From a virus: DNA of 64,000 nucleotides. Position numbers and translations under genes: made by a program. The stretch lies in the IMG/VR virus record IMGVR_UViG_3300010399_000004, positions 1 through 64,000 of that record; one strand, 5' to 3'. Positions 1-64,000 of this stretch are shown piece by piece. The notes beneath the pieces were generated by a model that was not told the DNA's origin, ran no database searches, and worked only from the letters and a program-made list of their open reading frames with translations. Position 1 is the first letter of the stretch, and the number at the start of each line of letters is the position of its first letter.

Positions 1-203
1 ATCTGGCGGGGGACATAGGGCTTTATGGAAAGTTAAATAAGGCTACGAGGGAGCATGAAGGCGGGGGGGCTATAGATCAGCTAAAGAAACATGTCCCCGT
101 TTACGTTTGCAGTTATCCGGAAGAGGGAGAAGCAGACCCGGATAAATTGACCCGCGATGATTTGTATTGGATACTGCGGCATGGATCGCATCTTCAATTT
201 TGA
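1..203 (+). CDS. 3' end of probable DNA primase (TOPRIM C-terminus), truncated by window edge
   Basis: Manual translation gives ...LAGDIGLYGK...YVCSYPEEGEADPDKLTRDDLYWIL...QF* (TGA 201-203). The (D)xAG and DP motifs fit the end of a TOPRIM domain, and the gene precedes the replication module. Confidence 0.55.
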   Translation, partial: LAGDIGLYGKLNKATREHEGGGAIDQLKKHVPVYVCSYPEEGEADPDKLTRDDLYWILRHGSHLQF

Positions 204-340
204 TCTTTGATTTTGAAAAGTTTTCAAATGAAAAATAGAAAAATAAACATTTGCAAAATATCTATTTCTATTTTAATAGTTTCCTGCCCGTAAGGGGTAT
301 TACAAAACAACAATACAAAACCTAAAACAACAACGCTATT

Positions 341-1354
341 ATGAGCGCATCAAAACCAAGCCCCCGCGGGGCATCCAAACCCTCTCAGGCCCCATCCAGT
401 AACGGAGGGCCGAAAGGAGGAGCCCCTACAGGCTCATTCATGAAACGGGGCACCGCAGCTCTGGAAACTGCCCGACATACAGCAGAGCAATCTATGTCTG
501 GAGGCGGCCCCTGGCGCTTCTGGCTAAACGGGGATAAGACGAAATGGAAAAAGGATGCTGACGGCAATCCGAACAATGAAGCAGGAATCATCATTCTTGA
601 TCGCAGTCTGGATGATTTGGTGGGGTTCCCGGAACATAATCTCAAGATCGCGGGTAAGTTCGGGAACTTTGAATTGTGCCCAAAGGAATGGAGCCATTGC
701 CCCCTTTGCGATGCGGGGGACAAAGGATATTACGTTGTTATGTGTTCCATTTTGGTTCTGAAATCCTGGACCAGCAAAGACGGAAAGAAATCCGGCAATT
801 GCACCAAGATGCTCTTGCCTATCAAGTCTCAGCAAATGGGGAAGATGGAAGAGCTTTTCGCCGCCGCTATCAAAAAGTATGGCACGCTGCGGGGGGTGTT
901 CATGTATATGAAGCGGGACATGCATAACGCTAATTCTCCTGCCATTGGGGAGCCTTCTATCCTGGACAACGCCAGCATGTTTGATTTCTATACTGAGGAT
1001 GAATTGACTGAACAATACGGACACGCTGCGGAACTTTCGCCACAGGGCAAGGTTCTTAAAGCGCAGGACGAGGATATCAGCCCGTTTGTTTACGACGATA
1101 TTTTCAAGAAGCCGGACGCCAAGGATTTGCGTGCCCGTTACGGGGGGAAGATTCAGCCGGGCTCCGCTGCGGAAGCTGAGCAAGAATGGGGATCGGAGCA
1201 GGAAGGGGAGGATGAATTGCCGGGCGTTGCCGACGCCCCTGCGGCCCCCAGCCGTCCGGGCGGGGCAGTAGAGCAGAAGAGATCAGCCCCCCCGCGAAGG
1301 GGCGCAGCCGCCCCTTCCTCTGGTAATAAGGACCCGTTCGCCGCGGAGGAGTAA
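341..1354 (+). CDS. Putative single-stranded DNA-binding protein
   Basis: C..CPLC zinc-like motif, disordered N-terminus and acidic C-terminus ending DPFAAEE. Lies between primase and helicase. Confidence 0.55.
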   Translation: MSASKPSPRGASKPSQAPSSNGGPKGGAPTGSFMKRGTAALETARHTAEQSMSGGGPWRFWLNGDKTKWKKDADGNPNNEAGIIILDRSLDDLVGFPEHNLKIAGKFGNFELCPKEWSHCPLCDAGDKGYYVVMCSILVLKSWTSKDGKKSGNCTKMLLPIKSQQMGKMEELFAAAIKKYGTLRGVFMYMKRDMHNANSPAIGEPSILDNASMFDFYTEDELTEQYGHAAELSPQGKVLKAQDEDISPFVYDDIFKKPDAKDLRARYGGKIQPGSAAEAEQEWGSEQEGEDELPGVADAPAAPSRPGGAVEQKRSAPPRRGAAAPSSGNKDPFAAEE

Positions 1355-1367
1355 GAAACGATCAACG

Positions 1368-1398
1368 GCCCCGTTCCTGTTCGATCCGGGAACGGGGC
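1368..1398 (+). terminator. GC-rich hairpin after the SSB-like gene (terminator or mRNA stabiliser)
   Basis: Stem GCCCCGTTCC / GGAACGGGGC. No U-tract on the + strand. Confidence 0.4.
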
Positions 1399-1408
1399 AA
1401 CGAATAAA

Positions 1409-1621
1409 ATGATTAACAAAGATATAGAGAATGAATTGAAGCGCCTGATGGAATATCAGAGCGGTAGGCAGACTTGCGCAAATTGTGTTAATTTTGTCCC
1501 TACTGATTGTTCTGGTGATATGCATGCCAAACCTCAACATTGTAGGCTGAATCCAGTCTTTGATCTTCCTGTGGAGGAGCATGGTCGCTGCAAATTCTTT
1601 TCCTTAAAAAATAATAAATAA
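1409..1621 (+). CDS. Small Cys-rich protein (CxxC...C...C)
   Basis: TCANCVNF...HCRL...GRCKFF; packed between neighbouring genes. Confidence 0.6.
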   Translation: MINKDIENELKRLMEYQSGRQTCANCVNFVPTDCSGDMHAKPQHCRLNPVFDLPVEEHGRCKFFSLKNNK

Positions 1622-1623
1622 GG

Positions 1624-3099
1624 ATGAATGCAACGCTGTCAAATCTGCTCTGGCTTGAGGGGGTATCCGCCCCCGACAAGGCTATGCTGCGGAAACAAAT
1701 GACAGTGAATCCGCGGGGGTTTGAGGGGGAGTCTCCAGAACCCATTTGTTTGGTTCAGGAAGATTGCGGCAGAATCGGATTGCCTTTAATGGCAGGTTTG
1801 AAATTTTTTCAAACGCGGGGAGGGTATGCAACCCTTGCAGCAGCTTTCAAAGATGTGGATAATCGCTCAAGTGAAGGTCACGACATAAGTCGTTTTATTC
1901 GCCGCCGGCCCGCACCGAGGGATCAACGGCAGACTACGTTTTTTGAAGAGCTACCTAGAGAAGTGGGACGTAGAATAGCTGTATTTGCAGAAGCGCCGAC
2001 GGGCAGCGGCAAGTCGATTGCCGCGCTAAATGCTATTGCTTTGCTGGGATGTTCTGCGTTAGTAGTCGTTCCTCGCAAACGAATTGCAGCACAGTGGAGA
2101 AAGATGGCTATTGATTTTCTGGGTCTGCCTCCTTCCAGGATAGGAATGATAGAAGAGGGGAAGTTTGATTTCCGTCATAAGGCTATTACAGTAGCAGTTA
2201 TACATAATCTTGTAGGACGGGAAATTCCGGAAGGGTTTGCGGAGGCTTTCGGAACGGTGGTATTCGATGAAGTGCAGAATCTAGGTGCCAGATCATTTTC
2301 AGAATCTATGGGACGGGTTTATGCTCGTTATAGATTCGGCCTTACGGCTACCCCTGAGCGGGGGGATGGATGCGAATCCCTTTACTTTGATTATTTTGGC
2401 CGCCCCTCTGTAATATATCCCGGAGAAGCTTTGGCAGCTACTTGTCGGGTGTTTGACTTCTTTTGGTCATTTCAAAAGAAAGTTGGAAAGCGTGGCCGGG
2501 TTACGAATGATATTAATCGTAAACCGCGGGCTATTCTCAAGAAGATTCTTATTTCGTCTGGACGCAGGAATAAGATGATTGCAGGGATGATCAAAAAGTT
2601 ATATGATGCGGGGAGGCATATTCTTGTAATAGGGGATGAGATATTACACCTTCAAGTTTTGATGGGTATGGTATCCGAGGAAGGAGTTCCCGCCGACGAT
2701 TGCGGACTTTATACTGGTTCCTATGTGGATGTCGAGGGGAAGCAGAAGAAAATGAACGATGAGCAACTTGATTGGGTGCGGGACCACAGCCGCGTAATCT
2801 TTGCTAGTTACGGTATGGCTAGTGAAGCGTTGGATATTCCCCGATTGGATTCGGGGATTGATGTGACTCCGCATTCCAAAGGAATTCAAATGATAGGAAG
2901 AATTCGTAGAAATATGCCGAATAAGCCCACCCCGCTTTGGTTGACCATACGGGACAGGGGTATAAGAATTTTTGAGCAAGCATGTGCATCGCGGTTGCGG
3001 GAGTTCCGGGAAAACAATGTAACCGTTATTGAACATGGGCAGAAAACCAAAACACAAAACCAAAGTGGAAGCGCAACAGCAGAAGAGAAAGTGGCGTGA
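1624..3099 (+). CDS. Superfamily 2 DNA helicase
   Basis: Walker A APTGSGKS, motif II FDEVQ, motif III GLTATP, motif VI QMIGRIRR. Confidence 0.92.
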   Translation: MNATLSNLLWLEGVSAPDKAMLRKQMTVNPRGFEGESPEPICLVQEDCGRIGLPLMAGLKFFQTRGGYATLAAAFKDVDNRSSEGHDISRFIRRRPAPRDQRQTTFFEELPREVGRRIAVFAEAPTGSGKSIAALNAIALLGCSALVVVPRKRIAAQWRKMAIDFLGLPPSRIGMIEEGKFDFRHKAITVAVIHNLVGREIPEGFAEAFGTVVFDEVQNLGARSFSESMGRVYARYRFGLTATPERGDGCESLYFDYFGRPSVIYPGEALAATCRVFDFFWSFQKKVGKRGRVTNDINRKPRAILKKILISSGRRNKMIAGMIKKLYDAGRHILVIGDEILHLQVLMGMVSEEGVPADDCGLYTGSYVDVEGKQKKMNDEQLDWVRDHSRVIFASYGMASEALDIPRLDSGIDVTPHSKGIQMIGRIRRNMPNKPTPLWLTIRDRGIRIFEQACASRLREFRENNVTVIEHGQKTKTQNQSGSATAEEKVA

Positions 3100-3553
3100 T
3101 TCCTCTAATACAAAGAGGAAGGCGCAATACCGGGAAGATTCCTCTTACCGGGAGAAGGTGCGTGAGCAGTCCCGCGAAACAGGCCGAAAGGCTCATGGCG
3201 GATTGCAGGCGGATAGGGCGCATATTATAAGGGATTCGTTATCCTCTTTGCCAACGCATTCTGTTATGCGGAAGTTGATTAATTCTGATTTGGAGATTCC
3301 AACTTTCACCACTGCGGAGCTTACCCCGCTGATGGGGATTTCCAATGTTGTTATCGTTCATGGGTGGCAAAGAACGGGGAGGTTTCCCCGCCCGCGACTG
3401 GAAGCAATTGTGGGCCGGACTCATGCCCATGTTTATACTTTGCAGGAAGCGGAGAAGTTACTGTCGGTAATGGCCATGCACTTTTCTTCCAAGAACTATC
3501 TTAACCAATCCGACGAGGAAACCGTTGCTTTGTTGAATAAAGCTATGCTTTGA
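3035..3553 (+). CDS. Basic DNA-binding protein with MerR/excisionase-like HTH
   Basis: FTTAELTPLMGIS...GWQRTGRFPRP followed by a wing-like HVYT. Its stop codon lies inside a palindrome copy. Confidence 0.55.
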   Translation: MGRKPKHKTKVEAQQQKRKWRDSSNTKRKAQYREDSSYREKVREQSRETGRKAHGGLQADRAHIIRDSLSSLPTHSVMRKLINSDLEIPTFTTAELTPLMGISNVVIVHGWQRTGRFPRPRLEAIVGRTHAHVYTLQEAEKLLSVMAMHFSSKNYLNQSDEETVALLNKAML

Positions 3554-3596
3554 AAAGTTTTCAAATCTTGATCAACCTACACACACATACAATAAT

Positions 3597-3989
3597 ATGC
3601 TATCCAAACCCCCGCCAAGACGTTCCATCCCTTCTGCTTCTGATAGTAACCCTGACAAACAAATGGTGCAAGGGAAGCTGGGGCAGCGCACAGAGATTGA
3701 AAGCTTTGAGCGCAAGGATAACAGAACCGGGGAGGTTATTGAAAGCAGAGAGAAAACGGAGCATACCCCGGAAGGACGATTCTGGGAACCCCCAGCACAT
3801 ATTACGTGCGGCCTTTCCGTGACCAAGAATCTTGGCAATTACGAATCAGCTAAGATGACTTGTCAGATTACACGGCCCTGCGTGGATCGTGTTGAAGAAC
3901 ATGATCGGGTCTGGGAGGAAGAAAAAGATTGGGTATCCTCCAAGATAGATGCAGAGGTAAGCGCATTGATGGATTCTCCAAAAGAATAA
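3597..3989 (+). CDS. Hypothetical phage protein
   Basis: ORF between HTH gene and RecA; contains GLSVTKNLGNYES. Confidence 0.65.
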   Translation: MLSKPPPRRSIPSASDSNPDKQMVQGKLGQRTEIESFERKDNRTGEVIESREKTEHTPEGRFWEPPAHITCGLSVTKNLGNYESAKMTCQITRPCVDRVEEHDRVWEEEKDWVSSKIDAEVSALMDSPKE

Positions 3990-4001
3990 CCAGCTAATAA
4001 T

Positions 4002-5249
4002 ATGCCCGCACGCAGACGCAATGCGCCCCCTTCCGATGATACGGAGATTGGAAAGCTGGTAGCTGATGTTCATAACAAGATGGGGGAAGGAACAATGTTG
4101 CTGGGATCGCAAATGCCCTCCTTTACTCATATACCTTTTCATTGTTTCATTCTTGATTTTGCAACACTGGGTGGATATCCAGAGCACTGCGGGCATATGC
4201 TCTATGGAAATGAAAATTGCGGAAAAACGACTTTGACCCTCAAAGCGATTGCTTCGGGGCAACAGAAATATCCAAACGATTGGGCAGTATTAGTTGACGT
4301 GGAAAAGAAGTTTGATCCTGTATGGGCAAGACGGCACGGGGTGAATCTGGACAAGATACGGATTGTTCGGCCGGGGACAGGGGAAAAGGCCGTCGATATA
4401 ATAGAAGCATCCTGTCGGGCCAAGGAAGTATTTATGGTGGCTTTAGATTCAATCCCCGGCCTTCTCCCATTTAATATTCTGGACAAATCCGCTGAGGATA
4501 AGACGATGGCAGAGCGGGCAAGGCTGGTAGGATTGCTTTGTTCCAAACTACAACAGGCCTGGATAGATGAGCAGCAGAGGGATCATCGGTTTACGTTCCT
4601 ATGTATCAATCAATACAGGGAAGCGATAGGAAAATTTTCCCCGCACGGGGGAACCCCCACGTCATTGCCAGGGGGTAGATTCCAGAATTACATGGTTGAT
4701 ACCAAACTGGAAATAAGGAAGCAGGAAATAATGGAAGATCGGGGAGGCTTTCAAACTCATATCCGCAACGAGCACAGTTTCAAATTCACCAAGAGCAAAT
4801 GTGGATTTTCTATCAAATCAGGAGATTTCGTTATGGTTATGGACGATGCGGGCAGAGAAGACGGTCTAAAGACGGGGGACTACGATGATTACAAAACTCT
4901 GGTAACGTATGCCAAGAAACTTGGTATTGTTACGGGGGGAGGAACCAAGTGGACATTGCTCTATCCGCATGGACCGACCAATAAGTCCCATCCCGTATTT
5001 TCAAACCTGGATGCAATGATGCGGGGCATTCGGGATAATCAGGAGTATGATCTAGCTACACGCCAGCTTTGCATCATGATCAAAAGGAGGCAAACCAAGC
5101 TCCCCGCACTTCCCCCGGATAGATTTCTGCTTCAACCGGTAACCCTTGAGGCAGGAGAAAGACTGGAAGCTTTAGCAGATTCTTTATACGCTTCTATATC
5201 CAACGAAGAAGCGGAATCAGAGGAAGAAACAGAAACCTCAGATGAGTAA
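4002..5249 (+). CDS. recA: RecA/UvsX-family recombinase
   Basis: YGNENCGKTT (Walker A), VDVEKKFDP, ALDSIPGL (Walker B), INQYR, PGG. Confidence 0.92.
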   Translation: MPARRRNAPPSDDTEIGKLVADVHNKMGEGTMLLGSQMPSFTHIPFHCFILDFATLGGYPEHCGHMLYGNENCGKTTLTLKAIASGQQKYPNDWAVLVDVEKKFDPVWARRHGVNLDKIRIVRPGTGEKAVDIIEASCRAKEVFMVALDSIPGLLPFNILDKSAEDKTMAERARLVGLLCSKLQQAWIDEQQRDHRFTFLCINQYREAIGKFSPHGGTPTSLPGGRFQNYMVDTKLEIRKQEIMEDRGGFQTHIRNEHSFKFTKSKCGFSIKSGDFVMVMDDAGREDGLKTGDYDDYKTLVTYAKKLGIVTGGGTKWTLLYPHGPTNKSHPVFSNLDAMMRGIRDNQEYDLATRQLCIMIKRRQTKLPALPPDRFLLQPVTLEAGERLEALADSLYASISNEEAESEEETETSDE

Positions 5250-5727
5250 GCGAATTACAGCTTATTGGATAACTGCTCTTACTCTGTTTCCTTTGGGGAA
5301 GGTAGAGCCTGGAAATTGTCCTGTAGTCGGATGCAATAATAAAAGCGCAGGCCCCCGCCTTTCTCGGTTTTGTTTTAAGCATCGTCAGCAGATAGCGACA
5401 CACAGGGACCCCGCCCTTCATCAATATCATCGGCTAAAGACAAGTGCCAAGGAAAGGAGAATTCGGTTTATATTGACTATAGCTCAGTGGAGATTATTTT
5501 GTGAATCTACCGGATATCTCAAAGATCGTGATAAGCCAAGGGCTGATGTTTTGTCTGTCGATAGGATAGATTCTCGGGGGCCATATTCATTCAACAATAT
5601 TCGTGCATTGACGGTTTCTGAAAACTCCAAAAAGAAGGAGGAGCAACGGCGTAATAAAGTCTCAGTAAGTCGTGGAAGGAAGATCAACATGGAAGAATAT
5701 ATTCCGGAAAAGAGGGAGGAATTTTGA
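5242..5727 (+). CDS. HNH-like endonuclease
   Basis: LSVDRIDSRGPYSFNNIRALTVSENSKK matches the DRID...Y...N...N variant of the His-Me finger. Confidence 0.6.
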   Translation: MSKRITAYWITALTLFPLGKVEPGNCPVVGCNNKSAGPRLSRFCFKHRQQIATHRDPALHQYHRLKTSAKERRIRFILTIAQWRLFCESTGYLKDRDKPRADVLSVDRIDSRGPYSFNNIRALTVSENSKKKEEQRRNKVSVSRGRKINMEEYIPEKREEF

Positions 5728-5728
5728 T

Positions 5729-6112
5729 ATGAATTTGAGGACCCCAAAGCGTTTGAAAAGTTTTCAAACCGTTTCTCATTGGCGCAGCCCTCGGCAGGAA
5801 AAAGAACTTGCCGAGAGGCTGGGAGGTAAGCGCACACCGGGAAGCGGCAATAAAGATATGAAGGGGGATGTGAGGGTAAAGGGGATTACTCGGATTGAAA
5901 CTAAAACCACTACCAAGAAATCATACAGCCTTACGTTATTGGATGTTTGCAAAATAGAAACGGCCGGGTTATCCGCGGGGGAAGTTCCTGCGATGGTTAT
6001 CGAATTTCTGAACGATAAAGGAAAGCCCCTCCATTCGCTGTGCGTTATTCCTTCCTGGGCTATTGATCTTCTGTTGAAAAATGAAACCGGAACTGAATCT
6101 AAAGACACCTGA
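5729..6112 (+). CDS. PD-(D/E)XK endonuclease, Hjc-like resolvase
   Basis: QEKELAERLGGKRTPGSG...KGDV...IETKTT. Confidence 0.7.
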   Translation: MNLRTPKRLKSFQTVSHWRSPRQEKELAERLGGKRTPGSGNKDMKGDVRVKGITRIETKTTTKKSYSLTLLDVCKIETAGLSAGEVPAMVIEFLNDKGKPLHSLCVIPSWAIDLLLKNETGTESKDT

Positions 6113-6299
6113 TCATCCCGAGGCAAATGGAAGACTTCCATTGGCGGGGGAAAGGGAGTATATAATGCGCTTTCCTTTGGAGGATGGTAGGGAGCTTGTT
6201 TTGCGAACAGGCCAGTTTGGGTTCGATAACCATACTCAAGTCCTTATTGATATGTTGACAGAAGCGCCTTCCTATACAGACGGTAGCACAAACGAATGA
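6081..6299 (+). CDS. Hypothetical protein
   Basis: ORF with ATGA overlap to the next gene. Confidence 0.5.
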   Translation: MKPELNLKTPDHPEANGRLPLAGEREYIMRFPLEDGRELVLRTGQFGFDNHTQVLIDMLTEAPSYTDGSTNE

Positions 6300-7249
6300 T
6301 CCTCCGCTCCATAGTAGATAGGATGAAGGCAGCCCCCTTCCGGGTGGTTCCTGAAACTGTTCCAAAACGTCCAGCAAGGAGAGCGAATAGAACACAGCCT
6401 ATAACGCGCGAGGATGCTCCTGAATTGCCCGAACAGGGAAAGCTGGCCGGAATCCTTGGCGCTCAGGATACGCTGGCAGACGTAGCGAGAAACGAGTCTG
6501 AATACGTTCACGTTTCCACCTTGATACGAGCTTGCCCCCGGCAGGTTATTTTATCCAATCGGCATGGGGGACAGGAAGTAAAGCGGGTTGAGGCGGGGGA
6601 TAGACTGATATGGGCTTTGGGCCGGGCCGCAGAAAGTCATGCACGCAGAGTATTGGCAGCCGCCCTTCCTGCTCACGCATATGGCATATGGACTTGTCGT
6701 TGTGGACAGCGCAGTTTTGAGGGGACATTCAAAGCAGCTTTGGAAGTTGGGGGGAATTGCTCTCATTGCGATACTCCGTTGGATCAATATCGGGAAGTTC
6801 TTTTGATTGATGAACAGCGTAAGGTTTTGGCTTCTCCGGATTTTTTGTTGGTATATGGGACTAAATTCATCCCCGTTGAATTCAAGAGCATCAACAAAGA
6901 GGGATTTGACGAGCAGAAGGAAAAGCCGGACGCGCAAGCGGACCATGAATTGCAGGTGCTATATTACCGCAGGATTTTACAGCGGGGAGGCAAGGATGTT
7001 CCTTACGCAATAATCGTTTACGTCCGGAAAGATTTCAAATGGGGCAGCAATCCCTACTTGGAGTTTCGGCCTACTGAAAATGGCAGGACAACGCCGTCAT
7101 TGGATAATATGGATATCAGAGCGGAAGCAATCCGTGATGCGCGGGGGGCCGGCCCTATCCCTGAAAAGCTGGGGGTTTGTTCCTCGCCAATAACGCCAAG
7201 AGCAAAAGCTTGTGGAATGTGTGCAATGTGTTTTTCCACAAACCAATGA
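6296..7249 (+). CDS. Cas4-like PD-(D/E)XK exonuclease
   Basis: HVSTLIRACPRQ, SPDFLL...VEFKS, QVLYY and C-terminal C...CGMC...C (Fe-S-type cysteine layout). Confidence 0.75.
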   Translation: MILRSIVDRMKAAPFRVVPETVPKRPARRANRTQPITREDAPELPEQGKLAGILGAQDTLADVARNESEYVHVSTLIRACPRQVILSNRHGGQEVKRVEAGDRLIWALGRAAESHARRVLAAALPAHAYGIWTCRCGQRSFEGTFKAALEVGGNCSHCDTPLDQYREVLLIDEQRKVLASPDFLLVYGTKFIPVEFKSINKEGFDEQKEKPDAQADHELQVLYYRRILQRGGKDVPYAIIVYVRKDFKWGSNPYLEFRPTENGRTTPSLDNMDIRAEAIRDARGAGPIPEKLGVCSSPITPRAKACGMCAMCFSTNQ

Positions 7250-7683
7250 GACCCTGGGAATATAATATCGAAGGGGAGGGGGAGGACCCTCTCCGTCGTG
7301 CATTGAATTTTGCAGCCTCTGCTGATTGGCATGGATTGCCAAAATTTATTGTCTCGAATTATTACGTTATATACATCAAGCGAGACAAGTGGGGCTATTA
7401 CTCGCGGGCAGAGGAAGGTGGCCACGAAACGCTATTCATGGGATCTGAACTGACCAATTCAGAAAAGCCCGGCACCGGCGTAAAGCTTGCGTTCCCTCAC
7501 GACATTGATGCCACCTTTGATTTCATCAGGCGCTGGCTGAAACACGCGAACCGTGGCCAGAAGCATGACACGGACGGCGATAACCAGCCAGGATGGAGAT
7601 TGTTTACCCCTCCCGGAATCGAAGGATCGTGCTGCTATCCGTCGCTCGCTATACAGGCCATTTGGATCATTTACGGAAAATAG
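7246..7683 (+). CDS. Hypothetical protein
   Basis: ORF coupled by ATGA overlap; contains HDTDGDNQPGWRLF. Confidence 0.6.
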   Translation: MRPWEYNIEGEGEDPLRRALNFAASADWHGLPKFIVSNYYVIYIKRDKWGYYSRAEEGGHETLFMGSELTNSEKPGTGVKLAFPHDIDATFDFIRRWLKHANRGQKHDTDGDNQPGWRLFTPPGIEGSCCYPSLAIQAIWIIYGK

Positions 7684-7685
7684 CA

Positions 7686-8249
7686 ATGAGACCCCCACGA
7701 CGCCAGCCCCCTTCCCTGCCCTGCATGATAGGGATTGATCCTTCTCTGAATGGCACGGGGGTTTGTATCCGCCAATCCGGGGGAACGTATCATTTTTTTC
7801 ATTTACAGCCATCGAAAGGTAAAATCGGAATCCCCCGCCTTCTTTGGCTGCGGGAGCAATTGAATGGGGTTCTGATGCTTGACAAGATTGCTGAGGGTTT
7901 GACCTTGGCTATAGTAGAGGGATACTCAATGGGCTCAGCTTCCCGCCGGGAAGCGATGGGGGAGTGGGGAGGAGTTTTGCGTTGCTGTTTGGCGGACGCA
8001 GGGATTCCGGAATTGATCACGGTTCCCCCTCAGACCTTGAAGAAATTCGTTATCGGTCATGCCAAACCGGGCGATTCGGGGAAGGACGTGATGCTTTTGA
8101 AAACTTTTCAAAGGTGGGGGCAGAGCTTCAATGATTCGGATCAGTGCGACGCCTTCTGCTTGGTCAAGGCTGGGGAAGCGATTATTTCCGGGGTCGGGGA
8201 CCCCGCCGGGGGACTAAAAAAGGCTTCCCGCGAAAAAATTTCGGCCTGA
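7686..8249 (+). CDS. ruvC: RuvC-like Holliday junction resolvase
   Basis: IGIDPSLNGTG, IVEGY, VPPQTLKKFVIG, SDQCDA. Confidence 0.85.
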   Translation: MRPPRRQPPSLPCMIGIDPSLNGTGVCIRQSGGTYHFFHLQPSKGKIGIPRLLWLREQLNGVLMLDKIAEGLTLAIVEGYSMGSASRREAMGEWGGVLRCCLADAGIPELITVPPQTLKKFVIGHAKPGDSGKDVMLLKTFQRWGQSFNDSDQCDAFCLVKAGEAIISGVGDPAGGLKKASREKISA

Positions 8250-8413
8250 AACCGATTGAAATTCAACGGGTTTCGGGGGAATGGAGATGAAATCTCGTTT
8301 TTTTCTTTGCAAAATTTCGATTCTGCCTTAAATTCAATTCGTCTCCGGAAAACGGAAATCGAAAAACCCGGAGCAATTCTGCTAACCCAAACAAACAAAA
8401 TACACACTGCAAC

Positions 8414-9526
8414 ATGAAAACGAAAACTGCTACCTCCGCCGCCGCTACTTACTCCGTTGGAGACAAAGTGATCTTCGGCAAATATGGGAAAGAAACCAAA
8501 AAGGCCGACCAGGTCTTTACCGCCGGCGAAACGCTGGAGGTTATTGAGATTCCTGATGACGCCACTGAAATTTTGCTGGGCCGCCCTGGCGCAGACCCGG
8601 AAGTGCAGGGGTGGGCTTTCCCCGCGGAAATCTCCGGCCTGGCCGATACATCGGAAACTCCGGCTAAGGCCGGAGCTAAGAAGATCGTCGCCAAGGGCAA
8701 GGGCGGGGCGGTCTCTGAATCCACTACCGCCGACGGAATCACGGTGGTTGCGGAAGATGGCCCCGTCACCGGAAAGGCAGTCAGCAAGAAAGCTGAGAAG
8801 GCCGAAGCAAAGGCCGCAGAGCCCGTGCTCAAGCACGCACCTTCCGTCGCCAAGCTCATTGCTGATGGAGTCAAGGGAACCCTTAAAGCGGCCCTGGAAT
8901 TGGTGGAATCCATTTCCACCCGCTTCTATCAACTCGGGGGCGTGCTCTATGAGATCAAAAGGAATAACTATCATGAAACCGTCCGCGGTGAAGATGGTGA
9001 ATTGCTCAAGGGCCAACCCGGCTTCGCGGCCTACATCGCATCCATCCTTAACGTGGAGTATCGGATGGCGCAGCATTACATCAACGTGTATGCCGTCACC
9101 CGTGCAGCAGGTATCCCCGAAAGCAAAATCGCGGGGCTCAAATTCACAAAGGTTCTGCACCTGATTCCACTCATCGAAGGGAAGGTTATCGACACCGAAA
9201 ACTGGGATGAGTGGGCCACCAAAGTCAAGAACCTAAAAGGCGATGCCTTCAAGGACGAGGTTTCTACGGCGATGAAAAACGCCAACATCGAACGCGGGGC
9301 ATCACGCGGAGCCACTGCCAATCAAGCCCGGTTCATGTTCGTCCTTTTCGATGATCGGGCCAAGGTCGTTCGGAAGGCGCTTGAAATGGCTATCAAGGAG
9401 CTTCCCCCGCTGGAAGATGGCGCGGAGCATTCCAACAGCGAGGCTTTCGATCACATCGTTTCTGAATGGCTCGCTTACAAAAAGAACGAAAAGTCTGCGG
9501 CCAAGTCCCAGAGCAAAGCGGCCTGA
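8414..9526 (+). CDS. Putative DNA-binding protein: SH3-like N-terminus, Ala/Lys linker, DUF3102-like helical/HTH domain
   Basis: FYQLGGVLYEIK...GFAAYIASILNVEYRMAQHYINVY resembles a DUF3102-type HTH. Has its own promoter (TTGCAA 8307, 16 nt, TAAATT) and terminator. Confidence 0.55.
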   Translation: MKTKTATSAAATYSVGDKVIFGKYGKETKKADQVFTAGETLEVIEIPDDATEILLGRPGADPEVQGWAFPAEISGLADTSETPAKAGAKKIVAKGKGGAVSESTTADGITVVAEDGPVTGKAVSKKAEKAEAKAAEPVLKHAPSVAKLIADGVKGTLKAALELVESISTRFYQLGGVLYEIKRNNYHETVRGEDGELLKGQPGFAAYIASILNVEYRMAQHYINVYAVTRAAGIPESKIAGLKFTKVLHLIPLIEGKVIDTENWDEWATKVKNLKGDAFKDEVSTAMKNANIERGASRGATANQARFMFVLFDDRAKVVRKALEMAIKELPPLEDGAEHSNSEAFDHIVSEWLAYKKNEKSAAKSQSKAA

Positions 9527-9571
9527 TCCCAAAGAATGCCCGGACCCCCGCAATTAGCGGCTCCAAACCAA

Positions 9572-9616
9572 AAGCGGCCCCGCCCTTCCCAAAAGGGGGC
9601 GGGGCTTGCTGTTTTC
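9572..9616 (+). terminator. Rho-independent terminator
   Basis: GCCCCGCCCTT-CCCAAA-AGGGGGCGGGGC followed by TTGCTGTTTT. Confidence 0.75.
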
Positions 9617-9631
9617 AAGATCAGAAAAAAG

Positions 9632-9700
9632 TTTGAAAAGATTTCAAATTTCACTTTACAAAACATCCCTTTCGAGTATTCTTGATCCGTAATACAAATC
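9632..9700 (+). promoter_or_regulatory. Repeated promoter cassette, copy 1
   Basis: Palindrome variant, then TTTACA (9655), 16 nt, TATTCT (9677), then GTAATACAAATC. Confidence 0.8.
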
Positions 9701-9717
9701 CAAATCAAGAAAATCAA

Positions 9718-9933
9718 ATGAAAGCAAACCAGCTAGGTAAAGATCAATCCACCGTTAAGCACATTAATCGCGCTTATCTCGAAATGGAAGCGATGAAAGT
9801 TGGGTTTACTAAAGTTATCAACGGAATGGTTACGACGAAATGGAGTGAAGGAAAATTCGAGGTTGGGACATTCGGAAAGGCGACCGTGACCATCGACGAA
9901 GCCGCAGACAAGCTGATGATGGAAGCAGTTTGA
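9718..9933 (+). CDS. Hypothetical early protein
   Basis: ORF downstream of cassette 1. Confidence 0.65.
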   Translation: MKANQLGKDQSTVKHINRAYLEMEAMKVGFTKVINGMVTTKWSEGKFEVGTFGKATVTIDEAADKLMMEAV

Positions 9934-9978
9934 AAACTTTCAAATTATACTTTACAAAGAATGTATTTCAGGTATTCT
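9929..9978 (+). promoter_or_regulatory. Repeated promoter cassette, copy 2
   Basis: TTTGAAAACTTTCAAA, then TTTACA (9951), 16 nt, TATTCT (9973). Confidence 0.75.
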
Positions 9979-9987
9979 CTCCTTGAA

Positions 9988-10896
9988 ATGAAAACTGAAT
10001 CGAAATTCCGCCCAGCTTCCTCCGAAGAACGCAAAGCGCTCCGGATTCCCCCGGCCTGGACCGGGGTGGAAGTTGCTGATTCGTCTGATAGTAAAGTCCA
10101 GGCACGCGGCCGGGACGGTAAAGGCCGGCTCCAATGCATTTACTCCGCGGCCCATACAGCCGCCGCGCTTAGAGGGAAATTCTCTCGGCTAGTCAAATTC
10201 AATGCCAAGCTCCCCACGATCCTCAAGAGAGTGCAGAAAGATTTGGCCGGACCGGATGCCGAGGAAGCCGCAGTGCTTCGCTTGGTCTATTTTTCTGGAT
10301 TCCGGAACGGCGGGGATTCAGGAAATGGGAAGGTCAAGGCTTACGGTGCAAGCAATCTTCTGGCGGAGCACGTGACCGTCGAAGGAGACGTTGTGACTTT
10401 TGATTTCATCGGCAAGCTGGGGGTCCGTCAGCAGCATGAGATTCGGGATGCGGGGCTAGCTGCGGATTTGGCCGCAAGGAAAGCGCGGGGAGGAAATCTT
10501 TTCGATACGGATTCAGCGAAAGTTCTTCGCTACCTGAAAAAATCTGGCAACTTCAAGGTGCATGATTTTCGCACCTGGAACGCTACGGAGTTGGCCTTGA
10601 CGGCCACGCAGACCCTCCCTTCCCCTAAGACCGCGGAGGAATTCTGGGCCGCGAGGGATATGATCGGGGACTTGGTCGCCAAAAAGCTGGGGGATACCCG
10701 CAAGATCGTGTTGGACTGCTACATTAACCCTTCCGTGTTCGCCGCATGGAAAAACAAATTGAACATCAATGAAAAAGAAACCCGCCCAAAAGTTAAAAAA
10801 ACAAAAGCTGCCACCTTCGATGGAGGATCGGATGCAGAGAATGGACAAGTTTTTGCAGCCTTTGCCGCCCGTCAAAACCGGCTGCAAGCCGCGTAA
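9988..10896 (+). CDS. DNA topoisomerase IB (bacterial/poxvirus-like)
   Basis: IPPAWTGV, GRDGKGRLQCIY, GFRNG, FDFIGK, HDFRTWNAT, KLGDT...CYINP (catalytic Tyr). Confidence 0.9.
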   Translation: MKTESKFRPASSEERKALRIPPAWTGVEVADSSDSKVQARGRDGKGRLQCIYSAAHTAAALRGKFSRLVKFNAKLPTILKRVQKDLAGPDAEEAAVLRLVYFSGFRNGGDSGNGKVKAYGASNLLAEHVTVEGDVVTFDFIGKLGVRQQHEIRDAGLAADLAARKARGGNLFDTDSAKVLRYLKKSGNFKVHDFRTWNATELALTATQTLPSPKTAEEFWAARDMIGDLVAKKLGDTRKIVLDCYINPSVFAAWKNKLNINEKETRPKVKKTKAATFDGGSDAENGQVFAAFAARQNRLQAA

Positions 10897-10901
10897 GAAA
10901 G

Positions 10902-10969
10902 TTTGAAAAGTTGCAGATTTCACTTTACAAAACATCTAGATGGGGTATTCTTGATTCGTAATCCAAATC
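10902..10969 (+). promoter_or_regulatory. Repeated promoter cassette, copy 3
   Basis: Degenerate palindrome, then TTTACA (10924), 16 nt, TATTCT (10946), then GTAATCCAAATC. Confidence 0.8.
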
Positions 10970-10979
10970 TCAAAAGTAA

Positions 10980-11174
10980 ATGAGCGCCGAACAAATCTCC
11001 AAGCTGAACAAAATTGCAACCAGTCCAATGCTGAGCGGGCAGTATGCCCGCAACGTTGAATCCACCTATCAAAGTTTGGTGGAGAACAATGAGAGCCGCA
11101 GGAAGCGGGGGCTGCCGGAGTTTATGCCCTCCTACGAATTGGCTGAAAAGATTGTGCTCAACGGAATGCGTTGA
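10980..11174 (+). CDS. Hypothetical early protein
   Basis: ORF immediately after cassette 3. Confidence 0.6.
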   Translation: MSAEQISKLNKIATSPMLSGQYARNVESTYQSLVENNESRRKRGLPEFMPSYELAEKIVLNGMR

Positions 11175-11178
11175 ACCA

Positions 11179-11394
11179 ATGAATGAGTCGCAGAAAGGAG
11201 CCTGCGCTTCGTGCTATTGGGCAAGGAAGCGGGATGGAGTCAAGTTAACAAGCTATACTGGAGCGGGGGTTGGAAGCTGTCTGAACCCAGATATTGCAAC
11301 AGGCACGACATTCATTCCACGTAAGGAGCCGGACATTACATTTCCAGCAAACGATTGCTGGAAATCGAATCGGATAAGCGAACCGAAATCTTGA
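11179..11394 (+). CDS. Small Cys-rich protein
   Basis: CASCYW...GSC...DCW. Confidence 0.5.
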   Translation: MNESQKGACASCYWARKRDGVKLTSYTGAGVGSCLNPDIATGTTFIPRKEPDITFPANDCWKSNRISEPKS

Positions 11395-11395
11395 T

Positions 11396-11446
11396 TTTGA
11401 AAACTTTTCAAATTCCACTTTACAAAGCATCCATTCTCAGTATTCT
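11396..11446 (+). promoter_or_regulatory. Repeated promoter cassette, copy 4
   Basis: Exact palindrome, then TTTACA (11419), 16 nt, TATTCT (11441). Confidence 0.8.
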
Positions 11447-11452
11447 TTCCCC

Positions 11453-11680
11453 ATGACCGCAACCCAACCAACCGCCCCGCCCCTTCCATATAAGGGGGCA
11501 CCCCTCGGACATATCGCTACTGCTTACGATGCCGATGGAAATCGGCTGGGGCAGGAAACCCGCAGGCAGGATGACTCCTTCGCGGACATTCTCGGCTACA
11601 TGCAGAGGATGTTTCCCTGCATCAGCCGCTTGGTTATCCGGGACAACAACGGCCGTCAGTGGGCCGATGAAACTCTGTAA
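11453..11680 (+). CDS. Hypothetical early protein, probably leaderless
   Basis: ATG lies 7 nt after the -10 box. Confidence 0.6.
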   Translation: MTATQPTAPPLPYKGAPLGHIATAYDADGNRLGQETRRQDDSFADILGYMQRMFPCISRLVIRDNNGRQWADETL

Positions 11681-11998
11681 TATGAATCCATTACTTAAAA
11701 AAGCTTTTACGAAAGCACGCGAGCATAGGAAACGGATCGGAGTTTCACGGCTCCAAATGATGCATGACGGGGGGCGGTGGCTCCATCGGTTTTGGTGCAA
11801 ACATTTTTATTGTCTTTTGAAAAATGAGTATTGATCCCTTTTCCTTTCTTGTCGGAGCGGCATGTTATGCTTTTGGAGAAATTCTTGCTTTAGCGATTTA
11901 CGATCATTTCTAAAAGCGTAAGTCAAAGCCAAAATGTGCATCACCCAAAGAAGTTCGGGGCCTGCTTTTGAAATCGGGGGTTGTTCGGAGGAAAGACC

Positions 11999-12334
11999 AT
12001 GAGTGATTCTTCGGAACGCATTGAAGGAATTCATCCGCGTGGAATAGCGGATGCTTCTTTGCTATATGGAAATCATTCCTGGCTTCTTATTTGCGGAGTG
12101 GGATTATTCAGAGTTAATTGCGTTCGCCGCGAATTTCACGGCGGTTCGCAGAAAATCACCATTGAACTTAGCGGGGAAAGAGTCAGCGAATATGAGGAAG
12201 AGTTACTAATCGCAAGATCGGATATTGACTGTTTTCATGTGAAACAGAAGCCGGAACAAAAGAAGGAGGTTCCAGCCCCATTCCGAATTACAGAAGGAAA
12301 ACGTAAACTTAACATCAATCCAAAAAATGAGTGA
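11999..12334 (+). CDS. Hypothetical protein
   Basis: ORF overlapping the RNase H start. Confidence 0.55.
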   Translation: MSDSSERIEGIHPRGIADASLLYGNHSWLLICGVGLFRVNCVRREFHGGSQKITIELSGERVSEYEEELLIARSDIDCFHVKQKPEQKKEVPAPFRITEGKRKLNINPKNE

Positions 12335-12875
12335 GGGTTTGATCCAAGTGTGGACGGACGGATCATCCGTCCGCAGGAAGGACCTTGAAGGGTTTGATGG
12401 GGCCTGGGCTTTCGTGGCTTTGTTCGGGGGCCGCAGGCTGGAAAGATATCAAGGGGGCTACGAAAAGAACGGAACCATTAGCGCAATGGAAATGTGCGCC
12501 ATATTTGCCAGCCTCGCCCTTCTTGAGCCCACTGGGCACAAGCTACAGATTTTTTCCGATTCGATTTACTGCGTTAACTGTTTAACGGTCTGGCATAAAA
12601 AATGGGGGAAGCATGGATGGACTACGGCCACCGGAAAGCAGGTTTCGCACCGTCAGCTTATTGAGGGAACTCTGCATCAGTTGAATCGTCATCGGTCCGC
12701 AGGTTCTCTTGTTGAGATCATTCATGTTCGGGGCCATCGGGGATTGACTGAGAATGAGCGGGCTGATCGTTTAGCCAGACATGCTCGCAAAACGTCGTCA
12801 GGGAATCTCAAGCAATCTTTGTTATTTCCAACTCTGGAGCCTTATCAGTTATCAGGAAAACTTGTCCAAGCATGA
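12327..12875 (+). CDS. rnhA: Ribonuclease HI
   Basis: VWTDGSS, SAMEMCA, IFSDSIY, HVRGHRGLTENERADRLA. Confidence 0.92.
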   Translation: MSEGLIQVWTDGSSVRRKDLEGFDGAWAFVALFGGRRLERYQGGYEKNGTISAMEMCAIFASLALLEPTGHKLQIFSDSIYCVNCLTVWHKKWGKHGWTTATGKQVSHRQLIEGTLHQLNRHRSAGSLVEIIHVRGHRGLTENERADRLARHARKTSSGNLKQSLLFPTLEPYQLSGKLVQA

Positions 12876-13072
12876 AATACACACTTACATCATTACAGCG
12901 CAACCGCCTCCGTTCCCTTTGCCGCAGATATCCTGCTGCTTCTGTTGAGGAACTTCATTATTTGCTTAGGTCTCCGCGAGAGCGGAGGAAAGAAGCTGTG
13001 GGGGAGATTTTCTTTATGCTGCTTTCCGGAGTAATAGTTTACGGAGTATTGATTATCATTTTTGGGGTATGA
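12872..13072 (+). CDS. Small membrane protein
   Basis: C-terminal hydrophobic helix; ATGA overlaps on both sides. Confidence 0.55.
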   Translation: MKYTLTSLQRNRLRSLCRRYPAASVEELHYLLRSPRERRKEAVGEIFFMLLSGVIVYGVLIIIFGV

Positions 13073-13734
13073 ATATAAATTCCCCCGGCGTTCTTGAATC
13101 CTTAAACGAATCCGTGCGGATGTCTTGGCAGGATTACGTGGACGGTTTACTTGCCAGGAAGAAAGAGCGTTACGAAAAAGAAGCCAAAGCGGGGGAGGCG
13201 TTTGCTCAATCTTTGGGCGATATAGTAAAATCGAAAGCTCCAGCCCCGCCTTCTCAGTTATCGGTTCGATTTGAAAACTTTTCAAAAGAGGGAAATCCAA
13301 TTCCATTATTATATAATGGATTGATTTCCTTTACTGATGGGCAGAAAGGAGAATTTCCTATTTGGGTTTACTGCACTATGTTATGGACTAGTAATGATCT
13401 TATGTTGGATAGGGCAGAATCGATTGCGGATAATATTGGAAAAGTTTGGGGAAGCTGGCAAGTGCGATCCTGCTTGCATTTGGAAGAGTCTTCGGAAGTA
13501 TTTGAATGCGTATGGACTCTGAAAGATTTTCCTAAAGCGCTAAGGTTGCATGAACATGAACGATACAGGGATTATTCCTCGCACGAAAAGATTAAAGCGC
13601 GGGGGATTGTCAGTCATTTTGACGCCTGGCTGGTATCTTGTTATAAAACGCGGGGGGATTTTCAATTGCTTCCGGCATCAGAATTGTTGAAGAGACTTTT
13701 GCCTAAGAAACCTAGACGCAGCATTACGTTATGA
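13069..13734 (+). CDS. Hypothetical protein
   Basis: 221-aa ORF with ATGA overlaps. Confidence 0.65.
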   Translation: MNINSPGVLESLNESVRMSWQDYVDGLLARKKERYEKEAKAGEAFAQSLGDIVKSKAPAPPSQLSVRFENFSKEGNPIPLLYNGLISFTDGQKGEFPIWVYCTMLWTSNDLMLDRAESIADNIGKVWGSWQVRSCLHLEESSEVFECVWTLKDFPKALRLHEHERYRDYSSHEKIKARGIVSHFDAWLVSCYKTRGDFQLLPASELLKRLLPKKPRRSITL

Positions 13735-13970
13735 ATGAGTTAATAAAGATACTGCAAAAGCTGCGGGAAGCCTTTCCTGTTGCCGGCTGCGAACATTTCG
13801 CAACACTGGGAGCATTCGCGGGGGAGGAATCCACTATAGATTTCTTTGTATGGGTAACTCCGCAGAGGCTTGTATCCGTTCATTTTATGCACAAGGACAG
13901 GAAGCTGTTGTCTTCCGATAGCTGGCCTAATTTTGTGGTATCGCTTGTTCGTTCCGAGGCGAATAAATAA
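13731..13970 (+). CDS. Hypothetical protein
   Basis: ATGA-coupled ORF. Confidence 0.55.
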   Translation: MNELIKILQKLREAFPVAGCEHFATLGAFAGEESTIDFFVWVTPQRLVSVHFMHKDRKLLSSDSWPNFVVSLVRSEANK

Positions 13971-14014
13971 ATATTCGTTTGCAAAGTATCTATTTTGTAT
14001 TAATATAAATTCCT

Positions 14015-14959
14015 ATGCACGCACACACCAGAGCTTCAAACCTTTCTCTTTTAGCTGTCCTATATAGAATGGGGGTCCCTACGGAAGGAACCTTTATCAA
14101 CGGGTGCGATTGTTCTCCGCAGTGTATTGCTCAGAATTTGCCCTGGGATAAAGTAGAAGGATATACCCTCATCTATCCACACGAAGTAAAGCCGGGGGAG
14201 ATGGATGAATGGACAAGAGATATTCCTAAAGCTTCAAACAAAGAGGAGTTTGACTCTATCTTATTGAACGGAATGATTGCAGCCCCCTTCCCGCGGGAGG
14301 ATGTTACTCTGTTTGCGGCTACCGCGGTTGTTCGTAACAAGAAAATTCTGATGGTGCCGCTGACTGTTCTTTATTGCTTTACTTGCGGAGTTCGGAGGGA
14401 GCACACGCCACAGAGTTTGCAGGCGGAGGTATATGCAAACACTTACAAGTCTCGCGATGGGGCTCCGTCCGTGGGAGAAACTCTGCTGGTTGAAGATCGC
14501 AACGTTTATGACAAGCTGCATGGAACGTCGCCGGCCCCCGGATTGTATTTTCGCAATGATAAATGGAAAGGTCGGTTTGGTTATACTTCCATTCTGGAAG
14601 TTGCGGAAAATGATATTTCCATATGGCCGCAATCCCTGACTCGTATTGCTTACCGTCAACCCCCGCCTTTTGGCCCCACCCCTCTAATTCATCGCGAGGA
14701 AGATGGATGGTTTGGGGAGTGGATACAGTTTTCTGCCTATAACGAATGGATTAGGAAGCAACTGCCCGGCCCCGCATTGGCAAGGCTTGGCAGAGCTTTT
14801 CTGCACGAGAAAAATCCTCCCTTTGATGGATTTATCAAAGTGGAAAAGTGCGGGAGGGATGGAATTACTGTTTACGGAGAGAAGAAAATTATGTCTGAAT
14901 TTAGAATGATGTTCAGTGTTCCGTCGGAATCGGAGCTTGTTTGTTTCGCAGGGAGATAA
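14015..14959 (+). CDS. Hypothetical protein
   Basis: 314-aa ORF after promoter TTGCAA (13979), 16 nt, TAATAT. Confidence 0.65.
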   Translation: MHAHTRASNLSLLAVLYRMGVPTEGTFINGCDCSPQCIAQNLPWDKVEGYTLIYPHEVKPGEMDEWTRDIPKASNKEEFDSILLNGMIAAPFPREDVTLFAATAVVRNKKILMVPLTVLYCFTCGVRREHTPQSLQAEVYANTYKSRDGAPSVGETLLVEDRNVYDKLHGTSPAPGLYFRNDKWKGRFGYTSILEVAENDISIWPQSLTRIAYRQPPPFGPTPLIHREEDGWFGEWIQFSAYNEWIRKQLPGPALARLGRAFLHEKNPPFDGFIKVEKCGRDGITVYGEKKIMSEFRMMFSVPSESELVCFAGR

Positions 14960-14992
14960 ATTAAATACACAAATCAAAAACTAATTAACATT

Positions 14993-17014
14993 ATGAACGA
15001 ATCTGAATTTTTCAATGCAGTGACCAAAGAATTGATTTCCTCACGTCAAAAATATCCCCATACAGGGGACCCGAAAACTGCCGCTATGGTTGAAGAAGCG
15101 GGGGAGGTTGCCAAAGCTATTATGGATGAGCCCTGGGAGCGGGTGGAAAAAGAATGTGTGCAGCTTGCTGCAATGGCTGTCCGGCTTTGTCTTGAGGGGG
15201 ATTCCACTTTGGAGGATTACCGCAGAAGCAAGGGGCTTGATTTGCCTTTCATCCCAAAGCATCCGGAAAAAACAAAAGCCGGAATACCTATTGCGCCGGA
15301 AGGCTTTGAGTGGCATAGATCCGGGGGATGGAATCCCAAACAATTTACACAGGGATATCGTCCCCTTCTGCTCGGAGAGGCAACTAAGAAAGGGGATGAA
15401 TGGTGGTATATGGGCAGATGGAATAAAGTTCCGGAGTCTGAGTTGGGTAAAAAAGTCGGGAGGGAAACAAGGCATCATCGAACGCTTAGGGGGCTTCTAG
15501 ACGAGGTTTTAGCTCCCAGACAGCAGAAAGTCCCATCCAAAAGTTCCGGAGAGCCTACAGCACCGTTAGCTAAGGTTAGCGGGGCATCCGGGGAGGTTTC
15601 CGGGGAGGCGAAAATGCAAGAGTTTGAAAAGTTTTCAAATCCTGACAATTCTACTACCCATTATTGTGAAGCCTGCGGGGTCCATCATAATACTCCATCC
15701 TCCCAGGAAGAAAAGGCCTTATGGTCCTGCGATGCCTGCGAATGGCCTGGGTGCAGCAAGCCCACCTTTTTTGCTTATCGGAACAAGCTTCTATGCAGGG
15801 ACCATTTCATTATTACGAACGGGGCTCCATCTAAGCCGCGAGATGAGGACGTTGCTGTTATAGCTGGGCTTGTGTCCAGATTGCGTAAAGCAGAGCGCAG
15901 CCTCCGACTTGCAGGATATACAGATGCGGGGGGAGAATTATGGAAACCTCCCGTTGCAAGCGTAACGGGTAGGACATCATCAACGCAGGAGAATCAATCT
16001 AATATCCCCAAAAGGGAAGTTACGGCGGGAATGTTAATCGAAGCAACCCGCCTTCTGCAAGCGAACGGCTGGGAATGCAGTATTGTGCATGATTCAATAA
16101 TTATTACTGCTGCACCGATAGAGTCGGGGGAGGAATCAAAACAACCCCTTTCATTTGATCCGACTAAAACGGTAAATGTTAGCAAGGAATTTTACATTCC
16201 CGGGAATCATATTCCCGGGTTCCGTCCGCTTATAGAAGGGGAGCGGTGGCACCGGATAGATGGATGGAAAGCGGGGGACCTTCCAGAAGGTAAACGTCCC
16301 ATGCTTTACGGAAGCGATGGACCGTCAGAACAGGATTTGTTCCTGGTGAAGCCCGATGATAAAAAATCGGGGGAAGGAATCCAAATCCAAACTACCGAGA
16401 GCAAAGCCGGGGAGCATAAAAAGTCGGCGGGTGACAAACTAAACACAGAGGATACAATCAAACAATGCCAAGAGCAGGCAGACAAGTTGCGGGGGGAAGG
16501 ATGGACTAAAAAGGACTTTGCACGGGCACTCAGAAATGAGCTTGAAACTCCTTTACAACCTCCTTCTGACTTGAAACAAATTACGGAATCCAAGATTAAA
16601 GAGGAAGCTCATCCCGTTTCCAGCACAATATCACATCCTTCTTTGGTATGGGTAGCGGAAAGATTTGATCTATCAGGCACCTTTTACGGGGAAAAAGACC
16701 AGAGGGGATTTGCAGCTACGTCAATTGTTTATGCAAAAAAATGGCCTAATCGGGAAGCTGTTCTTAAATGGAGAGACTCGTTTGCCAAACCGTCTTACTT
16801 CAAAGATTATTATTGGGCTGCTCCCTGGTGGGTTGATGCTGGGGGGAAAATCCGCCGGGCTGTAATTGATTCTGAGACCGGGGAGGTTTGTCCCTTATCT
16901 CCCGCGATAGTTTCTTTCTCCCCCGAGCAGAAGAACGAGCCCCCTTCCGAAGCTACTGGATTTCCCATTCATCGGGCCAAGTATAAATCAGGAGGAGCGG
17001 GAAATCCGGGTTGA
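14993..17014 (+). CDS. Mosaic protein with N-terminal MazG-like (all-alpha NTP pyrophosphatase) domain
   Basis: MVEEAGEVAKAI...EKECVQLAAMAVR, followed by a string of short unrelated-looking modules. Confidence 0.6.
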   Translation: MNESEFFNAVTKELISSRQKYPHTGDPKTAAMVEEAGEVAKAIMDEPWERVEKECVQLAAMAVRLCLEGDSTLEDYRRSKGLDLPFIPKHPEKTKAGIPIAPEGFEWHRSGGWNPKQFTQGYRPLLLGEATKKGDEWWYMGRWNKVPESELGKKVGRETRHHRTLRGLLDEVLAPRQQKVPSKSSGEPTAPLAKVSGASGEVSGEAKMQEFEKFSNPDNSTTHYCEACGVHHNTPSSQEEKALWSCDACEWPGCSKPTFFAYRNKLLCRDHFIITNGAPSKPRDEDVAVIAGLVSRLRKAERSLRLAGYTDAGGELWKPPVASVTGRTSSTQENQSNIPKREVTAGMLIEATRLLQANGWECSIVHDSIIITAAPIESGEESKQPLSFDPTKTVNVSKEFYIPGNHIPGFRPLIEGERWHRIDGWKAGDLPEGKRPMLYGSDGPSEQDLFLVKPDDKKSGEGIQIQTTESKAGEHKKSAGDKLNTEDTIKQCQEQADKLRGEGWTKKDFARALRNELETPLQPPSDLKQITESKIKEEAHPVSSTISHPSLVWVAERFDLSGTFYGEKDQRGFAATSIVYAKKWPNREAVLKWRDSFAKPSYFKDYYWAAPWWVDAGGKIRRAVIDSETGEVCPLSPAIVSFSPEQKNEPPSEATGFPIHRAKYKSGGAGNPG

Positions 17015-17155
17015 GTTGCGTTGAGCAGAGAAGAAAGATTTGGGCCGGGCCGGAACGGGTTTGCGATTTACGCAGAGCGTTCCACACTTCAACTATATCG
17101 GGTTGAGGAAAATCCCCCGGCCCTTCCTTTAGTTTGAACCGAGGATTGAAGAAAG

Positions 17156-17226
17156 TTTGAAAAGATTTCAAAATTTCACTTTACAAAGTATCCCTTTCGA
17201 GTATTCTTGAGTTGTAATCCAAATCC
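17156..17226 (+). promoter_or_regulatory. Repeated promoter cassette, copy 5
   Basis: Near-identical to copy 1; TTTACA (17180), 16 nt, TATTCT (17202). Confidence 0.8.
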
Positions 17227-17251
17227 AACCAAAAACAGAAATCCAAAGCAA

Positions 17252-17611
17252 ATGAACCTATATATCAACGATGAATCTATTTTCACTGCCGAAGAAGCCG
17301 CGGCTGCCGGCTATGTGCAGGAAGCGAGATACAGCGATGGATTCCTCACCCTTCCTGGCACAAATGATTACGCTGAGCTTATCACAGAGATAAAAGTTAC
17401 ATCCTCCGCCGTGGACGGTCGTCGGAAGCCTAAAACTTTCAAGACACTGGAAAAGGCTGCGGCCTATATCAAAGAAGAGGGCTGGGCGCACACCGGAGTA
17501 TCTGATGATGGGGTAACTCGACTGGATGGAATTTACTATCGCCACGGGAAGGGAAGCTTCTCCTTCAACGGGGAGATTTCCAGAAGAGTCCGGAATCTGG
17601 CCCGTGCATGA
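17252..17611 (+). CDS. Hypothetical early protein
   Basis: ORF after cassette 5. Confidence 0.65.
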   Translation: MNLYINDESIFTAEEAAAAGYVQEARYSDGFLTLPGTNDYAELITEIKVTSSAVDGRRKPKTFKTLEKAAAYIKEEGWAHTGVSDDGVTRLDGIYYRHGKGSFSFNGEISRRVRNLARA

Positions 17612-17639
17612 TTTGAAAACTTTTCAAAGCACCAAAGCA

Positions 17640-18059
17640 ATGAACATCCTCAATTACATTCTCGGGGGCAAGTCCACCTTCACGGTTGTCAGCGCAAGAA
17701 CGGGGGACCGAATGACTTATCGTGTTACGGCTGTCCCCCGCCACCCCCAGGCCATCAAAGTGGCCAACTGGTATTGGGTTTCCGTCCGGACCGGCGGGGA
17801 GAAGAACTGGACTTATATGGGCATGATCTTTGACGACTGCAAATTCAAGCGCACGGCCAAAAGCAAGATCAGTGAAGGCACCCAGGAGTTTGCCGGATTT
17901 TCCTGGCTCCTCCGGAACGCGGGGGACCTGAAAGGCAAAGCGGAATTTCTCCCTTCTGGTAAATGCTGTGCCTGCGGCCGGCAGCTTACGACCTCTAAGA
18001 GTATCGCGGCGGGGATTGGACCTGAATGCATCAAGAATGCGGGAAGGAGGGCAGCATGA
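17640..18059 (+). CDS. DUF6011-like zinc-ribbon protein
   Basis: C-terminal CCACGRQLTTSKSIAAGIGPEC. Confidence 0.7.
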   Translation: MNILNYILGGKSTFTVVSARTGDRMTYRVTAVPRHPQAIKVANWYWVSVRTGGEKNWTYMGMIFDDCKFKRTAKSKISEGTQEFAGFSWLLRNAGDLKGKAEFLPSGKCCACGRQLTTSKSIAAGIGPECIKNAGRRAA

Positions 18060-18307
18060 GTCATTATGCTACTACGGACCGCGTGAGCGGTGATATTATC
18101 TCATGTGATGTGCCCACGGTCGCTGTGCGCATATACGATTGTGACTCTCCAGGGTATGTCTGTGCTAAGGCTGAATCCTTTCGCGACGATGATGAGGCGC
18201 GGGAGTGGGTGCTGTCGCGGATTGCGGAATTGCGTGCCGGACGTATTATGGATGGGTGTCCGAATGAACGGGGATTTGACGTGGAGTATCACACGGTGCA
18301 ACCATGA
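18056..18307 (+). CDS. Hypothetical protein
   Basis: ATGA-coupled ORF. Confidence 0.5.
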   Translation: MSHYATTDRVSGDIISCDVPTVAVRIYDCDSPGYVCAKAESFRDDDEAREWVLSRIAELRAGRIMDGCPNERGFDVEYHTVQP

Positions 18308-18431
18308 ATCTCCGGACAAAAATTGTGGGGGATGGGAAATTGCTGCCTTATGCTTTGAGCAGCACAGGTTCTGCGGATACGCTGCCGCGGGCTCCTGTTG
18401 GATTACTTCCCATCCCCCGCTTCATCTTCAA

Positions 18432-19460
18432 ATGAAAAAGCTCAATTCTGGCTTATGCCCTTTTTGCTTCGGCACAGGGTTCAGTGATGATTTGGTAAAA
18501 GGAGGATGTTCTACGTGTAACGGAACGGGGAAACAAATTATGAATCCAAAAAACAGATTGTTTACCCCTAAACAGAAATTCAAGCTTCGGAAAAAGGCTA
18601 TCCAGAATGCGGGGGCCGTAAGCCATAAGGATATATTTGCCCAATCCCGCCCTGCGATCTTTGAGCAATATGCGGGGTTTCCGGGGTCGGAGGAGCTTGG
18701 AATGTTTAGCAGACTAATTGAGCCTCCTTCCAGCAAATTTGCGTGGGCTCAACCGGAGGAAGTTTTATGCGTTCCTCTTTCCAAGATTCTTACGCTCCGG
18801 CCGGAAAGCGGTTTGTGGGAAAAGAATATAAACTGGTATGCAGCTTCCAATGGAAAGCTGATTAAAACCATTCAAGCTCATGGATCATGGAAATGGTATG
18901 TGTGTTTGCATGATACAAATGGCATATTGATTTTCGAGGGAATAAGAGATTTGGCTAATTCAGAAAGGGAAGCGTTGCAGAATCTCAGCATTGTCGAAGT
19001 AAGTTCTTTATTTATGGAAGGGGGGAAAGAGGCTGATGCCTGGCACTCTGAAATCTTATTTCGAGTATATGCTATTTTTGATCTTACTGCTCCGTTGAAT
19101 GGAAAAGAAGATATCGGGGGGCTGTCTTCTATTACGGGATATCTGAATGATTCTATGAATCTGGAATCTCCCTGGCAGGAGCAATTTGAATATAGAGTAG
19201 GAATTCGCGCTCCGCTATTGCGCAACTTATTTTCAAAACAAACGGGGGTCCCCGAGGATCAGCTTCCGGATATAACAAGGTTTCTGTCTGATGTCGAAGT
19301 AATTTACGATATAGAAGATACGGCTATATTGGACTGGGAAGGCATGGGGGAAGAACGTATGGAAGCTTTCCTGCGGGAATGTGCAGAGATCAAAAAACAA
19401 TTTCACCCAGCCCTTCGGTTCGGCATAAGCGATAGAAAGCGGAGGGCTATTACACTTTGA
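18432..19460 (+). CDS. Hypothetical protein with N-terminal CxxCxGxG zinc finger
   Basis: CPFCFGTG...CSTCNGTG. Its stop codon lies inside a palindrome copy. Confidence 0.6.
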   Translation: MKKLNSGLCPFCFGTGFSDDLVKGGCSTCNGTGKQIMNPKNRLFTPKQKFKLRKKAIQNAGAVSHKDIFAQSRPAIFEQYAGFPGSEELGMFSRLIEPPSSKFAWAQPEEVLCVPLSKILTLRPESGLWEKNINWYAASNGKLIKTIQAHGSWKWYVCLHDTNGILIFEGIRDLANSEREALQNLSIVEVSSLFMEGGKEADAWHSEILFRVYAIFDLTAPLNGKEDIGGLSSITGYLNDSMNLESPWQEQFEYRVGIRAPLLRNLFSKQTGVPEDQLPDITRFLSDVEVIYDIEDTAILDWEGMGEERMEAFLRECAEIKKQFHPALRFGISDRKRRAITL

Positions 19461-19476
19461 AAACTTTTCAAATCAT

Positions 19477-19800
19477 ATGAATATTGAAATAACGCCACCA
19501 ACTATTCAATCCAGTTTCCAAGCCGGGGCTTGTGAATTCTGTCATCCGAAGCAAGAGCACGAGGTATGCGTGTTTGTCATTCATCGCACGGAATTGCGGG
19601 CCTGTGCGAAGTGCCTTCCTGCGATTCATCGAAAGATTGAACAGATGGCTAAAGCCATCGCAGCTAAATCGCAATCCATGAAGCACACAAAGAAGGAGAA
19701 GAAGAAGGTATCCTGTTGCGTTCATTGTGGAGAGACTCTTCCAGAGCAGGAACAAGGAATCTCTGTTTGTCCAAAGTGCAAGCAATGGCATCGCGTTTAA
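19477..19800 (+). CDS. Zinc-ribbon protein
   Basis: Four CxxC pairs. Confidence 0.6.
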   Translation: MNIEITPPTIQSSFQAGACEFCHPKQEHEVCVFVIHRTELRACAKCLPAIHRKIEQMAKAIAAKSQSMKHTKKEKKKVSCCVHCGETLPEQEQGISVCPKCKQWHRV

Positions 19801-19803
19801 GAT

Positions 19804-20175
19804 ATGAAAAAGTGGAGCCAGAAGAAAACGGACCAACTTATTCGGGATGCGGGGCGGATATCCTGGAGCGTAGAGGAAATGAACCTCGCCTTCCTGATTG
19901 TTCCCGAAATTTCGTTAAAGCCCACCAAACAATTCCTTTGTATGAGACTGATAAAATACCTGCTGAGAATGATTTTCCTTCTCCCCTTTTGCATTCTGTT
20001 CCTGGTGTTTGCGGATGCGATGTATTGGTTCTTTATGTGGTTTTGGGAAGGAGGCTATGAGGGACCCCGGCGGGAGACGCATCAAAGAATTCTTTGGGAA
20101 ATCCGGGATGCGCAGAAAGAAACCAAAAAGGCATTGGTATCTATTTTTCAAATCAAAGCAGAGCATTTGAAATAA
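19804..20175 (+). CDS. Membrane protein
   Basis: Central hydrophobic segment. Confidence 0.45.
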   Translation: MKKWSQKKTDQLIRDAGRISWSVEEMNLAFLIVPEISLKPTKQFLCMRLIKYLLRMIFLLPFCILFLVFADAMYWFFMWFWEGGYEGPRRETHQRILWEIRDAQKETKKALVSIFQIKAEHLK

Positions 20176-20819
20176 TGAATCCAGATATCAAATATGGGCC
20201 GGGGGGAGTCGTAAGCTGTGAGAAGTTTTTATGTTCCAAGCATCTTGGTCACGCGCGACTGACGCAATCGCAATGGGAGCTTCTTGTAAATACCTGCCGG
20301 GGTAAATATACTATAGATTGGGGGGCCGGACCGCATCTGGAGTTATCAAAGGGGATTATGGAGTTGCCAAGTAAGGATCGCCCACTTCTCCTGATTGCAA
20401 TTGAGCCTAAGCCTTGCGTAAATGGGGGATGGTGGATTACCCGGAAGTATGACGGGAAGTTTGGGATGATGAAGAAATACGCTGGTTATGTTTTGCCAAA
20501 GCCTCACGGGGTATCTATTCTCTCCTGGCCCCCGAATAACGGTAGATTTGTGTGGGAGATAATTCCACATTTGGAGGTAGCAGGAAAAGTTATTCTCATC
20601 GGGCAGGAAATAGAGGGAACCGTTGTAGGGCTGCCAAGCTTATGGGAATATTTGCGGGGGAGGGAATTACTCCGCTGCATTCGCTCCTTTTCTTCCAAGC
20701 AGTTCATTGCTGTATATGGAGCACCATTTACCCGCCGATTCTCCAAGAGGGGAAGGTTCCTCGAAGAACGGGCTGGATTAACTGGTAAACTAATGCAATG
20801 GTCGGACACTGTGAAATAA
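20175..20819 (+). CDS. Possible SAM-dependent methyltransferase-fold protein
   Basis: TIDWGAG...IAIEPK...ILSWPPN...VILIG. Confidence 0.45.
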   Translation: MNPDIKYGPGGVVSCEKFLCSKHLGHARLTQSQWELLVNTCRGKYTIDWGAGPHLELSKGIMELPSKDRPLLLIAIEPKPCVNGGWWITRKYDGKFGMMKKYAGYVLPKPHGVSILSWPPNNGRFVWEIIPHLEVAGKVILIGQEIEGTVVGLPSLWEYLRGRELLRCIRSFSSKQFIAVYGAPFTRRFSKRGRFLEERAGLTGKLMQWSDTVK

Positions 20820-20825
20820 CTTTTT

Positions 20826-21101
20826 ATGTCTGAATGTTCACCTTTACTAAGGGAGCACCTAATGCGCGCCCCTTCTGATGCAGTAAGAGAGCGCCTTTGT
20901 CATCAATGGGTATCGGCCGCGGCTTCTCATTCTATCGTTTGCAGGTGCGGTGCGGAGCATAAGATATGGGAGGGGGCTATCCGTTGTCTATATTGCGGGG
21001 AGTGGTTTTGTATATCCTGCGCTGAATCTCATTATGGGCAAACGGTGCGCGAGTGGTCCGCCTCTAAAACGGAAGAGGCGAAGATCGCTTCCTGCAAATG
21101 A
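20826..21101 (+). CDS. Small zinc-binding protein
   Basis: CRCG...RCLYCGEWFCISCAESHYG. Confidence 0.6.
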   Translation: MSECSPLLREHLMRAPSDAVRERLCHQWVSAAASHSIVCRCGAEHKIWEGAIRCLYCGEWFCISCAESHYGQTVREWSASKTEEAKIASCK

Positions 21102-21405
21102 AATATATACTTGCAAAGTATCTATTTTAGGTTAATTTATGTTTGAAAACTTTTCAAAAGCATGAACACAAAACTAAATGAAGAAGACGGTTGGGAAGAT
21201 GATGGTATTCCTTTGAAAGGAGACTGGACATGATTGCATTCGGAATTTTTTTCATTTTGATCGGGATCTCTGGGATTTTTGGCGGTCTTCACGAATGGGA
21301 GGAGCTTCTTGCTACGGTTATTTGTATTGTCATCGGGGCAGTTATTCTTACCTATTACTGGAGATGATAATTTTTCGGTCAAACAAAATAAAACAACAAA
21401 CATAC

Positions 21406-21957
21406 ATGAAAACAAAAAACAGATTCCTTTCTATTCTTTCAGCTATCGCTTGCCTCGCGATTTCCCCCGCCTTTACGGGATGCGAAAGCACTGCCGGGGG
21501 AGGAACAGGGTATGCTCCCAAACCGGAGTCGGTGGAAGTGGGTATTGAACTCCTTACCTCCAAAGCCCTTTCCGGAGCCAAGACGCTGGAGAAATATAAC
21601 AAGCAGAAGGAACGGGCGGGGCAGGTAGCGGATGCACTTACGAAGATCACAACGGATGGGCTGGCCCTTACGGATGTTCTCGCTATCCTGTCTCGGCAAT
21701 TCTCCAATGATCCGGATGCGGATTTGTATATCCGCTTTGCAGCCTCCTTCCTGCCAACTCAGTTTGGAACAATTACCCTGCGGAACAAATACCTGGAAGC
21801 TGCATCCAAAGGTTTAACCGCGGGGATTGCGCGGAGTTCTCCTCCAGCCGTAGTTGTGGCGCAGTATATCAATCAACGAGAATCTACAAATATCCGAGTC
21901 CCATCCAGCGAACAGGATGCTCGCCCTTCTCAATGGCTGGTGTCCGTTAATTTCTGA
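21406..21957 (+). CDS. Lipoprotein
   Basis: MKTKNRFLSILSAIACLAISPAFTG-C signal peptide with lipobox. Confidence 0.7.
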   Translation: MKTKNRFLSILSAIACLAISPAFTGCESTAGGGTGYAPKPESVEVGIELLTSKALSGAKTLEKYNKQKERAGQVADALTKITTDGLALTDVLAILSRQFSNDPDADLYIRFAASFLPTQFGTITLRNKYLEAASKGLTAGIARSSPPAVVVAQYINQRESTNIRVPSSEQDARPSQWLVSVNF

Positions 21958-22228
21958 AATGCTTTGTTCAATATCTGCCGCCCGGCCAGATATTATTACG
22001 GGGAAAAGTCCGGGAGCTAAAACAATGAGCATGTTTTCATTTTTGGGGTGGAATGGGAAGAAAAGAGAATTGGATTGCATTCGTTGTCCGCGGTGCAAAA
22101 ACTTATTCTGGATAGAGAATGCTTCGATTGAATTGCCCCATTGCTGTTGTTATTGCGGGGTGAGATTTGAAGGATCAAGAAAAGTATCCAACAAAGAAAT
22201 GAATGAGTTGGAGAAGGAGGGGTAAAAA

Positions 22229-22579
22229 ATGAAAACTGCTCCCCCGCCTTCTGCCACACAGGGATTGCTTTTCGATCAGCCCCAAAGCGGGGAGTTATCC
22301 ATAGGAGCACGGAGGGCACATTCCGGAAGGATCATGGAATCAATCATTTGCAGGGGCATGGACCTTGTTCCGGGGTCGCAGGATAGGGGCGAGGGATATA
22401 GCAGAGAAGGATACCGGGAAGGATACCGCAACCTGAGCATCAAGACTGTGAAAGCGCTGGCGGACATTCAAACGATAGCGTTCTCCGGAGTAATGAATGG
22501 AGTAGAGTTCAATTTTTGGTTAAGAAGTTCTATGGCCGCCCTCCCTTTTATAGACCATTTGGGCTGGATGGCATTTTGA
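22229..22579 (+). CDS. Hypothetical protein
   Basis: ORF whose stop codon lies in a palindrome copy. Confidence 0.55.
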   Translation: MKTAPPPSATQGLLFDQPQSGELSIGARRAHSGRIMESIICRGMDLVPGSQDRGEGYSREGYREGYRNLSIKTVKALADIQTIAFSGVMNGVEFNFWLRSSMAALPFIDHLGWMAF

Positions 22580-22696
22580 AAACTTTTCAAATTTCATTTG
22601 AATTTTGTCCAATGTAATTTATTACTGCGGGTAACAGCACGGGGTCTCCGGCTGGATGAGACACAATCCCTCTCCTCCGCCCCCGGCGAAAAGTTA

Positions 22697-22738
22697 AACC
22701 CTTTCGATACATCAAATGGTCGGAAGGGTTTTTCTTTT
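22697..22738 (+). terminator. Terminator-like hairpin
   Basis: AACCCTTTCGA...TCGGAAGGGTT followed by TTTCTTTT. Confidence 0.6.
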
Positions 22739-22779
22739 GGGAATTTACTTTCGGGGGTAATAAGGAATACTACCCAATC

Positions 22780-23373
22780 ATGCTCACTATTAAACGCCTT
22801 CCCAGAACAGTAGAGACTCTTCCCGAAGCTCATACGGCTTTCCTATATATACGGGAATCGGACGATGCTATTATGGTGCGTAAAGCAGATGGATCGGAGG
22901 AATCGTTGACTATTGGGGATGTGGTGGAGATTGCCCGCCAGTTAGCTATCGTAGAAGCTTGTCCGGTAGGAACAATACGTATCCATGCTGGCGCCCTTCC
23001 TCCCGGTTGCTATGATTGCGACGGGTCTGCTAAATCCCGTGCGGTTAACGTGGAGTTGTATGGCGCCATCGGAACCGTGTTTGGTGTGGGGGATGGATCG
23101 ACTACTTTCAATATCCCCGATTTGCGGGATAAGTTCCCCGTGGGGATTGGGACAACGTATGATTTAGGAGAAACGGGGGGCGCAGCTACTCATGCTCTTA
23201 CAGGGGCAGAAGTTCCAGCGCTGACTACAGGGACTGATCTTTCTACCGGAGGGGCCGTAGCCTATGCCACGGGGGCCTATGGGGCCGATGGGGCTGCACA
23301 TAATAATCTTCCCCCTTATTTGGGAGTTCGATTCATTATTCGGGCCGTAGGGACGGGAGTTGTCCCAGAGTAA
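22780..23373 (+). CDS. Tail-collar domain protein
   Basis: PVGTI...CDGSAKSR...LYGAIGTVFGVGDGSTTFNIPDLR...HNNLPPY. Confidence 0.85.
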   Translation: MLTIKRLPRTVETLPEAHTAFLYIRESDDAIMVRKADGSEESLTIGDVVEIARQLAIVEACPVGTIRIHAGALPPGCYDCDGSAKSRAVNVELYGAIGTVFGVGDGSTTFNIPDLRDKFPVGIGTTYDLGETGGAATHALTGAEVPALTTGTDLSTGGAVAYATGAYGADGAAHNNLPPYLGVRFIIRAVGTGVVPE

Positions 23374-23375
23374 AA

Positions 23376-23951
23376 TCAGAAATCGGGTTTGATTCTCCGT
23401 AATAAAGGCTGAACAGGGGTATAAACTTGAAGCCTTGCTTCATGCACCGCATTTGTTATAGCCATTGGTAACACAGATGATTTCGGCACATTGACTTGGC
23501 CGCGGGGGGCAAATTTCTTGAGGAATATTTCGATTACGGGCCGGCGGATAATGTAAGCAAAGGTATGGATTGATCCGAAAGGAAGCACAATCCAGTCGGT
23601 TCCGATTACTCGCATAGCGTTTGCCGGGGCCTGCCCTCCCCGTAAAACTATTTGCCCCCAGGGAAGGTGCTGCAAAGTTGAAAACATTTGCCCCGCCTTC
23701 TGGTGCCAGTCTTCTACGGCAGGAATGCAATTGTCCTGGAGAATAATAACTGACGTTTTTCGGTCGTCGTAGGCTTCTTGCATGGCCGCGATGTGATGAT
23801 GGAAGAGGGTTAAAGCATTTTCCGCTGGAGGGACTGGAAGCATTCTACGCTGATCCTCGTTGAAGGCCGACAGCAACGGCCAAGTAGAAAGGACCGGTGT
23901 ATGCCGGACGGGGACAATGATGAGCCGGGAGAAGTCTGGAAGTGTGTGCAT
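23376..23951 (-). CDS. Possible GT25-like glycosyltransferase (divergent)
   Basis: HHIAAMQEAY...VIILQDN...IHTFAYII resembles the GT25 SH...ILEDD...AY pattern. Confidence 0.4.
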   Translation of the reverse strand: MHTLPDFSRLIIVPVRHTPVLSTWPLLSAFNEDQRRMLPVPPAENALTLFHHHIAAMQEAYDDRKTSVIILQDNCIPAVEDWHQKAGQMFSTLQHLPWGQIVLRGGQAPANAMRVIGTDWIVLPFGSIHTFAYIIRRPVIEIFLKKFAPRGQVNVPKSSVLPMAITNAVHEARLQVYTPVQPLLRRIKPDF

Positions 23952-24045
23952 TCCCCATCCTACGAAAGATTTTTAGGGGATAAAAGGAAAAAGTGAAAAT
24001 TTCGCTTGCAAAAGAAGTATTTTGCCTTAGAATTCATTCATATTC

Positions 24046-24291
24046 ATGAGCAAGCATAGAATCATACTCCGAACAGTAACAATATCTGAAATCGGTCATC
24101 TTGATGGATGGCTTTACAGAGAGCAGGGTATCAAGTATAAAACGGCCATCGGAGCATTCATGGGGATTCGTCGCAGATTTACCAGCATGGCAAAGGATTG
24201 TCCTGATGCTGTCATCGTGACCGTTGTTTCTTGGGTGCCGAGGACTTCCGCCGGAAGATTGCTTGTTCAAGCCATCACTGACAGATCGTAG
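24046..24291 (+). CDS. Hypothetical protein
   Basis: Follows promoter TTGCAA (24006), 16 nt, TAGAAT. Confidence 0.55.
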   Translation: MSKHRIILRTVTISEIGHLDGWLYREQGIKYKTAIGAFMGIRRRFTSMAKDCPDAVIVTVVSWVPRTSAGRLLVQAITDRS

Positions 24292-24309
24292 TTTGAAAAC
24301 TTTTCAAAA

Positions 24310-24582
24310 ATGAAACCCGTCTTTTACATATTCACTCAAGCATCGAAAAATGAATTTCGGATCAGAACGGATTCAAGGCAATATTATCCTTCTCTGAGTC
24401 ATAGTAAAGGCAATACGGTAAAAACGCATCGGGCTGATGTTATGATTGTTATGCAGAACGGGATGTTCATGGTGATCAAAGATAGGTCCGCTCATTTTCT
24501 TAGCAAAACAGGAGACGTAAGGGAAATACCCGCCCTTCTTACTGAGATCAATGAATTCTATTTGAAAACTTTTCAAAAATGA
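24310..24582 (+). CDS. Hypothetical protein
   Basis: ORF bracketed by two palindrome copies (24292 and 24561). Confidence 0.55.
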   Translation: MKPVFYIFTQASKNEFRIRTDSRQYYPSLSHSKGNTVKTHRADVMIVMQNGMFMVIKDRSAHFLSKTGDVREIPALLTEINEFYLKTFQK

Positions 24583-25295
24583 AACTGCTCAAAGCCCCCA
24601 ATACTTATAAGCCCGGCACCTACGGGGGCTGGATTCTTTCTATGTCGGAATCCAAGAGCAATCATATCCTGCCCAGCTACTACTCTGGAATGGTAAAGCC
24701 TAAAGGATTTATTCCCACGCTGCACGATAAGGATGGTCTGCTTTGGATGTCAGTAACGGTTATGGAGTTGGAGTCTCAGTTTCACCACAACGCAAATGCA
24801 TTCGGAGACGTGATAGTTGCGGGGGCCGGACTATGCGTGCTCCCCTTCAACTTGCTCCAGAATCCCAAAGTGAATCACGTAACGATTCTGGAACGCTCTC
24901 CGGAGCTTTTTGATTCCTGGGGAGAACTTGTGGGTCTGTCGCAATGGAAACGGAGCGACAAGCTGACGCTAATCAATGTGGACGCTTTGCAGTGGGAGGG
25001 GAAATGTGATGTATTGCTGGCGGATATCTGGCTGGAAATTGGGCATGAATCGTTGGAAGGGGATATGGAAACCTTTGTTCGCAGTATCAAGTTTAAGCGA
25101 ATGATGTGCTGGGGAGCGGAGATTGCCTTTATTCATTGGGCCACGCAACGGGGTATTAACGCTTTCACGACTAAGGAGCATCACGCAAAGGAATGGAGCC
25201 GCCAGACCGGGCATTATGTTTGGCCAGGATTTCACATAGACGCAACGAACGCAGCAACAACCGCCCTTACCGGCACAACTTATCCAAGAGCATGA
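24579..25295 (+). CDS. Class I SAM-dependent methyltransferase-like protein (spermidine-synthase-like)
   Basis: GDVIVAGAGL...VTILERSPEL...INVDAL...DVLLADIW. Confidence 0.7.
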   Translation: MKLLKAPNTYKPGTYGGWILSMSESKSNHILPSYYSGMVKPKGFIPTLHDKDGLLWMSVTVMELESQFHHNANAFGDVIVAGAGLCVLPFNLLQNPKVNHVTILERSPELFDSWGELVGLSQWKRSDKLTLINVDALQWEGKCDVLLADIWLEIGHESLEGDMETFVRSIKFKRMMCWGAEIAFIHWATQRGINAFTTKEHHAKEWSRQTGHYVWPGFHIDATNAATTALTGTTYPRA

Positions 25296-25553
25296 TTCCA
25301 ACAGAAGCACAACAGGAAGCCATCGAAGCAGAGGAAAAGCGGCAAAGAAGTTTGCCCCGAGGCTGGCATCCAATCAAAGAGCTTGTCATAAATAAAAAAG
25401 GCAATGGTAATTGGATTTGGTCTGTCTTTTGGTTCTATAGAAAAGGAGGGTCAAGCTGCGAGAGTGCTTTGGCCTGTAAATCCAAATTCGGGGCGGAAAT
25501 TCTGGCATGCATGCTTAACGATTCGGGGGTTAAACCTTATACATCCCATTAGC

Positions 25554-26183
25554 ATGAAACAGTTCAACCCACCTTCCCTTCCAGATATAGATGTTGACTG
25601 TCTGAAAATCATTGCCAAGCGGGGCAATCAGACTTTCCATTCATATCTGGACGATAGAATGTTTAGCGTGGCCGCGGCCTGGAATATTATTCTCAATGCA
25701 CCCCGCCGACCGCTTTGGGCGGATATTGAACCCCTCCTTCCCGTTCTGCTGGAAGCGGACATTGACCGGGAGTATGCGGAAAATGAATTGCATCCCGGTA
25801 TGGATACGGTTCCTGCTCTGGTGTATTTGGAAAAGAATGGGGAGGATCGCATCATTATTCTGGATGGCTGGCATCGTGTGTGGAATTGGTATAAACGGGG
25901 CGAGGATTGCTTACCCTGCTTTGTTTTGGAGCCGGGGGAAGCCGATGCTGCGGAGATTACAAGAGAACAGGGTGTAGCTCTTTGTTTGCCTTACCAGAAG
26001 GACTCAGAGACTCGTAATCATATGTCTCGTATCGTTTCTCGTAAGCTCAAAGCCGACCGCAGCGCGATTCATGAAATTATTTGCGGCGTTTTGGATGGGC
26101 AGGGAATATCCTGGGCAGCTACTACTGCAATCCGGAGAGGTATTGATCCCTATGCTTTGATTAATACATTGGCAAGCATCTAA
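25554..26183 (+). CDS. ParB/Srx-like domain protein
   Basis: PALVY...IILDGWHRV. Confidence 0.6.
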   Translation: MKQFNPPSLPDIDVDCLKIIAKRGNQTFHSYLDDRMFSVAAAWNIILNAPRRPLWADIEPLLPVLLEADIDREYAENELHPGMDTVPALVYLEKNGEDRIIILDGWHRVWNWYKRGEDCLPCFVLEPGEADAAEITREQGVALCLPYQKDSETRNHMSRIVSRKLKADRSAIHEIICGVLDGQGISWAATTAIRRGIDPYALINTLASI

Positions 26184-26189
26184 ATTTTT

Positions 26190-26582
26190 ATGGCTGATAT
26201 ACCTGAACTCTACCGCCGAATGGCGGAGTTAACTCTGTCGCACTGTCTCAAGTGCCCCACTAGATGCGCAACCAAGTGTTGCGATCCTGACTACTGTGCA
26301 ATGGTGCCCAAGATAGCCAATGAGCGGGGGGAGCCAGTGCCCGCTACTACAGGACACTCCACGTTGCCATATATGGGGCCGTCCGGTTGCGTAGCTCCCC
26401 CACACCTGCGCCCCCTTTGCACTCTGCATTTGTGCGATATCAACAGCGTGGGCTTTATTCGTAAACCAGCAGACAAAACGGGCCGAAAGGGGCCGGTGGA
26501 CCTTGATGCCACTAACGATTACTTTGCACTTCGAGAAGAAATCAATGACGCAGAGTGCGCTAATGTGGAAAATATTATCTAA
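26190..26582 (+). CDS. Cys-rich metal-binding protein
   Basis: CLKC...C...CC...C...GC...RPLC...C. Confidence 0.6.
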   Translation: MADIPELYRRMAELTLSHCLKCPTRCATKCCDPDYCAMVPKIANERGEPVPATTGHSTLPYMGPSGCVAPPHLRPLCTLHLCDINSVGFIRKPADKTGRKGPVDLDATNDYFALREEINDAECANVENII

Positions 26583-26592
26583 GTTAAATATC

Positions 26593-27024
26593 ATGAAAAT
26601 CGAATCCATTTGGTTCAAACCTTCGTTCAATATTTCTTTTTCGGGGGAGGAGTTGCGGGTAATGATTCACGTTGCGAGTAATCATTACGATGGCACATGC
26701 CGCCGGACTGTTATGGAAGAATGGCCGGATGCGTTTTTATTGCAAGCTCAGAAAGCAGAGCAAAAGTTTCCTGGTGTGTCTTGTTCTTATTCCTGGAGAG
26801 ACCTAGATTTGTTGGCCAAGATTCTTACAATTATAAATCATGGATGCTTGGAAAGTGAAGCGGACCGTAGACTGGCGGGAGAGCTTTATGCTAAGATCAG
26901 CGGATTGATTCGGGAGCACAAAGTCATATCCGCTGAGGATTTGAAAAGTTTTCAAATCAAAGCAATAAGGGGAACTCAGAACCCCGCCGAGGCTATACAT
27001 ATAATCAAAGGATTGAATCCATGA
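26593..27024 (+). CDS. Hypothetical protein
   Basis: ORF; contains HYDGTC. Confidence 0.55.
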   Translation: MKIESIWFKPSFNISFSGEELRVMIHVASNHYDGTCRRTVMEEWPDAFLLQAQKAEQKFPGVSCSYSWRDLDLLAKILTIINHGCLESEADRRLAGELYAKISGLIREHKVISAEDLKSFQIKAIRGTQNPAEAIHIIKGLNP

Positions 27025-27557
27025 CTGAGCCAGAAGTAAGAGAACGATTACTGGCCGCTCGCCGGGCAGAACTTGAAAAGGCTGCTATCGCTTACGAGTT
27101 TCACGCTGCTTCTATTGACCGGGGAAAGCATTCCGTAATACTGGAGAAGCTTTTGGCCACGGCCTACGAATATGGGGCAGCGTATAGAACCCGATTGGGG
27201 ACTCCGTGCGATAACTGTCCGTGGGTTAGCGAGGTGGGAAGGAAGGTATTTAATAAGGAGGTAAAGGAAGCGGCGCGGCGGGGGGATGACTTTGTATGCC
27301 AGGGGCAAATGACAAGATGCTGGGGGGCTTTCCTATATGGCTTGGAATTACCTGCCCCCGCTTCCAAAGGTATGAGCATACTGGACCTGGCCGGGGCCGC
27401 AGAGGCTATAGGCGCAGCGCATGGGGACTTGGAAGTAGAATGCCGGGGAAGTGATGGAGAACCGGCCCCTCTTCTGGATATAAGAGCGGAGCGTAGAAAG
27501 GACGGGAAGAAGGGTGCAAAGGTTGTTTTGTTCCTGGATAGCGAATTGCCCGATTAA
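27021..27557 (+). CDS. Hypothetical protein
   Basis: PCDNCPW...FVC...CWGA; ATGA-coupled. Confidence 0.55.
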   Translation: MTEPEVRERLLAARRAELEKAAIAYEFHAASIDRGKHSVILEKLLATAYEYGAAYRTRLGTPCDNCPWVSEVGRKVFNKEVKEAARRGDDFVCQGQMTRCWGAFLYGLELPAPASKGMSILDLAGAAEAIGAAHGDLEVECRGSDGEPAPLLDIRAERRKDGKKGAKVVLFLDSELPD

Positions 27558-27601
27558 AAATTTCCCCTTGCAAAAAATCCATTCTCACTTAATATATTCG
27601 T

Positions 27602-27880
27602 ATGTTTAAAGGATTCTATCACGGAGAAACAGAAAGCGGTCTGGCGCGGATACTTAGCCCGCGGGCCGATGGCCGTATTGTCTTTGTCCCTATTGATCGG
27701 ACTTCACGATTCCGGAAGGTAGCAGTAAAGAATCCGGAGAAGGACGGAGCCGTATCCCTAAAAGAATGGAAGCCGGGGGGCAAACCATGTCATTGTATTT
27801 TCGATGTAGAGGGATGGCTCAAAAACAAGGATGATATGAAGGGGTTTGATGAAGCTGTTTTCGGAAAGGATTACGTTTGA
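27602..27880 (+). CDS. Hypothetical protein
   Basis: Follows promoter TTGCAA (27568), 16 nt, TAATAT; stop codon inside a palindrome copy. Confidence 0.6.
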   Translation: MFKGFYHGETESGLARILSPRADGRIVFVPIDRTSRFRKVAVKNPEKDGAVSLKEWKPGGKPCHCIFDVEGWLKNKDDMKGFDEAVFGKDYV

Positions 27881-27904
27881 AAACTTTTCAAAAGACCAAT
27901 CATT

Positions 27905-28339
27905 ATGAATGCAGCCCTACGTCCCCCCCGCCGAACTCCGCCAGCAGCTTTAGCCGCCCTTCCCAAACCACCGCGGAGGGGAAGCCCGATAGCGCTGGAA
28001 GTTTACGCAGAGGAGATTCAGCCTGACATACAGCAGGAACCGGAACCGGGAATCTTCCCCCTTTGCGGGGGCCTTACGGTTTTTGTTCGCAGGAGTAACA
28101 GTCTGGTAGCCAACTTCTCCATGCAGGGGCAAATCGACTCCCCGGAGCACGCAGAATCGCTTGCAAAGGAAAAGCTGGGCGGGGAGATCAATCTTGTTTG
28201 CATCGCCGCGGTGCGCCCCGGAAACCCCAATCTGACGCTGCCCTACGTAGCCCGCCCTTCTGATCCTTTGGTTACAGAGTTGAAGGAATCGTTTCTACGA
28301 ATCAATGCGGCCTGCAATGCTTTGGGGTTTAAGAAATAA
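27905..28339 (+). CDS. Hypothetical protein with two PPRR motifs
   Basis: ORF after a palindrome copy. Confidence 0.55.
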   Translation: MNAALRPPRRTPPAALAALPKPPRRGSPIALEVYAEEIQPDIQQEPEPGIFPLCGGLTVFVRRSNSLVANFSMQGQIDSPEHAESLAKEKLGGEINLVCIAAVRPGNPNLTLPYVARPSDPLVTELKESFLRINAACNALGFKK

Positions 28340-28363
28340 GAGTGGCAAAAGAATGTCATTACA

Positions 28364-28600
28364 ATGAGTAATACAACATCAGACACACCACGCACCGATG
28401 CAGCCGCTGACTTTCCAGCAGGTCGGCATTGTGTTGATATTAATGTATCAAGAGCGCTAGAAAGAGAACTCTCTAGTCTGCGGGACGCGACAATGGCTCT
28501 GATGGAGTGGGCTTCTGGGCCCGGTGGAGACTCATCTGTTTTACACCGCATCATCGCACAGGCTACTGCCGCTTTAGATAAAAATTCTTCTCCAAGGTAA
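28364..28600 (+). CDS. Hypothetical protein
   Basis: SDTPRTDA...SRALEREL. Confidence 0.55.
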   Translation: MSNTTSDTPRTDAAADFPAGRHCVDINVSRALERELSSLRDATMALMEWASGPGGDSSVLHRIIAQATAALDKNSSPR

Positions 28601-28608
28601 AATGTAAA

Positions 28609-29112
28609 ATGAGTGTTTATGTTGATGGAGAAGAGAACAGCTTTCGTGGGATGAAAATGTCTCACATGGTTGCCGATACTCTGGACGAGTTACATACTAC
28701 GGCGGGGTATTTTACGCTAGATGGATTCAACACCATTGCTTACGTGATGGATGAAGAAAAACTTCCTTTGGACAAGTGGATTCACATAAGCCAGGGGGGA
28801 GTATTCGGAGAAGTATGGGAAAAGTTGTTTCAAGGCAGGGTGCCTATACCCATTTCCCTTTTGCAACTTAGGAACGCTTCCAACGATGTGCGCCATGCGG
28901 CCGGGCTTATTATTCTCTTCTTTGAAAAGACGGTGGAAGAGCGGGTGCCTATTTTCCTAAGAGAACCGGAGACACATCTTCATCCTGCGGAAGCGCGGTG
29001 CATAATGGGTATGATAAAAAAACTTCAATATTTCTGCGGAATTGCTTGCCGCGGGCCAAAGTTCGTCCCTAAACCGGTCCCAAAAGGCAGAAGATTGAAT
29101 CTTGAAGTTTGA
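28609..29112 (+). CDS. Chimeric protein: DUF4031-like start plus ABC/AAA-like EPExHLHP segment
   Basis: MSVYVD...MSHMVADTLDELH, then IFLREPETHLHP. Confidence 0.5.
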   Translation: MSVYVDGEENSFRGMKMSHMVADTLDELHTTAGYFTLDGFNTIAYVMDEEKLPLDKWIHISQGGVFGEVWEKLFQGRVPIPISLLQLRNASNDVRHAAGLIILFFEKTVEERVPIFLREPETHLHPAEARCIMGMIKKLQYFCGIACRGPKFVPKPVPKGRRLNLEV

Positions 29113-29127
29113 AAACTTTTCAAATCT

Positions 29128-29559
29128 ATGAATAAAGAAGATTGCCCGGATTGCGGGGGGACTGGATATCAATTCTTCCCTACTGTGAATCCAAAAGTTT
29201 CGGGGACTCACGCGTGTAAAACCTGCAAAGGGCAATCAGGTAAGGATTCAGTAGTGAAGAATCAACTGGCCCCAGCCCCTTCTATAGGAGGATTGAATCC
29301 CGGCCGTGTTGCGCAGCTTGTTCATGAATTCAAAATAGAAGTATGGAGATTGAAAGGAAGCATTGAACTGGATACCTGCGGCTGGTATGCTCTTATCTTT
29401 GGATGGACTTTGGCGCAGGGGGAAGATTTTGACGATTGCATAGCCCTGGCGGAATACATACATGAAAACCTATTAAAACAATGCTCTACTCCAAATCAGA
29501 ATGCGCAGAAGCCAGGAAAGAATGGGAAACTTCCGGAGGGCGAGGCTGGAAGTCTATGA
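29128..29559 (+). CDS. Protein with CxxCxGxG zinc finger
   Basis: CPDCGGTG...CKTCKGQ. Confidence 0.5.
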   Translation: MNKEDCPDCGGTGYQFFPTVNPKVSGTHACKTCKGQSGKDSVVKNQLAPAPSIGGLNPGRVAQLVHEFKIEVWRLKGSIELDTCGWYALIFGWTLAQGEDFDDCIALAEYIHENLLKQCSTPNQNAQKPGKNGKLPEGEAGSL

Positions 29560-30074
29560 GCGCGGATGAACAATCCTTATTGGTTATGGCAACTAATGAA
29601 AGAAAGCGAAAACTCCGGGACAGCGTTTTGACGGAGGAAGTTTTGCGGTCTTTTTGGAATTTGGTCGATAAGAAATATTTCGATAACAAGGAAGGAATAT
29701 GGGAGGAGAATCATCCCTACGGAACTTGCACCTGGGTAAATTCCTCGCCCTTCCGATGGATAGAGAAAGGAGCCAGAACAGTTGAGATTTATGGCGGAGA
29801 CGAGAAAGCCTGTTCAGATTGTGGATTGACTACTACGCTGGGAATGATTACCGGGCATGACTGGCTGTTTGTAAGCGGGAGATGGCTTATAGATATATGG
29901 GCCTGGGCTTATCTCGGTGCCCCGCAATGTCTATATGATCTTTGGGAGCCAACTCACGTGGCATGGGTTGACGTTCTGTATCCAAAGCGATGGGAACGAA
30001 ACGAGAATGCAGAGAAGTGGTCTGCGTGGTTTGATCTTGCGGAAAGAGACTGGAATGAGTTATTGTCGAAATGA
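29556..30074 (+). CDS. Hypothetical protein (start uncertain, possibly 29481)
   Basis: GHDWLFVSGRWLIDIW; ATGA overlaps. Confidence 0.55.
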   Translation: MSADEQSLLVMATNERKRKLRDSVLTEEVLRSFWNLVDKKYFDNKEGIWEENHPYGTCTWVNSSPFRWIEKGARTVEIYGGDEKACSDCGLTTTLGMITGHDWLFVSGRWLIDIWAWAYLGAPQCLYDLWEPTHVAWVDVLYPKRWERNENAEKWSAWFDLAERDWNELLSK

Positions 30075-30505
30075 AAACCAAACCAAAATTACTAGCTGTT
30101 GATTTTGACGGCACTTGCGCGGTTTCCAGATTCCCGAAGATAGGGGAACCAGTTCATCTGGCCATTGAATCCCTCCGATTTCTAAAGGAACGGGGCTGGA
30201 AGTTAATACTATGGACTGTTCGCAGCGGGCAGACTTTAGTGGAAGCAATGCAATGGGCATCGGATCGGGGAGTAGAATTCGACAGTGCCAATGTAAACCC
30301 GAATCAAGGCCGATGGTCTTCCAGCCAGAAAGCTTACGCCCCATTTTATGTAGATGACTCGGCGCTGGGCTGTCCCCTTCTTGAAGTCGGGAAAGACGTA
30401 ATGGTTGATTGGTATTCTATAATGGAAATACTCAATATTCATTATCCGGAGGAAAGAATCGGGGCTTGGCTTACAAAGAAAATTATAGTGAAATCTAACG
30501 AATAA
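30071..30505 (+). CDS. HAD-superfamily hydrolase
   Basis: LAVDFDGT, ILWTVR, FYVDD. Confidence 0.85.
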   Translation: MKTKPKLLAVDFDGTCAVSRFPKIGEPVHLAIESLRFLKERGWKLILWTVRSGQTLVEAMQWASDRGVEFDSANVNPNQGRWSSSQKAYAPFYVDDSALGCPLLEVGKDVMVDWYSIMEILNIHYPEERIGAWLTKKIIVKSNE

Positions 30506-30509
30506 CATT

Positions 30510-30755
30510 ATGGGGCTCTATACAGAAAAAATGAAAGAAGAACAGAAGGCGAAGTCCGATGCCTTTCTCAAGAAGTTATCGGCCGCAGAGCATCCCTCTG
30601 CGAAGGTTCCGGACGCGGAAACAAAAAGGTGCATCGGGTGTTGGGGTAAGAAATGGAGAGTGGACCCGATAACTGGAATTTGTGGATTGTGTTCGCGCTG
30701 CAACGGCGCCGGATTCCTCTGCCTGCGGAACCCGTCCACAGGGCAGAAGGAATAA
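30510..30755 (+). CDS. Small zinc-finger protein
   Basis: CIGCWG...CSRCNGAG. Confidence 0.5.
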   Translation: MGLYTEKMKEEQKAKSDAFLKKLSAAEHPSAKVPDAETKRCIGCWGKKWRVDPITGICGLCSRCNGAGFLCLRNPSTGQKE

Positions 30756-30810
30756 GCTTGCTCCTTTCAGTTTAGTGATTTAGTCTGCGGGTCACTACAC
30801 ACTAATATTT

Positions 30811-31164
30811 ATGGACAGAGAAGAAGCACACCCCCTTCATTTGCGTTGCGAAGCTCAGGCCAAAGAGAATTCTGATCTTTGGGTTATCATTGATATCTTG
30901 CAGGCCGCATTGCGGCGGACTGAACAATTCATGCCACAGGATGGAAGGCGGCAGGATGTATTTACCCCGCAAGTTGTATTGGCTTTGTTTGCTCGGCAAA
31001 CCAGTGTTCCTGCGGGAATGTCTTCTCTGCGGATCAGCCGTAAGTTTTATAATGAAGAGGGGGATGTTGTAGGAACAGAGTTAAGTCGGGCTGGTTTGAA
31101 TACACCTTTTGTTATTGGGATTGGCCCTGATTCTCCTTTGGTTACAAGAATAGAAATTTGTTGA
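30811..31164 (+). CDS. Hypothetical protein
   Basis: ORF in operon with the next gene. Confidence 0.5.
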   Translation: MDREEAHPLHLRCEAQAKENSDLWVIIDILQAALRRTEQFMPQDGRRQDVFTPQVVLALFARQTSVPAGMSSLRISRKFYNEEGDVVGTELSRAGLNTPFVIGIGPDSPLVTRIEIC

Positions 31165-31165
31165 T

Positions 31166-31588
31166 ATGAAACTTTCTTCTTTGAATCCCCAATTTTACAG
31201 ATACGACCGCCGTATGACGGATGTAGAATTATGCGTAGGGGATCAGGCTACGTGGAGGGAACGGGGATGTCCAACAGAGAAGAAAAAGGAACTGCGGGAC
31301 TATCGAATTCCTGTAAATAATATAGAGGAAGCCCAATGCGTATGGTTTCAATGCCCTAAATGTGTGAGGGAAAAGGGAACCGTGGTTGGGTGTCATTTTG
31401 TTGAAGTTACTTTTGCTGACAGGGGAGTTCTGCCTGGGCAGGGAATCAAAAACAAATCGGGGGAGGATATTCGTTGGAACATAAGCGGAACAAACTATAA
31501 CGATCTTACGGTTACCCCTTCGGTTCTAATCCAAGGAGGCTGCGGCTGGCATGGATTTATAACCGCGGGCGAGGTTTCCATAATCTGA
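31166..31588 (+). CDS. DUF6527-like protein
   Basis: FQCPKC...CH...LTVTPSVL...CGWHGFITAG. Confidence 0.65.
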   Translation: MKLSSLNPQFYRYDRRMTDVELCVGDQATWRERGCPTEKKKELRDYRIPVNNIEEAQCVWFQCPKCVREKGTVVGCHFVEVTFADRGVLPGQGIKNKSGEDIRWNISGTNYNDLTVTPSVLIQGGCGWHGFITAGEVSII

Positions 31589-31660
31589 CGCTATGCAAAG
31601 AAAGTCTTTTAGCTTGAATAGCCGTATCTGTTGTGCTAAAAGCGTTTGAAAACTTTTCAA

Positions 31661-32335
31661 ATGTCGGACCGCTCTACAGAACGCATAGTGCCTCAAAGAA
31701 GATCGCAGCCCGCGGTCTGCCCCCCGCCTTCTGTTCCGGGGGGAGCATCCAAACGAATTATTGACGGCACTCCGGGGGGAGAAAAGAAAAAATCCGAGGG
31801 AGCGTTGCGTATAATAGCCGCAGAGAAGCAGTTTCTTTTAAAGACTCTGCGCAGCAGTTTGGGAAATATTTCTCTGGCTTGTTTGAAAGCCAATATTTCG
31901 CGGACAAAGTTTACCCGATATGTCGATGAAGACCCGGCATTTGCGGAGGGGGTAATTGAAGTTAAAGAAATGGCGGTGGATTTTGCAGAGGGGTGTTTAT
32001 TTAAGCAAATGCGTAACGGCTCCACTGCCGCAGCTATCTTCTATCTCAAGACGCAAGGGCGGCACCGGGGCTACATAGAGAGGATTCGACATGAGCTTCC
32101 GGACGCTCCGGATGTATCCGCACCGATCACTGCGCAATCTATTGAAGAGGAAGTTCCGGATGAGAGCATGGATGAAATCTTTGATGTAATTGCCGAGGGA
32201 GTAGCGGCGCAAAAACGATTCATCGAAAAACGTAAAGCGGATGCCCTGAGGGCCGCGGCAGAGAAAGCAAAAGCCATGCCCCCTTCCGGACCAAGACTAA
32301 TAACGGTCAAATCAAAAGCGGGGGTTGGGGGATGA
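31661..32335 (+). CDS. terS: Terminase small subunit
   Basis: HTH LGNISLACLKANISRTKF...AAIFYLKTQGRHRGY; directly upstream of TerL. Confidence 0.8.
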   Translation: MSDRSTERIVPQRRSQPAVCPPPSVPGGASKRIIDGTPGGEKKKSEGALRIIAAEKQFLLKTLRSSLGNISLACLKANISRTKFTRYVDEDPAFAEGVIEVKEMAVDFAEGCLFKQMRNGSTAAAIFYLKTQGRHRGYIERIRHELPDAPDVSAPITAQSIEEEVPDESMDEIFDVIAEGVAAQKRFIEKRKADALRAAAEKAKAMPPSGPRLITVKSKAGVGG

Positions 32336-34731
32336 ATCCTGCACACAGGCAGAAATTTGCTCTGCTTATCAAGAAGGCCAGGAAAAGTTTCCTGGCTTAT
32401 TTGATGTTATTCAACAATCCGAAGACTTCTCAAATCAAGATGGGGAAGTTGCACAAGTTTCTGGCTGATCTTGTGCAGGGGGTAGTTGATGGGACATATG
32501 GAGCCTATCAAGCAGTTTCAATCCCCCCGCAGCACGGTAAGGCTCTGCACGATGATACTTTGATTCCTACCCCGGACGGGTTTAAAAAAATTGCGGACCT
32601 TGAAGTAGGGGATCGGGTATTCACCCAGGATGGTTCTGTGACTTCTGTTTTATGCGTGAAACACTGGAAGCGCAGACCGATCTACAAACTGACAATGGAT
32701 GACGGAACGTTTGTGAAGGCGGATGGCGAGCATTTGTGGTCAGTCCGTATGTGTCGAAAGCGGAAAACAACACACACGCTCTGGACCACTGAACGGCTTA
32801 GCAAAAGAACGTCCAGCCGCTCCCCCGCCCTTCCTGAGTCTGGAGCTTTGGTGTTGCCGGAAAAGCCTTTTGTGGTGGCTCCTTATGTGCTTGGCTGCTG
32901 GCTTGGGGATGGAAACTCTAATGGAAACTTATTCACGGCAACAGAGGAGGATCAAGAGCATTATGCTCAAAGGTTCTCTGCGATGGGATTTCCGGTAAGC
33001 AGAACAGCCTACGCGATGCGGTTTCGTTTGCAGGCTTCTTGGTATATTCGATGGCTGAAAGACTCTGGATTGCATGAAAACAAGCACATCCCAGAGAGAT
33101 ATATGAGGGGAAGCGCGGAGCAGAGGAGGGAACTGCTGAAAGGCCTAATTGACACTGACGGCTATGTTTCGTCTGATGGACAGGTTGAATTCTGCAATGT
33201 AAACTATCGCCTCGCCTGCGATGTTCGGCGATTAGTCCATTCGCTTGGAATCAAGGCGGCCATGTCCGAAGGGCGGGCAACTATAAATGGAGTTGACTGT
33301 GGTCCAAAATACCGAATCTTATTTTATGCAGACAGAGTAGCCTCTCTTCCACGAAAAGTAGCCAGACTCCGCAATCCGCAGAAACGATGTCGTTACATAG
33401 AAAAAGTTGAACGATGCGGAACGGGCAATACTACCTGCATCCAAGTAAATCATCCATCGGGTATGTTCCTTTGCGGGGAGGCTTGCATACCCACCCACAA
33501 CAGCCTTATGCTGGCGGTTGAGACTGTTTCCTGGCTAATGGGGCATTCTCCGGGAATCAGCATCGCTATCGCTGGACATAGGCATGATTTGATGACTGAG
33601 TTTTCTCAGCAGGTAAAAGCGAGGATAAGTAATCCTTTATATGCTTTAGTGTTTCCTAAAGCGGGGGAGATTATTCGGGGTAGGGATAAAGCGGATTCGT
33701 GGATGCTTGGCAATAGGTCAACCTTGAGGGCAAAATCGGTAGGAAGTAAATTGACAGGGAACCGGGTGGACTGGCTTATTATTGACGATGCCCATGCAGG
33801 CCGGGCGGAAGCAGAAAGCGAGACTCAGCGAAATAGAGTGCATCAGTGGTATTTCGGAGATTGCGTTACTCGTTTGTCTCCGGGGGCTAAAGTATTCATC
33901 ATTGGGACGCGTTGGCATCCAAAGGATTTGATAGGACATTTAACTAGCAAGGAGTATGTTGATACGCTCAAAGCAGAAGGGCAGGAAGAGCGTATATTTG
34001 AAGTAACTAATCTCCCTGCCTTTGCGGGAGAAAATGATCCTTTAGGAAGAGAATCGGGGGAAGCGCTATTTCCGGAAGTTCGTAATGCTGCCTGGCTCAT
34101 GGGGGTTAAAGCGTCTATCCCTTCTTACGAATGGGATTCTCAATACATGGGCAACCCCCGTTCTATTGCGGAGGGGCAGGCAGATATTAGCCGGCTTAGA
34201 AGAATTCCTATGGATCGTGTCCCTATCCATATTCCCAGATTGCGGGGGTGGGACCTTGCTCTTACAGAGAAGAAAACATCGGACTATTCAGTAGGATCGC
34301 TTTGCGCATGGGATGCAGACAAAGAAGAGTTTTATATACTTAACATGTTCCGGGTAAAACTGGCTTGGCCAAAGCTTGAGCCCCGTCTTCTTGCTTTATC
34401 TCTAAGGGATAAGCTGGAATGGAATTGTAACAAGATGGCTATGGAAGCCGTAAGTGGATTTGAAATTGGATTACAAAACATTCGCAAGGCTTTATCCGGT
34501 CAGGTAAAAGTGGTAAAAAGAAATCCAGGGGTCGGAGGGAAACTGATGCGGGCGCAGGGGTGGTTGAATGTTTTGGAAAAGGGCAGAATGTTTATGGTTG
34601 AAGGTCCCTGGAATAAGGATTTCTTAGATGAGCTTCTTGATTTCCCTAACGGAAAAAATGATGATATTGAGGATTCGGTTAGTGTCGCATGGGAAGAGTT
34701 GACTTCCCCGCAGAAACTTCTATATGGTTAA
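32332..34731 (+). CDS. terL: Terminase large subunit, interrupted by an intein
   Basis: Walker A PPQHGK|S, Walker B LIIDD, IGTRWH, nuclease RGWDLA...FPNGKNDDIEDS. Confidence 0.93.
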   Translation: MNPAHRQKFALLIKKARKSFLAYLMLFNNPKTSQIKMGKLHKFLADLVQGVVDGTYGAYQAVSIPPQHGKALHDDTLIPTPDGFKKIADLEVGDRVFTQDGSVTSVLCVKHWKRRPIYKLTMDDGTFVKADGEHLWSVRMCRKRKTTHTLWTTERLSKRTSSRSPALPESGALVLPEKPFVVAPYVLGCWLGDGNSNGNLFTATEEDQEHYAQRFSAMGFPVSRTAYAMRFRLQASWYIRWLKDSGLHENKHIPERYMRGSAEQRRELLKGLIDTDGYVSSDGQVEFCNVNYRLACDVRRLVHSLGIKAAMSEGRATINGVDCGPKYRILFYADRVASLPRKVARLRNPQKRCRYIEKVERCGTGNTTCIQVNHPSGMFLCGEACIPTHNSLMLAVETVSWLMGHSPGISIAIAGHRHDLMTEFSQQVKARISNPLYALVFPKAGEIIRGRDKADSWMLGNRSTLRAKSVGSKLTGNRVDWLIIDDAHAGRAEAESETQRNRVHQWYFGDCVTRLSPGAKVFIIGTRWHPKDLIGHLTSKEYVDTLKAEGQEERIFEVTNLPAFAGENDPLGRESGEALFPEVRNAAWLMGVKASIPSYEWDSQYMGNPRSIAEGQADISRLRRIPMDRVPIHIPRLRGWDLALTEKKTSDYSVGSLCAWDADKEEFYILNMFRVKLAWPKLEPRLLALSLRDKLEWNCNKMAMEAVSGFEIGLQNIRKALSGQVKVVKRNPGVGGKLMRAQGWLNVLEKGRMFMVEGPWNKDFLDELLDFPNGKNDDIEDSVSVAWEELTSPQKLLYG
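32542..33501 (+). mobile_element. Intein (320 aa) with LAGLIDADG homing endonuclease; Ala1 and class 3 WCT signature
   Basis: Starts ALHDDTLIPTPDG, ends CIPTHN|S. Block B ADGEHLW, block F TTCIQV, LAGLIDADG-like VLGCWLGDG and LLKGLIDTDG. Confidence 0.92.
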
Positions 34732-34736
34732 ATATT

Positions 34737-34994
34737 ATGAAAGGAACAAGAAAAGAACCTGATGCTGATGGAAACCTGAATCTCAAGCCAGGGGAGTATG
34801 GCAAGCACGGGCGGGACGGTAACTGGTATTGTTGCCCGCCGGGCCGGGAGGATTGGTTTATAGGAAACCTCCAAGCGCATCAGGTTACAGAGCATGAAGA
34901 TGGAACCATTACCGCCGCTCCTTCTATCCTGATAAAATCCTGGAACGGAACTTGGCATGGTTATCTGGAGCGGGGCGTATTTCGTGAAGTCTAA
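34737..34994 (+). CDS. DUF6527-like protein (second copy)
   Basis: HEDGTITAAPSILI...WHGYLERG. Confidence 0.6.
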   Translation: MKGTRKEPDADGNLNLKPGEYGKHGRDGNWYCCPPGREDWFIGNLQAHQVTEHEDGTITAAPSILIKSWNGTWHGYLERGVFREV

Positions 34995-35006
34995 AATATT
35001 TGTGCT

Positions 35007-35207
35007 ATGAACTTTGAAAACTTTTCAAACTGGATTTGGATTCTGCTTGCTCTGATTCTCTGGGCATGGGCCGGGTATAGAGTTTTCCTTGCTTACGTAG
35101 CTTCCTCTATTGATCTTCGTAACGGATGGGAAAGAGCGCTGATGCTTCTATGTGGCCCGCGGGTATGGTTTATCACGTTAAGGCTTCGGAGGAAGTTCAG
35201 GAAATAA
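35007..35207 (+). CDS. Small membrane protein
   Basis: N-terminal hydrophobic helix and basic C-terminus. Confidence 0.55.
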   Translation: MNFENFSNWIWILLALILWAWAGYRVFLAYVASSIDLRNGWERALMLLCGPRVWFITLRLRRKFRK

Positions 35208-35248
35208 GATTGACTGGCCCACGTCTTCATGTAAGACTCAACACTGCT

Positions 35249-35977
35249 ATGGCTACACTAAAGAAACACGAAGTAAAAAAAGAACAGACACTGCAATCGC
35301 TTAAAGCGAATGCAAAGAATCCCAGGAAGGAATGGAGCAGTGACGAAAAGAAAGCTGCATTCGTAAAATCACTTTCTGAATTTGGCGATCTTTCTGGAAT
35401 CGTTTGGAATTCAAGAACAAAGCAGTTGGTGGGGGGACATAAACGAATTGAAGAGTTCAAAAGTGATGATGCTGCTAAAATCGAATATACCAATAAACTG
35501 GAAACGGCGGATGTCTCGGGAACTACTGCATATGGTTATGTGATGTTGACTTCCGGAGTGCGATTCGCTTATCGTGAAGTAAATTGGGACAAGAAGAAAG
35601 AGATGGCCGCTAATCTTGCGGCTAATCAATGGGCAGCAGAGTGGGATTGGGAAGGAGTATCGGATATGCTTAAAGAGCTTAATGATGGCGAGTTTGATCT
35701 GTCCTTGACGGGTTTCGATCATTCGGAATTCGAACCTTTACTTGCAGCGGAGTGGGACCCCCCCGCAGCCGGGGATATGCCGGTTAATACTCCTTCCGAA
35801 GATCAGGAAGGAACTAATATTGCCAAGGGGATGAAGCAGTTGGTAATCAGCGATGCGGCGCATGATGCTTTGCAGCGATATAAGGAGGAAGGGAAATATC
35901 CTGATTACTCCGCGGCCATCCTTGCTTTGGTGCCTGTTGCTCCTAAAAAGGTTACTCCGCCCCGTCGGGGGGTTTGA
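35249..35977 (+). CDS. ParB/Srx-like protein heading the DNA-modification cluster
   Basis: KNPRK...SLSEFGDLSGIVWN...LVGGHKR...ANLAANQ. Confidence 0.8.
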   Translation: MATLKKHEVKKEQTLQSLKANAKNPRKEWSSDEKKAAFVKSLSEFGDLSGIVWNSRTKQLVGGHKRIEEFKSDDAAKIEYTNKLETADVSGTTAYGYVMLTSGVRFAYREVNWDKKKEMAANLAANQWAAEWDWEGVSDMLKELNDGEFDLSLTGFDHSEFEPLLAAEWDPPAAGDMPVNTPSEDQEGTNIAKGMKQLVISDAAHDALQRYKEEGKYPDYSAAILALVPVAPKKVTPPRRGV

Positions 35978-35978
35978 T

Positions 35979-37019
35979 ATGGATGTTCGTTTGGCTTATC
36001 ACCCCGAAGGGGGGAGGACTTTGAGTATGTTGAAATTTCCATCAGTGCGTTTGGCCGTTGCCCATAAAAGTCAAACAGGAGCTAACTCTGCGGAACATCA
36101 TGTGAATGGTGCCGGGCTGGGTCACCCCACTATTCGTTTATCTGCCGCCCCTAAAGGGGCGCAGGGAGATAACGTGTTGCAAGGAAAGCGGGGAGTAAAG
36201 CAATTAGGCAAAGAGAGCGCTCCCGCATTGTTGGTATCGTATTTCTATATCAAACCTTTTTTGGCTAATCAGGCGCAGTATTGTTATAGGGACTGGGTTC
36301 TAGACTCTGGCGCATTCTCTGCTTATATGAGCGGGGCTACGATTGATTTGCAGGAATATATCAATCTCTGTATAAAGCTTCGCCGGGATGATCCTACTTT
36401 GACGGAAATATTTGCTCTGGATGTGATCGGCAACCATGAAGCCAGTTTGCATAACTGCGAAATAATGTGGGCGCAGGGAGTCGAAGCAATCCCTTGTTAT
36501 CATTATGGTGAGCCGGCAGATGTCCTTATAACGATGGCTCAGAAATATCCAAAGATCGCTATCGGTGGTTGTGCGCGGATGCGGCTTGGAGCAAAAATGA
36601 AATTCGCAGAGCAGTGCTTTTCAAGGATATGGCCAAAGAAGATACACGGTTTTGGTTTCGGCAGTGAACAATCAATACTCGCCCTTCCCTTCTATAGCGT
36701 TGATGCTACTAATTGGGAAATGGGTCCTTGTGCATTTGGCAGGTGGAATAAGTTCGGGCAAATGAGTGTGCGGGGAAGCAGTCAGAATCTCAAACAGGAA
36801 GTTGAATATTATTTGGAAGTGGAAAGAAAAGCTCGTATCCGATGGAAAAGGGAGATGTTGCAATTGGAGGCACTTCCGAATAATAATCCCACTCTGCGAC
36901 TCGCTATTGATGCTGCTTCGGGGGGAGGTAAAAGAGTAGGTAAAGCTTTGAAGAAATCCACACACACACACAGCACCAACTATAAGACTGGCCGCGGTTC
37001 CCTCCAGCGGACGCTCTGA
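35979..37019 (+). CDS. dpdA: DpdA/TGT-like 7-deazaguanine transglycosylase, paralogue 1
   Basis: VLDSGAFSA, ALDVIG, IPCYHYGE, IAIGG, IHGFG, PFYSVDATNW; adjacent to preQ0 synthesis genes. Confidence 0.78.
   Translation: MDVRLAYHPEGGRTLSMLKFPSVRLAVAHKSQTGANSAEHHVNGAGLGHPTIRLSAAPKGAQGDNVLQGKRGVKQLGKESAPALLVSYFYIKPFLANQAQYCYRDWVLDSGAFSAYMSGATIDLQEYINLCIKLRRDDPTLTEIFALDVIGNHEASLHNCEIMWAQGVEAIPCYHYGEPADVLITMAQKYPKIAIGGCARMRLGAKMKFAEQCFSRIWPKKIHGFGFGSEQSILALPFYSVDATNWEMGPCAFGRWNKFGQMSVRGSSQNLKQEVEYYLEVERKARIRWKREMLQLEALPNNNPTLRLAIDAASGGGKRVGKALKKSTHTHSTNYKTGRGSLQRTL
36959..36972 (+). repeat. (CA)7 dinucleotide tract near the 3' end of dpdA paralogue 1
   Basis: CACACACACACACA read directly. Confidence 0.9.
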
Positions 37020-37034
37020 AAGAACCTTTTCAAA

Positions 37035-37778
37035 ATGAAACCTTCTGTGCTTATAGCTTTCCCTTTCTGGAAGGATGCGATGAGCACGCATTTGACAGGG
37101 AGGGATTGGGTAATGGATTCTGGTGCATATTCCGCATTTACATCCGACAAGCATATAGCTTTAGGTGATTATATATCTTGTATAAAACGATTGCAGGACA
37201 CTGCACATGCTCCGCGTCATGTATTTGCTTTAGATGTGATTGGGGATGAATATGTAAGCTATAGCAATGCAATTGCTATGCGAACCGCTGGAATTGAGGT
37301 GATTCCTACTTGGCACGCAGGAAGTAGCCTGGAAGCATTGCGGAGAATTGCTGATGAGTTTTCACGAATTGCTATCGGGGGGCTAGTAGGTCGGCGTCCG
37401 AATCGTCGTTTAGTAATGGGTAAGAAAGCTCGAATTTACTGGGTTTCCAAAGCATTTGAAACTGTATGGCCCAAATGGATTCATGGCTTTGGGTTGAGCT
37501 TCGTTGATCTTTTGCAATCATTTCCGTTTGCATCTGTGGATAGTCTTGGATGGAGATTTACTCCCGAAGCTTTCGGTATATGGAAAACATTTGGAGGTAA
37601 ATTGCCACTAAGAAAAGTTTCCTCCGTAGGGGTTGACTGTGAGATAAAGTGGTATCTTGAATTTCAAGAAAAGTTAAAACAGCAATGGAAACGTGAGCAT
37701 GAGTCTGTTCAAGAATCTAATTTTTCAATCAAGTTTGCATGTTGTAATAAGAAAGAAATAGTGCAACTTGATATATGA
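37035..37778 (+). CDS. dpdA: DpdA/TGT-like transglycosylase, paralogue 2
   Basis: VMDSGAYSA, ALDVIGD, IPTWHAG, IAIGG, IHGFG, PFASVDS; colinear with paralogue 1. Confidence 0.75.
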   Translation: MKPSVLIAFPFWKDAMSTHLTGRDWVMDSGAYSAFTSDKHIALGDYISCIKRLQDTAHAPRHVFALDVIGDEYVSYSNAIAMRTAGIEVIPTWHAGSSLEALRRIADEFSRIAIGGLVGRRPNRRLVMGKKARIYWVSKAFETVWPKWIHGFGLSFVDLLQSFPFASVDSLGWRFTPEAFGIWKTFGGKLPLRKVSSVGVDCEIKWYLEFQEKLKQQWKREHESVQESNFSIKFACCNKKEIVQLDI

Positions 37779-38551
37779 AAACTCATGTTGTTCAATCAAT
37801 CAGTGGAGGTATGGATTCAACCTGCCTCCTTTTGCGTCATTTGGCACAGAATCGCAGTATCCATCTCTTGTCTTTCGATTATGGGCAGAAGCATAAACTT
37901 GAATTGGAAAGATTGGATAAGAATTTGGAGTATCTGAAAGCACAGGATTTGGGCCATACTCGAATTTCGGTCCCATTCGGAGGCATTGCGTCCTCTGCAT
38001 TGACTACTGCTGAACAGGATGTTCCGGAAGGTTTCTATGCTCAGGATAATATGAAGCAAACTGTGGTGCCGAATCGCAATGCTATTTTTTCAGCCATTGC
38101 CTATGCATCTGCTCTTTCTCTGGCTAATGAATTGCATCAGGAAGTATTGCTATCTCTGGGGGTGCATAGTGGAGATCATGCAATTTATCCTGATTGCAGG
38201 AGGGAATTCTTTGAAGCGCTGCACGCCGCATTTGTTTTGGGTAACTGGAACGGTCAAGCCGTCATACTTGATCTTCCTTATTTGGATTGGGATAAAGTAG
38301 ATATTTTGCGGCAGGCAGTCAAGGATTGTGAAACTTTAGGGATTGAGTTCGATACAGTGCTTCGTAACACCAATACTAGTTACGCCCCAGACGTTTCGGG
38401 GAAAGCCAGTGGTCGCACGGGAAGTGATGTGGAGCGTATCCTCGCTTTCCATGTTATAGGCCGGCGGGACCCAGTTGAATATATAGATGGATGGGAGAAA
38501 GCCCTTGAGTATGCTTTGCAATCGCAGAAAGATTTCAATATGAAAGGATAA
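37775..38551 (+). CDS. queC: 7-cyano-7-deazaguanine synthase
   Basis: SGGMDS, FDYGQKH, VVPNRN, HAIYPDCR. Confidence 0.92.
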   Translation: MKTHVVQSISGGMDSTCLLLRHLAQNRSIHLLSFDYGQKHKLELERLDKNLEYLKAQDLGHTRISVPFGGIASSALTTAEQDVPEGFYAQDNMKQTVVPNRNAIFSAIAYASALSLANELHQEVLLSLGVHSGDHAIYPDCRREFFEALHAAFVLGNWNGQAVILDLPYLDWDKVDILRQAVKDCETLGIEFDTVLRNTNTSYAPDVSGKASGRTGSDVERILAFHVIGRRDPVEYIDGWEKALEYALQSQKDFNMKG

Positions 38552-38557
38552 AGGGAT

Positions 38558-38998
38558 ATGGCCGTGCCTACCTTAGTATTGATTGGATGCTCAAGCAGGA
38601 AAGCAAAGGAAGCTTGCGCAGTCAGAGATTTCTATTTGGGAACACTATTCAAAGCTTCGGTTGAGTGGACAGAATCTTGTAAATTGAAATGGGGGGTTAT
38701 TTCCACGAAATATGGATTTGTCTTACCCGATCAAATTATTGCTCCTTATAATGAAACCTTTGCCTCTTTCGCCAAAGGATCAGTAGGATATAGGAAAATA
38801 ACTGATGGATGGCGACTTTTGGTGCGGAGACAGCTATTGCCTTATAAGGGAAGAAGAATGCTAAGTATCCTTGGAAAAGAATACGAAAATATTGGACTTC
38901 CTCTTTTTAATCCATTTAAGTATTTATGGTTGGGGGCTAGAGTTAAATGGTTATGGGGTCATTTAGGTATGCTTCCTTCTACTATTATAAAACCATGA
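38558..38998 (+). CDS. DUF6884-like protein
   Basis: LIGCSSRK...DFYLGTLF...ISTKYGFV...IAPYNET. Confidence 0.65.
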   Translation: MAVPTLVLIGCSSRKAKEACAVRDFYLGTLFKASVEWTESCKLKWGVISTKYGFVLPDQIIAPYNETFASFAKGSVGYRKITDGWRLLVRRQLLPYKGRRMLSILGKEYENIGLPLFNPFKYLWLGARVKWLWGHLGMLPSTIIKP

Positions 38999-39420
38999 TT
39001 TCCTGCACCAAACGATATATTGATCTTCCATTCGCACATCGTCAGCCCCACCATAATGGGCATTGCGCTATGATACATGGACATTCATGGGGCATTGAAT
39101 TTGAATTCACTGCGCAACGGTTGGATGAATGTGGATTTGTAGTTGACTTCGGAAGTCTAAAATGGCTCAAGGAATGGATTGATGCTATGTTCGATCATAC
39201 TTTGGTGCTGAATGCAGACGATCCATATTTGAAAAGTTTTCAAATTGCTCTGGAAGGCACTGCGAATATCAAAGTCGTTCCGGATTGTTCCAGCGAAGGA
39301 TTGGCCATATTTATATTTCAAACGGTTGCAGATTTACTTTGGAAAACAGAACAAGGCCGAGTATCCCTGTTGCGCGTAACCGTATTTGAGGACTCAAAGA
39401 ACTCTGCCACATATAAATGA
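38995..39420 (+). CDS. queD: 6-carboxytetrahydropterin synthase
   Basis: AHRQ...HCAMIHGHSW, VVDFGSLK, FDHTL, SSEGLA, VFED. Confidence 0.92.
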   Translation: MISCTKRYIDLPFAHRQPHHNGHCAMIHGHSWGIEFEFTAQRLDECGFVVDFGSLKWLKEWIDAMFDHTLVLNADDPYLKSFQIALEGTANIKVVPDCSSEGLAIFIFQTVADLLWKTEQGRVSLLRVTVFEDSKNSATYK

Positions 39421-40115
39421 AACGACCATTTCAATTACCCATCCACGAGCGTTTCGCTGCCTTCCAGGGGGAGGGTTGCCATATGGGGTTATCGGCATTC
39501 TTTATTCGCACGTATGGCTGTCCGGTAAAATGTAAATTTTGCGATTCTGCGGGCACTTGGCATAAGGATTTTGCCCCAAAGAAATCCTTACTTGTCGATG
39601 TTCCCGATCTTGTAAAGGAAGCAAAAGAAGCAAACCCCGTGTTTGTAGTATTGACCGGGGGGGAGCCCTGCATTCATCGGGAAGGGGTTCAGGCGCTCTC
39701 AGAATCGCTTTCCATTGCAAAGATAGCTCTACATGTTGAAACGTGTGGAGCATTCCCACTGCCCCCTTCCTGGTTCGATTGGATTACCGTTTCACCGAAG
39801 AGGGATGCTTTGCCTAAAGACGAAATGTTGCTTGCGGCCAATGAGTTGAAAATTATAGTGGATAATGTTGGTGCTATTGAGGAATGGATGAGTTTTATAA
39901 ATGGAACACTTCCTAAAGTTCCGGTGTGGTTGCACCCAGAATGGTCCATGCGCAATGATCCATCTATTTTGAATTACATATCAGAATCTGTAAAATTGAG
40001 AGGGGGGAGATTCCGGGCCGGCTATCAGCTTCACAAACTTTATAACGTGGACAAGTTGGACAAGCGCTCTGCACCTTTAGTTCCGCTGGGTGGAAATCCC
40101 AAAAAAGGATTTTGA
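39417..40115 (+). CDS. queE: 7-carboxy-7-deazaguanine synthase (radical SAM)
   Basis: FQGEG, FIRTYGCPVKCKFCD, LTGGEP, VSPK, QLHK. Confidence 0.93.
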   Translation: MKRPFQLPIHERFAAFQGEGCHMGLSAFFIRTYGCPVKCKFCDSAGTWHKDFAPKKSLLVDVPDLVKEAKEANPVFVVLTGGEPCIHREGVQALSESLSIAKIALHVETCGAFPLPPSWFDWITVSPKRDALPKDEMLLAANELKIIVDNVGAIEEWMSFINGTLPKVPVWLHPEWSMRNDPSILNYISESVKLRGGRFRAGYQLHKLYNVDKLDKRSAPLVPLGGNPKKGF

Positions 40116-40116
40116 T

Positions 40117-40695
40117 ATGAATATGAAGGAGATAACCATTGATGGTTTGAAAGCTCTGATTAGTTTGTCTGGGGATGATCCTACCCGCACAGGAATGGAA
40201 GAAACTCCAAACCGCTTTGTTAAAGCGTTCCTTGAGATGTGCAGCGGATATAAGGAGAATCCTTTAGATCATTTGCAGAAAGAATTTGATCTAAGTGATA
40301 CTGGCGACGGCCATACGCCCTATGGGGGCATGATTATTTCTAAAGACATTCCCTTTGTCAGTCTTTGTGAGCATCATATGCTGCCGTTTCATGGAACAAT
40401 TCATATGGGTTACATCCCCGGAGAATCAGGCAAAGTAGTGGGACTCTCAAAGCTGGCTCGTATGGCCGATGGTTATGCCAGGAGATTTCAAGTACAGGAA
40501 AGATTGACTCAGCAGATAGGTGACGGACTACAAAGTTTGAATCCACAGGGAGCTATCGTAGTGGTTCAAGCCCAGCACGCATGCCAATGTTTTCGTGGGG
40601 TTCGCAAATCGGGGAGCATGATCACTTCTGCGGTATATGGAGCTTTCAAAGAGCAACCTGCGAGGGAGGAATTCCTTACTTTGCTGCGTTTGTAG
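40117..40695 (+). CDS. folE: GTP cyclohydrolase I
   Basis: ETPNR, SLCEHH, GLSKLAR, QVQERLT, HACQCFRGV. Confidence 0.95.
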   Translation: MNMKEITIDGLKALISLSGDDPTRTGMEETPNRFVKAFLEMCSGYKENPLDHLQKEFDLSDTGDGHTPYGGMIISKDIPFVSLCEHHMLPFHGTIHMGYIPGESGKVVGLSKLARMADGYARRFQVQERLTQQIGDGLQSLNPQGAIVVVQAQHACQCFRGVRKSGSMITSAVYGAFKEQPAREEFLTLLRL

Positions 40696-40785
40696 ATTTG
40701 AAAACTTTTCAAACTTGAAGGGAAATGCACAGTCAATGCAGATTGACTTCCCCGCGTAACTGGTGAACAATCGCCCTGTTGCGTT

Positions 40786-42099
40786 ATGAAAAACATATTT
40801 CGCCGGAGTAATACCATATCCAAATCAAAGCGGGGGGAAGCTATTGCTGAAATGGCTATACCGGGACGCAAGGAACGCAGTTTCATTGAGAATCTGCTTC
40901 GCATCCCCATTCACGCTATGGGGGATTCCCGGTCCTATCTGGAAACGGGGAGTAAAAAAGTATGGGCTACCTTTCGGGCTTGCCACATTACTGCTTCTGC
41001 ACTCCTGACTACGGTGTTCAAGGTTGTGGGCTCAAGCACCGGGGCGGAGGTAAATAACCCCGAGATATCCCGCCTTCTCAAGTCCCCTAATCCTCACGAT
41101 TCATGGGAGGAGATTCTTTATCAGTGGGTGTTTCATATGAAGCTCACAGGGATGGCTTTCTGGTATAAGGATCAGATGAACGGTAAAGGGCAGCCTTTGC
41201 ATTTGTATCCTCTGATTCCGCAATATATCAGAATCATTCCCGATGAAAAGAAACGGATTGCGGGGTTTGAATATCAAATCAACGGCAGGAAGATTGAATT
41301 TGATGAAGAAGAGATTATCTTCTTTCGCCGCCCTCATCCTTCCAATATTATTTTGGGTATGGGGGACATTGAACCATCCACGGACCTTTACCGCAACTAC
41401 ATTACCCGTCAGACTCTGGAAAATCGCTTCCTGCAAAACGGGGCTATGCCTTCCGGTATCCTGACTAAAGAGGAAGAGGTAGGAGATGAGGAGGAGTGGA
41501 GAAAGATCAAAGAATGGTGGCGGGCTGAATACGAAGGCTCCGGTAATGCCGCTAAGACGGCTTTTCTCAATGGGAAGTGGAACTATACCAAGATGGGACT
41601 AACGCATCAGGAGATGCAATCCATCGAAAGCGAGCGTTGGAGTGTATCTCAGATATTCAATAATCACGGAGTTCCTTTGTCATTAGCGGGGCTGGAGAAG
41701 GCGGCTAACTATGCGACCGCTCGGCTCGACGAGATGAATTTTAAGCGCTATGAAGTAGTTCCCCTTCTCGATATCCTCGTAGGCAAGCTGAATGCTATGG
41801 GGTCGGACGGCCACGGGGTATTCATTCAGGCATATGCAACGGCGTGGTGGCTGGTGTATGAGCTTTCTGGATTGATCGACATTGAACAGCGTGTCAGGGA
41901 ATATAAACCGCTGGCTGAAATAGGGGCCATAACTTTGAACGAACTTCGGGTGCTTTGTGGGCTAGAGAAGCTGAACAACGCTTTGTTGGATCAGCATTTT
42001 GTGGCTTCCGGAAGGCTGCCTATTGAGATGGCAGGACTGGCTAATAATCCTCCGTCTGACGAGATTCCAAAGGAACCGAATGATTCGGTAGAAGCTTGA
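40786..42099 (+). CDS. Portal protein (HK97 family)
   Basis: LLKSPNP, LTGMAF, LYPL, NGAMPSGIL, HGVP. Confidence 0.9.
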   Translation: MKNIFRRSNTISKSKRGEAIAEMAIPGRKERSFIENLLRIPIHAMGDSRSYLETGSKKVWATFRACHITASALLTTVFKVVGSSTGAEVNNPEISRLLKSPNPHDSWEEILYQWVFHMKLTGMAFWYKDQMNGKGQPLHLYPLIPQYIRIIPDEKKRIAGFEYQINGRKIEFDEEEIIFFRRPHPSNIILGMGDIEPSTDLYRNYITRQTLENRFLQNGAMPSGILTKEEEVGDEEEWRKIKEWWRAEYEGSGNAAKTAFLNGKWNYTKMGLTHQEMQSIESERWSVSQIFNNHGVPLSLAGLEKAANYATARLDEMNFKRYEVVPLLDILVGKLNAMGSDGHGVFIQAYATAWWLVYELSGLIDIEQRVREYKPLAEIGAITLNELRVLCGLEKLNNALLDQHFVASGRLPIEMAGLANNPPSDEIPKEPNDSVEA

Positions 42100-42129
42100 C
42101 AGGGTCCTTAATCTGGACACCATGTTTAT

Positions 42130-42735
42130 ATGTCCGAATCCGTTGTAAATACCCTTATCAATGGTCTTTTCAGTTTGGTTGCCCTGATCGCCGGATATTT
42201 TTTCCGAATACTGTTGGTGTGGTATAAGGGCAAAGATTCCCGAAAGTTTGCCCACGTTATCGGCAGGGTCAAGGACGTGTATGGTCATATCGGGATTCTC
42301 AGAAGGGAAACAAAAGCTTTGCGGGTCCTGGTAGTAAAAGCCCACAACGGAGGGGGAAAACCCAAGCTTTCCGGCCCTCTTTACGCGTCTGTTCTTTATG
42401 GAGACTGGGAGCAGAACATGACAGATGCATCCGAATGGGTTAATCAGAGGCTGGACGAGGGATATGTAACTACACTAAATGATATGCTTGCTGCGGGGGA
42501 AGGATGGGTAGATATGCGGACTGAGAATCTAAAAGACGGACAACTAAAGGATATGCTGGCTGCTGATAACGTGGAGCACGCTATGTTTTTTTGCCTGGCC
42601 CAGCTTCACGATTCCTTGCTGTATCTCAGCATCAATTTTGGAAACGCCAACGTAATGCAGGCGCGCCAGCGTTCTATTATACGCGAGATCGTAAACAATA
42701 TGCGTGCGTTGTTCAAAGCAGAGCCGGTATCATAA
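42130..42735 (+). CDS. Membrane protein with soluble C-terminal domain (possible holin)
   Basis: N-terminal transmembrane helix, then an AHNGG-containing GAF-like region. The holin role is inference. Confidence 0.45.
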   Translation: MSESVVNTLINGLFSLVALIAGYFFRILLVWYKGKDSRKFAHVIGRVKDVYGHIGILRRETKALRVLVVKAHNGGGKPKLSGPLYASVLYGDWEQNMTDASEWVNQRLDEGYVTTLNDMLAAGEGWVDMRTENLKDGQLKDMLAADNVEHAMFFCLAQLHDSLLYLSINFGNANVMQARQRSIIREIVNNMRALFKAEPVS

Positions 42736-42744
42736 TGCAATACT

Positions 42745-43203
42745 ATGCCTCCCCCCGGTTCATCCAACGATAGATGGAATGTGGAAACACTACACATTCA
42801 TTTAATGTCGTTGATAAGTGCCGCGGAGACTCTTAACAGTCAGCGATTCGGAGCGCAGGAGACGCAGGTAGGCACGGCTATGGTTGCGGCAGAGAAGGCG
42901 GTAAATGCCGCTCTGGCTTCATCAGACAAGGCTATTTCTGTGGCCAGCGTCATTGCTGAAAAGTGGCGGGAGAATGCCAACGAATGGCGGGGGGCTATGG
43001 AGGATAAAGATAAAACCTACGCCACCCTAGTAATGTTCATAGCTCTTACAAAAGAACTGGATGCACTGACTTCCAGATTCAATAAAGGGGAATCGACTGC
43101 GCAGGGGGCGCATCAGGGCACTAGTAGAATCGGAGCTACTATTCTTTATATATTAACGGCTGCTTCTCTTATCCTATCCGTTTTTACTTTCTTCCGTAAA
43201 TAG
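42745..43203 (+). CDS. Coiled-coil protein with C-terminal transmembrane helix
   Basis: Ala-rich helix and hydrophobic C-terminus. Confidence 0.6.
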   Translation: MPPPGSSNDRWNVETLHIHLMSLISAAETLNSQRFGAQETQVGTAMVAAEKAVNAALASSDKAISVASVIAEKWRENANEWRGAMEDKDKTYATLVMFIALTKELDALTSRFNKGESTAQGAHQGTSRIGATILYILTAASLILSVFTFFRK

Positions 43204-43209
43204 CTTCCT

Positions 43210-44148
43210 ATGTCCCAATGGAACTACAGACCATGCATTTGCCCTCGGCATCCAATAACAAGGATTCCGGCCCCTTCTTTACTGTTGGATAAAGCAAGGG
43301 AAAGCACCCCATTTGATAATGACTGGAATCAGAAAAAGCTCTTGAAGCTTATAGCTGATATGATTCGTGCTCACAGGGTAGCCGTTGCCCGCGGTGTAAA
43401 AGCTTTGGTGTTAAAGCTTTCGTTATTCTTTTCCCGGCAGTCCACAATGATTGAGGATGGGTTTCGCCTTAGCTATTCAAATCACTCTGGCAACCATCAT
43501 GGCGCAGTAGTGTTGTCGGCAGATACGCACGAAGCGTTATGGAGAGGAAATATCGAAAGGGTATTCAGAGCTACGGCCCTGGAGTTTGATGCTTTGCTTT
43601 TGAAAATTTTTCAAAGCACCGCAGATATTTCCTATGCCGCAACTTTGTCTCTGCTTGGATTGATCGAATCCATGATAGGCCGGGCGCGAGTAAATCAGCG
43701 GGTAAGAAGACTGCTTCAATCCAGTCCCGGAATACTGGAGACTGCAAAAATTCGCTGGTATTCTTTGATCCATAAATTTGTGCGGGAGGATAAGCTGGAT
43801 GTGGCCCAAACCTTGGCAGCAACGATTAGAAAAATAGATGAAACTACTCGCGCACATATCCCTACGATTGCCCGCACGGAAGCAGGAAGGGCGGCTGACG
43901 AGGGGCGTAAACAGGGACTAATAGACTCACAAAAGGTGAAAACTATATCAGTAATTGGCTGTCAGGCCCGCGAAAGGAATTCTCCGCAGTATCGGGGGGA
44001 ATCTACATGCAACATCGAACGAGTGCCTATCTACGATATTGATTTACTAGAGTTCCATCCTAACCATACTGGCACAATAGTTCCCTCAGAGTTTGTGGAC
44101 CGCATACAGCCTCCGATTCCTGGGCTGGAAAGAGAGCCGGGGGAGTAA
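43210..44148 (+). CDS. Head morphogenesis protein (MuF/SPP1 gp7-like)
   Basis: TIARTEAGRA...HPNHTG; located after the portal. Confidence 0.7.
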   Translation: MSQWNYRPCICPRHPITRIPAPSLLLDKARESTPFDNDWNQKKLLKLIADMIRAHRVAVARGVKALVLKLSLFFSRQSTMIEDGFRLSYSNHSGNHHGAVVLSADTHEALWRGNIERVFRATALEFDALLLKIFQSTADISYAATLSLLGLIESMIGRARVNQRVRRLLQSSPGILETAKIRWYSLIHKFVREDKLDVAQTLAATIRKIDETTRAHIPTIARTEAGRAADEGRKQGLIDSQKVKTISVIGCQARERNSPQYRGESTCNIERVPIYDIDLLEFHPNHTGTIVPSEFVDRIQPPIPGLEREPGE

Positions 44149-44197
44149 AAGATTTCCTTGCACCCCCTTCCTAATGTTGTAGATATAGGGCAAACTT

Positions 44198-44785
44198 ATG
44201 AATGCTTTTGTCCGCGCTCGCTATACTGGCCCACCTACCCGTCTCGGTTCTTATGGGTTTCTGAAAACAGGCACAGAGGTTTCTATATCCTGGCGTGACT
44301 GGCAATACATGGAAGACCATAACAAGGATGGACAGCCGGATAATTTCGAAAAGCTGGGGGAATCAGATGTTTCGGAAGATTTGGTTCATCCTGATGTGGC
44401 TTTGGATATTCCTGTTGAATCTGAGTCCATTGGGAAAGAAGGGGGCGACGATGGTGTGCCTATCCGATTGGTGGAAGGAGATGAAGAGGATGAAGAGGAA
44501 CTTACCCAAGAAGTGGGAGGGACTGAGTCCCTTAAATTGGTAGAAGAAAAAGAAGATGGGGAAACTGATAATTCGGAATCGGAACAATCCGAAGAGAAGA
44601 CCGACGTTATTGCGGAAGATTCGGAAGAGCAAACTGTTGACTCTTACGACGAGCTTACCGTTGCGCAGTTGAAAGAACAGCTTTCCCTCCGCGATAAAGA
44701 AATCCCCCACCGCGCTACCAAGAAAGAGCTTATCGCTTTGATTCAGGCTGCGGATGCAGAATTAGATAAAGCAGAACCCGCTTAA
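44198..44785 (+). CDS. Acidic protein with C-terminal SAP/HeH-like domain
   Basis: YDELTVAQLKEQL...ATKKELIALI. Confidence 0.65.
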   Translation: MNAFVRARYTGPPTRLGSYGFLKTGTEVSISWRDWQYMEDHNKDGQPDNFEKLGESDVSEDLVHPDVALDIPVESESIGKEGGDDGVPIRLVEGDEEDEEELTQEVGGTESLKLVEEKEDGETDNSESEQSEEKTDVIAEDSEEQTVDSYDELTVAQLKEQLSLRDKEIPHRATKKELIALIQAADAELDKAEPA

Positions 44786-44820
44786 CTGCGGAGTTTGAAA
44801 ACTTTTCAAAACATAACATA

Positions 44821-45660
44821 ATGAAGAAACTCTTTGTTGGCCCCCGGCGCAAAGCTGCTCCGGCCCCTTCCATGAAAGGACATCCCGTTTTTATTGAGCA
44901 GGATGGACAAAAGATAGTGGCCGTTATATCCGAGGAGCTTTCTGGGGATAGACTTAGCATTGAGTTGACTTTGCCGGACGCTGATGGGGTTCTGCACAAA
45001 ACGGGTTCTTTCCTAGTAATCGAAAAGTCTGCGGTCCGGAAAGGAGAGGATGTAGTTATCTCCCCAAACGATTACAAAATCAAAGAGTGGAGCGCCCAAA
45101 CGGATATCGTAATCCCTGCGGATGAAAAAGCTCCTACCCCCGTGCGGGAAGGCGGGGAGGCTAAGGGCCGCGTTGTGGATTATGAGAATGTGACCATTAC
45201 TGGATTCCTTTCTACGTTTGCTTCTACGACGCCAAGGGACCGCGACGGGGATTATGTTATGGACGGAGCTTTCAATGCCACTTTGGCAGAGTTTAAGCGT
45301 AACCCTGTTATGTTGATTGACCATCGCAACGCGGTGGACCATCTGGCAGGGAGCTTTACCAAGATAGGGGCCAATGCTCAGGGGCTGGCTATTGAAGGCA
45401 AGATTTCCAATGCCCCCGGCCTTTGCGATCTTCGTTTCAAGGTAGCGGAGGGGCATCTGAAAGCCCTTTCGATGGGGGGAATCTTCTATTACGATGACGA
45501 CGGCCGGGGTATCAAAGAGGTTAAGCTTTTTGAAGGCTCCATCGTTCCCGTTCCCGCCAATCAGGATGCTTTGTTTTCTGTTCGTGCTTTGACCGCGGTT
45601 ACAGCGGCCAAGCAATTCAGAGCTTTTTCCGTCTCTGGCAAATCTTTGGCCGTTGCGTAA
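44821..45660 (+). CDS. HK97-family prohead protease
   Basis: DRDGDYVMDGAF, MLIDH, LSMGG, LFEGSIVPVPANQDA. Confidence 0.9.
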   Translation: MKKLFVGPRRKAAPAPSMKGHPVFIEQDGQKIVAVISEELSGDRLSIELTLPDADGVLHKTGSFLVIEKSAVRKGEDVVISPNDYKIKEWSAQTDIVIPADEKAPTPVREGGEAKGRVVDYENVTITGFLSTFASTTPRDRDGDYVMDGAFNATLAEFKRNPVMLIDHRNAVDHLAGSFTKIGANAQGLAIEGKISNAPGLCDLRFKVAEGHLKALSMGGIFYYDDDGRGIKEVKLFEGSIVPVPANQDALFSVRALTAVTAAKQFRAFSVSGKSLAVA

Positions 45661-45694
45661 TTCATTTTCTTAACTACACCAATTTACTTTTTGT

Positions 45695-46678
45695 ATGACC
45701 ATAGTTCCTTCTGTTTCTATCGACTTTCTGGCCAGAACTACGGCTAATAACGTCAACATTTTGGATTCCTTCCGCGTGGGGATTACCAATGTAGTTCCAG
45801 AGTTTCCTGAATCCTGCAACCAGGTTGTAGCTAACGAAGTTGTCTTCGATGCGACAGATATAACCGATTGGGAGCTTTCTCTTTTGATGGGAGTCAGAAG
45901 TTCCTATACATCAGTTGAATCCGGGGCCGTGGTTAGTCCCTATTGGCGCAATGCCGACGGGGAAGTTGTTTTCCTTTCCAAGATATACGGCATTGTGGTT
46001 CAGTGCCTTGCCCACACCCCCACGGACGATGGAAGCCGGTCTGGGTGGACAGTGGCCATTCAGGATGCAGAAGTTCTTGATTTTGGAGAATTACTGACCC
46101 CCCTTCCTGATGTTGTAGGGTATGTGGACAGTGTAGGCAGCGTTTGGCTGCAAACGTTTCCTGACGGTCTGCTCATTACCTCCGCTACTCTTATAGCCAT
46201 TACCCCTTTGCAGGATCAGATGGCTGGAAATTTTAGGATTACCCTTTTAGGAGAATCTACAGAAAGCGAAGTATGGGCTCTGACCCCCTTCTTTAGTAGC
46301 ATTACGGGAGTGCATGCTACAAACGTAATTACTGCAACGGGGCATACATTTGAAAACGATGACGCAGTTATGCTTCCTACTTTAACAGGGGGTGGACCGG
46401 AAATAGAGGTTGATACTATCTATTATATAGGAGACGTATCCGGCGATACGTTCAAACTATACGACGCTCTGGGTGGAAGCATTATCAATTTTTCTGCCAC
46501 GATTACAGATGGCTCTATAATGCTGGAAGCTGGAAGATATCGTGTAGGGGATTTGGTTACTCAGGACGGTGTGTTATTTAAGCAATGGCTTTGCACCGTC
46601 GCGCACTACTCTTCTGCTGTATTTGAGCCAGGAGTTGGAGGAGACTGGGAAGATGTTTGGCAGGATGTAACCAATTGA
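45695..46678 (+). CDS. Virion/decoration protein with C-terminal CBM5/12-like module
   Basis: YRVGDLVTQDG...WLCTVAHYS...EPG...W. Confidence 0.6.
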   Translation: MTIVPSVSIDFLARTTANNVNILDSFRVGITNVVPEFPESCNQVVANEVVFDATDITDWELSLLMGVRSSYTSVESGAVVSPYWRNADGEVVFLSKIYGIVVQCLAHTPTDDGSRSGWTVAIQDAEVLDFGELLTPLPDVVGYVDSVGSVWLQTFPDGLLITSATLIAITPLQDQMAGNFRITLLGESTESEVWALTPFFSSITGVHATNVITATGHTFENDDAVMLPTLTGGGPEIEVDTIYYIGDVSGDTFKLYDALGGSIINFSATITDGSIMLEAGRYRVGDLVTQDGVLFKQWLCTVAHYSSAVFEPGVGGDWEDVWQDVTN

Positions 46679-46692
46679 TTTTTACTGATTTT

Positions 46693-47313
46693 ATGACTAA
46701 AGACCAAGCCATTACAGAAGCGGTCAAGCTTCTAAAAGAAAAGCAAAGTGGGAATTTGTCTGACGATGAGTTTTCTTCGCAAATCGAATCTTTAGCTGCG
46801 GGGATTGGAATATCACCAAACTCCCGATTGGTGAAGCTGGCGGAATTGAGGATCAATAATGTGCAAGCTCCGAAGCAAAGAACGCAGAAACAAGACCTTG
46901 CTGTAAACTTTACGGCCCCGCCTTCTCAAGCTCGGGATGAAACTCCAAAGGTAGGACCTTTCTCGTTGATAAAAGAAGGAGTTTCCGACGAAGATGGGGG
47001 GCTTGTATTCTCTGATCTTCCCCCCGGAGAACGATTTGTTATTATCAATCTCCCATCAAACGGAGTTTCCTATGGTCCCCAGCCTGATGCCATAATGGGG
47101 GGAGGGACGGTGCGCAGAACCTTTACAGCGGTGGCAACTTTTTTTCCTGGTCAGGCACAGATACCTCTCTCGAAGGGGCCGGTTGGCCCTGTGCCGGATG
47201 CTCTCCTCATTGATACCAAAATTCACCCGGTTATTCGCACAGGGAAGGCGCAGGAGCCTTCCGAAACGCAAAAGGAAGGAGAAGACCTTGCCGGGGAGGA
47301 TGTCCCTTCTTAG
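46693..47313 (+). CDS. Hypothetical head-region protein
   Basis: ORF followed by a terminator. Confidence 0.6.
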   Translation: MTKDQAITEAVKLLKEKQSGNLSDDEFSSQIESLAAGIGISPNSRLVKLAELRINNVQAPKQRTQKQDLAVNFTAPPSQARDETPKVGPFSLIKEGVSDEDGGLVFSDLPPGERFVIINLPSNGVSYGPQPDAIMGGGTVRRTFTAVATFFPGQAQIPLSKGPVGPVPDALLIDTKIHPVIRTGKAQEPSETQKEGEDLAGEDVPS

Positions 47314-47352
47314 AGGCTCCTACGCGTTCTTTTTTCCTGGGGTTGCAGAAAT

Positions 47353-47390
47353 AACCCGGTCCCGTTTTAAGCGGGACCGGGTTTTTTATT
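47353..47390 (+). terminator. Rho-independent terminator
   Basis: AACCCGGTCCCG-TTTTAAG-CGGGACCGGGTT followed by TTTTATT. Confidence 0.85.
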
Positions 47391-47556
47391 GTATTGGAAT
47401 ATAAAAAGGATAAAAAGGATTTGAAAACTTTTCAAATCGTGGTGTTGTAGGCGCGTCGGCCAGCTTCATGCAAAACAGAAACCGCCAGTGGGAGTAATGC
47501 CAGCCTGTCTGCCCGCCTTCCCAATAAACAACCAAAACACAATCATACGTAACTAA

Positions 47557-49272
47557 ATGAAAACTGCACAGATTGCACGTCTCAAAGCTCTCCTGGCGAA
47601 GGGTGAAACTCTCACTGGCGATGAAGCCAAGGAATTGCTCAAACTCAAGACCCTCGCGGCCAAGAGTAAGTTCGATCCGGAAACCGGGGAGGCAATTGTT
47701 GGCGATGCCAACAAAGATAACAAGGATGAACCCGACGAAGGGCTTAGCGAGGAAGCCGTCAAAACGCTGGTAGCTGAATCCACTGCCAAGGCTTTTGAGG
47801 GCATCGGCTTGGACAAAGAAACAGTCAAAGCGCTCAAGGATCGTCTTGAGCAGAATACGGTTTCCACCCCAGAAGAAATCCAAAAGGCCATCAAGGACGT
47901 TCTTGGTGGAGAGAATGTGGACATGAAGGCGCTGGCGGAAGCTATAAAAAAGGGCCTGCCCGCCTCTGCTCTAACGGAAGAAAAAGTCAAAGGTTTGCTT
48001 ACGCAGATGTTTGATGAATTCAAGACTTCCCAGCGCAAGGAATCCAAGATGGCTTTTCCCAGTGGCGAAGCCAATTTCCCCATTGAGCATCGTTCCGGCA
48101 ATATGACGGTTGCCGCCAAACAGCTTCTCAATATCTGCATGATGCATGTAGGGGAGGAGGGTCTGGCCAAGTCCGATGGTGGCCGCGGCATCAAGCGTCC
48201 CACAAGCATGAATGATGGTATTACTGACGAACAAATCAAAGCCGCCGTTCGCAGCGGAGATATGTTCGCCAAGCAGGTGCGTCAGGAATGTGTCTATGGC
48301 CGCAAAACCGCTATCACTGCGGGCGGAACTGGAACCGGTGCCGAATTCGTCAATACGGACCTGTCCAGCGATTTGCAGGCTCGGATGTATATGGAATCTC
48401 AACTCGCCTCCTTCCTGGTGGCCAGTGAGATTACCATGCCGTCCAACCCGTTCAAGCTTCCGCTGAGCACTTCCCGGCCCACGTTCTATAAGGGGTCGGA
48501 AGGGGGCACCCCAACGGTTTCCAATCCAGGGACTGCGGCTATCACGCTGGATGCGCAAAAGCTCATTGGTTACTGCGAATACTCTTATGAAGCGGACGAG
48601 GATGCTATTATTGCTATCCTTCCCTGGATGCAGGAAATGCTTGCCAAAGCCGCCGCGGAAGCGCTTGAGGACGCCTTCATCAATGGGGATACTACTGGCT
48701 CCCACATGGACTCTGATGTGACCGGGGCCACGGATGCCCGCAAGCTCTTCAAGGGTCTGCGCTACTACGCCAAGGCCGTTGCAGCGCTCAAGGTGTCCTT
48801 CGCTACCGGCGGTATCACCAGCGCCAATATCGGGGCTCTCCGCAAGGCAATGGGTAAATACGGCATGAAACCGGCGGATATGTTCCTGCTATGCGGAACT
48901 TCCGGCTACAACGATATTGTTCTTCTGGCCGAAACCCTGACCGCGGAGAAAGCGGGGGCAGCGGCCCGTATTCTTACGGGTAACGCTCCTCAAATATTTG
49001 GTATTCCGATCATCCCCTCTTCCAAGATGCGGGAAGACCTTAATGCCTCCGGGGTTTACGACGGGTCCACCGTTACCAAGGGTTCCCTCCTGCTAGTCCA
49101 CCGGCCAGCATGGTATGTTGGCGTGAAGCGCGGACTGATGATTGAAGTCGATACGAACAAACTCACTCAGGTCAACCAGGTGATCGCTTCGTTCCGTCGG
49201 GACTTCAAGCCCCGCGAAACACCTTCAGCTACTGAACAGACAGTTGTGTTAGGATATAACTTCACAGCTTGA
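47557..49272 (+). CDS. Major capsid protein (HK97 fold, long N-terminal scaffold domain)
   Basis: ITLDAQKL...SYEADEDA...ALEDAFINGD...QIFGIPI; charged helical N-terminus. Confidence 0.88.
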   Translation: MKTAQIARLKALLAKGETLTGDEAKELLKLKTLAAKSKFDPETGEAIVGDANKDNKDEPDEGLSEEAVKTLVAESTAKAFEGIGLDKETVKALKDRLEQNTVSTPEEIQKAIKDVLGGENVDMKALAEAIKKGLPASALTEEKVKGLLTQMFDEFKTSQRKESKMAFPSGEANFPIEHRSGNMTVAAKQLLNICMMHVGEEGLAKSDGGRGIKRPTSMNDGITDEQIKAAVRSGDMFAKQVRQECVYGRKTAITAGGTGTGAEFVNTDLSSDLQARMYMESQLASFLVASEITMPSNPFKLPLSTSRPTFYKGSEGGTPTVSNPGTAAITLDAQKLIGYCEYSYEADEDAIIAILPWMQEMLAKAAAEALEDAFINGDTTGSHMDSDVTGATDARKLFKGLRYYAKAVAALKVSFATGGITSANIGALRKAMGKYGMKPADMFLLCGTSGYNDIVLLAETLTAEKAGAAARILTGNAPQIFGIPIIPSSKMREDLNASGVYDGSTVTKGSLLLVHRPAWYVGVKRGLMIEVDTNKLTQVNQVIASFRRDFKPRETPSATEQTVVLGYNFTA

Positions 49273-49342
49273 TCCTAAACTACTGGGCACTGACAGTTGA
49301 AAACTGTGTGGTGGTTCCAGTGTGTAGCACCACTACGCGACA

Positions 49343-49381
49343 GCCCCCGCCTTCCATGAGAAGGCGGGGGTTTGTTGTTTT
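49343..49381 (+). terminator. Terminator after the capsid gene, between convergent genes
   Basis: CCCCCGCCTTC-CATGA-GAAGGCGGGGG followed by TTTGTTGTTTT. Confidence 0.85.
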
Positions 49382-49385
49382 GAGG

Positions 49386-49658
49386 TTATGGCCCAACTAT
49401 ACAGTCCCCCGGTTCGGTTTTGGCGAGAGCTTCCTCGAAGGTTCCAGCTTTTGCCTTGAGATTCCACCCCGGCCGGTTGCTTGTCGGAATCAGGTGTTCT
49501 TCCCAAATTTGATAAATTGGCGAGTCTTGAAATTGTATATTGGCCTGAATTGAATAACAAAGCAGGCTTGAGCCAGGAGATTCCATCGCGGTTCCGGAAC
49601 GCGATAGGTAGCCAATACTTACATCTGAGAGGGTTTTGAGTGACGGAAGAGCGTTCAT
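49386..49658 (-). CDS. Moron-like gene driven by cassette copy 6
   Basis: Reverse ORF with its own promoter cassette directly upstream. Confidence 0.65.
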   Translation of the reverse strand: MNALPSLKTLSDVSIGYLSRSGTAMESPGSSLLCYSIQANIQFQDSPIYQIWEEHLIPTSNRPGWNLKAKAGTFEEALAKTEPGDCIVGP

Positions 49659-49670
49659 TATTACTTTTAG

Positions 49671-49733
49671 TTTGGATTACGGGAACAGAATACCAGAAAT
49701 AGTTCTTTTGTAAAGTGAAATCTGAAACTTTTC
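49671..49733 (-). promoter_or_regulatory. Repeated promoter cassette, copy 6
   Basis: Reverse complement reads ATTTCACTTTACA, 16 nt, TATTCT, then GTAATCCAAA. Confidence 0.8.
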
Positions 49734-49801
49734 GTCAAATTTTCGCAGATTGACTCCCGGAAGGGAACGTGTATGCTCTCGTTACACACATTCAGAACAT
49801 C

Positions 49802-50188
49802 ATGATTCGCTGCAAATATAAAGGGAAGGAACCGCAAAATCTGGCCGTCGGCCCCGTCGTTAAGGGGTCCATTATTATGCTTCATGAGGAAGAAGCATTT
49901 ACTCTGCGGGAGGATGCGCAGTGGGAATTGATGCCAGAAGCTTTTCCTCCCGGAGTTCCTGAGAATCTGCGGCCGATTCGTGGGAAGCATTTCGATTTGA
50001 CTTCCCTTCCCTGGAAGAACAAAAGGTTATTCAATGCGGTCAAAACTTTGGGCCGTTCTGTTCTTGTAAAGGGGTTGGCACAGATGGAAGCTTTGGGGTT
50101 GCCGGTCCCTCCAATCAGTAATACCAACGATACCGCAGATTTGCGGGAAACGTTTCTTGAGTTGGGGAGGAAAGCTGCCTGGATTTGA
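49802..50188 (+). CDS. Hypothetical head-region protein
   Basis: Follows TTGACT (49750), 16 nt, TATGCT. N-terminus resembles that of 44198..44785. Confidence 0.6.
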   Translation: MIRCKYKGKEPQNLAVGPVVKGSIIMLHEEEAFTLREDAQWELMPEAFPPGVPENLRPIRGKHFDLTSLPWKNKRLFNAVKTLGRSVLVKGLAQMEALGLPVPPISNTNDTADLRETFLELGRKAAWI

Positions 50189-50213
50189 AAACTTTTCAAA
50201 ATAAATAACTAAA

Positions 50214-50408
50214 ATGAACGTAAACAAAGCAACCGCGGAGCGGGCTATTGAATTCCTCCCTTCCGAAGATCAGGCAGAATTTCGCAAGAGGCTTCAACGC
50301 TGCAATACTCCGCTTTCTTTGGAGGAGTTACATAAGGACGTGCTCCGCCGTCTCAAGCAAAGCGGAACGCAGCAACACAAAGGCTCCCGCCCTTCTGCGG
50401 TGAAGTAA
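50214..50408 (+). CDS. Hypothetical protein
   Basis: Short ORF between a palindrome copy and the adaptor gene. Confidence 0.5.
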   Translation: MNVNKATAERAIEFLPSEDQAEFRKRLQRCNTPLSLEELHKDVLRRLKQSGTQQHKGSRPSAVK

Positions 50409-51101
50409 ATGGCTACAACCTTATTTTATCCTTACACGTCTTTGGCTGCGGTGCAGCAGGAGACAAAGAACCGGGACTCTGATAAAGAGGACTGGTTTAA
50501 GGAATGCATCAATAATGCTTCACGCATTATTGAAGAGGAGTTGCGCCGGGATTTTCGATTTCACGATCATACCTCTTCTGCCCTTACTGTAAAATCATCG
50601 TGGTTTGCCGGACAGGAAATATTTCTCCCCTGGCCAATCTTAACTTTGACGGAGGTTAAAATCAATGAAGATGATGCTCTATCTTCGGACGATTATATTT
50701 ATGAAAATGGAGCGTTGAATAAAGGAAATGCCGTTATTCGGAGGCGGGGGGCAGGCTGGGGCAGCGATGCTGATGTAATAATTATCGGTGGAAGTTTATT
50801 TGATTCCGAGGAGTATGGTTCTCTTGATAGACCAACGAAAGCCTATCCCGATAGAACACTTACCAAGGTTTATTTGAAAGGAACCTTTGGCTATGCGTTG
50901 GTTAGTTCAAGCACAGCAGTTACTCCTGTGGATATCCCAGAGAAAGTAAAACGAGCCGCTACGCTAACCGCTGCCGCAATTTCAGGTTACATGAGAAAGG
51001 AAATCATGGGAATGGATGGGGAGCGTCAAAGCCTTATGGATACCCGTATTCCTCCCGCGGCATGGGCCTTGATAAAAAATCTAAAGGTTACAGTTTTGTG
51101 A
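50409..51101 (+). CDS. Head-tail adaptor
   Basis: YTSLAAV...INNASRIIEE...LPWPI...FGY...IPEKVKRA; position fits. Confidence 0.75.
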   Translation: MATTLFYPYTSLAAVQQETKNRDSDKEDWFKECINNASRIIEEELRRDFRFHDHTSSALTVKSSWFAGQEIFLPWPILTLTEVKINEDDALSSDDYIYENGALNKGNAVIRRRGAGWGSDADVIIIGGSLFDSEEYGSLDRPTKAYPDRTLTKVYLKGTFGYALVSSSTAVTPVDIPEKVKRAATLTAAAISGYMRKEIMGMDGERQSLMDTRIPPAAWALIKNLKVTVL

Positions 51102-51583
51102 ATATCAGTGTAAAGGTGTCTGCGGGGAAACTTTTAGGCAAGATTGCCAGATTACGAGATACTCTGCAAACAACTACACAAAAAACGGTATTGGAAAAGG
51201 AAGCCAAGCTTTCCTTGCGCAGATTGAAATATGCCACTCCCGTTCGATGGACTGGGAAGACCCGCAAGGCGTGGAGAATAGAACATGCTTCTCGTGCCCG
51301 CAGTTATGGGTTTCGGATTATAAACGATACCAAGGAAATGCTGTTTCTTGAAAAAGGAACAAAAGCGCATGGACCAAAGCGGGCCAAGTTTCTCTATATA
51401 CCGCTTAATCGCCGGGCGGCCCGAGGCTGGTCCCCTTCCCTGAAAATAGGCAGAGACTACATTCTCAAGAAATGGGTTCGCGGAATTCGTGCTATGCATA
51501 TCGTAGAGAAAGAGCGTAAAAAGACCAAAGCGAGGTTGAAGGATTCCATGAGGGAGTATATTAGCTTTGTAATCAAATCCTGA
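51098..51583 (+). CDS. HK97 gp10-like neck/tail completion protein
   Basis: TPVRWTGKTRKAW...FLEKGTKAH. Confidence 0.7.
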   Translation: MNISVKVSAGKLLGKIARLRDTLQTTTQKTVLEKEAKLSLRRLKYATPVRWTGKTRKAWRIEHASRARSYGFRIINDTKEMLFLEKGTKAHGPKRAKFLYIPLNRRAARGWSPSLKIGRDYILKKWVRGIRAMHIVEKERKKTKARLKDSMREYISFVIKS

Positions 51584-51593
51584 TTAAACGCTG

Positions 51594-52127
51594 ATGCCTG
51601 CTACTCTATCAGATATTCCATTTTCGATCCGCCCACTTTGGGTTATCGACAAGCGGCTTACTTTCCATACAGGAACTAGCCGAATGTTGGATGGATTGAC
51701 TTTCAAAAGAGAAGGAAATTTTGAAGCGAAAGGTAAACAGGATTTGCCTTATGTGCAATGGTATGGATTGGAGGACGAGGAAGATTGGACCGCGGGGGCA
51801 GGCACCCCTGTTAAAAGCGAAAGGAAGCTGCTGCTGGAAATATGTGCTTTTCGGGCCTATGGAATGTTTCGCAGGGACCCTACTGCCGCACTGGCCGACT
51901 CTGATACGATGGGGGGAGGTAAGGGGGTTCTGGAGTGGGTGGAGCTTGTCCGGGATGCCATCGAAACCAAGACTACGGGAGAAACTGATCCGCTATTGGA
52001 TGGAACACAAAGTCGCCCCATATTAACAGCTATAAGAGAACAAACTCCTTCCGATCTGGGATGGTCATTTCTATTGGAAGTAACCGTAACCATTGATTCC
52101 ATGTGCCGGGGGATGCGATCCTTATAG
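51594..52127 (+). CDS. Probable tail terminator
   Basis: Position and size; DLPYVQW motif. Confidence 0.5.
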   Translation: MPATLSDIPFSIRPLWVIDKRLTFHTGTSRMLDGLTFKREGNFEAKGKQDLPYVQWYGLEDEEDWTAGAGTPVKSERKLLLEICAFRAYGMFRRDPTAALADSDTMGGGKGVLEWVELVRDAIETKTTGETDPLLDGTQSRPILTAIREQTPSDLGWSFLLEVTVTIDSMCRGMRSL

Positions 52128-52128
52128 C

Positions 52129-52581
52129 TTAGTCTATCCAGTCAAATACGACTAGGTCGCAATAAAGTTCTCCATCGTCTCTATGAAAATGAGTAGAATC
52201 TCTTCCCCTTGTATCCACATATTTGTAGGGGGCGTAATCTTTTTGAGTTTTTGCAGTTTTACTAAACTGAGATAGAAAATCTGCCTTCCTTGGATCGTTT
52301 CTACGGTAGTTGATTAAGCGTCCAACTTCTTTCTGTTTGTGAAATGTAATTTCGGGTGGACCGTAAGCTTCGGTCATATCCTTCATCCATTTTCGGAAAT
52401 AGAATAGTTTTAAGATATCCCTGCTTAGCTCACTTCGTAAATCTGGTTTTGCTCCGGAAAAGGTTCCCAGAGAGTAACCGAATGGAACGCTGAGTCGCAT
52501 TAACCACGTAAGGCATGTTCCCGTGTTTCGGGTTTCAGTGCTTGGGATGATTTGGTTTGTGAGTTGGATTTGATTTTTCAT
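52129..52581 (-). CDS. Moron-like gene driven by cassette copy 7
   Basis: Reverse ORF with its own promoter cassette. Confidence 0.7.
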   Translation of the reverse strand: MKNQIQLTNQIIPSTETRNTGTCLTWLMRLSVPFGYSLGTFSGAKPDLRSELSRDILKLFYFRKWMKDMTEAYGPPEITFHKQKEVGRLINYRRNDPRKADFLSQFSKTAKTQKDYAPYKYVDTRGRDSTHFHRDDGELYCDLVVFDWID

Positions 52582-52590
52582 AAGTAGATG

Positions 52591-52643
52591 GATTTGGATT
52601 ACGACTCAAGAATACCCCATCTAGATGTTTTGTAAAGTGAAAT
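52591..52643 (-). promoter_or_regulatory. Repeated promoter cassette, copy 7
   Basis: Reverse complement matches 10917-10969 at 52 of 53 nt. Confidence 0.85.
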
Positions 52644-52788
52644 TTTTAGGGCAAAAATTTTTCAGCTTCCCGGCTCAAAGTCGGGTTTGAAAAGTTTTCA
52701 AATCTGACAAAATCTCGGAAGAAACGCGTTGACGCCCCCTTCTTTAGTGGCACAATCTACCTTAATCACTTTAATCCTTTTCATTATT

Positions 52789-53136
52789 ATGGCCTGCGGC
52801 ACTATTGTTGGATCAGCACTCCAGTTTGGGGTATCTGTTGACGAAGCTTCTCTCGTTACGCAAAGCGTTCGGGCCACTCGAAAAAATGACAAAAAGGAAG
52901 CCCGCGATAAATGCGGCATCGTGGTGTCTGTAGCATACTACAACCCTACGGCAGACATTGAAATCGAGGGATTGGGAACGTCGGCAGCGGAAGTGGGGGC
53001 TGCTTTAGCCCTGAGCGGTGCATTTGGGCTTGGAAGTGGAAAAATCTGCATTGATGAAATTTCTGTGGAAAAAGGAAATGAGGAATTTACCAAGTCCAGT
53101 ATCAAAGCTACGCAATATGGCGGCATTGCTGCATAA
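52789..53136 (+). CDS. Probable major tail tube protein (minimal, 115 aa)
   Basis: Beta-rich protein positioned before the chaperones and tape measure. Confidence 0.55.
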   Translation: MACGTIVGSALQFGVSVDEASLVTQSVRATRKNDKKEARDKCGIVVSVAYYNPTADIEIEGLGTSAAEVGAALALSGAFGLGSGKICIDEISVEKGNEEFTKSSIKATQYGGIAA

Positions 53137-53221
53137 TTGAAAACTTTTCAAACTCTGTGCCGTCGCATTCTTTGTGGTGCGACAGACGCCTGGCTCTCTT
53201 ATATGTGTCCGGGTAATTCAA

Positions 53222-53698
53222 ATGAACAGACAATCTACTACAACGAATCCGCAGCCCCTTCCTGATACCTACGGCGATACGCTGGAGCCAGGAACCGAGG
53301 TTATATTCGTGGGAGATAAAAGACTGGCGGCTGCGCTTATCGCTGTTGGGGTTCATCTTCGGAAGGACCCTCCATATGTTCAGGTAATACGTCCGGACGG
53401 TTCCACGCAGACGATATTTCATTTTCTACCATTGGATTCGGACGGAGTTCTTAACACAACGGAGCTTATCAAAGCGTGGGGGCAGGACCTTGATTTTATC
53501 CAAGCCAACCCCCTTCACCCCTTTACCTTTGCAATGTGTGCTCTGCGCAATTACCAGAGTATATTGGAGCATTTGCAAAACGATGTTCCCTGGGTCCAAT
53601 TTGAAGGTATGAAGGATGGAAAGAAAGTGAACCTTCTCGTTAAGAAGGGGAGCAGGAAAGAGGAAGCCGCCCGCAAACGTGGGTTGCGCCAATTTTGA
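53222..53698 (+). CDS. Hypothetical tail-region protein
   Basis: ORF flanked by palindrome copies at 53136 and 53694. Confidence 0.55.
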   Translation: MNRQSTTTNPQPLPDTYGDTLEPGTEVIFVGDKRLAAALIAVGVHLRKDPPYVQVIRPDGSTQTIFHFLPLDSDGVLNTTELIKAWGQDLDFIQANPLHPFTFAMCALRNYQSILEHLQNDVPWVQFEGMKDGKKVNLLVKKGSRKEEAARKRGLRQF

Positions 53699-53725
53699 AA
53701 ACTTTTCAAATATACACCTATACCT

Positions 53726-54229
53726 ATGAGTAAATCTACCATAAAAAAACTTTCCCCCGCTGAAAGTGAATTGAACGAAATAGTTGCTGGGTCGGCTTAT
53801 CCTGAGCAGTCCGAACAAAGCATTCACGACTCCCGAGTTGAGGATGCCATGTTGCCGGGGTTTGAGGATACGTTAAGTATGGCAGGAATTGATTTGGAGC
53901 ATATGAGCTTGACCACTATGACCTGGTTGCGCCGGGCCGGGTCTTGTTTTGTTACAGGTGTCAATACTTCGGAGGAAGGAGTAATTGTGCGGGATACCGG
54001 GATGTTCCTCTTGGCACATAATAAAAGAATTCCATTTAAGGACCGCTCCCGCCTTTTCCGAAAAGCGGGGGATGAATTGGAAGATGCTATTGATGAGCTT
54101 TTGCACCGTGTTCGCATCAGCGATGCCTCCCCGCTGTTTAAGGCTTTGGCTGAATATGTAAGAACCGAAACAGCTACTCTGGCTACCCCAGAAAAAGAAG
54201 ATGGGGATAATGAAATGGGAAACGGATAG
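53726..54229 (+). CDS. Tail assembly chaperone (G-like)
   Basis: Upstream of the tape measure; ends ATG GGA AAC GGA TAG containing slippery heptamer G GGA AAC. Confidence 0.75.
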   Translation: MSKSTIKKLSPAESELNEIVAGSAYPEQSEQSIHDSRVEDAMLPGFEDTLSMAGIDLEHMSLTTMTWLRRAGSCFVTGVNTSEEGVIVRDTGMFLLAHNKRIPFKDRSRLFRKAGDELEDAIDELLHRVRISDASPLFKALAEYVRTETATLATPEKEDGDNEMGNG

Positions 54230-54417
54230 GACCTCCCTTCCTGACCTGGATTTCATCCATTGTGGCGGGGGAGGCCAGAGTATCCATCGAAGAAGCTATG
54301 AGTATGCGCCTCCTTCTTGTATTCTCTTATCATCATTGCTGGATGGCTAAACAGGGGATAAAATGTAAGTTGTCGCGAGGTTCGGAATCCCTTGAAGAGT
54401 TCATGTTTTTGAAGTAA
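54217..54417 (+). CDS. -1 frameshift extension of the tail chaperone (T-like segment)
   Basis: The -1 frame is open from GGGAAAC (54217-54223) to TAA at 54417: GKRIGPPFLTWISS...MRLLLVFSYHHCW...FLK. Confidence 0.78.
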   Translation, partial: GKRIGPPFLTWISSIVAGEARVSIEEAMSMRLLLVFSYHHCWMAKQGIKCKLSRGSESLEEFMFLK

Positions 54418-54430
54418 TAAACTTACACAA

Positions 54431-56305
54431 ATGGCCGACAGCATACTCATATCCGTTCTTGGCGATATTACCGATGTTCGGAGAAAGTTTGCTCTGCTTC
54501 ATCGGGACATAGCTGGATTGGGGGATGGGATATCTGAGAGGTTGAAATCTTCTTTTACGGGGGTAGGGGTAGCGGTTACGGCTATCGCTACGGGGGTTGC
54601 TGGAATAGTGGGCAGCGTTCTTCTAATCAAGCGGGGGCTCTCCGAAGCCGCGCAGGCAGAAACCCTTACGGCGCAGTTTGAAACGCTTCTGGGAAGCGCG
54701 GAGGCGGCAAAGAAACGCTTTGCTGACTTAGTTCAGTTTTCCCAGCAGACTCCCTTCAATCTTATTCAGGTTGCCGAGGGAAATCGGACATTGGAAACTC
54801 TTACTAGGGGGGCGTTGTCAGGCAAGCAGGGAATGCAGTTGGTAGCGGATGCCGCTACTATAACAGGAGAGCCTTTTCAGCGTTTAGCTTTGCATATCGG
54901 CCGCGTTTACGACGGTTTGATGAATGGTCGCCCAGTTGGGGCATCTATTCGACGTTTGCAGGTTCTTGGTATTGTTTCTTCGGAGACTAGAAATAAGATC
55001 GAAGATTTACAGAAAGCCGGCAAATCGGGTAATGTCGTATGGCAGGTAGCTGCAAAAGAGATAGGAAAATTTTCCGGTAATACAGAACGACAATTCCATA
55101 CCTGGTCGGGGCAAGCAGAAGCTTTAGGAGAAAATATATCTGCTTTGTTCCGGGCATTCGGGGAACCGATTATGAATGTGCTCAAGCCCATTCTTGGTGA
55201 CGCTGTAAAGACTACGGATGGGTTGGTGCCTGCCGCTAAGGCTGCGGGGGAAGCTGTGGCTGTAGCGATAGGACGTTTGATGCAGGCTGGGAAAATGATG
55301 ATTGATCTTTTCCGGTCCGGGGATTTGGCCGGTGTGGCATTTACTGCTCTGTCTTTGGGATTCAAGAAAGCGATTAATGTTCTTGTAAATGGTTTAGCTC
55401 TCGCGGTTGATTTATTCAAAGCGCATGTTGTAGGAGTATTTAATACATTCTCTGATCCGGAAGCCTGGATGGCTATGTGGGAAATATTCCGCGGGGCCGG
55501 AGCAATATTGGTAGGGGCGGGGGCTACATTAATAGCGGGATTGATAGAAGGGGGCCGACTGTTTGTTGATCCTGTTGTTACTGCTTTTGTATTTGTAGGA
55601 AACAAGCTCATCGCCTCCTTTGAAATAGCGGTAGCTACTTTGAAAGCGGGTATGCTGGGGGCAGCTAAAGAGTTTTTGGAATTCATCAATGACGCTCCTT
55701 TGATTGGGGGAAATGATGAAACTATTGAGAGTCTTGATAATGGATTGCAGACGGCTCTCTTTGATTTAGATAAAGCCTTTAATAAGATAACGGAATCGTG
55801 GGGGGATACCATGAATGGTGTAACTAAAACTATAGACAGTTCGATTCCAAAATTGAAAACATTCGGCAACGATGTTTTTGATATGGGAAAAGATGATCTA
55901 AACGAAGGTTATAATAACCTCGGAAAGATTAATGGAAATGCTTATTTGAAAAGCATGGCCGATGCTATTAATTCCCATAAAAAGGTAACCTTGTTTGATG
56001 AGAGTCGGGAGAAAAACATTCTGTCTGAACGGCTTGGTAAATTTTTTGGTGATATAGATACAAGCTCCAAAGGATTGCCTGGAGTAAAAAAAGGAAATGC
56101 TCTTGGAGATGAAATAGATGATATGGTTTCAGGGATGTTTGAAGCCGTTGGGGATTCTATTACTTCTGTTGGCGGAGGCGGAGGAATCTTCGGTGGAAGC
56201 AATATCGCTGCGGATCAACTGACTGTGCAGCGCAGTATGGATACTCGTCTTGCATCAATTCAGGGCATGCTTGAGAAACAACAACCTTTAACCGTTCGCG
56301 TCTAA
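54431..56305 (+). CDS. Tape measure protein
   Basis: FETLLGSAEAAK...FSQQTPFNL tape-measure domain; Ala/Gly-rich helical body. Confidence 0.9.
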   Translation: MADSILISVLGDITDVRRKFALLHRDIAGLGDGISERLKSSFTGVGVAVTAIATGVAGIVGSVLLIKRGLSEAAQAETLTAQFETLLGSAEAAKKRFADLVQFSQQTPFNLIQVAEGNRTLETLTRGALSGKQGMQLVADAATITGEPFQRLALHIGRVYDGLMNGRPVGASIRRLQVLGIVSSETRNKIEDLQKAGKSGNVVWQVAAKEIGKFSGNTERQFHTWSGQAEALGENISALFRAFGEPIMNVLKPILGDAVKTTDGLVPAAKAAGEAVAVAIGRLMQAGKMMIDLFRSGDLAGVAFTALSLGFKKAINVLVNGLALAVDLFKAHVVGVFNTFSDPEAWMAMWEIFRGAGAILVGAGATLIAGLIEGGRLFVDPVVTAFVFVGNKLIASFEIAVATLKAGMLGAAKEFLEFINDAPLIGGNDETIESLDNGLQTALFDLDKAFNKITESWGDTMNGVTKTIDSSIPKLKTFGNDVFDMGKDDLNEGYNNLGKINGNAYLKSMADAINSHKKVTLFDESREKNILSERLGKFFGDIDTSSKGLPGVKKGNALGDEIDDMVSGMFEAVGDSITSVGGGGGIFGGSNIAADQLTVQRSMDTRLASIQGMLEKQQPLTVRV

Positions 56306-57096
56306 TGTCTGTCTTATATATAACGGTTGGCAATCAGCTTACTACGCTTATTGAAGGTCCGGATTCTTCTTTGGACCTGGATGAGAATGGAAAAGTGACC
56401 GCTATCGTAAATTACAAAACAAAACGTCAGATGGCACTTATAGTTGCTTTGCGTTCTGCCCGGCATCCGGATTATCCCATGCTGGTGCGCAAAACTATCA
56501 ATATACAATTTGAGCCTCCTGATTGGGCTAACGTATCGGTGAAATTTGAGGGGGCTGTTACGTCCAGCGCAGAGACAGAGCCTGGGGTAAAAAAAACCTA
56601 TTCAATATCAGGAACCACTGGCAATGAGCCTATCGAAACGCATGAACAATTTCCCACCTTCGGAGGAAAACCACCTACAGGTAAAAAAGGCACAAACGAT
56701 AAAGGAGCTACATTTGATGATGCCGGAAAGTTCACTGGATTTGCGGTTCAGGATATAGATAATGATTTAGATTATTACGGCACTGATCCAAATTTGAATC
56801 TGGCGGGGGTTCGATCTTATTTAGCTCCCGGAGTTATATATACAGAAACAGCAACATATAACGGAGCGGGGAGAGCAGATGCTCCCTCTAATCTGGATAA
56901 TTTAGGAAAGATAGATACGCCGCCCAGCAGTCCCCTTCTCCCTTCTTTATCTGGCCCTGCAAACTGGTTACTAGTTTCCTTTGAAGCGGGGGATGTGGGG
57001 GATGGTGTGCAGGTAAGACGTTCCTGGAGAGCTTCCGGCCCTCGGGGATGGAATGCATTAATTTATGCCCCTGGGCTTGGTATTCCTACTCCGTAA
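56305..57096 (+). CDS. Tail tip protein
   Basis: Directly follows the tape measure; EPIETHEQF...GWNALIY. Confidence 0.6.
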   Translation: MSVLYITVGNQLTTLIEGPDSSLDLDENGKVTAIVNYKTKRQMALIVALRSARHPDYPMLVRKTINIQFEPPDWANVSVKFEGAVTSSAETEPGVKKTYSISGTTGNEPIETHEQFPTFGGKPPTGKKGTNDKGATFDDAGKFTGFAVQDIDNDLDYYGTDPNLNLAGVRSYLAPGVIYTETATYNGAGRADAPSNLDNLGKIDTPPSSPLLPSLSGPANWLLVSFEAGDVGDGVQVRRSWRASGPRGWNALIYAPGLGIPTP

Positions 57097-57102
57097 TTCT
57101 TT

Positions 57103-58731
57103 ATGCCTGCCCCCCGCATACAAATCAATCACGATGGGCTGCAAAAAGCATTCAATGCTTTAGCGGATTATTTGGATTCTAAAGAAAAAGGAGGGGGAAG
57201 TATATCGCTTACCGGAGATGATGTAATTGAAGGTCTGCCTGGTAAATTTTCTATTGCTTCACAAGCTAAAGATTCTGAACTTGGAGGCATATGGCAGCTT
57301 AGGAGAAATAAAGACAAACTCTATATTTCTCCTGGATATGTGCATGTCTATACGTCGGGGGGTTCAAAACTTGCGGCGGTTTATCCACCTGATCTTGAAA
57401 ACGTATCTGTATTTAACTCAATCCGCCCCTTCTGGAATCTTCCTTTAGCCGAGGAAGAAACATATAAAGTGTATTTGGTAGTTGCTCCGGAAGAGGATGA
57501 CGGGAATCCTACGGAGGAGACAGGAACCGTTACGGGGGCTGATCCCAACACAGGTGCGGGTCCATCCAGTTCAGCTACCGCGGCATGGCTGGAGCTTATG
57601 CTATCTTCTGTTTCTACGGAAGATGTATTTCCGGAAGATGCCAAGGTTATTCTGCTTCATAAGTTTTCTACGAATGCGGAGGGGTATCCAATTTTTTCTG
57701 ATTCAACCCAAAAACTGTTTTCAGAGCCAGTCATTGTGCCTGATGTGATACGCTGGTGTCATATTACACAAGCGAGCGTGGACACAGTCACAGAGGAGGA
57801 AGGAAGCGGAACGACGGGGACTGTAAATATAGCGGAGGGGTGTGTTATGGTAGGTGATGCGGGGGCAGTAGATGAAACAGACCCAGTCCCTTCTAAAGTC
57901 TTAACGAGATTAATTGTAGATGATGTTTTTTTGCCCGCGGAGCTGGAAGATGCGGAAGTTGTTCACGAAGATAAAATCTATGTTAAGTTAACCTATACAG
58001 TAAATGAATATGGCGATACTTCGACAGTTCGACTTTTGGAATGCACCAGTGCAGAATACTTAATTACTAGTTCTGCGCCGGAAGACGATGATACCGCGTC
58101 TCACATTCTAATAGGGGAGATTTCTATTGTGGATGGAGTAATGACAATTGAGCATCATTGGCCGGGTGTTATTACTGCGCCAACGTTAACCCTGCCTGTC
58201 GAGGGCACGGATGATGCAGCGATTTCTCAATCTTGTTATTGGGCAGCGGAGATTATTGCCCCAGGAGCTATTAGCATAGGAAGAGGTCTTTTGATCTATT
58301 GGGAATACTATTGGGTTACAGAAACACTTTCTTCTGTAACTCAGGGTTTGATAACGTCTTTCGCAGAAACCGGAGGCACTCCAAGTGCATCTGATATTCA
58401 GGTAGGAGTGGCAGTAGACCCTATAGCAGATGGAGATTTTGTATGGCTGTCGGTGCCCGTAGGCTGGGCGTCTCGACAGGTTCTTACCAGTGAATATACC
58501 GCGGCTGAACCAAATCACCATCATGAATACTACGAAGATTACAGTCGGATAAATTTAAGCGGTGATGCTCCTTTTCTTGATTTTGGGGATGAATTACCTG
58601 CTCCCGTTGAGGGTGGGGATACCATATACCCGATAGGGCAATATGTTAATTCTACTACTTGGGTTCAATTTCATATAGGTGCTCTTATTATTCCGTCGTT
58701 CGCTACGAATAATAGCACACCCAATGAGTAG
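57103..58731 (+). CDS. Tail tip/structural protein with about three repeated beta domains
   Basis: Recurring pattern: ISPGYV..VYL, IAEGCV..IYV..LIGE, IGRGLL..VWL..PIGQ; acidic. Confidence 0.55.
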   Translation: MPAPRIQINHDGLQKAFNALADYLDSKEKGGGSISLTGDDVIEGLPGKFSIASQAKDSELGGIWQLRRNKDKLYISPGYVHVYTSGGSKLAAVYPPDLENVSVFNSIRPFWNLPLAEEETYKVYLVVAPEEDDGNPTEETGTVTGADPNTGAGPSSSATAAWLELMLSSVSTEDVFPEDAKVILLHKFSTNAEGYPIFSDSTQKLFSEPVIVPDVIRWCHITQASVDTVTEEEGSGTTGTVNIAEGCVMVGDAGAVDETDPVPSKVLTRLIVDDVFLPAELEDAEVVHEDKIYVKLTYTVNEYGDTSTVRLLECTSAEYLITSSAPEDDDTASHILIGEISIVDGVMTIEHHWPGVITAPTLTLPVEGTDDAAISQSCYWAAEIIAPGAISIGRGLLIYWEYYWVTETLSSVTQGLITSFAETGGTPSASDIQVGVAVDPIADGDFVWLSVPVGWASRQVLTSEYTAAEPNHHHEYYEDYSRINLSGDAPFLDFGDELPAPVEGGDTIYPIGQYVNSTTWVQFHIGALIIPSFATNNSTPNE

Positions 58732-58776
58732 AAGGCGGCGCAACGATGCAAACTTGACCCCTTGGTAGAGCGTATA

Positions 58777-59151
58777 ATGATTGATAATATATCTCACCTT
58801 TGGACGGTTCTCCATGTAAAGGCTGCGGGTTGGTTAGATGTTCCGGAGTCGGAGGATATTTTAGAGATGCAACAATGGTTGATCTACTTTGAGAGTAAGT
58901 TTCCTGTCGGCTGTCCATGTAAAAAAGAATGGCGGGAAGCCATCGAATTATGCCCACCTCCTTTACAGGAAGGGCGGGAAGCTTTTTTCCAATGGACTAT
59001 AGCGTTACATGATCGAATCAATGTTCTGTTGGGGAAACCGATTTGGGTAGAAACTTCAAAGCAACATATTCTTTTGACTTCTCTATTTGCTGACCCCCGA
59101 TTTGCGCATAGAGAAGCAGACTCGGCGGTGCATAAAGAAATTGGGATTTGA
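58777..59151 (+). CDS. Erv1/Alr-family FAD sulfhydryl-oxidase-like protein
   Basis: LWTVLH...FPVGCPCKKEW...REAFFQWTIALHDRINVLLGKP matches the W..LH / C / W....H...N..LGKP signature. Confidence 0.78.
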   Translation: MIDNISHLWTVLHVKAAGWLDVPESEDILEMQQWLIYFESKFPVGCPCKKEWREAIELCPPPLQEGREAFFQWTIALHDRINVLLGKPIWVETSKQHILLTSLFADPRFAHREADSAVHKEIGI

Positions 59152-59186
59152 CGCCCCGCCTTCCCGTTGTAGGATGCTTAAACAAA

Positions 59187-59489
59187 ATGGCATTCTTTAA
59201 TTCACTTTCTGCGGCCATTACGGCGGTTGCCAACGCCCTTGCAGCCCGCGAGCATAATGTATCATTGAGAATGTTAACTGAAATTGGAAATTCTTTATAT
59301 GAAGCCAAAAAGGAAATACTCAATCTTCATGATGGTGCTGCTAATGAGCGGGATATTGATCTTGCAGAGTTGCGCCTCCAAGCTCTCGAAGAGCAAGAGC
59401 GACGCATTCTCTCCGCCGCCGCCCGCACCGCGTCTGTTGACGCTCCCGGAGTCGTTCCGCCCAAAGCCATACCAGTCAGTGATCAGTGA
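59187..59489 (+). CDS. Probable inner-membrane spanin
   Basis: Weakly hydrophobic N-terminus and coiled coil; overlaps a lipoprotein gene. Confidence 0.5.
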   Translation: MAFFNSLSAAITAVANALAAREHNVSLRMLTEIGNSLYEAKKEILNLHDGAANERDIDLAELRLQALEEQERRILSAAARTASVDAPGVVPPKAIPVSDQ

Positions 59490-59577
59490 AGAAGGGGAGT
59501 GGATAACGCAGCCGGGAGAAGTTTGGTGGAGCCACAAGGCCTACATGGATCAGGTTGCTAAAAGATTCATTCCCTGA
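59299..59577 (+). CDS. Outer-membrane lipoprotein, probable o-spanin
   Basis: MKPKRKYSIFMMVLLMSGILILQS-C lipobox; Pro-rich; overlaps the previous gene in another frame. Confidence 0.6.
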   Translation: MKPKRKYSIFMMVLLMSGILILQSCASKLSKSKSDAFSPPPPAPRLLTLPESFRPKPYQSVISEEGEWITQPGEVWWSHKAYMDQVAKRFIP

Positions 59578-59631
59578 GTGATTGACTTTATCCCCCGCGG
59601 AATGTAATCTCGGTTTGAAAACTTTTCAAAC

Positions 59632-59757
59632 ATGAATGCCAATGCTTTGACCCTGGAAGAATTGAATACGAGCGTAGCTGCTGGCAATGAACCGGAAGCC
59701 AACGACTCTATTGCCGTCCTGCTGGCTAAACTGATAAATGCTCTTCTTGCCGTATGA
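59632..59757 (+). CDS. 41-aa peptide paralogous to the N-terminus of the next gene
   Basis: Manual translation MNANALTLEELNTSVAAGNEPEANDSIAVLLAKLINALLAV; ATGA-coupled to the next gene. Confidence 0.65.
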   Translation: MNANALTLEELNTSVAAGNEPEANDSIAVLLAKLINALLAV

Positions 59758-60185
59758 ATCACCTTACCGCAAATGAATTGGCTACGCAGGTAGAGACTAA
59801 TGCTACCCCGCAAGCGCTGGATTCTATACCCGTTCTTTTGGGGAAAGTATTGCTTGCAGTTGCAGAAATTGAAACTGCCTCCCCTTCCTGGGATGATCAG
59901 GAAATAACTACCCTTGCGGCAGTTAATCAAGGCGATCCAATTACTGCTACGGGATTGTCTCATACCCCTATCGGAAGGATTGATGTATATAATACCGGGG
60001 GTCAACGGTGGAGAATAGGGGATGGGGTAAAAACCAAAGATATTTACTTTTCAGGAAATGGAGGGACAACAGCCCGCGCTCATGCGGCTATTGTTTTGGG
60101 GGATATTCCATATCTCGGAACAACAGGAGCAGACGCTGGCGGGGTCCCTTCCGGAGAAGCAATTTCAATATGTTACAATCAATGA
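59754..60185 (+). CDS. Putative virion fibre-associated protein
   Basis: LTANEL...ALDSIPVLLGK, then a Gly-rich beta region. Confidence 0.6.
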   Translation: MNHLTANELATQVETNATPQALDSIPVLLGKVLLAVAEIETASPSWDDQEITTLAAVNQGDPITATGLSHTPIGRIDVYNTGGQRWRIGDGVKTKDIYFSGNGGTTARAHAAIVLGDIPYLGTTGADAGGVPSGEAISICYNQ

Positions 60186-63082
60186 AAAACGCGCGTAAGT
60201 TTATTTTTCTTTTTTTATTAACGACTTCTGTTGTATTTGGGCAGCAGACTGTCACAGGTAATAAGCTACAGATAGGTTCTGGAGCCAGTAGTATCGCTGG
60301 AAATATAACTTTTGGCGGGAGTGCTAATATCGGCGGAGTTGAGATTCTGAGCGATACCGCTGTTATTTCCTATCATCGACCAACAGAGGACACCAATGCA
60401 GCCCGCGGAACTGCAATACTGGCAGCGGCAGCAGCCGCCACATCCGGTCAGACGATCAGGGTCGGCCCTGGCACGTTCTCTCTCGTCAACGATGTCCTTG
60501 TCCTCGCGGACGGCGTCAATCTTTCGATGGACCCGGCGACGGTCATCACGTCCGATCATGATAATTTTTTGGGCGTGGACGCTGTGATTCTCGCCCCCGG
60601 CACCGGGTCCGTGATTACTGGCGGAACCCTTCAGGGGACCGGACAAGTCGGCGCTTATCAGGCGCCAATCGGAGTGTTTAGTGGGGCAGCAAAGACGGGA
60701 GTGAAGGTGATTGGAACCAAATTCATCGCCGACACGGATGGGCTTTATATTGTTATCGCCGGGTCAACCTTCGAGCTTTGGAACTGCGTATTCGAGCAGA
60801 AGTATGACTCCATCGTTTCCAGCGGCGCGGCAACAATGGTGACGTGTCATAGCTGCAAGATCACTATCGCCGGGCCGTCATTGGCTGGCACGGGCGAGTC
60901 CCGCGGTATTCAGGCGCTGGCAGGTGGCGGCATTCGCTACTACGGCGGCAGCATCACTGTCAACGACGGGGGTAACGACACGAACGCGTGCGTCAGAACG
61001 ACGGGGGCAAATTCGACAATTGAACTACACGACGTAGCGCTGCGTCAAAGCAATGCAAGTGAGCCCCTCGCCAGCAACTTCGACATACTGGTTCTCGCGA
61101 CCGGATCGCCATCAGTAAAGGTTTTTGGGGGCTCTGGCAGCAACACGGACGGCAGCTACATGACCAGCGGGACGGTGGTCCTGAACAGCGAGACGTTCTC
61201 TAAAGTAGGCGTCGGGCTGTCAGGAACCGATGCGGTAACTAACTTGACCGTGGGCGACACGGTTACAACAAGTCCGCGCGGGATCATGTCATGGCAGTCG
61301 AACACCGGCACGGATGGCGCTCGGCTGCACCTGCGCAAGTCCCGTGGATCATTTTCAGGCCCGACGACCGTATTGACGGGGGATACACTCGGCCGCCTTA
61401 TTGCATCCGGCTTCGTGGGAGCTACGAACGGATTCATCGAGATGGCGTCCATCGACATGAAGGCGGCAGGGACTGTGGCTGACACTTCAACGGGGCGGCT
61501 ACCGACGGACATGGAATTTTGGACGGCGACGAACGCCAGCCCATCGGTGTTGACGAAAAGGCTAACGATTGACAGCGCGGGGCTTTCGACGTTCACGGGC
61601 GGCGTTTCTTGCACGACGCTCTCCGCGAGCGGGGTGGTGACGCTCAGTTCAACATTGGGTATGGGCGGCACCGCCATAACCTTTGGCGCGCTGCCGTCCG
61701 GAGCCACTACTGCCGGTGCGCTCGCGACGTATGCGGCGCAGACCTATACTGTTACAGGGACTAATACAGCCACTGCGTTTCAAGCTATTTATCATGGCGT
61801 CCCGACATTTACGGACGCGTCAGCAGGAACAGTGACGGACTTATTTAGTGAAGTGTGGGCAGGGCCAGCCGCGGTCGCGGGATCGCTTGTCGGCACCCGC
61901 AAGCACACACTTGGAATCGTCGATTCCACGGCGGCGACGTCTCCTATCACGGGTGCGCTTGTGGTTGCCGCGACCCTCGGCACTCAAGCAACCTCCGTCG
62001 GAATCGGGGGTGGCAATATTCAGGCGGGGGGCTCGATTTTGGCGAACGGAGATATTAACGCGGGATCGGGCAGGGCCATTTATTGGGGGGGTGGGGCCAG
62101 TATGATTTCCTCGGTTAACAGTAAAATAAAAACAGGCAGTAATAACGGAACGACTGGCGTGACGTGGGATTATTCCACCGACGGCACGGCGAAGCTGCGC
62201 AATTATGCCGACAACGCAGATGGCAACCTTACCGCCGCCGCCGGCACGTTCAGCGGTGTGATCGGACTCGCAAATGGCTCGGTTACTTCTCCGGCAGTGG
62301 CACCGACCAGCGATCCGGACACAGGATTTTACTGGACTAACTCGGGGTATTGGGATTTTACTTCAAATGGGGTGGCTGCGACGGAGTTTGGGTCGCGGGG
62401 AGATAACATTCGTCTTGGGAGCACCGGCACCATAGGATTCGTGTCAAATGTGAGCCCGCTTATCGGATCGGCGGATACAAACTTATCTCGCATTTCTGCT
62501 GGGGTTATTGGCATTGGCACTGGCGCGCCCGGCAGCACTGCCGGAGGCATTTCTACGGCGACGGGAACGTTCAGCGGTTCTGTTTCGGTTGTCCCCGGCA
62601 CTGCCGCCGACACAGCCAAAGTCGGAGGCGTCCTGTCCACCATCACCACCGGAGTTGGCAACAACGGCGCAGGGGAAGACGACCTCATCACCTATTCAGT
62701 TCCTGCCAACTCACTGGCAGTGGATGGTGATTACATCGAATTTTCCGGCGCGGGCGTGATTGCTTCCAGTGTCAACGCCAAGCGGGTTAAGATTTACTTT
62801 GGGGCCGCTGTCATCTTTGACACCGGGGCCGCCGGCATCCCCATCAGCGCAGCGATTGATTTTACCGTCACAGGGAAAATCTTTCGGACCGGAGCGGCGA
62901 CGCAGAAATGCATGTGCCACATGAACACGAACAACGCCACGCTGGCCAGCTACGCGGATTACTCTACGGCGGCGGAAACGCTGTCTGGGGCAGTTACCTT
63001 CAAGGCCACCGGGGAGGCGGTGGCGACCGACGATGTGAGGCTGGAGCTTTTGACTGTTAGTTGGAAACCGAACAATTCATGA
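60182..63082 (+). CDS. Tail spike/fibre-like protein with beta-helix region and N-terminal signal peptide
   Basis: MKNARKFIFLFLLTTSVVFG-QQ; AATSGQTIRVGPGTF beta-helix cap; G/T/S/A-rich; ANGSVTSPAV...DPDTGFY fibre motif. Confidence 0.7.
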   Translation: MKNARKFIFLFLLTTSVVFGQQTVTGNKLQIGSGASSIAGNITFGGSANIGGVEILSDTAVISYHRPTEDTNAARGTAILAAAAAATSGQTIRVGPGTFSLVNDVLVLADGVNLSMDPATVITSDHDNFLGVDAVILAPGTGSVITGGTLQGTGQVGAYQAPIGVFSGAAKTGVKVIGTKFIADTDGLYIVIAGSTFELWNCVFEQKYDSIVSSGAATMVTCHSCKITIAGPSLAGTGESRGIQALAGGGIRYYGGSITVNDGGNDTNACVRTTGANSTIELHDVALRQSNASEPLASNFDILVLATGSPSVKVFGGSGSNTDGSYMTSGTVVLNSETFSKVGVGLSGTDAVTNLTVGDTVTTSPRGIMSWQSNTGTDGARLHLRKSRGSFSGPTTVLTGDTLGRLIASGFVGATNGFIEMASIDMKAAGTVADTSTGRLPTDMEFWTATNASPSVLTKRLTIDSAGLSTFTGGVSCTTLSASGVVTLSSTLGMGGTAITFGALPSGATTAGALATYAAQTYTVTGTNTATAFQAIYHGVPTFTDASAGTVTDLFSEVWAGPAAVAGSLVGTRKHTLGIVDSTAATSPITGALVVAATLGTQATSVGIGGGNIQAGGSILANGDINAGSGRAIYWGGGASMISSVNSKIKTGSNNGTTGVTWDYSTDGTAKLRNYADNADGNLTAAAGTFSGVIGLANGSVTSPAVAPTSDPDTGFYWTNSGYWDFTSNGVAATEFGSRGDNIRLGSTGTIGFVSNVSPLIGSADTNLSRISAGVIGIGTGAPGSTAGGISTATGTFSGSVSVVPGTAADTAKVGGVLSTITTGVGNNGAGEDDLITYSVPANSLAVDGDYIEFSGAGVIASSVNAKRVKIYFGAAVIFDTGAAGIPISAAIDFTVTGKIFRTGAATQKCMCHMNTNNATLASYADYSTAAETLSGAVTFKATGEAVATDDVRLELLTVSWKPNNS

Positions 63083-63903
63083 CAACCACCCGCAAACACT
63101 GGACTCTCTTTTGGCTCGCTTGGGCCGCGTGGCTCATCGCGAGCGTGACACTCTCGCGAGGCTCTGATATCGTGATCGAATACGACGATCCGGGGAACGT
63201 GCTCACCCTGGAGCAGAAGCAGAAGATCGGGACCGCAGCGTCACTGTGGGACCATGTTTTGCTGGACAACGGGCTCACCGGACCCTCGTCCGTTATTACG
63301 TTCAAGATCAAACCGGAGCCGCTGCCGGGCGGACTGGCGTGGACACCAGTTTCCAAGTATGCCGAGAACTCCCGCGGCATCGTCACTGTGGACGGACAAT
63401 ATCCGATCATCGTAATGGTCAACACGAATGCCGCCCCGGCAACGTGGGACCCGTTTTACACCGCAATCGTTCTGTTCCACGAATTTGGCCACGGACTCGG
63501 TTTTGGAGTCGGCGGGTGGAAGTCCAACGGATACGTTGATGGCTACATGACCACTGTCGGCGGCATCCCGACGTTCGTGTTGAACAACCGCTACGTCGGC
63601 CCGGCACTGGCCACTTACCGTGCTGAGCGAGATCCTCTGGCAGAGTGGATTCCGATGGCGGATGACCACTATAAAGAGCCACCGTGGCTCGGGGCGACAA
63701 ACACCGATCCGTGGTATTACGAAATCATGACGACGGGGATTTCCTCGTCAGGCTGGATGAATACGTTTATTGATCCGACTACGTGGGCCGTTGCTGGCGA
63801 CAACGGATGGACGCTGAATTCCAATCCGCCAACAGGACGGATCATTGACATGCTTAAAATCCGCCGATGGAAGGACGAGGATATAGTTATAATTTCACAA
63901 TAA
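63079..63903 (+). CDS. Exported zinc metallopeptidase
   Basis: Signal-like N-terminus; VLFHEFGHGLGF...DHY...EIMT (leishmanolysin/M8-like spacing). Confidence 0.75.
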   Translation: MTTTRKHWTLFWLAWAAWLIASVTLSRGSDIVIEYDDPGNVLTLEQKQKIGTAASLWDHVLLDNGLTGPSSVITFKIKPEPLPGGLAWTPVSKYAENSRGIVTVDGQYPIIVMVNTNAAPATWDPFYTAIVLFHEFGHGLGFGVGGWKSNGYVDGYMTTVGGIPTFVLNNRYVGPALATYRAERDPLAEWIPMADDHYKEPPWLGATNTDPWYYEIMTTGISSSGWMNTFIDPTTWAVAGDNGWTLNSNPPTGRIIDMLKIRRWKDEDIVIISQ

Positions 63904-63904
63904 T

Positions 63905-64000
63905 ATGAAATCTCTTTTTATTAAACTTCTCACAGGCCACGGAGGACGAATCAAATCTGCTTTAACGGCGGGACTCGTATGGTTGATTACCTGGACTATA
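63905..64000 (+). CDS. Start of a membrane protein (possible holin), truncated by window edge
   Basis: MKSLFIKLLTGHGGRIKSALTAGLVWLITWTI... Confidence 0.4.
   Translation, partial: MKSLFIKLLTGHGGRIKSALTAGLVWLITWTI

Follow-up and report, generated by a model that had tools for sequence, protein, structure and literature searches.

An uncultured phage with a record of 87,739 bp (~88 kb) carries one 17-letter DNA palindrome that recurs roughly every 2 kb. On balance, this 17-mer is probably, albeit far from certainly, the local spelling of a clade-wide lattice of putative double-stranded docking sites, at each of which a phage-encoded reader would bind two identical half-sites. Screening of the window, that is the 64,000-nt stretch comprising positions 1 to 64,000 of the record, for exact TTTGAAAASTTTTCAAA returned all 26 copies listed in the original prediction, 19 with a central C and seven with a central G on the plus strand, as compared to 0.00 copies expected from shuffles (Table 1). 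The whole record contains 34 exact copies and the reversed-pattern control yielded 0. When up to two mismatches are allowed, the record holds 45 sites, 34 of which are letter-perfect; with up to three mismatches, 32 sites are detected in the window as compared to 0.54 expected. Among 46 sites with up to three mismatches, positions 2–7 and 11–16 display just one substitution and one deletion. The half-site arms are invariant, with variation restricted to the outermost pair and the three bases at the centre, which is free.

The proposed even spacing proved to be non-random when compared with chance. For the 45 sites of the whole genome, the coefficient of variation (CV) of the spacing is 0.61 versus 0.97 by chance (P<0.0002 against uniform placement), and the sites are also more evenly spread than random gene boundaries (P=0.0006). 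The 34 exact sites yield a CV of 0.57 (P=0.0002). Placement relative to genes is likewise biased: 19 of the 45 sites are associated with stop codons as compared to 2.7 expected, and many fit exactly between a stop and the following ATG. All seven copies said to supply a TGA stop (3549, 19456, 22575, 27876, 29108, 50184, 53694) indeed end an ORF of 50 aa or more. Only nine of 45 sites lie deep in genes versus 34 expected; gene interiors are avoided by the sites, yet tolerate them. The roughly ten intragenic copies could be traced to 1797, 5752, 8096, 13270, 15623, 24561, 26940, 35013, 39228 and 43599. In QueD, the LKSFQ codons substitute residues without an indel relative to a solved QueD, and at site 5752 the resolvase reads PKR-LKSFQ-TVSH here versus PKR-LKGMH-SVSH in relatives. 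The idea that acquired DNA lacks the mark does not hold, as there is nothing unusual about the gaps and a copy lies within the inserted 7-deazaguanine module. The fibre region, thought to be devoid of copies, is not unusually bare: the next copy lies at 64557, just beyond the window end, and this interval of 4.9 kb is exceeded by that between 53694 and 59614 (5.9 kb).

Table 1. Palindrome sites, associated signals and candidate reader genes in the window.
Feature	Position	Strand	Context
Site, exact, centre G	212..228	.	intergenic, 8 nt past stop of ORF 3..203; -35-like TTTGCA 21 nt on
Site, variant (2 mismatches, centre TTT)	1797..1813	.	within helicase gene 1624..3099
Site, exact, centre G	3549..3565	.	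TGA = stop of MerR-type gene 3035..3553
Site, exact, centre G	5752..5768	.	~codons 9-14 of resolvase gene (ATG 5729); LKSFQ
Site, exact, centre C	8096..8112	.	within RuvC-like gene 7593..8249; LKTFQ
Site, variant, centre AGA	9632..9648	.	between terminator 9576-9616 and cassette promoter 9655-9682
Site, degenerate (3 mismatches, one base shorter)	9929..9945	.	precedes cassette promoter 9951-9978
Site, decayed, left half intact	10901..10916	.	precedes cassette promoter 10924-10951
Site, exact, centre C	11396..11412	.	1 nt past stop of 11044..11394; cassette promoter 11419-11446 6 nt on
Site, exact, centre C	13270..13286	.	within ORF 13069..13734; FENFS
Site, exact, centre G	15623..15639	.	within ORF 14993..17014; FEKFS
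Site, variant, centre AGA	17156..17172	.	cassette promoter 17180-17207 7 nt on
Site, exact, centre C	17612..17628	.	directly past stop of 17207..17611; ATG 11 nt on
Site, exact, centre C	19456..19472	.	TGA = stop of 18090..19460; ATG 4 nt on
Site, exact, centre C	21142..21158	.	3 nt past -10-like TAATTT (by eye); ATG 3 nt on
Site, exact, centre C	22575..22591	.	TGA = stop of 22229..22579
Site, exact, centre C	24292..24308	.	occupies gap between TAG stop at 24291 and ATG at 24310
Site, exact, centre C	24561..24577	.	final codons of 24310..24582; ATG 24579 1 nt on
Site, exact, centre G	26940..26956	.	within ORF 26503..27024; LKSFQ
Site, exact, centre C	27876..27892	.	TGA = stop of 27602..27880; ATG 12 nt on
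Site, exact, centre C	29108..29124	.	TGA = stop of 28609..29112; ATG 3 nt on
Site, exact, centre C	31645..31661	.	intergenic past 31166..31588; head of ORF 31646..32335
Site, exact, centre C	35013..35029	.	codons 3-8 of small ORF 35007..35207; left edge of 7-deazaguanine module
Site, exact, centre G	39228..39244	.	within QueD-like gene 38947..39420; LKSFQ
Site, exact, centre C	40697..40713	.	1 nt past stop of 40090..40695; portal ATG 40786 72 nt on
Site, variant, centre T	43599..43615	.	within ORF 43210..44148
Site, exact, centre C	44794..44810	.	intergenic; ATG 10 nt on
Site, exact, centre C	47420..47436	.	capsid gene 121 nt on
Site, exact, centre C	50184..50200	.	TGA = stop of 49769..50188; ATG 13 nt on
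Site, exact, centre G	52686..52702	.	intergenic
Site, variant, first base A	53136..53152	.	touches stop of 52729..53136
Site, exact, centre C	53694..53710	.	TGA = stop of 53174..53698; ATG 15 nt on
Site, exact, centre C	59614..59630	.	3 nt past -10-like TAATCT (by eye); ATG 1 nt on
Cassette promoter TTTACA-16-TATTCT	9655..9682	+	further copies begin 9951, 10924, 11419, 17180
GC-rich intrinsic terminator	9576..9616	+	closes unit of 8414..9526
Candidate reader 1, 370 aa	8414..9526	+	small N-terminal beta domain, Lys/Ala-rich linker, conserved C-terminal helical domain
Candidate reader 2, MerR-type winged-helix, basic N-terminal domain	3035..3553	+	between UvsW-like helicase and RecA/UvsX gene

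Several sites adjoin transcription signals. As predicted, the copies at 11396, 9632 and 17156 are located just upstream of a -35 box, 6–7 nt before the promoter-like TTTACA-16-TATTCT, which was also called by the promoter scan. The -10 boxes described before 21142 and 59614 can be seen by eye (TAATTT and TAATCT, respectively), but TAATTT was not called by the scan, which covered 21142 alone. Genuine terminators in this genome are GC-rich with a T run; being GC-rich, the terminator at 9576..9616 indicates that real terminators differ from the palindrome.

The sites also recur in relatives, each genome having its own spelling within a shared TG...CA frame. The five full-length relatives carry 17-mers of the form TTTG-N9-CAAA, which are likewise evenly spaced, and the six full genomes, including this one, contain 45, 37, 24, 31, 23 and 18 TTTG-N9-CAAA sites, respectively. 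Their CVs range from 0.42 to 0.65 as compared to ~0.95 (P≤0.0104 in 6/6, random gene boundaries included). Relatives at 43–63% portal identity have the same palindrome or another one, and the wider clade uses 13- to 14-bp TG...CA palindromes. Among the members of this wider clade, the cultured Pseudomonas phage SM1 has 31 sites (CV 0.53, P=0.0004) and a 109,558-bp record has 54 (CV 0.65, P=0.0006). All eight genomes tested thus have their sites spaced more evenly than chance would give. Moreover, some gene junctions keep a site between genomes though its spelling changes: a site is found within 200 nt past the PolA stop in five of the six full genomes and, in three of them, ~120 nt ahead of the capsid gene (121 nt in this genome, 126 nt in G001, 117 nt in G003), and the junction of site 53136..53152 bears a site in four.

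Two of the three binders originally proposed are still the best candidates. The reader may well be the putative 370-aa protein encoded at 8414..9526, although we would not put this at an even chance. Its gene occupies its own transcription unit and the family is present in 39 of 42 clade loci and in all six full genomes. The family has no recognisable DNA-binding domain: there was no PDB profile match (best E 0.35), nothing credible in Pfam for five members, and for 10 further members one sub-threshold DUF3102 match (E 0.08, 13.6 bits versus a cut-off of 24.4). More doubtfully, the reader or its partner could be the putative MerR-type winged-helix protein 3035..3553, assigned to PHROG 19880 'transcriptional regulator'. 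Its family profile matches MerR-type DNA-binding domains (2jml, 9e-7; 5c8d, 1.6e-6), namely those of CarA/CarH, BrlR and MerR/CueR, with RacA appearing below threshold (E 0.19). The family occurs in 37 of 42 clade loci; G008, an 89%-complete relative of 96 kb that bears 31 sites, lacks its winged helix, which is also missing from the usual slot in L291 and L295. A K/R rule noted in the MerR helix does not hold, as L304 and L310 break it. Both candidates track the motif class without phylogeny correction, as any vertically inherited gene would. The third proposed binder, the ParB-like protein 35126..35977, was not supported, having no Pfam match and a homologue in only two of five relatives.

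What other function could such a palindrome have? Action as a hairpin in RNA or single-stranded DNA, with a 6- to 7-bp stem and a 3-nt loop, is unlikely; it could serve between cistrons as a signal for processing or translation coupling, or provide strand-specific priming or loading on the lagging-strand template. In G001 (C34:G2), G002 (T22:A2) and G003 (C18:G2), the central base is skewed on the coding strand; a hairpin loop would explain this skew, which counts against the docking reading because a symmetric dimer cannot account for it. This genome has C26:G17 overall, and C13:G2 for sites up to 15 nt from an ATG in a post hoc tally. The precise fit of many sites between stop and ATG would suit a hairpin too, as would the 2–4-kb spacing, which falls in the range of Okazaki fragments. 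However, the central dinucleotide is free in the 54 sites of the 109,558-bp record, and perfect even-length palindromes occur in several clades. SM1 lacks an orientation bias, 11 sites varying on the left half and 10 on the right, and in G001 position 7 is A or C and position 11 is T or G, the two half-sites varying independently of each other and lacking the covariation that pairing would leave. The stem in G000 would be nearly all A-U, some sites precede promoters or overlap probable starts, and a transcript from either -10-like hexamer located 3 nt before a site would hold half the palindrome only. Finally, structure alone would not demand that all copies of a genome have one and the same sequence, as they do. 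A putative double-stranded DNA element rather than a hairpin best fits these data. Just as unlikely are docking points for replication or recombination instead of transcription or organisation, at which a protein of the SSB-helicase-RecA module would recognise secondary origins or places for loading a helicase or recombinase. Indeed, both candidate readers are encoded within this module (SSB-like 341..1354, helicase, RecA/UvsX, two resolvases, exonuclease), spacing is even, and the initiator gene, as the sole one of 28 core families, holds an internal site in 6/6 full genomes, 20–110 bp before origin-like iterons in G000, G001 and G003. However, a single site per genome adjoins iterons, and the iteron sequence differs from the palindrome, so that the initiator probably reads the iterons instead. 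Moreover, a pure replication signal need not be depleted in gene interiors nor hug stops and promoters.

It is improbable that each phage copies the operator of its own host as landing site for a nucleoid protein or regulator. The relatives' G+C contents of 41 to 63% suggest that they probably have different hosts, and the spellings differ between them. However, a scan for the exact 17-mer in 185,579 species, each represented by one genome, revealed, among the matches listed, no bacterial genome with more than one copy per locus and none standing out. In addition, host operators are usually degenerate, yet 34/45 sites are perfect, and two phage-encoded candidate readers accompany the lattice. 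A still lower probability is given to linkers for module exchange, in which identical 17-mers at gene borders let a phage recombinase swap or insert cassettes. The 7-deazaguanine module 35013-40697 is flanked by two sites here, whereas relatives, which also have a site before the portal gene, show the order terL-site-portal; two cases of indels between repeats are described for Cluster O mycobacteriophages (PMC4351075). However, the discussion of that paper sees few if any repeats involved in rearrangements between Cluster O genomes, and selection for evolvability can maintain neither 34 perfect copies nor, in 8/8 genomes, an even spacing; exchange is more plausibly a by-product than the primary role. 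Least of all do we expect immunity sites of the stoperator type, at which a temperate-phage repressor would bind all sites to silence the prophage. The distribution resembles that of Cluster A stoperators, which are numerous and described at the ends of genes and in the short gaps between them (PMC9283540; PMC4351075), whereas stoperators are reported as asymmetric and oriented (PMC4351075) and the palindrome is symmetric. No integrase was found among the proteins scanned, a part of the ORFs. Global repression, as suggested in the original prediction, is also unlikely as a temperate-phage function: UF_RH6, a Samunavirus like SM1, is reported to be lytic (PMC10281142).

Taken together, the original interpretation is partly supported: docking of a dimeric protein throughout the genome, with site density mattering, best fits the tests, given invariant arms and a free centre. 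A sequence-specific, phage-encoded reader with one docking site every 2–4 kb would land at each site and occupy or organise the adjoining 1–2 kb, and even spacing would thereby afford coverage of the whole chromosome. Likely consequences would be that transcription units are insulated or repressed and that replicating phage DNA is marked or organised. The element had been considered undescribed, which is only partly true: Cluster O mycobacteriophages have a published 17-bp dyad repeat, present in more than 30 copies and with its function given as unknown (PMC4351075). The coverage mode proposed here is also that of KorB from operators on plasmid RK2 and of RacA from ram sites, RacA being described to read a 14-bp palindrome via its terminal TG/CA steps (PMC4914108).

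The set of palindromic sites repeated along the phage genome, referred to here as the lattice, is real, strongly non-random and conserved. A genome-wide motif with 26 exact copies had been predicted originally, and the counts bear this out: the window holds 26 occurrences of TTTGAAAASTTTTCAAA as compared to none in 100 shuffles, and the whole 87,739-bp record, of which the window forms the initial 64 kb and which has a terminal repeat of 123 bp, contains 34 exact copies as compared to none of a reversed-pattern control. With up to three mismatches allowed, 32 sites were detected in the window (0.54 expected), and the whole record holds 45 copies at ≤2 and 46 at ≤3 mismatches. The palindrome comprises 17 bp, that is 7-bp inverted arms with a 3-bp centre, and the arms are invariant. 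Among the 46 sites, only the three bases at the centre and the outermost pair vary, apart from one substitution and one single-base deletion at positions 2–7 and 11–16. A scan of bacterial genomes for the exact 17-mer revealed a single copy per locus among the matches listed. Testing the spacing against random placement, as proposed in the original prediction, showed it to be non-random: the spacing CV of the 45 sites is 0.61 as compared to 0.97 for uniform random positions, and none of 5000 simulations reached a value as low. Random choice among the 181 ORF ends yielded a CV of 0.92 (P=0.0006 for the 45 sites), and the 34 exact sites have a CV of 0.57 (P=0.0002). The fibre region, which had been described as devoid of copies, is not specially bare, since the next site is located at 64557, just beyond the window end.

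Nearly all long ORFs are encoded on the + strand. At 19 of the 45 sites, an ORF of ≥50 aa has its stop codon within the site or at most 7 nt before it, as compared to a mean of 2.7 and a maximum of 7 for random positions, and the seven exact copies said to supply the TGA stop of a gene are all real. Nine of the 45 sites are positioned deep inside an ORF (34.1 expected), and at least 15 sites end 0–15 nt before an ATG. Alignments of QueD and the resolvase indicate that the intragenic copies are substitutions rather than insertions. The DDP-YLKSFQ stretch of QueD aligns gap-free to a solved QueD, and the resolvase reads PKR-LKSFQ-TVSH here and PKR-LKGMH-SVSH in relatives. The QueD-like gene was confirmed inside a 7-deazaguanine block, which is located between terminase and portal genes and has a palindrome on each side; relatives exhibit the order terminase, site, portal without this block. 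The large terminase carries a LAGLIDADG/Hint intein, and the terminases of relatives are free of this insert.

Palindromic sites are dispersed both at and away from promoters. Eight sites, some of them degenerate, head a cassette composed of palindrome, 6–8 nt, TTTACA, 16 nt, TATTCT and a conserved leader, and a promoter scan called five of these eight promoters. The same variant palindrome with the centre AGA is present in four of the eight cassettes, which suggests that the cassette spread by duplication. A type IB topoisomerase gene (Pfam Topoisom_I, 2.6e-17, plus a bacterial TopIB N-terminal domain), which was not found in the five long relatives described below, lies directly behind a cassette promoter; such an enzyme is unusual in a tailed phage. 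That the palindrome itself acts as a sigma-70 promoter was rejected, because no -10 element keeps a constant distance from it and, in several cases, the site stops 1 nt short of an ATG. A role as intrinsic terminator was likewise rejected: the palindrome has no G+C-rich stem followed by a T run, and a separate, classical GC-rich terminator directly precedes one of the palindromes, so the palindrome is not the terminator of this phage. In addition, none of the 26 terminator-like features in 9001–29000 coincides with a palindrome.

Coordinates of features in the window, in the remainder of the record and in related loci
Feature	Position	Remarks
Cassette promoters	window 9655-9682, 9951-9978, 10924-10951, 11419-11446, 17180-17207	TTTACA-16-TATTCT and shared leader
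Further cassette copies	genome about 67920, 72270, 84720	same TTTACA-16-TATTCT cassette
Terminator	9576-9616	ahead of palindrome 9632
Type IB topoisomerase gene	window 9961-10896	
T4-style recombination set	window 341-8249	
gp32-like SSB	341..1354	
Candidate A	3035..3553	MerR-type
Candidate B	8414..9526	370 aa
Large terminase	window 32332-34731	contains intein
7-deazaguanine block	window 35013-40697	
O-like initiator gene	76042..77394	PHROG 678; L245 12042-13394
Palindrome in initiator gene	76419	
Repeats in initiator gene	76534-76600	three copies of 21-23-bp unit
AAA ATPase	L245 700-3180	contains intein
DUF1257 protein	L245 3997-4515	adjoins AAA ATPase
SM1 gp044	L321 7175-7363	

A DNA search for close cultured relatives returned none. 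Matches of the portal protein reached at most 26% identity, and a portal search contained eight Mycobacterium phage records among the matches listed, all below 60% identity. The exact 17-mer was found in 76 stretches of a viral collection, six of which (L005, L011, L018, L027, L037 and L058) are relatives with ~65% nucleotide identity in terminase, portal or capsid genes and with a similar site density, e.g. six sites in 13.7 kb in L018. A portal profile based on an alignment retrieved 41 related loci, some with the same motif and others with different palindromes, unlike a single-protein portal query, which matched no locus. Five long relatives (G001–G005, the present genome being G000) each possess their own 17-mer in the frame TTTG-N9-CAAA, with 37, 24, 31, 23 and 18 sites, respectively. 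These sites are evenly spaced as well (CV 0.42–0.65; P≤0.0104 against uniform placement and ≤0.0086 against random ORF ends). Stop-associated sites amount to 8/37, 9/24, 3/31, 11/23 and 9/18 as compared to 0.8–3.1 expected, an excess that is distinct in G002, G004 and G005 and less marked in G001, while that in G003 does not reach significance. Moreover, a site is located within 200 nt after the PolA stop in five of the six genomes, precedes the capsid gene by about 120 nt in three and occupies the 52729/53174 junction in four. Common site positions despite differing spelling indicate that the spelling changed in place and together across sites.

For the wider clade, the MerR-type alignment as query gave five loci per search, its peptide pattern being narrow, and the conserved resolvase was used as anchor instead. 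This retrieved 42 loci, most of which contain 13–14-bp palindromes in a TG...CA frame that fall into the classes TGAAAT, TGCAAT, TGCAAC, TGCAAG and TGAAAC; what stays constant across all spellings of the clade is the TG...CA frame. Two of these loci belong to cultured phages. Over the 14 kb compared, the 93,191-bp record shows no difference from Pseudomonas phage SM1; it has 31 sites (control 0) with a CV of 0.53 (P=0.0004), 14 of them inside ORFs as compared to 26.3 expected. The 109,558-bp record, whose coordinates match Rhizobium phage L338C, has 54 sites with a free central dinucleotide and a CV of 0.65 (P=0.0006), and 21 sites lie inside ORFs (45.3 expected). UF_RH6, a Samunavirus genus-mate of SM1, is reported to be lytic (PMC10281142). 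The marker proteins are also common to Rhodobacter, Aeromonas, Agrobacterium and Vibrio phages, the sites having been counted, among cultured phages, in those of Pseudomonas aeruginosa and Rhizobium. In the literature searched, the lattice of this clade is not described, and the string 'palindrom' has 0 occurrences in PMC8601537.

Core genes of the six genomes were determined by all-against-all BLAST. The O-like initiator gene contains an internal palindrome in all six genomes, a property that no other of the 28 core families shares, PolA coming next with three of six. Direct repeats are present 20–110 bp downstream of the initiator palindrome in G000, G001 and G003, the latter two exhibiting the same layout of palindrome and iterons, with related iterons. 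This locus thus looks like an origin, and probably is one, with one lattice site built in. A conserved AAA ATPase, which contains an intein with an HNH domain, and the adjoining DUF1257 protein are also core in the six genomes.

How the palindrome is recognized is a matter of opposing indications. We prefer the view that the palindrome is a double-stranded site contacted by a pair of identical subunits and not a hairpin, for which several features argue: the centre is free in the 109,558-bp record, several classes have perfect even-length palindromes, half-site variants were chosen independently in G001 and SM1, all copies within one genome are identical in sequence, and sites are found upstream of promoters or starting 3 nt after a -10-like hexamer. 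The central base, however, is biased on the coding strand (C34:G2 in G001, T22:A2 in G002, C18:G2 in G003, and 19 pyrimidines versus 4 purines in G004), which speaks against this view, since a symmetric dimer cannot sense orientation. The bias is only C26:G17 in G000 and is not seen in SM1.

Two core proteins come into consideration as reader of such a double-stranded site. Candidate A, our initial preference, carries the PHROGs label transcriptional regulator and is located between helicase and RecA in all six genomes. It belongs to a region encoding a T4-style recombination set with a gp32-like SSB (an SSB-like Atlas match, to be taken as a lead only), a UvsW-like helicase, RecA/UvsX, an endonuclease VII/HNH-like protein, a Holliday-junction resolvase, a Cas4-like exonuclease and a RuvC-like resolvase. 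A protein database search with the candidate A family gave 11 relatives. Its profile (29 members) matches MerR-type winged-helix domains (2jml, 9e-7; 5c8d, CarH, 1.6e-6; 3whp, 4.8e-6), followed by weaker rows for MerR and CueR and a weak one for RacA (E 0.19). The family is present in 37 of the 42 clade loci (E<1e-5 in 33), and its presumed recognition helix is alike within motif classes and different between them, with L304 and L310 as exceptions. Nonetheless, candidate A is weakened by three cases: G008 (96 kb, 89% complete, 31 sites) retains only the N-terminal domain of the family and is missing the winged helix, and the gene was not found in the syntenic slot of L291 and L295. An N-terminal GRP motif, present in all seven genomes with TTT/AAA outer arms, had raised the idea of an AT-hook, which is confounded by descent and was dropped because L291 and L295 retain TTT/AAA arms without the candidate A gene. 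In SM1, the profile detects a MerR-type ORF of 169 aa, which overlaps with the annotated helicase gene at the 3' end of the latter; the annotated gp044 corresponds to only the last 62 aa of this ORF and may therefore be mis-called in GenBank.

Candidate B is encoded in all six genomes and in 39 of the 42 loci, including that of G008, L291, L295 and L317. Its sequence features a linker rich in Lys and Ala as well as a C-terminal domain that is helical and conserved, and a site lies within 400 nt upstream of its gene in four of the six genomes. The SM1 homologue of candidate B is gp050. Its family produced no credible Pfam or PDB profile match; ten further members gave one sub-threshold DUF3102 match as the sole result, candidate B together with 14 relatives matched neither the ParB N-terminal domain nor the ParB helix-turn-helix in Pfam and PDB, and an Atlas look-up returned nothing above 0.9. 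We regard candidate B as a plausible reader, at somewhat below an even chance, and candidate A as a rather unlikely one; the rest of the probability goes to another protein or to both candidates acting together. The O-like initiator was set aside as reader, its gene containing separate iterons. The original interpretation is partly supported. The ParB-like ORF 35126..35977, which it had named among the reader candidates, has no Pfam match and was rejected.

Taken together, our data define a group of 75–110-kb tailed phages with 20–55 near-perfect palindromes at even intervals. We conclude that the group is large and old and that all palindromes are rewritten when the spelling changes, which implies a strongly selected genome-wide DNA–protein system. 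We know of no phage model that explains such a system. As a speculative proposal, which we consider improbable as it stands, the lattice could form the skeleton of a phage 'chromatin', in which evenly placed nucleation sites would enable an abundant protein of the phage to cover, mark or fold the entire replicating chromosome while lytic growth proceeds. The candidate B family, with its histone-H1-like Lys/Ala linker, would be the likely source of this protein. Such a coat might distinguish phage from host DNA, shield transcription units from one another and include the origin, and as lineages diverge, the spelling of all 30–50 sites would shift together with the reader. The availability of cultured clade members opens the question to direct testing. 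An answer would provide one or two widespread core proteins, so far 'hypothetical', with a function and could throw light on chromosome organisation or marking in lytic phages.

The known systems considered below serve as working analogies and may not belong to the same family. Stoperators of Cluster A phages comprise tens of repressor sites across the genome, located at the ends of genes and in the short gaps between them, which block transcription elongation (PMC9283540, PMC6550527). However, they are asymmetric, oriented with transcription and bound by the monomeric immunity repressor of temperate phages (PMC9283540, PMC6550527), whereas the sites described here are palindromic and the cultured genus-mate of a relative is reported to be lytic. 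An integrase was not found among the roughly 50 ORFs scanned. Gp36 of the lytic mycobacteriophage D29 is a DNA-binding protein of the MerR family and represses phage genes downstream of its sites, but it recognizes GC-rich direct repeats at a single genomic binding site rather than a palindrome lattice (PMC12266134). RacA of Bacillus subtilis reads the 14-bp palindrome TGACGCCGGCGTCA with a MerR-superfamily winged helix via the terminal TG/CA steps; its ram sites occur at 25 chromosomal regions, and RacA also coats DNA non-specifically, organising and anchoring it (PMC4914108). A palindrome ending in TG...CA is shared with all spellings of the present clade. In contrast to the even genome-wide lattice, ram sites cluster around the origin (PMC4914108), the RacA match of the candidate A family is weak, and the winged helix is missing in G008. 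KorB of plasmid RK2 loads at OB operators and, by sliding, reaches targets at distances of up to 1.5 kb (PMC11790492). Here, the likeness lies in dispersed palindromic operators, some far from promoters, and in a second small DNA-binding protein, KorA, that cooperates with KorB (PMC11790492); with a KorB-like reach, the 2–4-kb spacing would cover everything. KorB, however, is a ParB-family CTPase clamp (PMC11790492), a match that candidate B does not show.

The nearest published counterpart of the lattice is a dyad repeat described for the Cluster O mycobacteriophages, i.e. Corndog and its relatives, a 17-bp element with 7-bp arms and a 3-bp centre present in more than 30 copies, for which the authors predict a dimeric binder and leave the function open (PMC4351075). 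These phages represent another phage group with another host and are likened here by repeat features; moreover, their repeats become denser towards one genome end, and the paper gives no spacing statistics, spelling changes among relatives or candidate reader (PMC4351075). The likeness is nevertheless detailed. The Cluster O repeat, 5'-TGTTCGGNNNCCGAACA, has the same 7+3+7 layout, begins with TG and ends with CA, occurs in 34 copies genome-wide with invariant arms and a variable centre, and lies inside genes in about one third of cases, as compared to nine of 45 sites deep in genes here, in phages that are likewise not obviously temperate (PMC4351075).
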